DNA from: Candidatus Margulisiibacteriota bacterium
Lineage (GTDB): Bacteria > Margulisbacteria > Termititenacia > Termititenacales > Termititenacaceae
DNA: 37,434 bases
Reading direction: 5' to 3'
NCBI GenBank assembly: GCA_031267055.1
Contig: JAIRZV010000016.1
Location: 1-37,434, forward strand
The notes under the pieces are model-generated. The model did no database searches, had not been told where the DNA came from, and saw nothing but the letters and a program-made list of their open reading frames with translations. This document shows positions 1 to 37,434 of the stretch, in pieces (positions within the stretch are counted from its first letter, which is position 1; every line of letters starts with the position of its first letter). Made by a program: the position numbers and the translations under genes.

Positions 1-1
1 A

Positions 2-130
2 CGTCTGGAGCGTGATGTCACAGTGCATCTGGCTGGCGGAGTTTTAAAAATTTCCTGGGACGCTGACGATAATCATGTGTCGATGTCCGGCCCGGCTTTT
101 GAGGTTTTTAAAGGCGAGGTGCTCTTGTAA
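2..130 (+). CDS. dapF: Diaminopimelate epimerase, C-terminal fragment (5' truncated by window)
   Basis: Frame 2 reads RLERDVTVHLAGGVLKISWDADDNHVSMSGPAFEVFKGEVLL*, matching the DapF C-terminus (V.LPGG.L.I.W...V.M.GPA..VF.G). Stop TAA 128-130 directly abuts the dapL ATG. Not in the ORF track. Confidence 0.88.
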   Translation, partial: RLERDVTVHLAGGVLKISWDADDNHVSMSGPAFEVFKGEVLL

Positions 131-1315
131 ATGGTCGAACGCAATCCTAATTTTGCCAGACTGCAAGCCGGTTATTTATTTCCCGAGATCGCCAGACGCC
201 GCCGCACTTTACTGGAGAAACAGCCTGACGCCAAAATTATCAGTCTTGGTATCGGCAATACTACCGAACCGTTGACGCCAGAGATCACCAAAAGCTTGGT
301 GGACGCGGCCGCGCGGTTGGGCACGGCGGACGGTTATTCCGGCTACGGCGATGAACAAGGGCTGCTTGCCCTGCGCGAGCAAATTGCCAAAGTTTTGTAC
401 AAAGACCTGATCCATGCCGAGGAGATCACTATTTCTGACGGCGCGAAATGTGATATCGGGCGGCTGCAAATTTTATTTGGCAGCCGGGCAACTGTGGCCG
501 TGCAGGATCCAGCCTATCCGGTCTATGTCGACGGCTCGATCATCGCCGGCGCGGACTCCGGTTTACAGTACATGACCTGCCGGCCGGAAAATAATTTTTT
601 TCCGGACTTGAGCAAATTGCCACGCGTGAACTTGATCTATTTCTGCTCGCCGAATAATCCCACCGGCGCAGTGGCGACCAAAGCGCAGCTGGTGGAATTG
701 GTAAAATTTGCCTGCAGGAATAAATCTATAATAATTTTTGACGCGGCGTACAGCGAGTTCATCGCGGACAGGGATTTGCCGCGGAGTATTTATGAAATAG
801 ACGGCGCGGACGAGGTGGCGATAGAGGTCAATTCTTTTTCCAAATCGATCGGCTTTACCGGTGTGCGTCTGGGCTGGTGCGTGGTACCGCGGAAATTAAA
901 ATTTGCGGACGGCACGGAAATACTCCAAGACTGGACGCGCGTTATTACCACGCTTTTCAACGGTGCGTCGAATATCGCCCAGTATGGCGGTTTGGCCGCG
1001 CTGACCGCGACCGGCCGTCAGGAAACCCAAACGCTGATCGCCTATTATCGGGAAAACGCGCGGCTCATCCGTGAGGGTTTGCAGGCTTTGAATATTCAGA
1101 CCTACGGCGGTGTAAACTCTCCGTATATCTGGGCGCATTTCCCGGCGCAAAAATCCTGGGATGTTTTTGCGAAAATTCTTAATGAAGCCCAGGTCGTGAC
1201 CACACCGGGCGCCGGTTTTGGCCCGGCAGGCGAGAGTTTTATCCGCTTCAGCTCATTTGGCCGCAAAGCTGATGTACAGGAAGCAATGCGGCGATTGCGG
1301 CCGGTTTTGGCTTGA
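131..1315 (+). CDS. dapL: LL-diaminopimelate aminotransferase (PLP-dependent)
   Basis: Motifs LQAGYLFPEI, IISLGIGNTTEP, GYSGYGDEQG, SDGAKCD, YPVYVD, FCSPNNPTG, DAAY, SFSKSIGFTGVRLGW (PLP lysine), PGAGFGPAGE; adjacent to dapF. Confidence 0.96.
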   Translation: MVERNPNFARLQAGYLFPEIARRRRTLLEKQPDAKIISLGIGNTTEPLTPEITKSLVDAAARLGTADGYSGYGDEQGLLALREQIAKVLYKDLIHAEEITISDGAKCDIGRLQILFGSRATVAVQDPAYPVYVDGSIIAGADSGLQYMTCRPENNFFPDLSKLPRVNLIYFCSPNNPTGAVATKAQLVELVKFACRNKSIIIFDAAYSEFIADRDLPRSIYEIDGADEVAIEVNSFSKSIGFTGVRLGWCVVPRKLKFADGTEILQDWTRVITTLFNGASNIAQYGGLAALTATGRQETQTLIAYYRENARLIREGLQALNIQTYGGVNSPYIWAHFPAQKSWDVFAKILNEAQVVTTPGAGFGPAGESFIRFSSFGRKADVQEAMRRLRPVLA

Positions 1316-1386
1316 TGTCTCACTTACGCTCGACACCCCACCAGTCTGCCGCTTACGCGCCAGCCAGCCTTAGTAAAGGAGCCAAT

Positions 1387-1449
1387 ATGCTGATTCTGCA
1401 ATCTTTTGCCGTGGTAAACTCAGACAATTGGTTCGAATTTGTGTTGTAG
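1387..1449 (+). CDS. Possible 20-aa small ORF MLILQSFAVVNSDNWFEFVL (or gene remnant)
   Basis: AAGGAG at 1376-1381, ATG 1387, TAG 1447-1449; its 3' two-thirds is the left 45-bp repeat. No family recognised. Confidence 0.25.
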   Translation: MLILQSFAVVNSDNWFEFVL

Positions 1450-1450
1450 G
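1406..1450 (+). repeat. 45-bp direct repeat, left copy (att/target-duplication-like)
   Basis: TTGCCGTGGTAAACTCAGACAATTGGTTCGAATTTGTGTTGTAGG is identical to 2907-2951. Confidence 0.95.
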
Positions 1451-1503
1451 CCTATTCCGACATAGCGGTGGTCAAGGAACAATCGACGGTCACTGTTGCT
1501 TTC

Positions 1504-1545
1504 TTAGCAAAATGTGTTATATTTTTGTATAATAATGTGTTATAT
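1504..1545 (+). promoter_or_regulatory. Putative sigma70 promoter of the TA operon with a 12-bp direct-repeat operator
   Basis: TTAGCA (1504-1509), 18-bp spacer, TATAAT (1528-1533); AATGTGTTATAT at 1511-1522 and 1534-1545 flanks the -10 box. Confidence 0.6.
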
Positions 1546-1565
1546 GTTTGCAAAGGGGTTTTGGT

Positions 1566-1979
1566 ATGGCTAGAAGATTATATAACGGCAATTTAACAGT
1601 AGAGGATAGGATTTTGGCGCGAATTAACCGCTCCAGAGCAGCCGTTTTTGTACCCAAAGATTTTCAGGACATTTCTTCCTATCCGCAGGTTTTGCGTGCC
1701 TTGAAACAGCTTGTGAAAGACAGGAAAATCGTCAGATTTGGCTATGGCTCTTATGCTAAAGCAAAAATAAATCCCTTTGACAACCGCTGCTATCCCGCGC
1801 AGGATATGGTCTCCGTAGTGAGGGAGCTTTTTGACAAACTGGGCATTGACTGGGATTACTCGCAAGCGGTCAAGGATTACAATTTAGGATTGTCGATGCA
1901 GATGCCAATGAAAAATTTTTTTGTGTTAAACACCCGTTTTAACCGTAACTTGAAAGGAGCGGAGGAGCTTTATGCCTGA
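1566..1979 (+). CDS. Type IV TA antitoxin / wHTH regulator (DUF6088, AbiEi-like)
   Basis: VFVPKDF.D..SY.QV.RAL..LV....IVR.GYG.YAK pattern typical of DUF6088 antitoxins. ATG 1566 preceded by AAGGGG is preferred to the track's TTG at 1548. Overlaps the toxin start by 8 bp. Confidence 0.8.
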   Translation: MARRLYNGNLTVEDRILARINRSRAAVFVPKDFQDISSYPQVLRALKQLVKDRKIVRFGYGSYAKAKINPFDNRCYPAQDMVSVVRELFDKLGIDWDYSQAVKDYNLGLSMQMPMKNFFVLNTRFNRNLKGAEELYA

Positions 1980-2886
1980 CCAGCAATTGCTTACACAGGT
2001 AGCACAATTCTATGGCTTTCCAGACATCGAGTTTGTGAACAAAGATTTTTATGTGGTGGAAGTCCTAAAAATGTTATCCACCATTCAGCCGGATGTCTGC
2101 GATTTTATTTTTTCCGGCGGCACCTGTCTGTCCAAGGCATACAATTTGATAGAGCGTATGTCCGAAGATGTGGACATAAAAGTTCGTTTGCAAAATAACA
2201 CTATGAGCGCCGGAGTTCTAAGAAAAACCCTGAGCAAAACTAAGCATCAGATAGAGATTGAATTAAAGAAAATGTTTCCGCGGTTTTCCGAAACTGATAT
2301 TTCCGCTGACCATGGCAACAGGCATATTGCCTTTAATATTACTTATCCTGCTGTCCGAGAAACGCCAGTGTTAAGGAACGGCATCAAACTTGAGCTTACT
2401 CAGTCCACGATTAGGCTTGTGCCGATAGCCAAGCCGATCAGTTCTTTGATTACCACAGCCCGGAAAAATCACCCTGATATTGCGGAGTTCTTATGCGTTG
2501 ATCCCTTGGAAACGCTTGCGGAAAAAATTGTCGCCCTACTGAGAAGGATTTGCGCCAGACTGGAGACCGGCAAGCAAAAATTCGATCCAGCGCTTATCCG
2601 CCATGTTTACGATATTCAGGTTATCTACTCTAAAATTGATACTAAAAAACTTGTGCCATTGGCAAGAGAGATAATCCAGCAAGACGCAGAATCTTATCGG
2701 ACCTGGCATCCAAAATGGTCTGCCGATCCGGCCGTTAACACCAAACTTGCTTTGGCGGAATTGAAACAGAATGAATATGCGGATATGTTTGAGAAATATA
2801 CTAAGGTGATGATTTATGCCAGGAAAATACCGAAATATAGCGAAGCATTAAAAACGGTTGCCGAAATTGCGGAAAATATATTTTAA
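1972..2886 (+). CDS. AbiEii/AbiGii-family nucleotidyltransferase toxin
   Basis: KDFYVVEVL, FSGGTCLSKAY.LI.RMSEDVDIK (GGT and SEDxD motifs), ETLAEKIVAL, RHVYDI; GGAGGAG RBS upstream. Confidence 0.92.
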   Translation: MPDQQLLTQVAQFYGFPDIEFVNKDFYVVEVLKMLSTIQPDVCDFIFSGGTCLSKAYNLIERMSEDVDIKVRLQNNTMSAGVLRKTLSKTKHQIEIELKKMFPRFSETDISADHGNRHIAFNITYPAVRETPVLRNGIKLELTQSTIRLVPIAKPISSLITTARKNHPDIAEFLCVDPLETLAEKIVALLRRICARLETGKQKFDPALIRHVYDIQVIYSKIDTKKLVPLAREIIQQDAESYRTWHPKWSADPAVNTKLALAELKQNEYADMFEKYTKVMIYARKIPKYSEALKTVAEIAENIF

Positions 2887-2906
2887 AACGATCAAAGCAC
2901 AGGCGC

Positions 2907-2951
2907 TTGCCGTGGTAAACTCAGACAATTGGTTCGAATTTGTGTTGTAGG
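2907..2951 (+). repeat. 45-bp direct repeat, right copy
   Basis: Identical to 1406-1450; begins 21 bp after the toxin stop codon. Confidence 0.95.
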
Positions 2952-3085
2952 TATAAATTGTGCCTTTTAGGGTATTCTTTTCCTAACGTGAATAGTATTT
3001 AAAATAATGTGGGACGATTTCAGGTTACTTACGATATATTAGTAAGAACTAAAGCCTGAAACTCGAAAATGTTGGGAGTAAGGTA

Positions 3086-6000
3086 ATGTATCAGTATTTG
3101 CTTAAAGTGATCTCCGATAGAGTAGGTCCGCCGGACAGAAGGGAGATTGCTAACTCAAATGTTCCAAATGCTAATAATGCCGAGACTGGATTAGTAGATG
3201 CATATGGGAGAGAACTGGATGCTCGTTCTCCGGCCACTGTGCGCTTGCGTTTGGCAGACGGGACTATTGTTGACGCTGCGGTTTTAGATTATGTGTATGC
3301 CGGACAACAAGTAAAACTTCTTACCGATGGAGCAGGTCGGCCTTTGTTTATTGCCAAGCCTACCGGTTATGACGTGCACGGAAATATTGAATACGAATTT
3401 ATGGAAGTTGTGCGTGATGCCGCCGGAGCTATTCACGGACAACGTATAAAAAGAATACTACTCTTAAATGCCGACGGATCTATTTATCGAACCATAAAAG
3501 AAGAAAAAATAATCCTTAACGACTCTGATTTATCAAGAGTGGTTGTAATTGGCACAAATACTGCGGCGCGGCAAGCTTCGGAAAATGAGCGAAACGGGTT
3601 TGCCGAGGATGGTACCGAGTTTAATGTTAGCGAGCTAAGTAAAGAAATCGGCACCACTTTTAATCTGCGAGTGTACAAAGATGGAGCCGCCGGGGAAGCT
3701 CCTAGTGTTTACACGCGGATAATAAAATTTGGAAACAGTTCGGTGGAAAATCTGGCTGTTTTTGATAAAAATGGGCTTCTTTACGTGGTTATGCCGGGTA
3801 AGGCCGCGGAAACATGGGAACTTCATAGTGCTAGATTTAAGGATGAAGTTCAGAACATGGTAATTATCGGGGCAGAAGTAACCGGCAGCTCACAGGTGAG
3901 TTTTGCCGGGGCGGTTGTGGGGGCTGAAGCGGCACAGATTATGCCGAAAAATAATGCTGCGGCTGCTACTATTAGCGACAATCATATTGAGCCTTCGGGT
4001 TTGACAACAACTCTCACGCAGGCCGGAGAATATTTTCGAGATAATTATAAAGGTCATTTGGCGATAACCCAAAGTCGTAACCCGGCTCATGCTTTTAGAA
4101 AAGAAATAGGCAAAGAAGGCGGCGATTATGATATTGATATATATCCTATTGTTGAAAGGTTATACGAAAAATCGGCTACAAACAAAGAGCTATTGACAGT
4201 AATAGAGGCGATGAACAAGAGCGAAAAGAAGAAGCTGTTGCACTGGCTAGAAAAGAGAGCCAAGGAACTGGAAAAGAAGGTCGAAGAGACTGAACTGTTG
4301 GGTGGTATTAAAAGATATCCGCTGCGCGCTACAGCAGATATTTTAATGCAGCTATTCTTGCGTACGCTGGCGCCGGAGGCTGGCGTTGGTTCGGAGGCTT
4401 TACTGGGCGCGATTAATCAGATGGTTTACAGTTATTTCGGCGGTTCGATGAATTACTTTTTCAAAAGCATGATGGACTACAGCAAAGAAACTCATTATGC
4501 AGATAAGAGCGGCGGCAGTTCATTTGTGCTTGCTATGCATGGTAATCCAGAATTGGGCAGGTTTTTAGGGACAATACCTAAAGAATACACTAGAGAATAT
4601 GTGAACACGGAAGATGCAGCTGGCCGGTATGGCGATACCGGTATTGTCTTGAAAAAACAAGGAGATGGGAGTATTGATTTCCGTTTTAGTTACGCGACAT
4701 CTTTGCAGGACGCCAGAGAGTTTGGGGTTTACATTAACGGCTTGATTGCCCGCGCCGAGCGTGAGCTGGCTGATCTCAAGACCCGAAATTCTGAATATTC
4801 GGCCAAAGAGCAAGAAATCTTTGCGCGCCGCGAGGCTGAGCTGGAAAAATTGAAAGAGTCTTACGGCAAAGATGCTCATGGCCGAGATATAGGTTATTTG
4901 GCACGGGCCGAGAAACTGCTGGATAATTTTGATAAAGAGCTGGAGGCTTTAACGGCCGAATACAAAGACATAGTTGCAGCGCAGGAGCTGCTTGGCAGTT
5001 TGTATTCTATTCGCTATGCCGCGGACAGGCGTTTTTCTTTGTCCGACGCCGGACGCCGTGACCGAGGCTGGGCCGGAATCTGGTATTTTCAACTGGATAA
5101 AAAGAAACCTTTGACTCTGCCAAAGGAAATACAGGATCATAAGGGTGTATATATTCATGAAAAAAATAATATATTACAAGTCAATTATTTTCTGACTAGA
5201 GCTGAGCTGGATGAGTATTTAGTACCGGCTTTGAAAAATGCTGGTTATAGCAATGATTTTATTGAAAAAGTCCGGATTGGTTTCAAAATTGTTGAGTCTG
5301 CCTATTATGCCGAGATTGCCAATAGAGGGCCTTTCACCGAATTGCCGGCGGATCAGCGGCAAAGACAGGTGACGGAAGTCGCCGCTTTCACCAGCGTGAT
5401 CTATGATCTGCCGATCGAGCATCTGTATATCTCATTTATGCAGGAAGAGTATTCACTGCACAAAGTGACGCTTGCTATTCAGGCCAACAGCCCCGAGGAA
5501 ACGCATAGCGCTAACGCTTATGGCAATGCCGCTCATGCCCGCGAGAGAGAGACCAGAGCTAACGCGGTGAACGATACTATAATGACCAGATACAGCAAGG
5601 GACGTTTGGTGCATTTGCTGGAAGAATTGATGTCCGAGATTAGCAAAAAACATATTGAGATCGGCAGCAATCTGGACAATATACTGGAGTCGATCGTCTA
5701 TATGTTTGACGCCAGTAAAACACAATCCCAAGCCGAGCGTCTGCTGGCGGTCAAGGAAATTGTGTTAAATTTTCTGTCCGGCAATTTGGACACCAAAGAA
5801 AAACGCATCGCCACTTTGCAGGCCGCGATCCAGATGGATGATTTTGTTTCTGCCGACGCGCAGAGAAATGAACTGCTCAGTCATAATTACCGTTTATTGG
5901 GGCTTATATTGGCCGATCAGCATGGCCGCCGTATCCCGTGGAATATGATACTTGATGAAGTGCTGCAGGACCCAAGAATTTTTCCGGCGGACGACCGCGA

Positions 6001-9000
6001 GCGCAGCATAATGACAGTTGGTTTTCAGAAGTTAAATATGTTCCAAAACGAAAATGCCGGTAAACGGGGTGCGGTTCCTTACAAGCATCGAGGAATAGTT
6101 ATTAACGATCTTAACGGATACGATCCCGAAACGGAATTTCCTTTAAGGCAGGCCTTGCGCGAGGTCTTGGCGGAAGAACTGAAAAAAGGCCTGATCCTAG
6201 AGGCGCAGATAGACAATACTGTAAATCTCTTGATCACCGCTACGGAGTGGCAGGAAAAATCCGTTCCGCGTATCGCAGAGATCATGAGCGGTTTTTGGAC
6301 GAACGGCCAATTATCCATAGCCGAACAGGACGAATTGCGCGGGCTGTTGCTCCAGTATTTTGCCGTGGATGCCGATGAGATGCAGCGGATCATCAATGAC
6401 TTGATCGCCAATAAAGAAGCGATTAGAAATCGTGAACAACTTTATCTCGATACAGACATCGGCTCAAATCATATCAATCAGATCAATGCTGAAAACTTGG
6501 GACTTAAAGCCTATCTGGGCGTGTACGGTTACGCGCGTGGCTACAATATTTACACCAAGGGTTCCTCTCGTCCCAATATCAGCGAGGCGCTGGCTGCCAA
6601 ACCAAAAGGAGAGAAATTTAGCGAAAAGGAGATTAAAGAATTATTTGGCGCGGCTTTTATGGATTACATGTCCGGCCGTACCGGATCGGACGGCGGCATA
6701 AATGAAGTAACGCGCTGGATCGAGTCAGAACATCTGCTTCTGGGTTTTTCCGACTTGCGCCGCCAGAATGGTATGCAAAAAGCTAGAGAGAGTCGGATAA
6801 TAGATCCGACTTTTGGCAAGCTTAGGCGCAGGCTTGGTTTGAGCGACATAGATAATCAACTCTATTTTCCTGAAAGTCATGGCGAGTTGTATCAGGAATT
6901 AACGCATGTGAAAGAGACGCAAAAAATTCATAACAACGGCACAATGGCCTCCTTGAGCAAAGATAGCCTTGATCATATTGTTAGGAATTATGACACGATA
7001 GGCTATGAGATCATGTCAGCTGTGGCTGAATATGAAGACACAGCTTCGATCGATGCGACTATCGAGAAACTTAAAGCTGCTGGTTTCAATGTTGTTGATT
7101 TAAAGAATATTGAGCCAGAAACTGATAAGGATAAACAGGAATGTATCTATGATCTTGATAAGAGAACAATTACCGTAACGCCAAATGTGGAAGAGCTACG
7201 CAAAACTATAATCAGAGAATTGGACGGGGACAGCCACAAGATCGTGAGTTACAAAAACGGCATGTTTACAATTGAATTTGATGAGGGCACTGAGGGTATG
7301 GCACTATGGTTAGCGGATAGTCTAGAAGCGAAAGGATACACCGCCCGTGCTAACACTAGATGGGTTACAGTCGAGTCCAATATCAATTTGATAACCGACA
7401 TTTTGGGCGCGGAAGGGGAAAAGGTGAAGTACAACAGAGAATTAACTTTTGTCACCAATTCGCGGGATTTTATAAAGTTGATTCTGGATGAAAAACTAAG
7501 TCAGGACGAAGCGAAAGTGCTGGTAACGATTTTTAATAGTCACGCGGAATATGTTTCGGATTTTAAAGGCGAAGAAGAAAGGAAAATGAATTATTTGTCC
7601 GAGGCTTTGAGACGAAAGGTTGTGGAAGTTCTGAAGGACCCGCACGTTGGTCTTTACGCCAGTCTTGATGATATGGAAAAGTGGATCAATGACAAAAGCA
7701 AGGAAAACCTCTGGTTTGCTGGTCAGACGCACCGCGAGCAAGTCAGAGCTTTTTGGCGAGATAGACGCGCCAAACTGAAAATTAAATTGAATGAAGCTAT
7801 CAAAGAATTTGCTGGGGATCATAAGGCGGATATAGAGGGTTTTACAAGTATAAATGCCGATACTTTAACCGACCGCTATATGGAGGTTATCGAGGACGCG
7901 CAAAATCTGCTGCAGGCCACGGCTGACGGCATGCTGCTGGAGATCAACCGCGCGGTCGATAACTACAAAGTGATCGTCGGCCAAAATATACTGGCGCCTG
8001 TATCCGCCGCGGCTGGCCAAAATTTGACTGTCCAGCAAATCCTGCTGAATATGCAGATCGACGGCGCTAACAGCTCGCGGGCTGAATTAGACGCTGTATC
8101 TTCCGGGATAGATTGGATGGGAACCAATGATAAGAAAATCGTGGATGCGCTGAAATTTTTGCTCAGCGTGCCAAAGAATGTAAATAAGCCAAATCAAAGT
8201 GGAGCAGTAGATCCTAAAAACATTCAACTCTCTTTTGCGCAGTTGGCCAACGGCCGCAAGCTGGATAAAGAAAATCCTGTCGGCTATCTGGCCGGAGCTT
8301 TGAAACTGGCCGCGGCGCATCAGCCCGGACAAAAATATGTTCGTTCCAAACACTGGAATATTTTTGTTTCTGACCTATTGAGTTCGATCAGCGTCAACGG
8401 CGGCAGAGAAGCTAAAAATTATACCGGCGCAGAAGCAACGATCAAGACAGTGGCAGAATTGGCCGAACATGACGAAGTTAAAAAGATTTTAGAACTGCTG
8501 AAAGGTCTTTCGGAAAACGAGATACAAAGTTTGATCGATCAAACTGTCGCTTGGCTGGAAGCTGAAGCGCGCTACAAGGCCAGTTTGGAGCCTATTCTGG
8601 AAGGCAAAGGCATGTCCCGTGACACGGCTACAGTGCTGACGGATATGTTGTTTGCGCAGGATACTGAAGATGGTTATCGAGGAGAGCTGTCAGTTAAAGC
8701 CAATGCTATAGAGTTTGTGGACACCTACCATAAGGATAGTTATCCCAAAGGGGCGCATACCACAGGAGAATATGAAATGCCGGACGGCACAAAAGGAAAT
8801 GGGCTCATACTGAACAATGGTATTTTAAGAGATTATATTAAAGCGAGAATTGACGCTCAGTCCGCGCCTAAACGCGCTGAGCTGGATTCTTGGAAGCGCG
8901 AACAGGAATCCATGTTTAACATTATCCGCATTTCGCCCAAATATGACAGCACTTTTAAGCCGGAAACTTTCAACGGGTCTTACATTGGCCTGACGCCGTT

Positions 9001-11635
9001 CGAGACTATGCAAAAAATTATCAAAGGTATGTTCTTGCATTACTATCAATGGAACGGACAGTACACCATTCAGCAAGTCTGGGCAAATTTCAAAGACGAA
9101 ATGCAGCGTGACACTATCTCCAACGCTATGCCGACTATTCTTTACCGCGGTGTTGAATATCCTTTCTGGGATTTGCTGGATAAAGTTTTTGCGGAAATCG
9201 ATAAGAAAAAACTGCTGTCGCTGCATAGCTTTAAAGCGAACGGAAAAGAAAACTATGACTATGCTTTGGACGCTATGCGCCAGCGTTATAAAAAAGTCGA
9301 TGAAATTTTTGATGATGTTATGTTGAAAGTCATTTCGAATTTTAAAAGTTATGTTGAGGTTACTCAGCCTTATCTGGATGAACTAGCTATTGATCCTGAG
9401 ATGCAGGCGCTAAATAGAGAAAATCAGAAAGAGCTGGATATGCTTTCCACTTTACTGCCTACTTTACTGTTCGTGGCAAATGCCGGCCTGACTATGGACG
9501 AGATCGAGGACGCGCTGGTTTCAGAAAATGCGGATAAAGATAATTTGTTCAATAAATATAATTCTCTTCCGGTATTGTCCGCGTACCGGCCGGATGAGCA
9601 AGGCAATATCGTCAACTGGACGACAGTTTTATTACAGGCGCAGCAGGCTATGTATTATTCAATGTGGAATAAAAATCAGCGCGGCGGCTGGTATGATATG
9701 CTCGATTTCAATAGAACCAAATCTTATGTTGATGAAATGATGGGCTTTTTGCAAAATCAAGGCTGTTTCAATAAAAACCTACGTGTTCACGCGACTTATC
9801 TGCATTTGCTGCGTGGCGTGATCAATGTCGCCGTGCCGGTAGATAATTCTATTATGGACAACGGTCTGCCGAACACTGTTGGCAATAATCCCAATCCGCC
9901 GAGCTATGTACCAAGGATGTCCACAGAGCTGGGCGTTCCGGCCGCTGCCGCTGCCCTGTCCTCGGTGGTTATGCCGCTATTGGGGCCTGTTCTGTCGCCG
10001 CTGCTGCTCAATATTTTGACTTCAGTGTTGTATCTGAATGTTGTGCCCGGGGTACAGAGAAAAATGCAGGAAACTTACCGGCGTGTGTCTGTTTTGAAAG
10101 AGGAGAAAGAGGATGATAACTTTCTGCTTCGGCTGGAAAAATTGCATCAAGTTTTGGACTTGAGTAAGACCTACAGCGCGGTGGAGGATTACCGGATCAC
10201 GCTGGAGATGATGAAGTCTTTTTTGTGGGGACGGCAGATCAGGAGTTTTATCGGCTCGGCCAAAGCGGAAAGCGATCATGACGTCACCGCTCTGGTGCAA
10301 TTCCCACGCTGGTTTGGCGCGATCTTGGAACTGTCGCCAGCGGAGCTGATGGACGCCAAGTTTATGGAGAGATTTGCCAAAGAGCATCATATGCCGAAAT
10401 GGATTATGCGAGAAATAGTTAAATTCCGCGAGGAAGCGAGCTTCCATGACCTGCACCCGATGTCTATGTATTACAATCTGCGTTTTAGCATGGTGATGTC
10501 CATGTACGCGCTGTTCGGTTTTTCGCCGTTCTCTTTTGCCGGGCCGTTGAGCGCTGTGGCTGGCTCCGCGCTGCTGATCGGAGCGGTGGGTATATTTGCC
10601 TTGTTTGATTATATGTTTATTAAAAACCAAATCGCGGCGCATCACTGGACAGCCGCTGGCATCAATAGAGCCAATGAGAGGGTGGCGGAAGACCGGTCCA
10701 ATACGATCAACGGTATTTTAATACCCAAGATCGAGAGCACGCTGGTCAGCGTATATAAAATGAAGTTCATTTCTTCCCAGCCGGTGTATATACCTGAGAA
10801 ACGTTATGCGGATGGTCTGTATTTTGGCAAGGCGGATGCGCTCAAAATGCAAATAGCGGCTAAACTGCAATACCGCCAGAAATTAGCAGATTTGGCAACA
10901 ATGAAAGAACAGGCCGAAAAAAATATAACGGCGCTGGTCAACCAAATCGCCGGGCCTGAGCTGGCTAGATATGAAAAGGAGCTGCGTCAAGATAAACACT
11001 GGCAGAATAAGAGCGAAGCGGAAATAACACAAGAAGCCAAGCAGCGCGCTTATAAAGATATTCTGAATCTGGCACGCGGAGATGCCGGAATTCAAATATC
11101 TCTTAGATCTGGTCTTGAGTTAAACAAAAAACAAAAAGAAGGAATGTTAAGAAAAATAAACACCTTGTCGCAAGCCGCTGACTCGACTGAGGAGCAAAAA
11201 ATGGCTCTGCTGGATAATTTGATCGATATAGCTAAGCTAGATGATGTGATTGTGCGGACAGAAGCCACTATCGCCAGCAGCCGTGGTGGTATTGGTAACC
11301 CGCTGGGAGCATTAAGAGCCAGACGCCCCGGCGTAAGACTTAACAACTGGCACAATATGGTCCGCAAATATATGCCGGCGGTTTCTATGAGCGCTCTCAG
11401 CGCTTCCGCTTTGCTAACAATTGCCAGCAATCCTATGTCTGCGATTCTCTTAGTGCCTGTGCTGGTGTTTGGCTGGTTTAGCACGAGGAATCTTTTTCTC
11501 CGTCCGAAAAATTATGTGGAAAGAGGCATCGGTGGAGCAGTGCCCAGCCTGCGCGAAGCTCAATTATACGCGGAAAGATATTTTGATGGGCAAGGAACGC
11601 ATAATACAGCAAATGGAGGTGGCGATCATGAATAA
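3086..11635 (+). CDS. Giant (2849 aa) processive GT2 glycosyltransferase, cellulose-synthase (BcsA/CesA)-like, with large insertions
   Basis: Ordered motifs: DKD (aa 2150-2152), VLLQAQQAMYY (~VQTPQ.FY, Q2184), TVGNN (~FCGS), SAVEDY (~TED, 2366-2368), QFPRW (2405-2409, 37 aa after the Asp). These are followed by hydrophobic helices (SMYALFGFSPF, ALLIGAVGIFALFDYMFI), KFISSQP (~FxVTxK position) and terminal TMs ending GWFSTRNL. GGGAG RBS. Confidence 0.72.
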   Translation: MYQYLLKVISDRVGPPDRREIANSNVPNANNAETGLVDAYGRELDARSPATVRLRLADGTIVDAAVLDYVYAGQQVKLLTDGAGRPLFIAKPTGYDVHGNIEYEFMEVVRDAAGAIHGQRIKRILLLNADGSIYRTIKEEKIILNDSDLSRVVVIGTNTAARQASENERNGFAEDGTEFNVSELSKEIGTTFNLRVYKDGAAGEAPSVYTRIIKFGNSSVENLAVFDKNGLLYVVMPGKAAETWELHSARFKDEVQNMVIIGAEVTGSSQVSFAGAVVGAEAAQIMPKNNAAAATISDNHIEPSGLTTTLTQAGEYFRDNYKGHLAITQSRNPAHAFRKEIGKEGGDYDIDIYPIVERLYEKSATNKELLTVIEAMNKSEKKKLLHWLEKRAKELEKKVEETELLGGIKRYPLRATADILMQLFLRTLAPEAGVGSEALLGAINQMVYSYFGGSMNYFFKSMMDYSKETHYADKSGGSSFVLAMHGNPELGRFLGTIPKEYTREYVNTEDAAGRYGDTGIVLKKQGDGSIDFRFSYATSLQDAREFGVYINGLIARAERELADLKTRNSEYSAKEQEIFARREAELEKLKESYGKDAHGRDIGYLARAEKLLDNFDKELEALTAEYKDIVAAQELLGSLYSIRYAADRRFSLSDAGRRDRGWAGIWYFQLDKKKPLTLPKEIQDHKGVYIHEKNNILQVNYFLTRAELDEYLVPALKNAGYSNDFIEKVRIGFKIVESAYYAEIANRGPFTELPADQRQRQVTEVAAFTSVIYDLPIEHLYISFMQEEYSLHKVTLAIQANSPEETHSANAYGNAAHARERETRANAVNDTIMTRYSKGRLVHLLEELMSEISKKHIEIGSNLDNILESIVYMFDASKTQSQAERLLAVKEIVLNFLSGNLDTKEKRIATLQAAIQMDDFVSADAQRNELLSHNYRLLGLILADQHGRRIPWNMILDEVLQDPRIFPADDRERSIMTVGFQKLNMFQNENAGKRGAVPYKHRGIVINDLNGYDPETEFPLRQALREVLAEELKKGLILEAQIDNTVNLLITATEWQEKSVPRIAEIMSGFWTNGQLSIAEQDELRGLLLQYFAVDADEMQRIINDLIANKEAIRNREQLYLDTDIGSNHINQINAENLGLKAYLGVYGYARGYNIYTKGSSRPNISEALAAKPKGEKFSEKEIKELFGAAFMDYMSGRTGSDGGINEVTRWIESEHLLLGFSDLRRQNGMQKARESRIIDPTFGKLRRRLGLSDIDNQLYFPESHGELYQELTHVKETQKIHNNGTMASLSKDSLDHIVRNYDTIGYEIMSAVAEYEDTASIDATIEKLKAAGFNVVDLKNIEPETDKDKQECIYDLDKRTITVTPNVEELRKTIIRELDGDSHKIVSYKNGMFTIEFDEGTEGMALWLADSLEAKGYTARANTRWVTVESNINLITDILGAEGEKVKYNRELTFVTNSRDFIKLILDEKLSQDEAKVLVTIFNSHAEYVSDFKGEEERKMNYLSEALRRKVVEVLKDPHVGLYASLDDMEKWINDKSKENLWFAGQTHREQVRAFWRDRRAKLKIKLNEAIKEFAGDHKADIEGFTSINADTLTDRYMEVIEDAQNLLQATADGMLLEINRAVDNYKVIVGQNILAPVSAAAGQNLTVQQILLNMQIDGANSSRAELDAVSSGIDWMGTNDKKIVDALKFLLSVPKNVNKPNQSGAVDPKNIQLSFAQLANGRKLDKENPVGYLAGALKLAAAHQPGQKYVRSKHWNIFVSDLLSSISVNGGREAKNYTGAEATIKTVAELAEHDEVKKILELLKGLSENEIQSLIDQTVAWLEAEARYKASLEPILEGKGMSRDTATVLTDMLFAQDTEDGYRGELSVKANAIEFVDTYHKDSYPKGAHTTGEYEMPDGTKGNGLILNNGILRDYIKARIDAQSAPKRAELDSWKREQESMFNIIRISPKYDSTFKPETFNGSYIGLTPFETMQKIIKGMFLHYYQWNGQYTIQQVWANFKDEMQRDTISNAMPTILYRGVEYPFWDLLDKVFAEIDKKKLLSLHSFKANGKENYDYALDAMRQRYKKVDEIFDDVMLKVISNFKSYVEVTQPYLDELAIDPEMQALNRENQKELDMLSTLLPTLLFVANAGLTMDEIEDALVSENADKDNLFNKYNSLPVLSAYRPDEQGNIVNWTTVLLQAQQAMYYSMWNKNQRGGWYDMLDFNRTKSYVDEMMGFLQNQGCFNKNLRVHATYLHLLRGVINVAVPVDNSIMDNGLPNTVGNNPNPPSYVPRMSTELGVPAAAAALSSVVMPLLGPVLSPLLLNILTSVLYLNVVPGVQRKMQETYRRVSVLKEEKEDDNFLLRLEKLHQVLDLSKTYSAVEDYRITLEMMKSFLWGRQIRSFIGSAKAESDHDVTALVQFPRWFGAILELSPAELMDAKFMERFAKEHHMPKWIMREIVKFREEASFHDLHPMSMYYNLRFSMVMSMYALFGFSPFSFAGPLSAVAGSALLIGAVGIFALFDYMFIKNQIAAHHWTAAGINRANERVAEDRSNTINGILIPKIESTLVSVYKMKFISSQPVYIPEKRYADGLYFGKADALKMQIAAKLQYRQKLADLATMKEQAEKNITALVNQIAGPELARYEKELRQDKHWQNKSEAEITQEAKQRAYKDILNLARGDAGIQISLRSGLELNKKQKEGMLRKINTLSQAADSTEEQKMALLDNLIDIAKLDDVIVRTEATIASSRGGIGNPLGALRARRPGVRLNNWHNMVRKYMPAVSMSALSASALLTIASNPMSAILLVPVLVFGWFSTRNLFLRPKNYVERGIGGAVPSLREAQLYAERYFDGQGTHNTANGGGDHE

Positions 11636-14600
11636 ATGGCTGACTAAAATACTTTCGGATGAAGAGTTATTAAGAAGAGTCAGAATGGGCGGCGGATCGA
11701 AACCGCCGAGAAAACCCTGGCCGCCTCTGGCTAAAGCAGGGATTGCCGTTGCTGGACTTGGCGCAGTTGGTGTTGCTGGCTATCAATGCGAAGCAGCCAA
11801 AGAATCCAGAAGAAGCGAAGTAGAGCCTGCTGAGGCAACGGAAGCCTTAGAACAGGAAACGGCCGAAAGCGAAACGACATCTATCCATGACGAAGGAATG
11901 AAAATTTTAAACGAGGCTTTGGAAAAAACTGACTTGAAAAACGAGGAAAATCTGAACATCAAAATTCAGACCACGCTTGATAATGTTATGCGGGGTGATA
12001 ACGGCAACAAATTAAAAGTGACGCTTGGCGACGCGATATTTATTCAAGATCCCAGCCAGCCACAAAATGGCATTGTTTCGGAAAGTGTTTATTTCCTGCG
12101 CATCGCCGCGGCTAAGCCTAGCGAGGAAACCCAGAAGTTTTTTGACGGGCTGCTGCGTGGCTTTGATCAAATGACTGCGCTGGGTGGCGGCCACGGCGTG
12201 TTCCCGGCTTGGACGGTAAAGATCGAGAACGACCGTTTGGTTTTGAATACAGACAAAGACGCTGGCGCGCATAATTCTGCCGCTGACTCCGATCATGATC
12301 TGATCATGGCTTTGCTGGTAGCCGTGCAAAATGTAAAAAACAATGATTGGGAGGATAGTGATTACGCCGAGCGGCTGGAAAAACTGATCGATGGTCTGGC
12401 TAAAGAATATATTGAGGTGGCTGGCCGCTGGGCGCTGAAGCCTTCAGAAGATTGGTACGGCGATGAGCAGGGCGAATGGTTTTATCTGGACTACTTTTCC
12501 CCAGAAACCTGTTTTGCGCTGGCGCAATATTTAGCTGCCAAAAATGATCCGCGCGCGGCGTTTTGGCAAAAGTGCGGAGAGGACAGTCTGGAAATATATG
12601 CCGCTTGTCTGGAGCAGATCGGCTGGGTGCCTGAGCAGGTTTCCCTTGGCATTGATGAGGATGGCAATCTGCTGGTCGAAGCGCGGCAAGGCCATGGTTT
12701 GCAGGGTTGGGACGGCATTCGCGCGCCAAGCCGTATTGCTGCCGGTCTGCCTTATTATATTAAGGCCAATAAATTGACCGAAGAACAAAAAGCGATTTTT
12801 ACAGAATATCTAAATAAATGGAATGATCCTGCCGGCAAAGCTTCCGGCATGGCTCCGGCTTTGACTGCGGCGGCTTATCTGCCTCTGGCTGTGCAGCTGG
12901 GCGCTGTTGATTTGGCCGCCGAGATGCTGTCCGTGCTGGCCAAAGAAAATACCGCCGCGGTTTATGCCAGTCAAGATCAGTATTACGAAACCTCGTTGAT
13001 TTTAAAAGCGTTGGTTGATGTCAGCGCGCCTTATGATCTAGACAAGTATTCTCGGATGGGCGACTATACTCCGGCTTGGCGGTTAGAAGACATTTGCGAT
13101 CCACAGGCTGGTTATTATGGCCAAGTTGGTGTTTTGAGCGCTTTTGGCGCGCTGGGTTTTGTGATCAACCCCGATCCGCCCAGCCAGTTTAAGATTTATA
13201 AAGGCATTAACACCCATATTATTACCGCCGAGAGTATGCTTTCTGGTTTGGCTGACGCAATGGCCGCGGGTGATATGGCTAAATTTCAGGCCATCTTTAA
13301 TATGATCGATGCGCTGTGCGTAGAAAATTATAACAAGGGCAAAGCCAAAAGATTATTTTTGCCGAGAGTGGTGACCTTGAAGCCGCAGGATAGCGCGCGT
13401 AAATTGTCTTTAGACAATTTTACTATACCCGGAGGCAATGACGGCAAAGCTTCCAGCAGCGGCGCGGATTTAATGCTGCTGGCTTTATTGATCAAGGCTC
13501 TGGACATGGATTTTAATACAGGATTGATGAACGCTCCAAAGTTTTTGTACGATGCTCAGAACCGGATCAGGAATTTTATCGCCAGATACGCCAGCGAGAT
13601 GGTCAAGAGCAGTGGCGATGTTTATCCTTATACGGATGAGACTGGCGCAACGCGGCTGCTATTGACACCAGGTGGTTTGATTGGCAGTAATGAGTCACCA
13701 AGAGATCAGAGCATTATATACGAGTATCATACTGATTATGTACAAAATCTGGATATTTTGCGCTGCATCGTTCAATATTTTAGGCCGGGATTTGGCATTG
13801 GTAATAGTAAAGGTTCCTCAGAGTTGTATACAATTTTTACCGCACTGTTGTCCGATACGGAAGAATTGAAAAAAAGGATTGACGCGAAATTTTCTGACGC
13901 CGTTAAATATCCGCAAGGGATGCCGCAAACGGTGTACATCTACCTGCCCCACGCGTCTGGGCAGCCGGTGCGAGTGCTGGATGCCAATGAATTTAGCGCG
14001 GAGATGAATCCAAATAAGAAAGAGGAATATATTTCATTGAATTACCCGGGCTCCAATGGCTATGATTACGGTTACTATTATACGCAAATCATGCAAGCCG
14101 CCAGCTCCGGCAAACAACCAGCGATAGATTTTAAGCAAACGAAAGCGCAGGTCAATGTGAATGAGGACTATATCTATGGCAAGACCGGCATCGGCGTGGT
14201 GGCCAATCATGTTGCACGTCATCATGGCGTGGCCGGTATATCTCCGTTGCATGATCGGAGATTGCAAAATGATTCGGAAATCGGCCGCGGCCGCCTGCAG
14301 ACAGCGGATTCTAAAGCATATGATAGGACGCCTTACCCGTTTGCTGTGTCAATTCCTATACTTTTTTTCAATATTGATATTATTGGCGACTGGGAAAAAG
14401 TTTTCAGCGACCGGCTGCGCGCGGCGCTCAGGAGAATGAGCGAAGCGGATTATGCGGCGCAGGGCGAACAAATGTACACCAATACTTTGCTGGCTTATGC
14501 CGGATTGCCCACTGCGAAAATGGTCAAAAAGGGCATGACTACCGAGCGCGTTGCCATTACCGCTATACGGGTAGATGACTTTCTGGAATCAGTTCTGGGT

Positions 14601-16295
14601 TTTTCCGAAGAATTTGTCCGTAAAGGTCTTTATATTGAAATTTCTGCCGTTGATGTGGTTTCTTATTACTTGCTGCAGATTAGCGCGATGTTCGGTTATG
14701 ACAAGCCGGAATTGCTGCATCGTATCAATATGCTGCTGGCGGAGATCGAGAGACAGGCGCAGACTAAAGGAAAAGAAGTGGATTTAGACAATCCTATTGT
14801 CAAGGCGCTGAAGCTCCAGCAGCTTTTGCTGTGGAACAATATGTCGCCGCTGCAAAGAGACCGGCTTGATCTTGCCGATCTGGAGCATTACGGGTTAAGG
14901 CCTCTCTATAATTATTTTAAAGACCAACCCGCAACGCAAAACGATATCATTAAGCTGACAGAATTTTCTTGGGATGGCATTGAACTGGATGTGTCCGATG
15001 CAATAGTAGACCCTGTTACAGGAGAAAAAGAGTATACGTTGACGCCGGATAAACTCAAAAAGATGCGCATACCGCAGCAGTTGAAAGATGTGGTGTTTAG
15101 TGAAATAGCGCGGAGAGATATTTTAGAAAAGATTAAAAAGTATCCATTGCCTGTTCCGCTGGAAAGAGAGAAAGAGCGTGAAGAAAACCTTAGAGAAGAG
15201 CTTTTTGATTATATAGATAATTTGCCGAAAGAGTATAAGGTGCCCGGTTTGATCCCGATCCTTTTCTCGGAAGGCGAGCTTGATGAAAATGACGAACGCA
15301 AACCTGACCCGATCCCGCGCGCCATCAAGGAAGAATTTATCCGTACATATCTGGATGAAATCGACTACACTAAAGCCGGCGCTTCTGGAAAGTACAACAC
15401 TTTGTGGCAGGCGTATACTTTGCTTCTTTATAAAGAAGTCAGCAAGGAGATCAGCGATTGGGTAAAGAAAGTAAAAGCCGACGAGAGTGATCAGCCGAAT
15501 GCAAAGACGCTGCTGTTGATAAAACAAAAATTAGCAAATCTGACCGCTATGCTGAATATTATGCATCTGACCGGCCTGCCACTGGAGCAGCAGAGCACTG
15601 ACCCGCTGATCGAACAATTCGCTAAGGCCAGGGAAATTAATGATAAAGCGTTCGACGATTTTGTGGGCACATATGAGGAACAAGGAATCTTGGCGGATAT
15701 ATTCAACAATATCTACTGGCTAGGCAACGATCTAGAACAGCTCAAAGATGCTAAAGAAGACGGAAGCTTGTACAGACAGAGAGGGTTTGATTTATTGAAT
15801 GTCTATACAACAAATAATGCGGATTGGGAAAATAGTGATAAATTGAACGGCGTGTATATGCGTTTGCATCTGCAGGAAAGTGCTAGAAACAAGGAGCTTA
15901 CTCCAGAGCAAATTACAGAAAATTTAAATAAACTGCGGCAGCGGCAAAGAGCAGCCAATGCCTATGGCAATAAACGGGAATATGCTTACTTTTTGCAGAC
16001 GGAAGCGTTTGTATATTCACAAGTGGGTTATAACCCGCAGCCGGATGAAAGGAATGAAAATCCAGAAAACGGGTATAGTAGATATAGGGATATAGTAACT
16101 GACGAAATTCTTAAACAGTTCGATTATATATTGGCTGAGGTGAAAAATATGCAAATGGATGTAGAGTCTATAAATCCGCCACCGCTTTCTCCGGTTTCGG
16201 CAGATGATTCACAGGAAAATAACCCGACGGATACCCATGAAGATCGTACGGAAGAGACTAATATTGACGATGCAAGGAATATATTTGGTTTTTAA
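11628..16295 (+). CDS. Membrane-anchored/lipoprotein-like protein (~1555 aa) with two tandem GH8-like (BcsZ-like) domains and a helical C-terminal region
   Basis: Start revised to ATG 11628 (GGAGGT at 11615-11620; overlaps the upstream stop). Domain 1: VSESVYF (E152), NSAADSDHDLIMALLVA (D220), LDYFSP, GWVPE, GWDGIRAPSRIA (D362), YYETSL. Domain 2: TAESM...GDMAKFQAIF, SSSGADLMLLALLIKA, LLTPG, GYDY, YTNTL. Confidence 0.8.
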   Translation: MNKWLTKILSDEELLRRVRMGGGSKPPRKPWPPLAKAGIAVAGLGAVGVAGYQCEAAKESRRSEVEPAEATEALEQETAESETTSIHDEGMKILNEALEKTDLKNEENLNIKIQTTLDNVMRGDNGNKLKVTLGDAIFIQDPSQPQNGIVSESVYFLRIAAAKPSEETQKFFDGLLRGFDQMTALGGGHGVFPAWTVKIENDRLVLNTDKDAGAHNSAADSDHDLIMALLVAVQNVKNNDWEDSDYAERLEKLIDGLAKEYIEVAGRWALKPSEDWYGDEQGEWFYLDYFSPETCFALAQYLAAKNDPRAAFWQKCGEDSLEIYAACLEQIGWVPEQVSLGIDEDGNLLVEARQGHGLQGWDGIRAPSRIAAGLPYYIKANKLTEEQKAIFTEYLNKWNDPAGKASGMAPALTAAAYLPLAVQLGAVDLAAEMLSVLAKENTAAVYASQDQYYETSLILKALVDVSAPYDLDKYSRMGDYTPAWRLEDICDPQAGYYGQVGVLSAFGALGFVINPDPPSQFKIYKGINTHIITAESMLSGLADAMAAGDMAKFQAIFNMIDALCVENYNKGKAKRLFLPRVVTLKPQDSARKLSLDNFTIPGGNDGKASSSGADLMLLALLIKALDMDFNTGLMNAPKFLYDAQNRIRNFIARYASEMVKSSGDVYPYTDETGATRLLLTPGGLIGSNESPRDQSIIYEYHTDYVQNLDILRCIVQYFRPGFGIGNSKGSSELYTIFTALLSDTEELKKRIDAKFSDAVKYPQGMPQTVYIYLPHASGQPVRVLDANEFSAEMNPNKKEEYISLNYPGSNGYDYGYYYTQIMQAASSGKQPAIDFKQTKAQVNVNEDYIYGKTGIGVVANHVARHHGVAGISPLHDRRLQNDSEIGRGRLQTADSKAYDRTPYPFAVSIPILFFNIDIIGDWEKVFSDRLRAALRRMSEADYAAQGEQMYTNTLLAYAGLPTAKMVKKGMTTERVAITAIRVDDFLESVLGFSEEFVRKGLYIEISAVDVVSYYLLQISAMFGYDKPELLHRINMLLAEIERQAQTKGKEVDLDNPIVKALKLQQLLLWNNMSPLQRDRLDLADLEHYGLRPLYNYFKDQPATQNDIIKLTEFSWDGIELDVSDAIVDPVTGEKEYTLTPDKLKKMRIPQQLKDVVFSEIARRDILEKIKKYPLPVPLEREKEREENLREELFDYIDNLPKEYKVPGLIPILFSEGELDENDERKPDPIPRAIKEEFIRTYLDEIDYTKAGASGKYNTLWQAYTLLLYKEVSKEISDWVKKVKADESDQPNAKTLLLIKQKLANLTAMLNIMHLTGLPLEQQSTDPLIEQFAKAREINDKAFDDFVGTYEEQGILADIFNNIYWLGNDLEQLKDAKEDGSLYRQRGFDLLNVYTTNNADWENSDKLNGVYMRLHLQESARNKELTPEQITENLNKLRQRQRAANAYGNKREYAYFLQTEAFVYSQVGYNPQPDERNENPENGYSRYRDIVTDEILKQFDYILAEVKNMQMDVESINPPPLSPVSADDSQENNPTDTHEDRTEETNIDDARNIFGF

Positions 16296-16320
16296 GAGAG
16301 CCTAAATTTGGAGGAAAGTT

Positions 16321-19300
16321 ATGACAGATGTAGTGACCGGCGTTAATAACAATTTAAACTGGCCGGAAATAATAACCAATCGGCAAACTCCTCATATAGG
16401 TGGTTTAAATGAGGATGAGTGGAAAAATTTGTTGGGGTTTACTACTTATGTGCAAGAAGATCACTATGATCCTTATATTCAAAATATTTATGATGAAATA
16501 ACTTTTCTAGAGCAAAATTATTGGCAAGATGAAAAGTATCGCAGTAGATTAACCCAAGATTTGGCAGAAATAAATCAAATTATCTCTGAGGCTACTAAAC
16601 CAAAAACGTTTAATTATAGTCCCAGACAATGCCTGTCGTTTTGTTATGCGGCGATCAGTTTGAATATTGTTCTTGGTGACAAGACTGGCAATACGACTTA
16701 TTACAATAATGCGCGCGAATTACTGGCGCGTTTTGATGTAAGACATGGAAATTATGTATTTCGCGCTCGGAATGAGGAGGTAACGCTTGCTTCCCATACT
16801 TTTGATCAAAGTTTATGGTTTGTGTCGCTGGTCGGCCAGTTGATCGAGCGTGGTGTCATTACGCCAGATACAGAAAAGACAAATAATATAGTTGGTCTTC
16901 TTGGTAATACAATAAAAACTATCGGGAATAATTATATTAATGAAAAAAATGAAGAAAAGAAAGCCGAATTATATATAAGAGGAAGATATTTTACTGCGGC
17001 TAGCCTTTATTTAGATGCCAAGCTGGAAAGAACAGAAGCGACCAGAGCCGCAAAGTATAAGGAAATATATGACAATTTGAAGAAGGATGGTACTTCCTCT
17101 CCTTTGTTACTTGTTTTGAGATTAACTGTATTAAATAGTTTGCTTTCCACTTCTCTCGATGCTGATGTTGTGAGGGATTATGGTGTAGATATGGCAGAAC
17201 TGGAACGATTTTTTAATTGGACTTTACTGCCTTCCGCAAATGCTATTAAACAAGCCCCAAATACTCCACGTGAGCGTGCCATAAAAGAAACAGACAAATC
17301 GTATTTGCAGGCTAAATATAATAGTTATGTGCAATACTATATGTCCCGCGCCAATTACTTGCGCACCGCAGCGCAGCAAGCTATAAAACAAATTAAATCT
17401 GCTGCGAATATCAATACAGCTATCAATAACGCCGCCACCGCTGTAAAGAATTTCAATGATTTTCTCTATGTCAGGGTTACTAATGATTTAGCGGACAGAG
17501 AAAATTCTTATTTTAAGGATTTTCTGACCTCAGCCAAACAAGAAGTGGAATTTCTCGAGTTAGATATTGTTTTGACCAGAGCGGAGCGCGGCGATACCAG
17601 TGTTAATTTAAATAGCTTAATGGGTCGTATTAACAGCCTAACGGCCAGCACTCCTGGAAACAACGCCCGCCGTTATTATTTCCGGTCGCGTTTGTTCAGT
17701 TTGCAGATCAAGCGCGAACCGAATCCAGAAAGAAAAAATATAATTCGCCGCAACGCTCTTGCTTTTATTATCGGTGGCCAAACCAGCGATGGAAAACCTA
17801 TTGCAGATAATGTGCTGACGGCTGATTATAATTTGAATAATATTTATAGAACTAACAATGCCGCTGACAATAAAAACTTGCAGCTCAACGCCCTCTGCGA
17901 AGCGGCGGAATTGCTTATGGATTTAGATAGAAAGAGTGAAGCCAAAGACTACTATGCGATTTTGGAAAGGCCTGCGGTATCCAATTTGACAGCTTTATTG
18001 AGTGTTGACCCGAGAACTAATCGATATGCTTTTCAAAGCGCGGATTTGAATGCGACATCCGCCCGAGTGCTGTTTTTGGCTGCCAGCTTAAAAGACAACA
18101 AAACTCTGTCAGAGGCCATTGCTAACCGGTTGATAGATGTGTTTGGTCCGGCGGGAAGTCCTAAAGACGAAACTATATTCAATGGCGCGCTGGCTCTTAG
18201 GGAAGGCTTCCGTTTTGACTATGTTTTAGATAATTTGAAAGCGCTGAAAAAAGCAGGCCAATGGGCGGAAGGTTTGGCTAAGATAGATGAAGAAGCGGCT
18301 TTGTTTGCACAGAACGCGGATAACCAGCGCGAGCGCGCTTTCCAATTAGCGGAGTGTAATAATCTGGCTTACCTTTACGACAATGGCAGCAAGCCGGATT
18401 TGAGCAATTTGGCGCAATACACTAATCCGGCCAGCCGGCAGAGACTGCATTATTTAAGAATGGCACAGTTGGCCAGCGACAAGGCTACACCCAGTGGTAA
18501 AGACCTGTCCGGTATTTTGCGAGAGATTGGCGATTTGGTGCGCTGGGATAAAAACTCCCAGAAACTGACTTTCACTTTGTCGAGCGAGTATGATGTTAGA
18601 CTAGATACTGTAAATAAGGATACACAAAAATCGCCGAAAGAATATAACGACGAGTTTGAGTTTGCGGTAATCGCTGAATATTTTGAGACGCTGAATAGTA
18701 TTTTGAATAGTGAAGAAAAAACCGGCCTGCGTCCAGCTGATCCACAATCCGCCGCAGAATTAACCGCCGCGTTTAGAGATTATTTTGATAGGCAGAAAGC
18801 GCGGAATGTCAACAGTCCTTCAGAACAAGATTTGCGCTTTTTGTTCTTCGCCGCGTTGCTCCTTGACGGCGATCAGTCAAAACCGAAAGACATTTACGAG
18901 AAAATTATCCACTGTTATCCCTTGCCAGTGCCGCGGGGCTATGCAGTGTCTGTCAATGGAGTGTCGCAAACTTATTATTACAATTCCGACGCCAAGCGTG
19001 CTTACTGGGAAGCGCAGGCCGGTCTGGTTAATTATTATGCTAAACAAAAGAATTTTGCCGCGCAGAAAACGGCATTTGATAGGATCGAAACCGAATACAA
19101 AAACCGCATTAATCCGCAAAACGTTGCTGGTTATGCCGCCGATGCCGCCTATATCAAAAATCTTTATTTCAACGCGCTGTTGATGCAGTGCCTGTCCGAT
19201 CTGGAGCAAGAAAACCGGAATACAGCCGTTGAACATTTGGGAGCATGGAAAACCCTGCTGGCAGACCCCGGCATTGCCGGACAATTAACTCCGGCGAAAC

Positions 19301-22300
19301 GTGAGCAGCATAAATATACTTTGATCGAAATGTGGACCCGCGCGGCCATGCTGCTGGACACACAGGAAGATCAGCCGCAGGACGCGCTCGACGAACTGCG
19401 CAAAATTTACAACGACAAAGAGTACAATTTATCCAGCGCGCAAAACGCCGCCGCCCGGCTCTGCGCCGACATTATTCGCGGCAATATTGAGGGACTGATT
19501 GCCGCAGACAGGCAGAGAACTACCGGTCCGCGCCTGACCTTTACTCCTGACGATACTTTTAACCCTGACAATATTTCTAAAAATTATTTTACAAAGAACT
19601 TAACGGTTGGCGCTTATACAGACCTGCCGCTTCGTTACGAAAAACAGTTGTTTATTTCTTCACTGCTCAATCGAGCCAAGCTTGGCGATCAACAGGCGGT
19701 TGAGACTTTGCAGGCCTTGCTTGCGCCGGCGCGCGCCGAGCAGACAACTGCTGAAGTTGACAAGGATTTCTTCTCGCAGATCGAGCCGCGCCTGGAGCTG
19801 GATCAAGCCTGGAATTCTCTGAATGATAAATATCAGGGTTATCGGCCTGCGGGTATCAATGCCGAAAATATTGCCAAAAAATATCTTGCTTCTCCATATT
19901 CTGCTGGCACACACGATGAGGCGAAAGACCTGCTCCGTCTGGCCTGGTCGAAAGGCGCTAATCCACAATGGGCTGTCAACGGGACGACTATTACGATCGA
20001 CAATAGGCCAGTACCGATAAAAGGCTATGCAGACCTGGCCGGATTTACCAATAAGCAGGCTCGCTCTGCCGCGGAAAATCTCCTGACGCTTTACGGTTAT
20101 ACTACGGCGACACGCGATGAGAACAAACTGGCCGGATTGATTAAGAATATTCTAACCCCGGGGGTGGCCGACGAAGAATTGTGCTGCAAGGCCCAGTTGG
20201 CCGAAGCCGAACAATACCTGCGGCTCAGCGGCGATCCGGACGCTGTAAAAAATTTACCGGCAGTCCTGTCAGCCTTGGGCTTTCTGTCCGGCGCCAGGAC
20301 CGACCGATACATTCGTCCGGCTATCGAGAAAGCTTTGGAAACCACTTTGGATGTTCTGGGTGATATTTTTACTGAAAATGCCGAAAGCCGTACTTCGGAC
20401 GATTATTATACTTATTGCAATCAGCGTATCCGCTATGTGCTTTTGCAATATGAAAATGCCCCGCAAAACGCTTATGACGCGCTGGAAAAACTGAGCAAGC
20501 CGCTGAATGAAGGTGGGCTGGGCTTGTCCGGCGACAGCCTTACCGGAAAACTCCTGCTGGATACAATTACTGCCAATAGGAATACGTTGCTTCTAGAAAA
20601 CGCGGATAAAATAAATGGCGCCGCAGAAAAGCTGAATTTTGTGCCACAGCCACAGTCGGATCAGGATCAGAAAAAAATTCTTGATGAGTACCTGCATATT
20701 TATGACGAAGATTGCGCCACAAAATTCCAAAAACAATTGCTGATCGGTATCTTGCTGCTTTTGGCCGCTCAGACCCGGATAAGCGGGGCGGAGCCTGCGG
20801 AGTCCGGCGATGATGACGCGGCGGAGATGGCTGTGGAAATACTCCTGGGTCTGCGTCCGAATGATGATCCGCGTAAATTGACTTCCGCAGAACGCTTGGC
20901 GGAAACCGTAGAGTTTATGGGGCAGGAATATTTTGACCTGCTTGAACCGCGCCTGCGTCTGGATTATGCCTGGGCTTTGCTGAAGCCGAATAACCCATCA
21001 GCGGCGGCTTTGAATATTACGGAGCGGATCGCCAGAACAATTATTGAACAGGGTGAGAAAGTCACGGCCAAGATAATTTCTGAAGCGGAAGACCTGCTCC
21101 GTCTGGCCTGGGCTAAGTCTAAAGATAGTGCAGATGGCAAGCCTAAGCCGCAATGGGCTGTCGACGGCAAGAATATTGGCACGGATGACCAGCCGGTGTT
21201 CATAAAAGGTTATGCCGCACTGATCGCTGAACCAACGGATTTTACCGACAAACGAGTGAACGGCGCGTTTGAAAATCTGATCTCACTGTACGGCTACAAT
21301 CCTCTGACGCGCGATGCTGAATCAAATAAAGGCAAATTGGCCGAACTGGTTAAACAATTACAAGAAACTTATGATAGCGCCACGTTCTCTCCACAGCTCA
21401 AACCGGCCGTCAAAAAACTGTACATCAAAGCTCTGCTGGCGCAGGCGGAGACTTATTACCGAGATAAAAATATGATCGACATGGCTAGGGCGCTGGATCT
21501 TTTGTTAGCGAAACCGACTGAGTCTACCGGTGATTACAGCGGCCTGTTATCTGGAGAAATCGGTATTCCAGAAAAAACCGAGGAGTATTATGCCTACTGC
21601 GAGCAGCGCGTCCGTCTGGTTTTGCAACAAGCGCAAGACAACAATAAATCCAAATCGGCGGTGGAGACCGGCAATGATCTGGAAATTTTGCGCGGAGAAT
21701 TAAATCTGATCAGTCCGGAATGGCTCCCGACCAACTTGACCGAAAAATTATTGAATTCTTTTATTACGGTCAACAAGCCGAACATCACACCTCAAGAGAC
21801 CAAGGATGTTATGGCTAATCTGGGTTTTGACATCACAGCAAGCCGCGAGTATTTCGAGAAAACCTGCCGGACCGATTATCAACGCCGCTTATTCATCGGT
21901 ATCTTGTGCAAGCTGGCTGATTCGACCTCAGACGCGCCGAACACCCTTACCCCTGATCAACGCGCGAAGCTTCTTTCGGACGGCGATAACGACATTTATG
22001 AACAGATCGTGGAAGATTTGTTGCTGGACAGCCAAAACCAATACAGGCCCACGACTTTTGCGCAGGATCTTCTGAGTCCGGAATACGCGGCGACGATCCT
22101 GCCGCGTCTGCGTCTGGGCATGGCTTGGCGCGGACTGACCGGTAATGATAATGAATCAGCCGACCAAGTAATTTCCAAAGACTGGTTGGCTGTGGCTGAT
22201 GGAGTGGTCAGTGTTGTTGATGCTTTGTGCGCTGTAAATTTGACGCTGAGAAAAGAACTGCAGAACGAAGTCGATTCTTTGCGTTATTTCGTAATGATCA

Positions 22301-25300
22301 AGAATAAAGATGAAAATAAAGATACACATATAAAGAAAATCAATGAGGCTTTGACTGATTATTACTTGCCGCAAATCGCCGACAATCCGGCAAACATGGA
22401 TGCCAGGACTTTGGTGCTAAGCGCCTATGCCTATGATTTGCAAGAATACTCCGTAGCGTTGAGTTATATCGACGAGAATATTCGATATACTGGCGAAAAT
22501 ATTCGACGTGATGCCGCGCTCGACCCGATTCTTTTCTCTACAGTAGTGGACTGCTGGAGCAAGCAAGAGCCAAAGACGGTAATACCAGAGGTTAGAGTGC
22601 GACAATACATCACTGCTATTCAAACCCAGCCGGAACTTTACGCCAGCGACAAAGCCAAAACCGCGCTGGCCAATATTATCTGTGCTTATGTTTCTCAACA
22701 GTTGGAGGACGGCAATCTGGACGATATCAGTTGGCTGAAAAATATTATTTTGCCGTCAGCCGAACATTCGCCGGGGACGCGTACATATATTGAAGCTAGG
22801 ATCGGTAAGCTCAAAGTTGATGCGTTGATAAAAGAAGGCAGATATGAAGAAGCGCTCAAGCTCTTGCAAGGAACGGATAAAAAGAGTGGAGTTCCGCTAA
22901 GCGGAACGGCTGAAAATGGCGTGGTATATACGCCGGTTAGTTTTAGTTTAAATAGAGAGAATGCGACAACCGGAATTAGCGCGATACTTACAGCAGATAC
23001 TGGTCCAGCTGCGGCGGTTGAAAGTGATGCAAAATCCGGAATTTTGCAAAAATTAGATAGCTTGGAGACAGAATATAATGGCAAGCTGGATTCGCGGCTT
23101 ATTGTTTCCCTGCGCAACGATGTGCGGCGGCAGCAGGCGCAGATCAAAGAGGCGCAGGGTTTTTACACGGAGGCTGTGGCTCGTTTAGACGAAATTGATT
23201 TGAGTTTTATCGATGACGAAAAAGAAAAAACTCAGGCGCAGTTTTATGACGACTTACAGCACGCGCGTATTTTTATTAAGCAGGAAAAATTTGCTGATGC
23301 GCAGAGCATACTAGAAACTCTCCCTGCTCTTGCTGATTCCGCAGAGCTCAAACCCGATGAGCGATGTCTGATTTATTTCAATCTGTTGGACATCGCCCTG
23401 CAAAACCCAGAAGTCGCCTTGGGTTATTTGGCCAAATTAGCAGAATTGTTGTCCGCCGAAAACAATGACGCGCCGGAAAAAAATATTAAACCGGAAACTG
23501 TTTTACTTTATGACTTACAGCGTGTGGCCGCGCGCAAATTGTTGCAAGGACAAATGCCCCCGGACGAAAATATGCCCACGCTGGAAGATGTGGAGCAAAA
23601 AATAAACGCTCTGCCTGCGGGCTACAAACAACAGACTTATAGAAACTTGCTGGCCGAGCTGCAAGCCTACGAACATTTAGAGAGCCGGAGTTATTTACAG
23701 ACAGGCAACGGCGCGATTATTGCGGAATTTGCGTTGCCGCAAACTTTTGAGCCGGCGGACGGTCTGGATTCCGAGGAACACGCGCTGAACATGCGGAAGA
23801 TTTATCTCGATAGCCAGATTACCGCCGGCGGAGCCGCCGCGGCAAACGCTTTGACCAAGATGGATGCGGATCTGGAAAGCGTTGAGACAGCACTCAAAAC
23901 AACAAAAAGCGAAGGTCTGCAAATTGTTCTGCAAAAATATGAAACTGAGTTGCTTTTCCTGAAGTACAGTTTTTTAAGAACTCATTCCCAATATGACGCC
24001 AGCGACAAAAAAATAGAAGGCCGATTGGCTGAAATTAATGAACGGCTGGACAAATCCATAAAAGCCCTGAAAGATTTGGCGCCGTATTCTGCTGTTAATG
24101 TTGAGGAACGGCGGGAAAATCTGCGCGAGTCTTCCAGCGACACGCCGCCCTATGATCTTTTGGAAACGCAGATCAAAGAAGATCTGGATTATTTTTATAA
24201 AGAGAATGGGAAGGATATTCAGCCGGGACAGTTGGAATTCTGGAAATTCAAGAAAAAACTCGACGATCTGTTGAATAATTTTGTCTTGCTGGGCGATAGT
24301 CCGCAGGCCAGCGCCGAGGAAATTATCTTGGCGGTCGACAAACTCTATGATCTACGGCTTGGTCTGGTGGAGTCTGGCGCGGTCTCTGGCGGTCAGCTTC
24401 TGCCCAAGATTGAGGCTTTCCGCGCGCAAATGCCGGCAGGTTTTGTTTTTACCGGTGAGGAAAAGGGCTACGGTTATTACTTGATCTTGAACCTGTTGGA
24501 AAAGGATCTGGCCAAATTCAGCCAAATTGCCAAAAAAGTTTATGACGCGGGTTATTTAAGTAAAAATGAACCGAACGATTATTATGCGCAGTCCAGCGTT
24601 CTGTTGATCGACTTGATAAACACCCAGCTTAAAAACAATGCTGAGTTTAACACTTATATTGGAGCAAACACCCTACCCCAAATTAATTATAAGCCGGATG
24701 GCGACAATCTGGTTACCAAATACGGTGATATGAGTTTGACCACAAATCTAAAGAAAAAAATCGCTTTAGTCGAGGACGAAAATTCTCTAGCCGAGGACGA
24801 AAATTCTCTCAATCTGCCGGCGGAGTTTAAGGCATGGGAGAAAGTGTATAAAAAACGGATAAGCGGCGCGTTGTCCGGAAGCTATAAATACACCGCCGGC
24901 AAGATGTTGCTTGATTATCTCGGCGCCTTGATCCGGCAGCGTGATGAAGGGCGGCCTGTTTCCGGATTGACTACTGTGAATAAAAAGATCAAGTTGTTGT
25001 TTGATTTCCTGAACACTCTGCCGTCGGACAATTTGTTTTCCGACTCGCATTATTATCAGCTCAAAATAGCCGCTTTGAAAATACAATACGCTTCGTCTTT
25101 GTTGTCTAAGGCCGTCGACGCTCGGGACTGGAATACCCCGGCTGCCGGACAGCCCAAACCGCGAAAGATAAGCGATACTTTGCCGGACTATCTGGGCCAA
25201 GCGCGGGATATTCTCGAGGAGCGGCTGGAACACGTCGCGTCGGACAGTGCGGAGCATAAACTGTGCTCGTATTTGCTGTCCGTGCTGAACGGTGAGGACC

Positions 25301-26622
25301 AAGAATTGCCAGAGATTTCCGGTTTGCCGGAAGAAGCTAAATATTTGTATATAGAATTAACTTCTCGTCTGGCCTCCGCACTGCTGGCTCAGCAGCAGTC
25401 CGGTATTCAGCGTTTGGGCGGTGTGGAAAAAAACAAAATCCTCTCACTGACCGACACTATAAAATCCTGGGAACCTGATCATGCCGGGTTGCCGTATCTA
25501 GAACAAAACATAAAAAATGCGACGCAAAAATTGTCCCTTAGTCTGCTGGACAGGCTTGACTTAACCTCCAGCGAAAACACTTCCGTTTGGTGTTCTATTG
25601 ATAATCAGAATGTCCAGCTGGTTAAGAACGGACTTTTCGGCAGTTTGGCGTCTAAGACTGAAAAAATAAATTTAAGTAAAGAGGTTCCTATTATCTGGAC
25701 ACCGTGGAATTTCCTGAACCTGCGGGCGACTCCGGGCGTAGATCTGCAGTGGCTTAAGTCGACGGACAGTATTTCTCAACAAGGCCTATACGAAGGTCTT
25801 TTGTTTACAAAACAAGAGACACATTCATCTGAAACCCCGTTTTTAGAACCGATAATTGTGCCGAAAATTGGCCTTGGTTTTGACCTTATTGCGCCGCAGG
25901 GTTGGCTGCTTGGTTTTTGGCAGCCTTCACTTAGCGGAGATGTTAACTATAGCTATTCGCCGCAACAGCGCTCGCCTTACAATGCCAGTCGTTTTGGTGA
26001 AAAAAATTATTGGGATCATCACTGGTCTTTCGATGTGGCATTCAACAATAAGTTTGCTGTAAACAAATTTTTCGGTTTTGAAATTAATAATGCGCTGCAC
26101 TGGAGCCTGGATAATGGCATGTTGGCTACGGAATCCTACTATTATAAAGAAGAAAAAACGCTGTCCGGCGCTTTCCAATACAATCCGAGGGGACGGGTGA
26201 ATTTCAACTTTGGTGAACTAAGTACGTATTTAGGCGGCGGTTTGTTATTTGAACAGGCCAACAATCTCAATAGCGGCTGGCAATGGGCTGACCGTTTCGG
26301 CTGGGCGGCTGAATTGGGCTGGTCTTATTATAGTCCGCGCTGGTCTGGGAGTGTGGCTGGCAATTTTAGTATACTTGGCAAAGATATTAACACCGGACTG
26401 AATTTCCGTTTTACCCGGCCAAATTGGCCGACCCTGTTGCTGGGCCTTAATTATACGCTGCTGCCCAAAAGGATAACTAACAGCAGTCAGGATATTACTT
26501 ATGATTCTGGTAAGCATACGCTGACGAACACTACAGACACGCGCTCTTCGCAGAATAATCTCAGCGTGTCTCTGAGCGTGGAAATCCCGCTTTCGCCATT
26601 TGACAAACATAACAAAAAATAA
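16321..26622 (+). CDS. Giant (3433 aa) alpha-helical/TPR-like repeat protein with probable C-terminal outer-membrane beta-barrel (BcsC-like layout)
   Basis: GGAGGA RBS at 16310-16315. About 3070 aa of Ala/Leu/Tyr-rich helical sequence with TPR-like segments (LIKEGRYEEALKLL, QGFYTEAVARLDEI, IFIKQEKFADAQSILE). The last ~360 aa show alternating amphipathic strands with aromatic residues (WSFDVAFNNKF, WAAELGWSYY, TGLNFRF, LLLGLNYTL, LSVSLSVEIPL). Confidence 0.65.
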   Translation: MTDVVTGVNNNLNWPEIITNRQTPHIGGLNEDEWKNLLGFTTYVQEDHYDPYIQNIYDEITFLEQNYWQDEKYRSRLTQDLAEINQIISEATKPKTFNYSPRQCLSFCYAAISLNIVLGDKTGNTTYYNNARELLARFDVRHGNYVFRARNEEVTLASHTFDQSLWFVSLVGQLIERGVITPDTEKTNNIVGLLGNTIKTIGNNYINEKNEEKKAELYIRGRYFTAASLYLDAKLERTEATRAAKYKEIYDNLKKDGTSSPLLLVLRLTVLNSLLSTSLDADVVRDYGVDMAELERFFNWTLLPSANAIKQAPNTPRERAIKETDKSYLQAKYNSYVQYYMSRANYLRTAAQQAIKQIKSAANINTAINNAATAVKNFNDFLYVRVTNDLADRENSYFKDFLTSAKQEVEFLELDIVLTRAERGDTSVNLNSLMGRINSLTASTPGNNARRYYFRSRLFSLQIKREPNPERKNIIRRNALAFIIGGQTSDGKPIADNVLTADYNLNNIYRTNNAADNKNLQLNALCEAAELLMDLDRKSEAKDYYAILERPAVSNLTALLSVDPRTNRYAFQSADLNATSARVLFLAASLKDNKTLSEAIANRLIDVFGPAGSPKDETIFNGALALREGFRFDYVLDNLKALKKAGQWAEGLAKIDEEAALFAQNADNQRERAFQLAECNNLAYLYDNGSKPDLSNLAQYTNPASRQRLHYLRMAQLASDKATPSGKDLSGILREIGDLVRWDKNSQKLTFTLSSEYDVRLDTVNKDTQKSPKEYNDEFEFAVIAEYFETLNSILNSEEKTGLRPADPQSAAELTAAFRDYFDRQKARNVNSPSEQDLRFLFFAALLLDGDQSKPKDIYEKIIHCYPLPVPRGYAVSVNGVSQTYYYNSDAKRAYWEAQAGLVNYYAKQKNFAAQKTAFDRIETEYKNRINPQNVAGYAADAAYIKNLYFNALLMQCLSDLEQENRNTAVEHLGAWKTLLADPGIAGQLTPAKREQHKYTLIEMWTRAAMLLDTQEDQPQDALDELRKIYNDKEYNLSSAQNAAARLCADIIRGNIEGLIAADRQRTTGPRLTFTPDDTFNPDNISKNYFTKNLTVGAYTDLPLRYEKQLFISSLLNRAKLGDQQAVETLQALLAPARAEQTTAEVDKDFFSQIEPRLELDQAWNSLNDKYQGYRPAGINAENIAKKYLASPYSAGTHDEAKDLLRLAWSKGANPQWAVNGTTITIDNRPVPIKGYADLAGFTNKQARSAAENLLTLYGYTTATRDENKLAGLIKNILTPGVADEELCCKAQLAEAEQYLRLSGDPDAVKNLPAVLSALGFLSGARTDRYIRPAIEKALETTLDVLGDIFTENAESRTSDDYYTYCNQRIRYVLLQYENAPQNAYDALEKLSKPLNEGGLGLSGDSLTGKLLLDTITANRNTLLLENADKINGAAEKLNFVPQPQSDQDQKKILDEYLHIYDEDCATKFQKQLLIGILLLLAAQTRISGAEPAESGDDDAAEMAVEILLGLRPNDDPRKLTSAERLAETVEFMGQEYFDLLEPRLRLDYAWALLKPNNPSAAALNITERIARTIIEQGEKVTAKIISEAEDLLRLAWAKSKDSADGKPKPQWAVDGKNIGTDDQPVFIKGYAALIAEPTDFTDKRVNGAFENLISLYGYNPLTRDAESNKGKLAELVKQLQETYDSATFSPQLKPAVKKLYIKALLAQAETYYRDKNMIDMARALDLLLAKPTESTGDYSGLLSGEIGIPEKTEEYYAYCEQRVRLVLQQAQDNNKSKSAVETGNDLEILRGELNLISPEWLPTNLTEKLLNSFITVNKPNITPQETKDVMANLGFDITASREYFEKTCRTDYQRRLFIGILCKLADSTSDAPNTLTPDQRAKLLSDGDNDIYEQIVEDLLLDSQNQYRPTTFAQDLLSPEYAATILPRLRLGMAWRGLTGNDNESADQVISKDWLAVADGVVSVVDALCAVNLTLRKELQNEVDSLRYFVMIKNKDENKDTHIKKINEALTDYYLPQIADNPANMDARTLVLSAYAYDLQEYSVALSYIDENIRYTGENIRRDAALDPILFSTVVDCWSKQEPKTVIPEVRVRQYITAIQTQPELYASDKAKTALANIICAYVSQQLEDGNLDDISWLKNIILPSAEHSPGTRTYIEARIGKLKVDALIKEGRYEEALKLLQGTDKKSGVPLSGTAENGVVYTPVSFSLNRENATTGISAILTADTGPAAAVESDAKSGILQKLDSLETEYNGKLDSRLIVSLRNDVRRQQAQIKEAQGFYTEAVARLDEIDLSFIDDEKEKTQAQFYDDLQHARIFIKQEKFADAQSILETLPALADSAELKPDERCLIYFNLLDIALQNPEVALGYLAKLAELLSAENNDAPEKNIKPETVLLYDLQRVAARKLLQGQMPPDENMPTLEDVEQKINALPAGYKQQTYRNLLAELQAYEHLESRSYLQTGNGAIIAEFALPQTFEPADGLDSEEHALNMRKIYLDSQITAGGAAAANALTKMDADLESVETALKTTKSEGLQIVLQKYETELLFLKYSFLRTHSQYDASDKKIEGRLAEINERLDKSIKALKDLAPYSAVNVEERRENLRESSSDTPPYDLLETQIKEDLDYFYKENGKDIQPGQLEFWKFKKKLDDLLNNFVLLGDSPQASAEEIILAVDKLYDLRLGLVESGAVSGGQLLPKIEAFRAQMPAGFVFTGEEKGYGYYLILNLLEKDLAKFSQIAKKVYDAGYLSKNEPNDYYAQSSVLLIDLINTQLKNNAEFNTYIGANTLPQINYKPDGDNLVTKYGDMSLTTNLKKKIALVEDENSLAEDENSLNLPAEFKAWEKVYKKRISGALSGSYKYTAGKMLLDYLGALIRQRDEGRPVSGLTTVNKKIKLLFDFLNTLPSDNLFSDSHYYQLKIAALKIQYASSLLSKAVDARDWNTPAAGQPKPRKISDTLPDYLGQARDILEERLEHVASDSAEHKLCSYLLSVLNGEDQELPEISGLPEEAKYLYIELTSRLASALLAQQQSGIQRLGGVEKNKILSLTDTIKSWEPDHAGLPYLEQNIKNATQKLSLSLLDRLDLTSSENTSVWCSIDNQNVQLVKNGLFGSLASKTEKINLSKEVPIIWTPWNFLNLRATPGVDLQWLKSTDSISQQGLYEGLLFTKQETHSSETPFLEPIIVPKIGLGFDLIAPQGWLLGFWQPSLSGDVNYSYSPQQRSPYNASRFGEKNYWDHHWSFDVAFNNKFAVNKFFGFEINNALHWSLDNGMLATESYYYKEEKTLSGAFQYNPRGRVNFNFGELSTYLGGGLLFEQANNLNSGWQWADRFGWAAELGWSYYSPRWSGSVAGNFSILGKDINTGLNFRFTRPNWPTLLLGLNYTLLPKRITNSSQDITYDSGKHTLTNTTDTRSSQNNLSVSLSVEIPLSPFDKHNKK
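19600..22300 (+). repeat. Intragenic tandem repeat of ~385-390 aa, about 2.3-2.5 copies (approximate bounds)
   Basis: PRL.L..AW starts at 19786, 20947 and 22102 (periods 1161 and 1155 bp). DLLRLAW, PQWAV.G, IKGYA.L, ENL..LYGY...TRD and YY.YC.QR.R.VL.Q each occur twice. A 23-bp identity links 19925-19947 and 21089-21111. Confidence 0.9.
24767..24809 (+). repeat. 21-bp in-frame tandem duplication (EDENSL x2)
   Basis: TAGTCGAGGACGAAAATTCTC followed by TAGCCGAGGACGAAAATTCTC, one mismatch. Confidence 0.9.
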
Positions 26623-26636
26623 AAGAGGTGAGGACA

Positions 26637-28517
26637 ATGTTTAACAAACTTATAAACGACGAGCAAAACTACTTGACCGGCTCCGGCGGCGGCAATCCGC
26701 TAAATTTGCTGAGGTTGGGGTTGGTCAGTCTATTTGGTTCGTTATTTTTATTCGGCTGTCTAAATCCTTTTACGGAAGAGGTGACTAAAGAGACGGAATT
26801 TATCAAGTCGGCGCCGGATCCTGTTCCGGATCATATCGATCAACTGATCCCTTACGGCGATCTTACGGCCAAACTCGCGGCAACCTCCGGCGATACGGTC
26901 GAAGTGACTGTGCGTAGCAGCAGAAAAGAAGACTGGAGCACACAGCAAAAAGAGCTGGCCGGCCTAAAAATTTTGCTGGACAAATACTATAAGAATTCGT
27001 CGAATGCTGAGGAAATTAAATTTACTTTTGAGGGATTGACCGGAGAAAACAAAAAATTTGATTTTAAGCGGTTGATCGTCACACTGCTGGACGCTAAAAC
27101 CAAAAATTACGACCATCTGGGCAATGAGAACCTTGCAGAATACGCTGAGTATATGCGTTCGGCGATTTTTGTGCCTTTGTACAGGATGAATCTGGATCCG
27201 TCGTACAATGAACCGTATGCTTGGGACAATCCGCGGACTTACGGCGTCAGCGTGGATCTGGATAAACAAGAAGTGACACTCGACCTGTCTCAGCGTGATG
27301 TGCTGATTCATAATTTGATGCACCGCGATCCGGATACCAAACTTACGAATATTACTATTTCCGAAATTGGGGATCGCTTCGTTAAATTTTCTGTGCGTGA
27401 CACTAGAGGTCTGCCGCCGGAACAAAAATGGTCGTATCTGGGGCTGGACCTCAAAAACCAATTCGGTATAGACGGTCAGATAATTCGAGCGGACGGCGGT
27501 GTGTCTTTTGCCTTGAAAAACACTCCAGCGGATGTTCAATACCGCGTTGTGCTGGAAAACAGCGCCAAAGAAAAGCTGATATTTTACCCGGAGGAGCATC
27601 CGGGAATTAAAGATAGCAGCTTGATCCCGCTAAGCTACTTCCATGAGGATTTTTTTGCGGCGGAGCTTGGCGCTAAGGCAAATTTTACCGAAGGCGCGTT
27701 GCAGGTGAATTTTGCCGGCAAGAATTCCCGGGTTACGGTTACGGATAAATCTGAGACAAAAACCGCGGTCGACCTGCGCCAAAATTATACTGGACAACAA
27801 AATGATTATTTGAAGCTGACTATCGCCGCTGGCACGGAATTTGACTGGCAGAAATTCCTGTTAAATGTGCGACCGACTTTAAGCTGTATCGACGCTTCCG
27901 GTGTGGAAAAATATTACTCGCTGGACAAACAGCTCTCTTATACCACAGACCAATTGGCCATATTTGCCGTTGAAGACACGGCGCGTGGCTGCTGGAATAT
28001 AAATATCCCGCTCTCCTGCGTCGATACTGGAAATGGTTTGCCGGCTGCCGCGCTTACTGTCACCGGCATCTCTCTGGCCGCTACCGACGAAAATTTTACT
28101 GAGGCGTATAATATTCTGGCGATCGAGTTGCGCGACGATGGCACGGCGCCGGGACATATTATTCCATTCCACGCGGTGGATAGAAATACGCCGTTCATCG
28201 CCGCCGGTATTTCTCTGTGCTCGGAGTCCGCGGCTATGCCGGATCTGGAGTTGCGGGATTTTGTTTTGCAGGCTTCCGCGGCTGAGGGAAAAATCGCGCT
28301 GGATTATTTGCGGCAGGAAAAATCTCTGGTCAGCAAAGGAGAGGCGGTGTCGCTGGTATTTTACACCGGAGATTTTGCCGATAAGGAAGAAAAAGATTTT
28401 CATTCAGACCCAGAGGGTCTGGAGACCGCTTACAGAGTTAAAGCCGATTGGCCTATAGTCGATACGTCTATTGCACAACAACTGCTAGACGAACAGACAG
28501 AACAGGAAGGAGAATAG
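26637..28517 (+). CDS. Putative lipoprotein (~626 aa), beta-rich, possibly carbohydrate-binding; paralog of the next gene
   Basis: ATG 26637 follows GAGGTG; hydrophobic stretch LGLVSLFGSLFLFG-C41 is lipobox-like; shares colinear blocks with 28520..30388. Confidence 0.7.
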   Translation: MFNKLINDEQNYLTGSGGGNPLNLLRLGLVSLFGSLFLFGCLNPFTEEVTKETEFIKSAPDPVPDHIDQLIPYGDLTAKLAATSGDTVEVTVRSSRKEDWSTQQKELAGLKILLDKYYKNSSNAEEIKFTFEGLTGENKKFDFKRLIVTLLDAKTKNYDHLGNENLAEYAEYMRSAIFVPLYRMNLDPSYNEPYAWDNPRTYGVSVDLDKQEVTLDLSQRDVLIHNLMHRDPDTKLTNITISEIGDRFVKFSVRDTRGLPPEQKWSYLGLDLKNQFGIDGQIIRADGGVSFALKNTPADVQYRVVLENSAKEKLIFYPEEHPGIKDSSLIPLSYFHEDFFAAELGAKANFTEGALQVNFAGKNSRVTVTDKSETKTAVDLRQNYTGQQNDYLKLTIAAGTEFDWQKFLLNVRPTLSCIDASGVEKYYSLDKQLSYTTDQLAIFAVEDTARGCWNINIPLSCVDTGNGLPAAALTVTGISLAATDENFTEAYNILAIELRDDGTAPGHIIPFHAVDRNTPFIAAGISLCSESAAMPDLELRDFVLQASAAEGKIALDYLRQEKSLVSKGEAVSLVFYTGDFADKEEKDFHSDPEGLETAYRVKADWPIVDTSIAQQLLDEQTEQEGE

Positions 28518-28519
28518 TT

Positions 28520-30388
28520 ATGTATACCAATCTCAAAGCTTTTGAGGACAAACCCGGACAACCACCTGTTCCGCCGAGCGGCAATCCACCGCCACTGGAC
28601 GACAAATCCAAAACTGTGTTGACAACTGCCGCCATTGTTATTACTGCCGCCACTGTAAACTCTTGTGATTTGACTTTTGGCACGGGCAATAAGGTTTTTG
28701 GAGAGCCGATTCCTAACAAAGAAGACCCCGAAAAGATTCCAGAAATGCCGCCGTATGGTCCGGCTCCAGGAACAGGCGCAGTAGAACATCCTGAAGGCAG
28801 CGGTTCCAAGCCGCAGCCGGAGAGCGAAAGCACGGTTAATTCTTGGGGTAAATCCAATTATGAAATCAAAACCCCTAAAGAACTGGATGTAATATTTTAC
28901 GAGTGTGATAAAGATCATCCGGCTGGTATAAAAATCGATCTGGATAAATACTATCGCTTACATGAAGAAGCTGGCCTTGCGCTGCCGTCTACTATTACCT
29001 TGAGATTTGAAAACATAACAAATTTGACGTCTGAGCAGTTAAAAAACTTTACGCTCACTCTGCTGGACTCCACCGGCGCCAAAGAGGAAAAACCCTCGGA
29101 CGCGCACACCGGTTATGTGCGCTTAAAAGACCAGCGTAGTCTGACGAACTCCAATACAGTTTTTAGCGCGAACACCATGACCGTAACTCTGGATCTGACC
29201 AAGCGCAAAATAGAAAGCGCCAATATTATGATGGATGAAGGCGAAGAGTCTGATCCGACGGACGCCAGTTATATCAGCAATATTAGAAGTAACGCTGTCG
29301 ACAGTTTTAGTTTTGACATGGCGGCCAGACAGACTGACAAGAAAGACTGGGCTTTTACCGGCGTTTATTATTCTAAAAAATTTGATCTGCCTGTGAGCGC
29401 CACGTTCAGTTATGGCTTGTCTGATTTTACGCCGCCGAATAAAGAAGACGCTGGTTATCGGATCGTTTTCAGTTTCGGCAAAAAACAGAATGGCAATTAT
29501 AGAGAATTAGTGTATGACCCGACGGGTTTTACGAATGGCCTGACGACTAACGTGCCGGCTGGACGCTTACAAGAGAGCTACCTGTCCCTGCGCGACGCCG
29601 AGGCGGAAGTTCTGGGCAGCGACAATCTGCGGATAAAGTTTTACGATTATCCTAGTGCGCGCGTGACGGTGAAAGATCAAGCGGCCGAGAACGCTAGGTT
29701 TAAATTTGATCTTTTGCATGAAGGTGATGGGAGCGATCCGACGCGCTTGAGTTATCTCAAAATGAAAGTTAAGAAATATCCAGGCTTTAGCAAAGAGGAT
29801 TTTCTGTCCAAAGTTAACCCCGGTTTAATATTAGACGATGGCAAAGAATGCCCTGCTGGTATCAGCTCTGGAGATATGGATTATGTTTTGGCGACCGATC
29901 TGGGAGATAGTTATGAATTGGCTATACCATTATTGCTTATGAACAATATTAATATTGTAGATCAATGTACATTAGGGGGAGTGTTTTTTAGTAGTGTGGC
30001 TGGCCGCAATGAGTTTGAGATCGCGGATATAAAAATCTCCGCGGTCGAGCAGGGGGAGCGTAAATTGGCTTTATCTAAGACTGACCGTACTGGTTTTACC
30101 GGCTTTGGTGTGGCTTTGGATAATAGCGGCGCGCAGACTGGAATAACTCTGAGCGGCCTGAAGGTCGGCTCTCAGGAGATCAATGCCCCGCCCGCGGATC
30201 TGGACAGCGAAGTCCAGGCTATTACATTGACGACTAATACGGGTTATTATCTGAATGACGATGAGGAGCAGTCTTTTATCAGCACTGGACTTATAAATTT
30301 TAAGCTCAAGCTGCCTGAGGAAACCCAAGGTGCGTTTTTCAGAAGTGAGGTCAAGAGCCAGACTGAAGAGACTGGATCGTCTGAATGA
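28520..30388 (+). CDS. Putative lipoprotein (~622 aa), paralog of the preceding gene
   Basis: Start revised to ATG 28520 (AGGAG 28508-28512; 2 nt after the upstream stop). Pro-rich leader, then VLTTAAIVITAATVNS-C49, then a Pro/Gly/Glu linker. Blocks TLLD, VTLDL, W.F/Y.G, YR.V, RVTV.D, YLK, F...FL..V.P.L and IPL are shared with the upstream paralog. Confidence 0.7.
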   Translation: MYTNLKAFEDKPGQPPVPPSGNPPPLDDKSKTVLTTAAIVITAATVNSCDLTFGTGNKVFGEPIPNKEDPEKIPEMPPYGPAPGTGAVEHPEGSGSKPQPESESTVNSWGKSNYEIKTPKELDVIFYECDKDHPAGIKIDLDKYYRLHEEAGLALPSTITLRFENITNLTSEQLKNFTLTLLDSTGAKEEKPSDAHTGYVRLKDQRSLTNSNTVFSANTMTVTLDLTKRKIESANIMMDEGEESDPTDASYISNIRSNAVDSFSFDMAARQTDKKDWAFTGVYYSKKFDLPVSATFSYGLSDFTPPNKEDAGYRIVFSFGKKQNGNYRELVYDPTGFTNGLTTNVPAGRLQESYLSLRDAEAEVLGSDNLRIKFYDYPSARVTVKDQAAENARFKFDLLHEGDGSDPTRLSYLKMKVKKYPGFSKEDFLSKVNPGLILDDGKECPAGISSGDMDYVLATDLGDSYELAIPLLLMNNINIVDQCTLGGVFFSSVAGRNEFEIADIKISAVEQGERKLALSKTDRTGFTGFGVALDNSGAQTGITLSGLKVGSQEINAPPADLDSEVQAITLTTNTGYYLNDDEEQSFISTGLINFKLKLPEETQGAFFRSEVKSQTEETGSSE

Positions 30389-30421
30389 AAATAATTTAGG
30401 CTGAAAAAATGGGGGAGGTTG

Positions 30422-30430
30422 TGTTAAAAT
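30422..30430 (+). promoter_or_regulatory. Possible extended -10 promoter (TGnTAAAAT) for the surface-protein gene
   Basis: TGTTAAAAT 18 bp upstream of ATG 30449, with a GGAG RBS in between; no clear -35. Confidence 0.3.
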
Positions 30431-30448
30431 AAACTAAGCGGAGCCACT

Positions 30449-33400
30449 ATGCTTAGAAAACCGTATAAGATTTTTTTATTATTGGCTATGGTTTTCTATT
30501 TGTGCAGTCCTGTATATGCAGTGCAGATGCATATTAATAGTTCTGGCGGGACGTATACTGGTTCATCAGTAAAAGTGTATTTGCTGGATAGAGATACAGG
30601 AAAATCAGAAGATATCGGAAATTTTAGTCTTGGTGGAGGGGTAGCTCGTCAGAGTAATTCTCCTAATATTACAGTTAAAATTTCTTCCCCGAATTTTATT
30701 GTTGCCGCTTATTCCGGAGAAAAACATCTTTATAGAACAGCGAGCACAGTAGACCTTACAGGAAGCAGTATTGGTACACATGTATATGTTACTTTCAACA
30801 TCCCCGACAAAACCATCTCCGGCGTGGTCAAAGACGCCAGCGGAATTAATGCTCTGCCCGGTGTGACTGTCCATATTTTCGAGGCGGATTCTGCCAACGA
30901 CCCGGATCATTATTGGCTGGCGCAGGTTACGACCGATGCGTACGGCAGATACGAATTCAAAGGCGTATACAGCGATGTGGACTATCATATCAAAGCCGAG
31001 AAAAGCAATTTTTTCCCGATGTTTGCTTCGAAGACAGCAGACGGCGGCACGTATGATCCGAGTAACGTTAGGGGCGGCGAGACTGTTAACGAAATCCGGT
31101 TGCGTTCCGCCAGCGTTATCAAAGGCACGATCACCAACGGCGACGCGAATACCGAAATTGTGGCTTTCCTGGCCAGCGACGCGCAGAACGATAAATATAC
31201 TTATGTTGGTAAAGTGGTTGGTGCGTCTGCTTACATCTCGACCGGCTTGGCAGTCCCGCAGGGTATAGCGGTGGTTGTAAAAGCCCAGCGCAATGGGTAT
31301 ATGCCGGCTTTCCATAGATCCGGTCAACATCAAACTTACAGCGGCAAAGCCGCGACACCTGTGCAAGGCGGCGCTGCCGGCGTGAATATCACACTGGAGC
31401 AGGCGGGAAGTATCAAAGGGACGATTAGCGGGACAAGCGGGCAGGTGACAATTAACGTGTATGGCAAGAGTGGGCAGACCTTGGAATATCTGAACAGCGT
31501 GACGTGGAACGCGAATAGCGAGTACACTTTGCCCGCGCCTATCAGCAACCGCGCGCTGGTGGTGCAGGCGGAAAAGACGAGCTATCTGAAACGTTTTCAC
31601 AACAACACGTATGAACTGGATAAAGCAACAACATTTACTTTGTCGGATACTGCAGCGAAGTCTGGTGTGAACATCGCACTGGAGCAAGAGGGTAGCATAA
31701 CCGGAACGATCAGTGGGGCGACTGGGACGGTGTCGGTGAATGTGTACGGAAAGAGCGGTAATACGCTGGAGTACCTGAATGGAATAACGATAAATGCCGG
31801 AACAACGGGAACGACTTATACATTGCCCGCGCCAGTGAATAGCGTCCGTACATTAGTGGTGCAGGCGGAGAAGTCCGGCTACCTGAGCCGGTTCCACGGC
31901 AATGTGTATGAATTGGACAAGGTGGCGACATTTACTTTGCCAGATACGGCAGTTAAGTCTGGGGTGAATATCGCATTGCAGTCAGCAGTAACAATCTCCG
32001 GCACGATTACCAATGGCGACAATGCCAAAGTCAGCGCTTTCAGCAAGAACGGTTCTGTTTATGAATACGTCAATAGCGTGACAGCGAATTCCTCCGGTGG
32101 TTACGATTTGCCGATACTTTCCGGTATTGAGCAGGTGATCCTGGCTTCCCGCGCCGGATATATCGACCGCTATTATCAGCTCGGCACGTATGGCACCTAC
32201 AACCGCGATAAAAAAGCCACGCCGCAAAAAACTGCTTCCGGTGGTATCAATATTACTTTACAACAGGCGGTGGACGTGGCCGGCAGTGTCAAGTATAGCG
32301 ACAACACGATTTTGGGTATTCCTCTGACTGTCAACGCTTTTATCAGCGGGCAGGATTATGAGGCCGGTTATGTTACCGCCGCCGCTGTCAGCTCCGCGAC
32401 CGGCGCGTTCAGTATGCGGATACCGAGCGACTCCGCGGGAATTGTTTTGCAGGTGACGCATAACAACAATCAGCTTATCGGTTACAAAGACGGCTCGTGG
32501 TTTGTGGACAACGGCAGTGTCATGTCCTCCGCCAACGCCAGAGTTTTGAAAAGCGGACAGTCCGGCTTGGACAGTCTGCAGATCCGTCTGGACAAATTCT
32601 GGATAGTCACAGGCTCGGTCAGCCCCGCTAATATTCAGGGTGTGGTTGACCTGTACGAATGGGAATCCAACGGCATCAATTACAATAAAAACAAAGGCTG
32701 GGTCACGGCCAATGCGAGCGGCGCGTATGAGATACGCGGCACGGGCAATGTTCAGGTAGTCCTGCGCGCCGGCACGGAAAATTATGTGACCAGGTATCTC
32801 AGCAATACAAATATGTCCAGTCCGGCCTGGGTCGATAATTCTCTGGATTTGGTGACGAACAATGCGCGGCTGACCCTGACGCCGCTAAGCGCTTACACCT
32901 ACAGTCCGTCTTTGACTCTGGGCGGTCAGATCTCGGGCACGATCTCGTCGTCGGGCGGTTCCGGCGTGGTGACAGTCAGCGTGGAGGACGTGACGGGGAA
33001 GTTTTTCAAAGAGGTTACGGTCAATGTTGGCGTTCAATATACAATTAAAGGCATTCCGACCGGCGACTGGAAAGTCCGCGCGGCGCGAAGCGGCGCGATG
33101 CAGACTTACTATGGCGGAGTGTACGGACACAATGACGCCACGACGGTTAATTTAACGACGGCGGGCAGAAATGATATTGATATTACCTTGCCGGCCAGTT
33201 ACGTTATTACCGGCGTGATCAACGGAGTCAGCGGCGGGACCGTAACAATTAGCGCTTTTGAGCTGGCAAACGGTCATCTGGGACGCTGGGCTAGTTCTTA
33301 TACCAGAAGCGGAAACGGGGATTATAGTTTGAATGCGCCGTCCGGCGTGAACTCGATTGTCATGGCGGAGAGCAATGGCTATATAAACCGCTTCTATCAG

Positions 33401-36400
33401 TCCGGTTCCGGCGGCGCTTACTCCGACGAACAGGCGACGACGGTCAACGGCCAGACTGGCGGAGCGAGTATCACTCTGGAGCAGACGGGAAAAATCGAAG
33501 GAACAATAACGAGCCAGACCGGCAGCGGCATAGTGACGGTCAGCGCTTTTGAGAAAAATGGCGAGACGCTTACCTATATAAGCAGCATCACAAAAAATAT
33601 CGGAGCAAGCGGGACGTATGATCTGCCGACACCGGTCAGTAGCGGCAGGACGCTGGTGGTGCAGGCAGAGAAAGCCGAACATATTAAACGCTTCTATGCC
33701 AATACGTACAGCTTAAATCAAGCGACTGAAATTAAATTGAGCAGCACGACGCCGCGACAGGATACAAACATTGATCTGGAGCAGGGAGTTGTTTTGTCCG
33801 GAGCGATTAACGCTATGGGCGTGACTGTGCAGGTCTTTGTCCGCGAGGCGGGGGATACCGAGGACACTTTTTTGCTGCACATGAAAACAGCCGACAACAA
33901 CGGAGACTACACTTTCAATGTCCCGGTAAACAAAAATTATTTTATTCGCGCCGAGAAAACCGGTCTGTTCCCGGGTTTTTATCGGGCAGACGATCAACCT
34001 GCGGCGTTTGGTGAGCAGGATAGGAGCGCTATAAATGTGGCGTCCGTCGCCGTTACTGGCAAGAATTTTAATTTGTATAATGCGGGATCTATTGCCGGAG
34101 ACGTGAAATACCGTGACAGTAGTGACATTGGCAGCGTGGTGACGATCAATGCCTTTGTCGCCAGCACGAATTATACTTTTGTCAGCGCGGTTACGACCAA
34201 TGCCGCCGATGGTTCTTTCAATTTGCCCGTGCCGCAAGATGTGGATTTGGTTTTGCAAGTCACCGCAAACTCTGCTCTGGGTCATGCCAGCGGCACCTGG
34301 TTTCCCGACCGCGAATCTTCCGCCAACTCGACGATTTTTAAGATTACCGCTGACTTGCCGGGGCAGCATTTTATTATTGATAAATTTTGGTATCTGACTG
34401 GCAAAATTGCTTTGAGCGATAATCAAAGTCCGGTCGGCGTGTCGGTTGATGTTTTTGACTATACGAGCGTGACGAGCGGCACGGATTGGCAATGGCTGGC
34501 CGGCGTGACCATCGATAATATTGGTGGTGATTTTGCTATTACCAGTATAAATAGTGTTGAGGCTGTAGTGCGTTTCTCCAGAGACGGATATGTAACGATG
34601 ATTTATCCTGATCTGGTAACGCTAAATAAGATCGGCACGAGCCATAAACAAACCTTGACGATTGGTTCCACGCCGACCAATCTCAGCTTGCAGACTCTCG
34701 CTCGGGGCGGCTCTATCAACGGCAATATTGTGACGCAGGGCGGCTCCGGCACGGTCACTATCAATGTAGAAGATTTGCAGGGCAATTATTTTACCGCGGT
34801 GACCCGCAACGGCGGCGGTGTATACACTGTCCCCAATTTGCCGTCCGGTAATTGGCTGGTGCGCGCCTCACAGGACAACACGATTGCTGAATATTACGGC
34901 GAGACCGCTTCGACATCCAATGCCTTGACGGTCAATGTTGTCGCTGGCCAGACTACAAATAATATCAATATTTACATTGCCAAAGAATGGACAATTTCCG
35001 GCAAGATTTCTGAAAAAGACAATTCGGCGCAGAATATTACTGACGCTTTAGTGTCGGCTTATTTTGTCACCGAGCCAAACACTTGGTTTTGGATCGCTTC
35101 GGCCAATACTGACACCAATGGCGATTACACACTGCGTGGCGGCTACAGCAATAAACAAAATAATCCGACCCAAATTTTCCTGCAAATATCCGCGACGGAT
35201 TATACGGAAATAACAACTAATCCGCTCAGTGTCGAGGTTGCTAAGGATTATGCCGATCAAGACTATCAGCTGGAAGGCGCGGCGTATGTGCAGGGCACGG
35301 TGGTCAATGTCTCGGCGAATCAGACAGTGACTATCAGCGCTTTTGAAAAAGGCTCCAATTTTGTTTTTGTCAGTGAAGTTACTGTCAATGGCAATGACGC
35401 CGCGCCGGTCACTTACGTTTTGCCGATCAAGGCCAATCAAGACCTGGTGGTGCGCGCCGCGGTCAGCGGTTATGAAGACTTGTGGTACAACGATAAAATT
35501 TCTTCCGCGGACGCGGAGACTGTCAATCAAGCCGTGGGCACGACGAAAGACGCGGTGAATTTTAATTTTGCCGGACACAAGCAATGGCTGATCAGCGGCA
35601 GGGTTACGGATACGGACGACAATCCACTGGGCGGCTTGAGCGTGAATGTTTTTGTGAAAGATTCTGATTACGCCGGACCGGACGGCGGCAGCGTCTTGAC
35701 CGGCAGTGACGGAATATTTAGTCTGCAAATCGCGCCGACCGAAGATCTGGTTTTGCAAGTGGCTACGGCTAACCCATATCTTGGTTATCCGACCGGCACG
35801 TATTACAAAGAAAATACCTTTGGCGTGATCGCTTCGGCGGACGCGACTCCGCTGCAATACAGCGCCGGCGATTTAGATATAGACTTTGAAATTAATAGAT
35901 TTTGGCTTGTGAGTGGCGTGATTACTCCTCCAAATATAGAGGCGGTCATTGATATGTATGAATACGACGGCGCGGATATTAACTGGGCAAAAAGCAAAGG
36001 CTGGGTCACGGCTGACGCCGCCGGCAAATATGATATTCGCGGCACCGGCAATGTTACAGTGAATATCCGTGCGGCGACCGGCAATTATATTTCCGCCGGC
36101 ATAAATAAAACCACGCTGGCGCCGGAAAATACTTACACGTACAATTTTAATTTGACGCTCGGCGCGTCGATTTCCGGCCGGGTCACCGCCAACGGCTCCG
36201 GCGTTGTCACGATCAGCGCGCAAGACATCGACGGAAATTGGGAAACTTTTGTGACGCGCAACGGCTCCGGCGACTACACTATACCGCGTATGCCGGCTGG
36301 CGTTTGGCTGGTGTATGCGCAGCATACTGACTGCGTGGCCGAGTATTTCGGCGAGACCGCTTCGACCGGAAACGCGGTCAGAATAAATCTGACCGCCGGA

Positions 36401-37333
36401 CAGACTACGGACAATATCAATATTGAGATCGACCGCGAGTGGACTATCGCGGGTTATGTTAAAACTTCCGGCAGCGCTCCTGTTCAGGACGCCGAAGTCG
36501 ATGTCTGGCGAAGTCTAGAGCCGACATGGGATTTTATCGGCCGCGCGAAAACTGACTCTTTAGGCTACTATATAGTGACCGGCGGGTACAATGATGTCGA
36601 TGTTTATGTCCGCGTTTCGGTTAACGGTTATGAAATTCAATATTACGATGGCCAATACATTATAGCCAGCGCCAATACTGTCAATATGATTCCGGGTACC
36701 CAAAAGACCGATGTTGATTTTACTTTGAGCCAGGTTTGGAAAGTTGCCGGCAATGTCAAAGATACACGCGGCGATCCTTTGTCTGGTGTCAAAGTTTCTT
36801 TGATCGATCAGGCAGATACCCAAAATATTCTGGGCGTCTACACTACTGATGCGTCCGGCGAGTATCAATTTATTTCCGTCAACGCGGTGACGTATCAATT
36901 GTTCTTGCTCGTGGAAAAAGATAATTATATTCCGTCGTCTTCCGCGGTTTTCGATGTGACGCTGGGAGACAGCGTGGAAATTTATTTTGAGCTGCCATTG
37001 AGCGCCGCGCCGGTACAGCCTTTGCCCGCCGGCCAGTCCGTGCTGGATACAATAAAATCCGGCCCCAATCCCGCCGATCCCGAAAAAGGGCCGATCCATA
37101 TCGGCTTTATTCTGGACAGTGCGGCGCGCGCGCGGGTAAAAGTTTACACGCTGGGCGGCGAGTTGGTATTTCAGGACGATCAGCGTTTTCCGCCCGGCTA
37201 CAATGAGTTCGTCTGGAGCGGCGCCAATCTTTACGACCGGCGTCTGCCCAACGGCGTGTATCTGGCCTATGTGGAAATCGACACCGGCCAGGAAAAACTG
37301 CGCAAAGTTTTGAAGATCGCTATCTTGAGGTAA
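30449..37333 (+). CDS. Large secreted surface protein (2294 aa): tandem carboxypeptidase-regulatory-like/Cna-B-like beta-sandwich repeats plus a C-terminal T9SS type-A-like (FlgD-Ig) sorting domain
   Basis: Sec signal MLRKPYKIFLLLAMVFYLCSPVYA. Roughly 20 units of ~95-100 aa with the pattern I.G.(I/V)...V.V.(A/V)(F/Y)...T...G.Y...V.A...Y...(F/Y). C-terminus GPNP...I.F.L...V.VYTL.GELV...G.NE..W.G.N..L.NGVYL...KIAILR. Confidence 0.85.
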   Translation: MLRKPYKIFLLLAMVFYLCSPVYAVQMHINSSGGTYTGSSVKVYLLDRDTGKSEDIGNFSLGGGVARQSNSPNITVKISSPNFIVAAYSGEKHLYRTASTVDLTGSSIGTHVYVTFNIPDKTISGVVKDASGINALPGVTVHIFEADSANDPDHYWLAQVTTDAYGRYEFKGVYSDVDYHIKAEKSNFFPMFASKTADGGTYDPSNVRGGETVNEIRLRSASVIKGTITNGDANTEIVAFLASDAQNDKYTYVGKVVGASAYISTGLAVPQGIAVVVKAQRNGYMPAFHRSGQHQTYSGKAATPVQGGAAGVNITLEQAGSIKGTISGTSGQVTINVYGKSGQTLEYLNSVTWNANSEYTLPAPISNRALVVQAEKTSYLKRFHNNTYELDKATTFTLSDTAAKSGVNIALEQEGSITGTISGATGTVSVNVYGKSGNTLEYLNGITINAGTTGTTYTLPAPVNSVRTLVVQAEKSGYLSRFHGNVYELDKVATFTLPDTAVKSGVNIALQSAVTISGTITNGDNAKVSAFSKNGSVYEYVNSVTANSSGGYDLPILSGIEQVILASRAGYIDRYYQLGTYGTYNRDKKATPQKTASGGINITLQQAVDVAGSVKYSDNTILGIPLTVNAFISGQDYEAGYVTAAAVSSATGAFSMRIPSDSAGIVLQVTHNNNQLIGYKDGSWFVDNGSVMSSANARVLKSGQSGLDSLQIRLDKFWIVTGSVSPANIQGVVDLYEWESNGINYNKNKGWVTANASGAYEIRGTGNVQVVLRAGTENYVTRYLSNTNMSSPAWVDNSLDLVTNNARLTLTPLSAYTYSPSLTLGGQISGTISSSGGSGVVTVSVEDVTGKFFKEVTVNVGVQYTIKGIPTGDWKVRAARSGAMQTYYGGVYGHNDATTVNLTTAGRNDIDITLPASYVITGVINGVSGGTVTISAFELANGHLGRWASSYTRSGNGDYSLNAPSGVNSIVMAESNGYINRFYQSGSGGAYSDEQATTVNGQTGGASITLEQTGKIEGTITSQTGSGIVTVSAFEKNGETLTYISSITKNIGASGTYDLPTPVSSGRTLVVQAEKAEHIKRFYANTYSLNQATEIKLSSTTPRQDTNIDLEQGVVLSGAINAMGVTVQVFVREAGDTEDTFLLHMKTADNNGDYTFNVPVNKNYFIRAEKTGLFPGFYRADDQPAAFGEQDRSAINVASVAVTGKNFNLYNAGSIAGDVKYRDSSDIGSVVTINAFVASTNYTFVSAVTTNAADGSFNLPVPQDVDLVLQVTANSALGHASGTWFPDRESSANSTIFKITADLPGQHFIIDKFWYLTGKIALSDNQSPVGVSVDVFDYTSVTSGTDWQWLAGVTIDNIGGDFAITSINSVEAVVRFSRDGYVTMIYPDLVTLNKIGTSHKQTLTIGSTPTNLSLQTLARGGSINGNIVTQGGSGTVTINVEDLQGNYFTAVTRNGGGVYTVPNLPSGNWLVRASQDNTIAEYYGETASTSNALTVNVVAGQTTNNINIYIAKEWTISGKISEKDNSAQNITDALVSAYFVTEPNTWFWIASANTDTNGDYTLRGGYSNKQNNPTQIFLQISATDYTEITTNPLSVEVAKDYADQDYQLEGAAYVQGTVVNVSANQTVTISAFEKGSNFVFVSEVTVNGNDAAPVTYVLPIKANQDLVVRAAVSGYEDLWYNDKISSADAETVNQAVGTTKDAVNFNFAGHKQWLISGRVTDTDDNPLGGLSVNVFVKDSDYAGPDGGSVLTGSDGIFSLQIAPTEDLVLQVATANPYLGYPTGTYYKENTFGVIASADATPLQYSAGDLDIDFEINRFWLVSGVITPPNIEAVIDMYEYDGADINWAKSKGWVTADAAGKYDIRGTGNVTVNIRAATGNYISAGINKTTLAPENTYTYNFNLTLGASISGRVTANGSGVVTISAQDIDGNWETFVTRNGSGDYTIPRMPAGVWLVYAQHTDCVAEYFGETASTGNAVRINLTAGQTTDNINIEIDREWTIAGYVKTSGSAPVQDAEVDVWRSLEPTWDFIGRAKTDSLGYYIVTGGYNDVDVYVRVSVNGYEIQYYDGQYIIASANTVNMIPGTQKTDVDFTLSQVWKVAGNVKDTRGDPLSGVKVSLIDQADTQNILGVYTTDASGEYQFISVNAVTYQLFLLVEKDNYIPSSSAVFDVTLGDSVEIYFELPLSAAPVQPLPAGQSVLDTIKSGPNPADPEKGPIHIGFILDSAARARVKVYTLGGELVFQDDQRFPPGYNEFVWSGANLYDRRLPNGVYLAYVEIDTGQEKLRKVLKIAILR
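31380..31990 (+). repeat. Recent tandem duplication of a ~99-aa domain within the surface protein (approximate bounds)
   Basis: Near-identical protein units (VNI.LEQ.GSI.GTISG..G.V..NVYGKSG.TLEYLN...YELDK..TFTL.DTA.KSGVNIAL), 297-bp offset (31610 vs 31907); a third related copy at ~33470-33790. Confidence 0.88.
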
Positions 37334-37337
37334 AACA

Positions 37338-37434
37338 ATGCGGAAAAATTTAATTTTGTTTTTGCTAATCGCTTTGCTGCCGGCCGCGGAATTTTTCTCC
37401 GAATCGACCGGCGCGGCCTTTTTGGACAACGGCT
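37338..37434 (+). CDS. Probable PorV/PorQ-family outer-membrane beta-barrel, N-terminal fragment (3' truncated by window)
   Basis: MRKNLILFLLIALLPAAEFFSESTGAAFLDNG: a signal peptide then TGAAFL..G, the usual lead-in to the PorV-like GAR..GMG motif. Starts 4 nt after a CTD-bearing gene. Only 32 codons are visible. Confidence 0.55.
   Translation, partial: MRKNLILFLLIALLPAAEFFSESTGAAFLDNG

Follow-up and report, generated by a model that had tools for sequence, protein, structure and literature searches.

A conserved N-terminal leader with displaced lipoprotein-type signals in a giant-protein operon of Candidatus Termititenax

Overview of the operon and its leaders

Four of the six large genes of a giant-protein operon begin with a related N-terminal tag, which in genes 2, 3 and 4 is followed by a spacer and a hydrophobic segment ending at Cys. 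The operon lies in the window, that is, the whole stretch of 37,434 nucleotides analyzed, which is a whole contig of one Candidatus Termititenax genome (Margulisbacteria), an uncultured termite-gut symbiont. To judge from its conservation in orthologues down to ~20% identity, the leader is under selection, and it is read here, with a probability of about 0.5, as an extended bipartite Sec/SPII signal peptide carrying a cytoplasmic handle tag, in an architecture like those of ESPR and YSIRK. The features considered are the following:

3086..11635, + strand: gene 1, giant protein of 2849 aa, no Pfam family, no N-terminal signal peptide
3086..3169, + strand: gene 1 N-terminal tag and PP motif, MYQYLLKVISDRVGPP...I.N.NVPN
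11628..16295, + strand: gene 2, 1555 aa, GH8-like domain
11628..11789, + strand: gene 2 leader, residues 1-54 (MNKWLTKILSD, GGGSKPP, basic residues, h-region, YQC)
16321..26622, + strand: gene 5, 3433 aa, without tag and without signal peptide
26637..28517, + strand: gene 3, lipoprotein of 626 aa, beta-sandwich domains, no known family
26637..26759, + strand: gene 3 leader, residues 1-41 (MFNKLIND, GSGGGNP, R26, h-region, LFGC)
28520..30388, + strand: gene 4, 622 aa, paralogue of gene 3
28520..28666, + strand: gene 4 leader, residues 1-49 (MYTNLKAFED, Pro-rich spacer, K29/K31, h-region, VNSC)
30449..37333, + strand: gene 6, 2294 aa, CarboxypepD_reg-type repeats, short ordinary signal peptide, untagged

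Translation starts

The N-termini, linkers and Cys positions listed by an earlier, sequence-only reading of this DNA agree exactly with the translations: MYQYLLKVISD and VGPP for gene 1 (ATG 3086); MNKWLTKILSD, GGGSKPP and Cys at 54 for gene 2 (ATG 11628); MFNKLIND, GSGGGNP and Cys at 41 for gene 3 (ATG 26637); and MYTNLKAFED, PGQPPVPP and Cys at 49 for gene 4 (ATG 28520). The ribosome-binding support claimed for these starts is likewise borne out, with Shine-Dalgarno sequences 7-8 nt upstream of all four ATGs and at 10 of 11 starts of genes 2, 3 and 4 in four genomes. The ATG of gene 2 overlaps the stop of gene 1 by 8 nt, and 3 nt separate the stop of gene 3 from the ATG of gene 4. Two database entries for these genes start at other upstream codons.

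Downstream true starts, such as M20 of gene 2 or a TTG near 26706, had been named as what would make the signal peptides ordinary, but both lack a Shine-Dalgarno sequence. Among the internal in-frame starts only the TTG at codon 29 of gene 3 has one, and initiation there would leave a peptide of 13 residues. In several orthologues (for example gene 3 of genome G006 and gene 4 of G003), no internal in-frame start able to yield a signal peptide was found. While 27 of 38 candidate lipoproteins of the same genome carry their Cys at positions 17-24, the operon leaders place it at 41, 49 and 54, outside the ~15-35 residues from the start usual for Sec/SPII signals, and this displacement is itself the finding.

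Signal sequences behind the leader

The region behind the spacer has the basic-plus-hydrophobic layout of Sec/SPII signals in all three proteins: the basic stretch KPPRKPWPPLAK followed by the core AGIAVAGLGAVGVAG in gene 2, R26 followed by LGLVSLFGSLFLF in gene 3, and KSK followed by TVLTTAAIVITAATV in gene 4. Genes 3 (LFGC) and 4 (VNSC) present a small residue followed by an invariant Cys, whereas the lipobox of gene 2 is poor, Q preceding its Cys (YQC) in place of G, A or S. Thus, the hydrophobic helix ending at Cys behind the leader is found in the three proteins where it had been described, although the gene 2 site is a doubtful lipobox. Six gene 2 orthologues (27-68% identity) all keep a leader of similar kind, and in five of them the hydrophobic core ends at Cys, the exception being P0012. 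The Q before the Cys, together with this Cys-less orthologue, makes LspA cleavage of gene 2 doubtful, and it may instead be an uncleaved signal anchor. Its GH8-like domain was assigned by Pfam (PF01270, E 3e-6; 26.9 bits, the cut-off being 24), and no match was found among PDB sequences.

Genes 3 and 4 share 22% identity (BLASTP E 6e-7), and one profile retrieves both. They are therefore paralogues, contrary to the earlier view of the tagged proteins as otherwise unrelated, and the four leader cases are not independent. Their family comprises 19 representatives among the 1.84 billion proteins covered by a profile search. The AF2 model of gene 3 (pLDDT 81.8) shows no confident structure in residues 1-66 (below 50), and a fold search with it gave no match (TM <= 0.20). 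In a 17-row alignment of the family, K4 is conserved in 16 of 17 members, its column ranking 10th of 533, I6 in 14 and G18/G19/P21 (GG-x-P) in 13, while C41 is invariant (17/17) and the preceding residues shown are G, S or A.

Conservation and specificity of the leader

Twenty leaders from the gene 2, 3 and 4 families yield one joint consensus, MxxKxIxxxD..P..GGxPPL..GC. When the full leader (tag, GGxPP, h-region and Cys) was modelled as a profile and searched in eight related genomes, the only significant matches were operon lipoproteins, the next hit having E >= 0.03. The simpler pattern K-phi-phi-x-[DE] within the first 12 residues occurs in 25 of 1344 crude gene calls, including four of the six large operon genes (hypergeometric 1.4e-6, a post hoc value).

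In gene 1, residues 1-28 constitute the best-conserved stretch of the protein. It has orthologues in G001, G003 and G007, and overall identity is 27-32%; 20 of alignment columns 1-100 are identical in all three orthologues aligned, and a comparable count (19) is reached only twice downstream. The orthologue from G007, which belongs to another genus, begins with MWYLFKLLSDTDSIPP, the tag thus being kept across four genomes and two genera. Neither a hydrophobic segment nor a Cys follows the tag and PP motif, and three hydrophobic clusters lie nearer the C-terminus (~2140-2185, ~2325-2390 and ~2775-2815), and gene 1 is presumably a giant membrane-anchored protein.

Profiles built in one family recovered members of another. 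With four gene 1 orthologues only, and all 1344 N-termini ranked, gene 2 came 2nd, being closest in this genome to the tag of gene 1 and with an identical offset, gene 3 came 41st and gene 4, with a weak score, 165th. With gene 3/4 relatives from outside the window only, gene 2 ranked 10th and gene 1 23rd. The cross-family ranks of 2, 10, 23 and 41 argue that the motif is commoner at these N-termini than chance would have it. The claim of a shared motif accordingly stands as regards a real, translated and conserved leader, but not for the KAFED of gene 4, which does not line up with its own family (consensus M-x-x-K-x-I). The tags have modest hydrophobic moments (0.18-0.49).

The short tag on other proteins

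As to whether the motif marks a larger class, the full leader is restricted to the operon in the eight genomes, but a short form of the tag is found on other proteins. M-[YF]-x-K-x-I opens 12 of 808 confident starts of the same genome, against 0.97 expected, the highest count among 210 permuted placements (runner-up, 5). Its carriers are mostly unrelated, with paralogy limited to one trio and one pair, and their tag codons vary synonymously. Those lacking signal peptides include an SNF2 helicase, an ABC1 kinase and a MuF-like protein, so the tag alone is not an export signal, and it may have a general N-terminal function unrelated to export. A DNA pattern of the tag anchored on the Shine-Dalgarno sequence gave 10 matches in G000 and 8 in G001, compared with 1 and 3 for a control shifted by one codon. 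In one family of carriers the tag is shared between species (MYRNLIA in G000; MYRKIII and MYRKVIA in G001). Elsewhere the pattern is rare, with two matches in G005 and one in G007 (an operon lipoprotein), and it is absent from the distant G016. No abundant housekeeping proteins appeared among the carriers looked at (a GroEL-like gene, for example, starts MAKQLV), which argues against a plain expression effect.

Export machinery and untagged genes

Five genomes of the family were searched for export and processing components. TssC (T6SS), VirB4 (T4SS) and the C39 peptidase PF03412 (PCAT) were found in none of the five, three of which are at least 92% complete, and each holds one full-length SecA, with no second copy found. 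FlhA (FHIPEP) occurs in three of the five, including G005, in which the queries used did not find the operon, and was not found in the operon-bearing G000 (74% complete) and G001 (93% complete). LspA is present in all five, G000 included, and Lgt in three, the operon-bearing G001 among them, not being found in G000 (74% complete) and G003 (89%). These results speak against the dedicated export pathway that had been proposed for the leader.

Structure modelling gives the last ~360 aa of gene 5 as a beta-barrel of outer-membrane type (pLDDT 71), with Foldseek matches to FadL, porins and BcsC at TM 0.3-0.4. Gene 5 has no signal peptide in three genomes, so some unconventional export may exist in the operon. 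Signal peptides are also missing from several other giant proteins. Gene 6, untagged and with a short signal peptide of the ordinary kind, provides a contrast case.

Discussion

Considering that (i) the full leader is confined to the operon and sits on its exported subunits and (ii) a related tag and PP motif open gene 1, the tag may be regarded as a cytoplasmic handle. The C-terminal half of each leader, with basic residues, a 13-20-residue hydrophobic core and Cys, would act as a Sec signal of the usual lipoprotein kind, recognized by the translocon, Lgt and LspA of the bacterium itself, with cleavage presumed; for genes 3 and 4 this lipoprotein reading is clear. The N-terminal half would consist of an 8-11-residue tag (consensus M-x-x-K-x-I-x-x-x-D) and a flexible GG-x-P-P spacer, both remaining cytoplasmic during export and, for genes 3 and 4, probably being discarded along with the signal peptide. 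Before or during export, some factor could read the handle and so time subunit delivery or localize it at the site of the envelope complex, much as ESPR and YSIRK extensions influence export through Sec although they are not themselves targeting signals. The evidence points to coordinated assembly and not to a new secretion route.

A doubtful but substantial alternative sees in the tag an N-terminal element of general use in the lineage, with a housekeeping cytoplasmic reader and no specific role in export. It could serve as an N-terminal degron recognized by a Clp-type protease, as a site for chaperones or through an effect on early translation; unexported lipoprotein precursors would then be cleared or held. 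The tag may resemble ClpX N-terminal motifs. The excess of short-tag starts (12 of 808 against 0.97, best of 210 placements), the 10 and 8 anchored matches against 1 and 3 in the shifted control, the carrier family tagged in both G000 and G001, and mostly unrelated carriers, some with cytoplasmic-type domains, with synonymous codon variation are all in its favor. However, the pattern is rare in G005 and G007 and absent from G016, and such an element would leave unexplained the conserved GG-x-P-P spacer, the restriction of the full leader to the operon and the loss of a short MKK-type signal. It is quite unlikely that the segments are all uncleaved signal anchors, with tag and spacer as permanent cytoplasmic tails that dock on gene 1 or on each other and tie periplasmic subunits to an inner-membrane platform. 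The Q before the Cys of gene 2, the Cys-less hydrophobic segment of P0012, the same tag at the presumably cytoplasmic N-terminus of gene 1 and the top match of gene 2 to it at the same offset would fit such docking, but an invariant Cys preceded by a small residue in the gene 3/4 family (17/17) is the signature of LspA processing, and LspA occurs in all five genomes.

The sequence-only reading had gone further, to a dedicated non-Sec route that might deliver the proteins to another cell, host or prey, with the Sec/Lgt system of that cell reading the internal signals; this is very improbable. Relatives that carry the name Candidatus Termititenax conserve the operon, and such bacteria are reportedly attached to spirochetes, to go by the title of one paper; the gene 5 protein with its barrel (three genomes) and several other giant proteins lack signal peptides. 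Nonetheless, TssC, VirB4 and C39 were found in none of the five genomes, each has a single full-length SecA, FlhA was not found in the operon-bearing G000 and G001 but occurs in G005, and the leaders show the basic, hydrophobic and Cys layout normal for Sec and LspA of the bacterium itself, LspA being found in all five genomes and Lgt in three. No support for delivery into a partner was found in this analysis, and we know of no precedent for the Sec system of a recipient reading an injected precursor. Scarcely credible is an artefact, whether from translation really starting downstream or from chance resemblance. Plausible short signals would result from starts at M20 of gene 2 or at the TTG codons 24 and 27 of gene 3, and the motif is a short one, chosen with the four sequences already in view; yet these internal starts lack Shine-Dalgarno sequences, G006 gene 3 and G003 gene 4 offer no usable one, the tag residues belong to the best-conserved alignment columns of the family, and the cross-family profiles give ranks of 2, 10, 23 and 41 of 1344. 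A long shot, taken as a whole, is an unknown envelope-spanning machine that grips or acts on a spirochete partner, with gene 1 as inner-membrane/cytoplasmic platform, gene 5 as helical-repeat protein and outer-membrane barrel, genes 2-4 as lipoproteins, gene 6 as surface fibre, and the tag as the address label of the machine for subunits and for substrates, the latter being lineage-specific tagged proteins without signal peptides.

Extended signals with conserved modules are known mainly from autotransporters (ESPR) and Gram-positive adhesins, while here the extension is found on lipoproteins, with a related tag on a non-exported partner, in a giant-protein operon of an uncultured Margulisbacteria symbiont. 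Should the tag prove to be a cytoplasmic handle, it would offer a simple system for studying the coordinated export of multiple subunits of a very large envelope complex. Annotation pipelines may mis-start or miss lipoproteins with 20-35 extra residues ahead of the signal.

Comparison with known systems

Scans of the first 60 residues of the four proteins against Pfam and NCBIfam returned no family at E <= 10, although HMMER filters may drop the weakest matches. Type IV prepilins (class III) were discarded, as neither G followed by F/M-T-L-x-E nor a Glu at +5 was seen by eye in the 20 leaders. Tat signals such as that of TorA, bound by TorD, have an extended cytoplasmic n-region recognized by a dedicated chaperone before export, and resemble the leaders in that extension. 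The S/T-R-R-x-F-L-K consensus was in none of the 20 aligned leaders by eye, and adjacent arginines occur in a few (LLRRVRM in gene 2 of the window, RLRRG in G003 gene 3 and IFRRIV in G006 gene 3). Double-glycine leaders (consensus LSxxELxxIxGG) are likewise ~20 residues long and end in GG, and LSDEELL...GGG of gene 2 is loosely similar; the register is off, however, and GG is here followed by a hydrophobic core and lipobox. A double-glycine/PCAT substrate was rejected on this misfit and because PF03412 was found in none of the five genomes.

KxYKxGKxW extended signals belong to serine-rich adhesins exported via the accessory SecA2/SecY2. Like the leaders, these are long signal peptides of very large surface proteins with a motif conserved at the N-terminus, and that system has a dedicated reader, whereas here each of the five genomes has one full-length SecA. 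The YSIRK-G/S motif of the Sec n-region is thought to direct secretion to a cell site and not to a different translocon. Like the tag it is short, conserved and placed in the n-region; its sequence is another one, its hosts are monoderm, and its carriers, surface proteins of Gram-positive bacteria, are not lipoproteins. Membership in either family was rejected, with no Pfam or NCBIfam match at E <= 10.

Membership in ESPR itself (extended signal peptide region; type V secretion) was also set aside, with no match to PF13018, no autotransporter or TPS domain in genes 1-4, and a beta-sandwich model for gene 3. ESPR is described as a conserved 25-residue extension before a complete signal that is no signal alone and alters export rate, periplasmic folding or assembly (PMC8151025). 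The likeness lies in a conserved extension before a complete Sec signal (n1-h1-n2-h2-c) on large envelope proteins; unlike ESPR, the operon extension precedes lipoprotein and not autotransporter signals, has a Gly/Pro spacer, has a related tag on a non-exported protein, and belongs to Margulisbacteria and not to Proteobacteria.

Gene layout and translation starts

The window represents one entire contig, C165, out of the 174 that make up the draft genome G000 (1.54 Mb, 74% complete), with Candidatus Termititenax aidoneus and Ca. T. persephonae as same-genus relatives and, for gene 2, relatives also in Ca. T. dinenymphae (database names). Its features are as follows.

Features of the window
Ahead of the operon, + strand: LL-diaminopimelate aminotransferase gene
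1548-2886, + strand: DUF6088 gene and AbiEii nucleotidyltransferase gene, overlapping, directly upstream of the operon
3086-11635, + strand: gene 1, 2849 aa, no family
11628-16295, + strand: gene 2, 1555 aa, weak GH8 domain
16321-26622, + strand: gene 5, 3433 aa
26637-28517, + strand: gene 3, 626 aa
28520-30388, + strand: gene 4, 622 aa
30449-37333, + strand: gene 6, 2294 aa, CarboxypepD_reg repeats, ordinary signal peptide

The DUF6088 and AbiEii genes form an AbiE-type toxin-antitoxin-like pair. Genes 2-4 encode a full leader, consisting of a tag (the first 8-11 residues), a GG-x-P-P spacer, a hydrophobic region and a Cys, and gene 1 encodes a tag and a PP motif without hydrophobic region or Cys.

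All sequence details that the sequence-only reading gave for the four N-termini are reproduced in the window translations. Shine-Dalgarno sites are found at the four ATGs with a spacing of 7-8 nt, the stop of gene 1 is overlapped by the start of gene 2, and only 3 nt lie between the stop of gene 3 and the start of gene 4. When genes 2, 3 and 4 were compared across four genomes, 10 of their 11 starts showed a Shine-Dalgarno site, and no internal in-frame ATG, GTG or TTG did so with the exception of one TTG, from which just 13 residues would remain; certain orthologues, moreover, lack any internal start able to yield a working signal. True starts lying downstream, the outcome named beforehand as fatal to the leader, are thus contradicted, and mis-called starts are rejected as its explanation. 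An RNA-level cause of the common 5' ends is likewise rejected, synonymous positions varying among the genes. Database calls for P0010 (a gene 2 protein) and P0008 (a gene 3 relative) begin further upstream (MEVAIMNKW... and MLACFW...MFNK...), and both are probably mis-started, the chosen codons showing neither a Shine-Dalgarno site nor conservation.

Conservation of the leader

The leader is a real, conserved feature. A word-based search retrieved two gene 3 relatives, one 61% and the other 41% identical, and each retains M-x-x-K-I-I-N-D-E...GGG-x-P...Cys. A profile search for the gene 3/4 family found just 19 proteins among 1.84 billion representatives; those of full length open with MY.K.I or a comparable sequence, after which a Gly/Pro stretch leads to a hydrophobic core ahead of Cys. 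In the gene 3/4 alignment (17 rows, 533 scored columns, mean column identity 27%), C41 is conserved in 17/17 and K4 in 16/17, the latter ranking 10th of the 533 columns, with I6 kept in 14/17 and G18, G19 and P21 in 13/17 each.

Leaders of this type are also present in six gene 2 orthologues sharing 27-68% identity. That of P0011 is ~13 residues longer than the one in the window, the extra residues following the tag and Cys being at ~67 vs 54, and P0012 displays the tag and hydrophobic segment with no Cys. Gene 1 orthologues show overall identities of 27-32%, with 20 columns identical in all three within the first 100 alignment columns, concentrated in residues 1-28; a homologue from another genus begins MWYLFKLLSDTDSIPP. 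Searching for gene 1 with residues 1-600 (word-based) returned nothing beyond the protein itself, an alignment-based scan for its orthologues in metagenomes yielded 174 pattern matches with 0 confirmed, and screening there with a degenerate DNA version of the tag gave a single chance match (designated L026).

Likeness among the four leaders

Genes 3 and 4 are paralogues and are therefore counted as one case, so that the description of the carriers as otherwise unrelated proteins has to be corrected. Similarly, the KAFED of gene 4, previously aligned with a K-hydrophobic-hydrophobic-x-D motif, falls out of register within its own family. Twenty leaders from the gene 2, 3 and 4 families fit one consensus, MxxKxIxxxD..P..GGxPPL..(hydrophobic)..GC. 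Profiles were ranked against 1344 N-termini obtained as crude gene calls (longest non-overlapping ORFs with the start picked by Shine-Dalgarno site and codon, gene 2 entered by hand and scores <3 discarded). The profile built from four gene 1 tags placed gene 2 as 2nd, with identical offset, gene 3 as 41st and gene 4 as 165th, and that built from non-window gene 3/4 relatives placed gene 2 as 10th and gene 1 as 23rd.

Distribution of the leader and of the short tag

As to whether the motif marks a larger class of proteins, the answer differs between its parts. The complete leader is operon-specific, matches of the 20-leader profile over all 8 family genomes being limited to genes 2, 3 and 4 and their homologues, including one new in G007 and one in G004 (both relatives in the family), with the next match at E >= 0.03. 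On the contrary, the short tag, M-[YF]-x-K-x-I, extends beyond the operon, occurring at 12/808 confident G000 starts vs 0.97 expected from column frequencies (~12-fold excess) and being the top of 210 permuted placements, whose runner-up has 5. Its carriers (e.g., at C11:6893, C134:9486, C83:9144, C173:2722, C16:4506 and C141:7236 of G000) are mostly unrelated to each other and without signal peptide; besides several that belong to no family, they include an SNF2 helicase, an ABC1-kinase protein of 1591 aa and a MuF-like protein, and an SMC match is possibly due to chance. A Shine-Dalgarno-anchored DNA pattern gave 10, 8, 2, 1 and 0 matches in G000, G001, G005, G007 and the distant genome G016, against 1, 3, 1, 1 and 0 for a one-codon-shifted control, and the excess is therefore clear in G000 and G001 only.

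Ordinary lipoprotein candidates of G000 have their Cys at 17-24 in 27/38 cases. Two further candidates with strong Shine-Dalgarno sites and no tag, C94:2793 and C156:204, have it at 61 and 74, respectively, the second adjoining a tagged gene (MYTKNI...).

Predicted structures of the operon proteins

The gene 3 product is modelled as several beta-sandwich domains (pLDDT 81.8) without match in the PDB (TM <= 0.20), residues 1-66 appearing unstructured except for the hydrophobic helix. The last ~360 residues of gene 5 are modelled as an outer-membrane-type beta-barrel (pLDDT 71) with a low-TM likeness (0.3-0.4) to FadL, porins and BcsC, and no signal peptide is present in this protein in the window, G001 or G003. 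Neither gene 2 nor gene 5 has a sequence match in the PDB. The weak GH8 (BcsZ-type) match of gene 2 (E 3e-6), together with the helical repeats and barrel of gene 5, loosely recalls polysaccharide-export systems; no glycosyltransferase is seen within the window.

Gene 1 has no N-terminal signal and shows three C-terminal hydrophobic clusters, each hairpin-like by eye, an arrangement in which the tag and most of the polypeptide would be cytoplasmic; comparison of its C-terminal third with a protein atlas gave scores <0.8, at noise level. At least 8 proteins predicted in the G000 draft exceed 2,500 aa, three of them exceeding 4,200 aa (contigs C144, C55, C59, C1, C168, C152 and others), including a 2617-aa PKD/transglutaminase protein of C152 whose first 200 residues contain no signal peptide. 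Two giant open frames, one of 5147 aa in G003 and one of 4713 aa in G005, each include a SecA_DEAD-like stretch (60-64 bits; G003:C19:10503-11075 and G005:C126:37238-37798), a helicase-type motor domain.

Export machinery and proposed role of the leader

Export components were searched in five family genomes (G000, G001, G003, G005 and G006), all of them incomplete, so absences are provisional.

Export machinery in the five family genomes
LspA: 5/5
Lgt: 3/5, not G000 or G003
Full-length SecA: one per genome
Secretin: 5/5
FlhA: 3/5, not G000 or G001
TssC: 0/5
VirB4: 0/5
C39 peptidase: 0/5

The sequence-only reading had proposed a dedicated export route and, speculatively, delivery into another cell. 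Nothing here indicates a separate path for the tagged lipoproteins, given the provisional absence of TssC, VirB4 and C39 from the five genomes, and delivery into a host cell finds no support. The operon was not found in G005 with three different queries, though this genome has FlhA. Regarding known signal classes, comparison of the first 60 residues with Pfam and NCBIfam returned no ESPR, YSIRK, KxYKxGKxW or other model. A double-glycine/PCAT leader is rejected by its misfitting register and by the lack of C39 in the five genomes, and prepilin and Tat signals by the absence of their motifs, judged by eye, from the 20 aligned leaders; an amphipathic helix is not claimed for the tag, its hydrophobic moments being modest and inconsistent.

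The simplest account is that of an extended bipartite Sec/SPII signal, in which a conserved tag on the cytoplasmic side and then a flexible GG-x-P-P spacer would stand ahead of a normal lipoprotein signal, the tag possibly acting as a handle that couples subunit export to the assembly site; in gene 2 the segment may serve as an anchor that escapes cleavage and so retains its tag. A serious rival is that the tag serves a general N-terminal function, as a degron, a chaperone site or an effect on translation, in agreement with its genome-wide occurrence in G000 on proteins devoid of signal peptides. The handle function is favoured because only the subunits of a single operon carry the full leader, with gene 1 bearing a related tag.

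The leader was not found described in any Pfam or NCBIfam model (0 models). The closest parallel in architecture is ESPR, also a conserved extension ahead of the signal, described as 25 residues long, not targeting alone and altering export rate and assembly (PMC8151025). Although the leader is not a member of the ESPR family (0 Pfam/NCBIfam matches), it may be placed, with its mechanism as a proposal, as a variant within the theme of extended signal peptides.

Follow-up and report, generated by a model that had tools for sequence, protein, structure and literature searches.

Cellulose, chitin, hyaluronan and a wide range of biofilm glycans are products of membrane-embedded GT2 synthases. To our knowledge, all known members have one compact design in common. 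In BcsA (PDB 4p00), the channel is formed by TM3-8. Plant CesA contains two insertions, P-CR and CSR, which are both soluble, and chitin synthases are characterized by an EDR motif. In E. coli, the synthase gene is part of the bcs operon, which has the gene order bcsA-bcsB-bcsZ-bcsC.

Here, we describe g1, a giant gene of a termite-gut bacterium for which a first-pass annotation had proposed a GT2 synthase core interrupted by very large insertions. It was analyzed within a window of 37,434 nucleotides, i.e. the whole stretch of DNA under study. The synthase-like part of g1 comprises the final ~700 residues (aa ~2140-2810). This module has candidate counterparts of the DxD, G, (T)ED and QxxRW motifs of BcsA, in the same order and with similar spacing, and the residue at W+3 is small in both proteins. 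In addition, it has six predicted TM helices, some of them located after QxxRW as in BcsA, its catalytic face is predicted to be cytoplasmic, BcsA was the top structural match of both models, and a GH8 gene adjoins g1 as bcsZ does in the E. coli operon. In contrast to BcsA, g1 lacks a detectable nucleotide-binding half, N-terminal TM helices and a PilZ domain, one TM hairpin is situated between the G and the ED motifs, the sequence ahead of DxD is polar, and the module forms the end of a 2849-aa protein that stays below every family threshold. Chitin synthases, class I hyaluronan synthases and plant CesA/CslF6 also have ED and QxxRW in common with g1, and differ from it in the same ways as BcsA does.

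A conserved operon of giant genes

The window contains the following genes and the following recognizable domain:

3086..11635, + strand: g1, 2849 aa, without signal peptide, C-terminal synthase-like membrane module
11628..16295, + strand: g2, 1555 aa, start overlapping the g1 stop codon, N-terminal TM anchor, syntenic in genomes G076, G077 and G060
12048..13001, + strand: GH8 (BcsZ-type) domain of g2 (aa 141-458), Pfam PF01270, 27 bits versus a cut-off of 24
16321..26622, + strand: g3, 3433 aa, syntenic
26628..28517, + strand: g4, 629 aa, lipoprotein-like signal (LFGC)
28520..30388, + strand: g5, ~622 aa, paralogue of g4
30449..37333, + strand: g6, 2294 aa, signal peptide, CarboxypepD_reg (Ig-like) repeats

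The order of the six genes was conserved in G076 and G077. The operon spans about 34 kb, which is roughly 2% of the 1.5-Mb assembly. Because g2 has an N-terminal TM anchor, the bulk of the protein is predicted to be periplasmic. Profile comparison with hhalign aligned its GH8 domain to residues 44-337 of E. coli BcsZ (P 0.0072), and the SE and NSAxDxD motifs of the BcsZ catalytic region were aligned and kept. Genes similar to g2 were also found next to the g1 homologue of G060, which belongs to another family-level lineage, and scored 43.8 and 30.1 bits for GH8. Both the GH8 neighbour and the synteny are direct observations. The locus resembles the bcs operon in that a GH8 domain predicted to be periplasmic comes after a synthase-like protein of the inner membrane, and in that a lipoprotein and a secreted protein are encoded downstream of g2. 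It differs from the bcs operon in that the GH8 makes up just a single domain of an anchored protein of 1555 aa, and in that the 3433-aa g3 and the 2294-aa g6 have no bcs counterpart. No likeness to E. coli BcsB or BcsC was detected by hhalign in the C-terminus of g2, in g4 or in g5, and neither a signal peptide nor a TM helix nor a family match was found for g3.

The N-terminal ~2280 aa of g1 are predicted to be cytoplasmic and are followed by the membrane module. Searches of Pfam, NCBIfam and PDB with phmmer/hmmsearch yielded zero matches for g1, pieces of g1 and its homologues, and at the Pfam/NCBIfam thresholds no family was assigned to g1 and 10 homologues. The GT2 families PF00535, PF13641 and PF13632 did not match anywhere in the window. 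The absence of N-terminal TM helices and of PilZ noted in the first-pass annotation was borne out, since g1 has no hydrophobic segment upstream of aa 2119 and no PilZ domain was detected in it with Pfam.

Invariant motifs and membrane hairpins

The g1 family consists of 17 proteins or clusters with E <= 0.001 among 1,835,955,588 representatives, and its 4 named members all belong to the Margulisbacteria. Alignment of g1 with its 16 relatives was collinear over aa ~400 to ~2600, at only 21-40% identity to g1. A word-indexed homologue search with the whole g1 protein retrieved 1 relative only, and searching the core alignment against longer proteins returned 3 already-known members and no others. 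At near lengths the core alignment missed even the fragments known to exist, so that these negative results carry no weight. The features of the C-terminal part of g1 are:

8903..9505, + strand: pre-domain, aa 1940-2140, pLDDT 68-93, helices and one beta hairpin, most conserved pre-domain of the family
9533..9544, + strand: D2150-K-D2152-N, candidate DxD motif
9761..9766, + strand: G2226-C2227, 15/15, candidate equivalent of the invariant G in FFCGS
9926..10057, + strand: TM hairpin 1, aa 2281-2324, from hydropathy, between GC and ED, present in all 15 homologues covering it
10175..10189, + strand: S-A-V-E2367-D2368, candidate (T)ED catalytic-base motif, 17/17, begins a helix in both models
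10268..10270, + strand: E2395, invariant (17/17), 10 residues ahead of Q2405
10298..10312, + strand: Q2405-F-P-R2408-W2409, QxxRW motif, Q, R and W 17/17
10454..10627, + strand: TM hairpin 2, aa 2457-2514, placed by hhalign on the TM region of BcsA that follows QRIRW
10757..10783, + strand: K-M-K-F2561-I-S-S-Q-P, may correspond to the FxVTxK gating loop, F 17/17
10838..11365, + strand: helical linker, aa 2585-2760, helical in the AlphaFold model, long only in g1 and partly in P0008, P0012 and P0015
11381..11503, + strand: TM hairpin 3, aa 2766-2806, from hydropathy and homologue alignment

All motifs quoted in the first-pass annotation were found at their residues in the translation of ORF 3086-11635 (+), i.e. 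TVGNN (2264), VED (2366-2368), QFPRW (2405-2409), KFISSQP (2560) and D2150/D2152 as well as LLITATEWQE (1048), NIYTKGSSRP (1154) and KANGKENYDYAL (2050). Their conservation was not uniform. E2367, D2368, E2395, Q2405, R2408 and W2409 were identical in 17 of 17 family members, and in the members covering the respective site D2150 was found in 13/13, K2151 in 12/13, D2152 in 13/13 and G2226-C2227 in 15/15. The residues for which a conservation analysis had been proposed (D2150/D2152, D2368 and R2408/W2409) are therefore all invariant, and the C-terminal motifs exceed chance. The family pattern S-x-V-E-D-x-R resembles the EDR of chitin synthases.

The opposite was true for TVGNN, the loose KFISSQP residues and the three motifs of the proposed N-terminal half, which are no more than chance matches. 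Of 16 homologues, 15 have a gap at the position of TVGNN, and this motif has no profile support. In the KFISSQP stretch only F2561 was invariant (17/17), the remainder being loose (K..F.[ST][ST][EQ]P). The stretch lies 156 residues past Q2405 versus 124 past Q for the gating loop in E. coli BcsA. Profile comparison with hhalign supported neither the gating-loop nor the GC equivalence, and KFISSQP is at most a possible equivalent of the gating loop. The N-terminal half of the GT-A fold had been placed ~900 aa upstream (LLITATEWQE and NIYTKGSSRP), with KANGKENYDYAL as a KAGN-like motif. This assignment was not supported: No column with at least 90% conservation was present in L1024-G1203 or in D2039-F2075, which cover the three motifs, and when all parts of g1 were compared by hhalign with the GT-A nucleotide-binding half (PxYNE, DDG, KAGN), P was > 0.17 throughout. 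The position expected for that half is occupied by aa 1940-2140, with the conserved residues R1948, K1958, P1959, G1968, E1973, D2009 and D2039, and hhalign detected no GT2 likeness in this region. Since these searches revealed no nucleotide-binding half, g1 does not qualify for membership in GT2; its C-terminal module can be called synthase-like. A truncated GT2 ORF on contig C137, considered as a split partner, was dismissed, as it is a normal GT2 gene that has acquired in-frame stops or a frameshift.

The six predicted TM helices are arranged in three hairpins, two of which (2 and 3) follow QxxRW, and this predicted topology, like the invariance and collinearity of the motifs, was read from the sequences themselves. 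The ~75-aa hydrophobic insertion described between TVGNN and VED is a real stretch (aa 2281-2324); it represents a family-wide TM hairpin and not a loose insertion, and it differs in this respect from the soluble insertions of plant CesA. The ~190-aa helical insertion after KFISSQP was recovered as ~176-190 aa that are helical in the model and specific to the g1 lineage, so that only one of the two insertions is lineage-specific. Each of the three hairpins has K/R-rich flanks and g1 has no signal peptide, which would place the motifs on the cytoplasmic side, as in the synthases.

Comparison with GT2 synthases

A GT2 reference alignment was made of E. coli BcsA and 16 GT2 proteins from the same phylum. 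From DxD on, its invariant residues are D360, G433, E456, D457, Q493, R496, W497 and G500, and D362 is nearly invariant (at least 90%). The g1 counterparts follow in the same order, namely D2150, D2152, G2226, E2367, D2368, Q2405, R2408, W2409 and A2412. From D to G, g1 has 76 residues versus 73 in E. coli BcsA, and D2368 and Q2405 are 37 residues apart versus 36 for D457 and Q493. At W+3, both groups have a small residue, which is an invariant G in GT2 proteins and A2412 in g1 (conserved in 11/12 members). The canonical order and spacing claimed for the C-terminal motifs was supported by this comparison.

The two best local hhalign alignments of the family with BcsA were collinear and in exactly the DxD and ED/QxxRW registers, but weak (P 0.011-0.064). 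Family positions 239-396 were aligned to BcsA 452-584 (P 0.011), with ED on TED455-457 and QxxRW on QRIRW493, and positions 25-84 to BcsA 359-428 (P 0.064). In a separate in-house hhalign analysis, DKDN was matched to DCD360 of the E. coli protein (P 0.049). The hhalign probabilities were only 1-4%. A GT2 HMM reached a maximum of 7.1 bits, 14 of the 17 family members scored at or below 0 or were unmatched, and reversed controls scored up to 0.8. No sequence method attains significance for the link between g1 and GT2. The six residues ahead of DKD are polar, with a mean hydropathy of -0.27 versus +1.72 for the hydrophobic strand in GT2. In the six-frame translation of the whole genome (3.09 million residues), the pattern ED-x(33-40)-QxxRW was matched 3 times, and the other 2 matches are Pfam-positive GT2 genes. 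Because g1 had been singled out by this motif, its occurrence in that one sequence does not count as independent support.

Two structure models were generated with AlphaFold, model 1 (mean pLDDT 58.0) and model 2 (50.5), the latter restricted to the core, which did not improve the confidence. In both low-confidence models QxxRW is located within a long helix, and the DKD-GC and pre-ED stretches have a pLDDT below 50, whereas the ~200 residues ahead of DKD were modelled confidently as helices (pLDDT 68-93). The two models were used as queries for fold searches against 48,161 chains with VIA-align. For model 1, the best match was BcsA (4p00_A; Z 9.5, rmsd 4.2, 297 aligned residues), the sole match with Z >= 8, and 4p00_A was again at rank 1 for model 2 (Z 7.6, 234 aligned); both Z-scores fall in the range that the tool calls common for unmatched models. 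Among the best 50 matches of model 2, seven had more than 200 aligned residues, and all seven are processive GT2 synthases (Chs1 8k3p, CslF6 8dqk, CvHAS 8snc, chitin synthase 8k52, CesA1 8vhz, XlHAS1 8smm and 4p00). The synthases other than BcsA had 206-246 aligned residues with Z 6.3-7.5, and the remaining matches listed had at most 134. Foldseek retrieved no synthase with either model (best E 0.35 and 0.63), and ESM Atlas retrieved no GT2 protein (best scores 0.82 and 0.75). The suggested AlphaFold comparison with BcsA thus gave a divided answer, with BcsA as the top match of both models on the one hand and low pLDDT and a negative Foldseek search on the other.

The sub-significant sequence searches, the negative Foldseek and ESM Atlas results, the low-confidence models with Z-scores in the noise range, the undetected Rossmann-like half, the polar residues ahead of DKD and the selection of g1 by its motif would all be compatible with chance or convergent motifs. 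The module would then be a family-specific six-helix membrane anchor of a giant cytoplasmic scaffold, with no link to GT2, and the invariant ED, E and QxxRW would serve another role, e.g. in partner or lipid binding. We regard this explanation as unlikely, because invariant, collinear and nearly equally spaced counterparts of every GT2 invariant after DxD are hardly to be expected by chance, because BcsA was first in both searches of 48,161 chains and the only long model 2 alignments were with seven synthases, and because the GH8 neighbour is present in two separate lineages.

A possible rebuilt relative of processive synthases

Taken together, the C-terminal ~700 residues of g1 are probably a remote, re-engineered synthase-like module with putative catalytic activity. 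Of the GT2 synthase core recognized initially, the motifs remain, joined by the BcsA-first fold searches and the GH8 neighbour; the nucleotide-binding half and the membership in GT2 do not. That aa ~2140-2810 are a very remote, rebuilt relative of the processive GT2 synthases (BcsA, CesA, chitin and hyaluronan synthases) is, in our judgement, an evenly balanced proposition. The same homology evidence would suit a decayed or repurposed synthase relative, which retained both its channel and its acceptor site (ED, QxxRW) and lost nucleotide-sugar polymerisation together with the nucleotide-binding half. It might act as a polysaccharide translocase or receptor, or use another donor, to which either aa 1940-2140 or a partner, e.g. 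g3, would bind. This reading would account for the absence of the N-terminal GT-A half from g1 and the entire window, for a replacement region that is confidently helical and the most conserved part of the family, and for the polar context of DKD; we consider it quite improbable, as no alternative donor-binding domain is recognizable and the invariance of D-x-D, ED and QxxRW at 21-40% identity argues that glycosyl-transfer chemistry is still under selection.

For a rebuilt synthase relative, we infer homology, fold, catalysis, product and partners as follows. The module would retain the catalytic domain from DxD on (D2150-x-D2152, G2226, E2367-D2368 and Q2405xxR2408W2409) and six predicted TM helices in three hairpins, with all soluble parts in the cytoplasm. 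One hairpin would be inserted into the catalytic domain and would replace the N-terminal TM helices of BcsA. Sugars would be added to the growing chain at the membrane face, with D2368 as the base and W2409 holding the acceptor, and the chain would then be driven via the six-helix channel into the periplasm. There, the membrane-anchored GH8 of g2 could trim or release it, as BcsZ does. In place of PilZ, the cytoplasmic region of 2100 aa might serve as scaffold or regulator together with the 3433-aa g3, and g4 (a lipoprotein), g5 and g6 (secreted Ig-like repeats) might be the outer parts of the system.

In this case, g1 and its GH8 neighbour may represent a new kind of polysaccharide-making system. 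A more far-reaching version, which we offer tentatively and hold to be rather doubtful, is a new class of processive polysaccharide synthase, in which a conserved helical domain replaces the Rossmann-like half, two of the six channel helices are located in the catalytic domain, and a ~2100-residue cytoplasmic scaffold is attached. Acting with the giant anchored GH8 protein and another three proteins, which are giant or belong to the envelope, it would produce and export the matrix that attaches termite-gut Margulisbacteria to host cells. If functional, the module would reveal how far the GT2 synthase design can be rebuilt, would point to a new mode of donor binding, and would provide an initial clue to the function of a conserved operon that spans about 34 kb and has five giant or unannotated genes. 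It would also hint at the way in which an ectosymbiont lineage that is uncultured constructs its surface for attachment. If the resemblance is only convergent, it calls for caution with motif-based assignments and low-confidence models.

Two further observations concern the presumed outer parts. The N terminus of g5 was read as a membrane anchor, yet it stays below the threshold of the hydropathy scan. The g6 protein is predicted to be secreted or exposed on the surface, and it is 64% identical to its counterpart in G076.

The g1 protein and its family

The window is a complete contig (C165), one of 174 in an assembly of 1.54 Mb that is 74% complete, and its sequence was found in one sequencing run only, a termite gut metagenome. 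The features needed for the analysis are the following:

3086-11635 (+): g1, a single long open reading frame of 2849 aa
downstream of g1 (+): g2 to g6, in this order, open reading frames of 1555, 3433, 629, about 622 and 2294 aa
g1 residues 2281-2324, 2457-2514 and 2766-2806: the only three hydrophobic segments of g1, of hairpin length and near the C terminus

Neither Pfam nor NCBIfam nor the PDB sequences were matched by g1, whole or in pieces, and no signal peptide was found in it. As read directly from the sequence, all three hydrophobic segments have flanks rich in K and R, and therefore the entire soluble mass of g1 is predicted to be cytoplasmic.

An exhaustive phmmer search with g1 residues 2050-2849 against 1,835,955,588 representatives (E <= 0.001) revealed a family of 17 proteins including the query. 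Most members are 2000-3200 aa long, the four named ones belong to Margulisbacteria or 'Candidatus Termititenax', and collinear homology between g1 and its relatives spans residues ~400 to ~2600. Of 146 genomes in the phylum, 7 were found to contain the family, among them that of the window. The congeneric genome G077 contains two members, on contigs C71 and C11 (loci L009 and L015/L022; 1103-aa and 3198-aa open frames), and a genome can therefore hold more than one copy.

The first-pass annotation had proposed g1 as a GT2 synthase core split by large insertions, and all motifs quoted for it do sit at the residues assigned to them. In the family alignment, E2367, D2368, E2395, Q2405, R2408, W2409, G2525 and F2561 are each conserved in 17/17 sequences, G2226-C2227 in 15/15, K2151 in 12/13 and A2412 in 11/12. 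D2150/D2152, D2368 and R2408/W2409, for which conservation was to be checked, were kept in all homologues covering them (13/13 for each of the first two, 17/17 for the others), so that the loss among homologues named by the annotation as speaking against it was not observed for these C-terminal motifs. Two further motifs did not hold up, as TVGNN faces gaps in 15 of 16 homologues and F alone is retained from KFISSQP. The proposed partly hydrophobic insertion is indeed hydrophobic; it is, however, a transmembrane hairpin in every member covering that region. The helical stretch of ~190 aa after residue 2585 exists, but is long in g1 alone, with partial extension in three more members. The N-terminal transmembrane helices and PilZ are missing, as claimed: neither transmembrane helices upstream of the C-terminal hairpins nor a PilZ domain was found in g1.

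Comparison of the g1 tail with GT2 synthases

The favoured reading, at about even odds, takes the g1 tail for a remote and rebuilt relative of processive GT2 synthases, making and exporting polysaccharide with the periplasmic GH8 domain of g2. The reference alignment comprised E. coli BcsA and 16 Pfam-positive GT2 proteins of the same phylum, preselected for QxxRW. From DxD onward, D360, G433, E456, D457, Q493, R496, W497 and G500 (E. coli BcsA numbering) are invariant in it, and D362 is near-invariant (at least 90%). In g1, D2150, D2152, G2226, E2367, D2368, Q2405, R2408, W2409 and A2412 follow in the same order. The spacings of the g1 family and BcsA are similar (D-to-G 76 versus 73; D-to-Q 37 versus 36), and the residue at W+3 is small in both groups (A2412 and G500). 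The two best local hhalign alignments of the family core with the GT2 alignment are these motif registers and are mutually collinear, placing family positions 239-396 on BcsA 452-584 (P 0.011) and 25-84 on BcsA 359-428 (P 0.064); an in-house hhalign placed DKDN on DCD (P 0.049). When BcsA was omitted from the reference, the values were P 0.035 and 0.27, and with probabilities of 1-4% the hhalign support is weak. The HMMER GT2 profile stayed at noise level, with a best score of 7.1 bits, reversed controls of up to 0.8, and 14 of 17 family members at <=0 bits or without any match. The pattern ED-x(33-40)-QxxRW occurs three times in the six-frame translation of the genome (3.09 million residues), in g1 and in two Pfam GT2 genes.

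AlphaFold2 models were generated for residues 1940-2849 (model 1; 17 sequences, mean pLDDT 58.0) and 2125-2600 (model 2; 20 sequences, mean pLDDT 50.5). By Foldseek, neither model matched anything in the PDB (best E values 0.35 and 0.63). VIA-align was run against 48,161 representative chains. The top match of model 1 was BcsA (4p00_A; model residues 13-888 on chain residues 220-738, Z 9.5, rmsd 4.2 Å, 297 aligned), the sole one with Z >= 8, followed by helical hairpins of ~60 residues (Z 7.7). For model 2, 4p00_A again ranked first (Z 7.6, 234 aligned, chain 237-510), and behind it came yeast Chs1, barley CslF6, Chlorella-virus HAS, another chitin synthase, soybean CesA1 and Xenopus HAS1 (206-246 residues aligned in each); among the best 50 matches, only these seven synthases exceeded 200 aligned residues, and the rest reached 134 at most. 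The Z values of both models fall in a range that VIA-align describes as common for unmatched models, and the weight therefore lies on the identity of the chains, not on the scores. AlphaFold may have been steered by the same motifs, so that the structural and the sequence evidence cannot count as fully separate. We consider it rather unlikely that the g1 tail is a family-specific membrane anchor that resembles GT2 by chance or convergence.

The nucleotide-binding half of the GT-A fold was looked for in g1 and the window and was not found. Matches to PF00535, PF13641 and PF13632 were absent from the window, although these searches pick up 5-10 GT2 genes in other parts of the genome. Its proposed location upstream in g1 found no support, as hhalign of six consecutive g1 parts yielded P 0.17-0.53, and the three motifs assigned to it lie in regions (residues 1025-1202 and 2040-2074; 12 sequences) in which no column is at least 90% conserved. 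The 200 residues preceding DKD are the best-modelled part of model 1 (pLDDT 68-93) and consist of helices and one hairpin. The six residues ahead of DKD are polar in g1 (mean hydropathy -0.27), whereas GT2 proteins have a hydrophobic strand there (+1.72). Because this half is a defining feature and was not found, g1 was not filed as a GT2 member. That the tail is a true GT2 relative which has lost nucleotide-sugar polymerisation seems less probable still than a membrane anchor.

A GT2 gene on a different contig of the same genome (G000:C137:14373-14840, L005) contains two in-frame stops, one TAG and one TAA, and runs on in another frame into a 489-aa open reading frame, so that a frameshift or a pseudogene is possible.

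The GH8 domain of g2 and a possible synthase function

The start codon of g2 overlaps the stop codon of g1. The g2 protein has an N-terminal transmembrane anchor and a GH8 domain (27 bits; Pfam cut-off 24), which aligns with E. coli BcsZ residues 44-337 (P 0.0072, 277 columns) and retains the SE and NSAxDxD stretches, which belong to the catalytic region of BcsZ. In G060, a genome of a different family-level lineage, g2-like genes adjoining the g1 homologue also carry GH8 (43.8 and 30.1 bits). Comparison of the g2 C-terminus, g4 and g5 with BcsB and BcsC brought out no likeness.

As a remote synthase relative, the g1 tail would retain the part of the catalytic domain from DxD onward and a six-helix channel, and might cooperate with the periplasmic GH8 domain in polysaccharide synthesis and export. 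The channel of BcsA is formed by TM3-8, and the insertions of plant CesA are P-CR and CSR. Of the papers searched, none mentions cellulose synthase alongside Margulisbacteria; the genomes of these bacteria are the subject of Utami et al. 2019, which is cited in PMC7608387.

In G060, a 5577-aa open frame downstream of the g1 homologue (L020 1851-18581 (-) and L021 1-2376 (-)) carries two repeats resembling g2, at residues 58-387 and 1442-1771, along with GH8 matches, which suggests that the GH8 partner can occur in duplicated and enlarged form. One g2 homologue (L022 14000-19318, +) has a Phage_sheath_1C match below the cut-off (E 7e-4, 20 bits), which is not seen in the window's g2.

Gene order and further neighbours

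The order aminotransferase-g1-g2-g3-g4-g5-g6 is conserved in two congeneric genomes (G076, G077). Between the aminotransferase gene and g1, the interval 1548-2886 (+) contains a DUF6088 open reading frame (143 aa, 30.7 bits) and a gene coding for the nucleotidyltransferase toxin AbiEii (304 aa, E 1.3e-25); together they resemble a toxin-antitoxin pair of type IV. BLAST gave no match to the AbiEii gene in the syntenic loci of G076 and G077, although the aminotransferase gene is likewise located upstream of g1 there. Neither a signal peptide nor a transmembrane segment was found in g3; two g3 homologues (L018 489-9521; L023 3-8492, +) have TPR matches below the cut-offs (E 3.5e-4 to 6.3e-4), which are not seen in the window's g3. 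The g4 protein has a lipoprotein-type signal with a lipobox-like LFGC. No known family was found for g4 or g5 (26628-30388, +), which are paralogues: at 22-23% identity, g4 matches the g5 counterparts of relatives, and g5 the g4 counterparts. Besides a signal peptide, the g6 protein (30449-37333, +) carries CarboxypepD_reg repeats, and its residues 1-1264 match again internally at 35%. Its conservation is far above that of g1: across 2095 residues it shares 64% identity with its counterpart in G076, versus 32% for g1.
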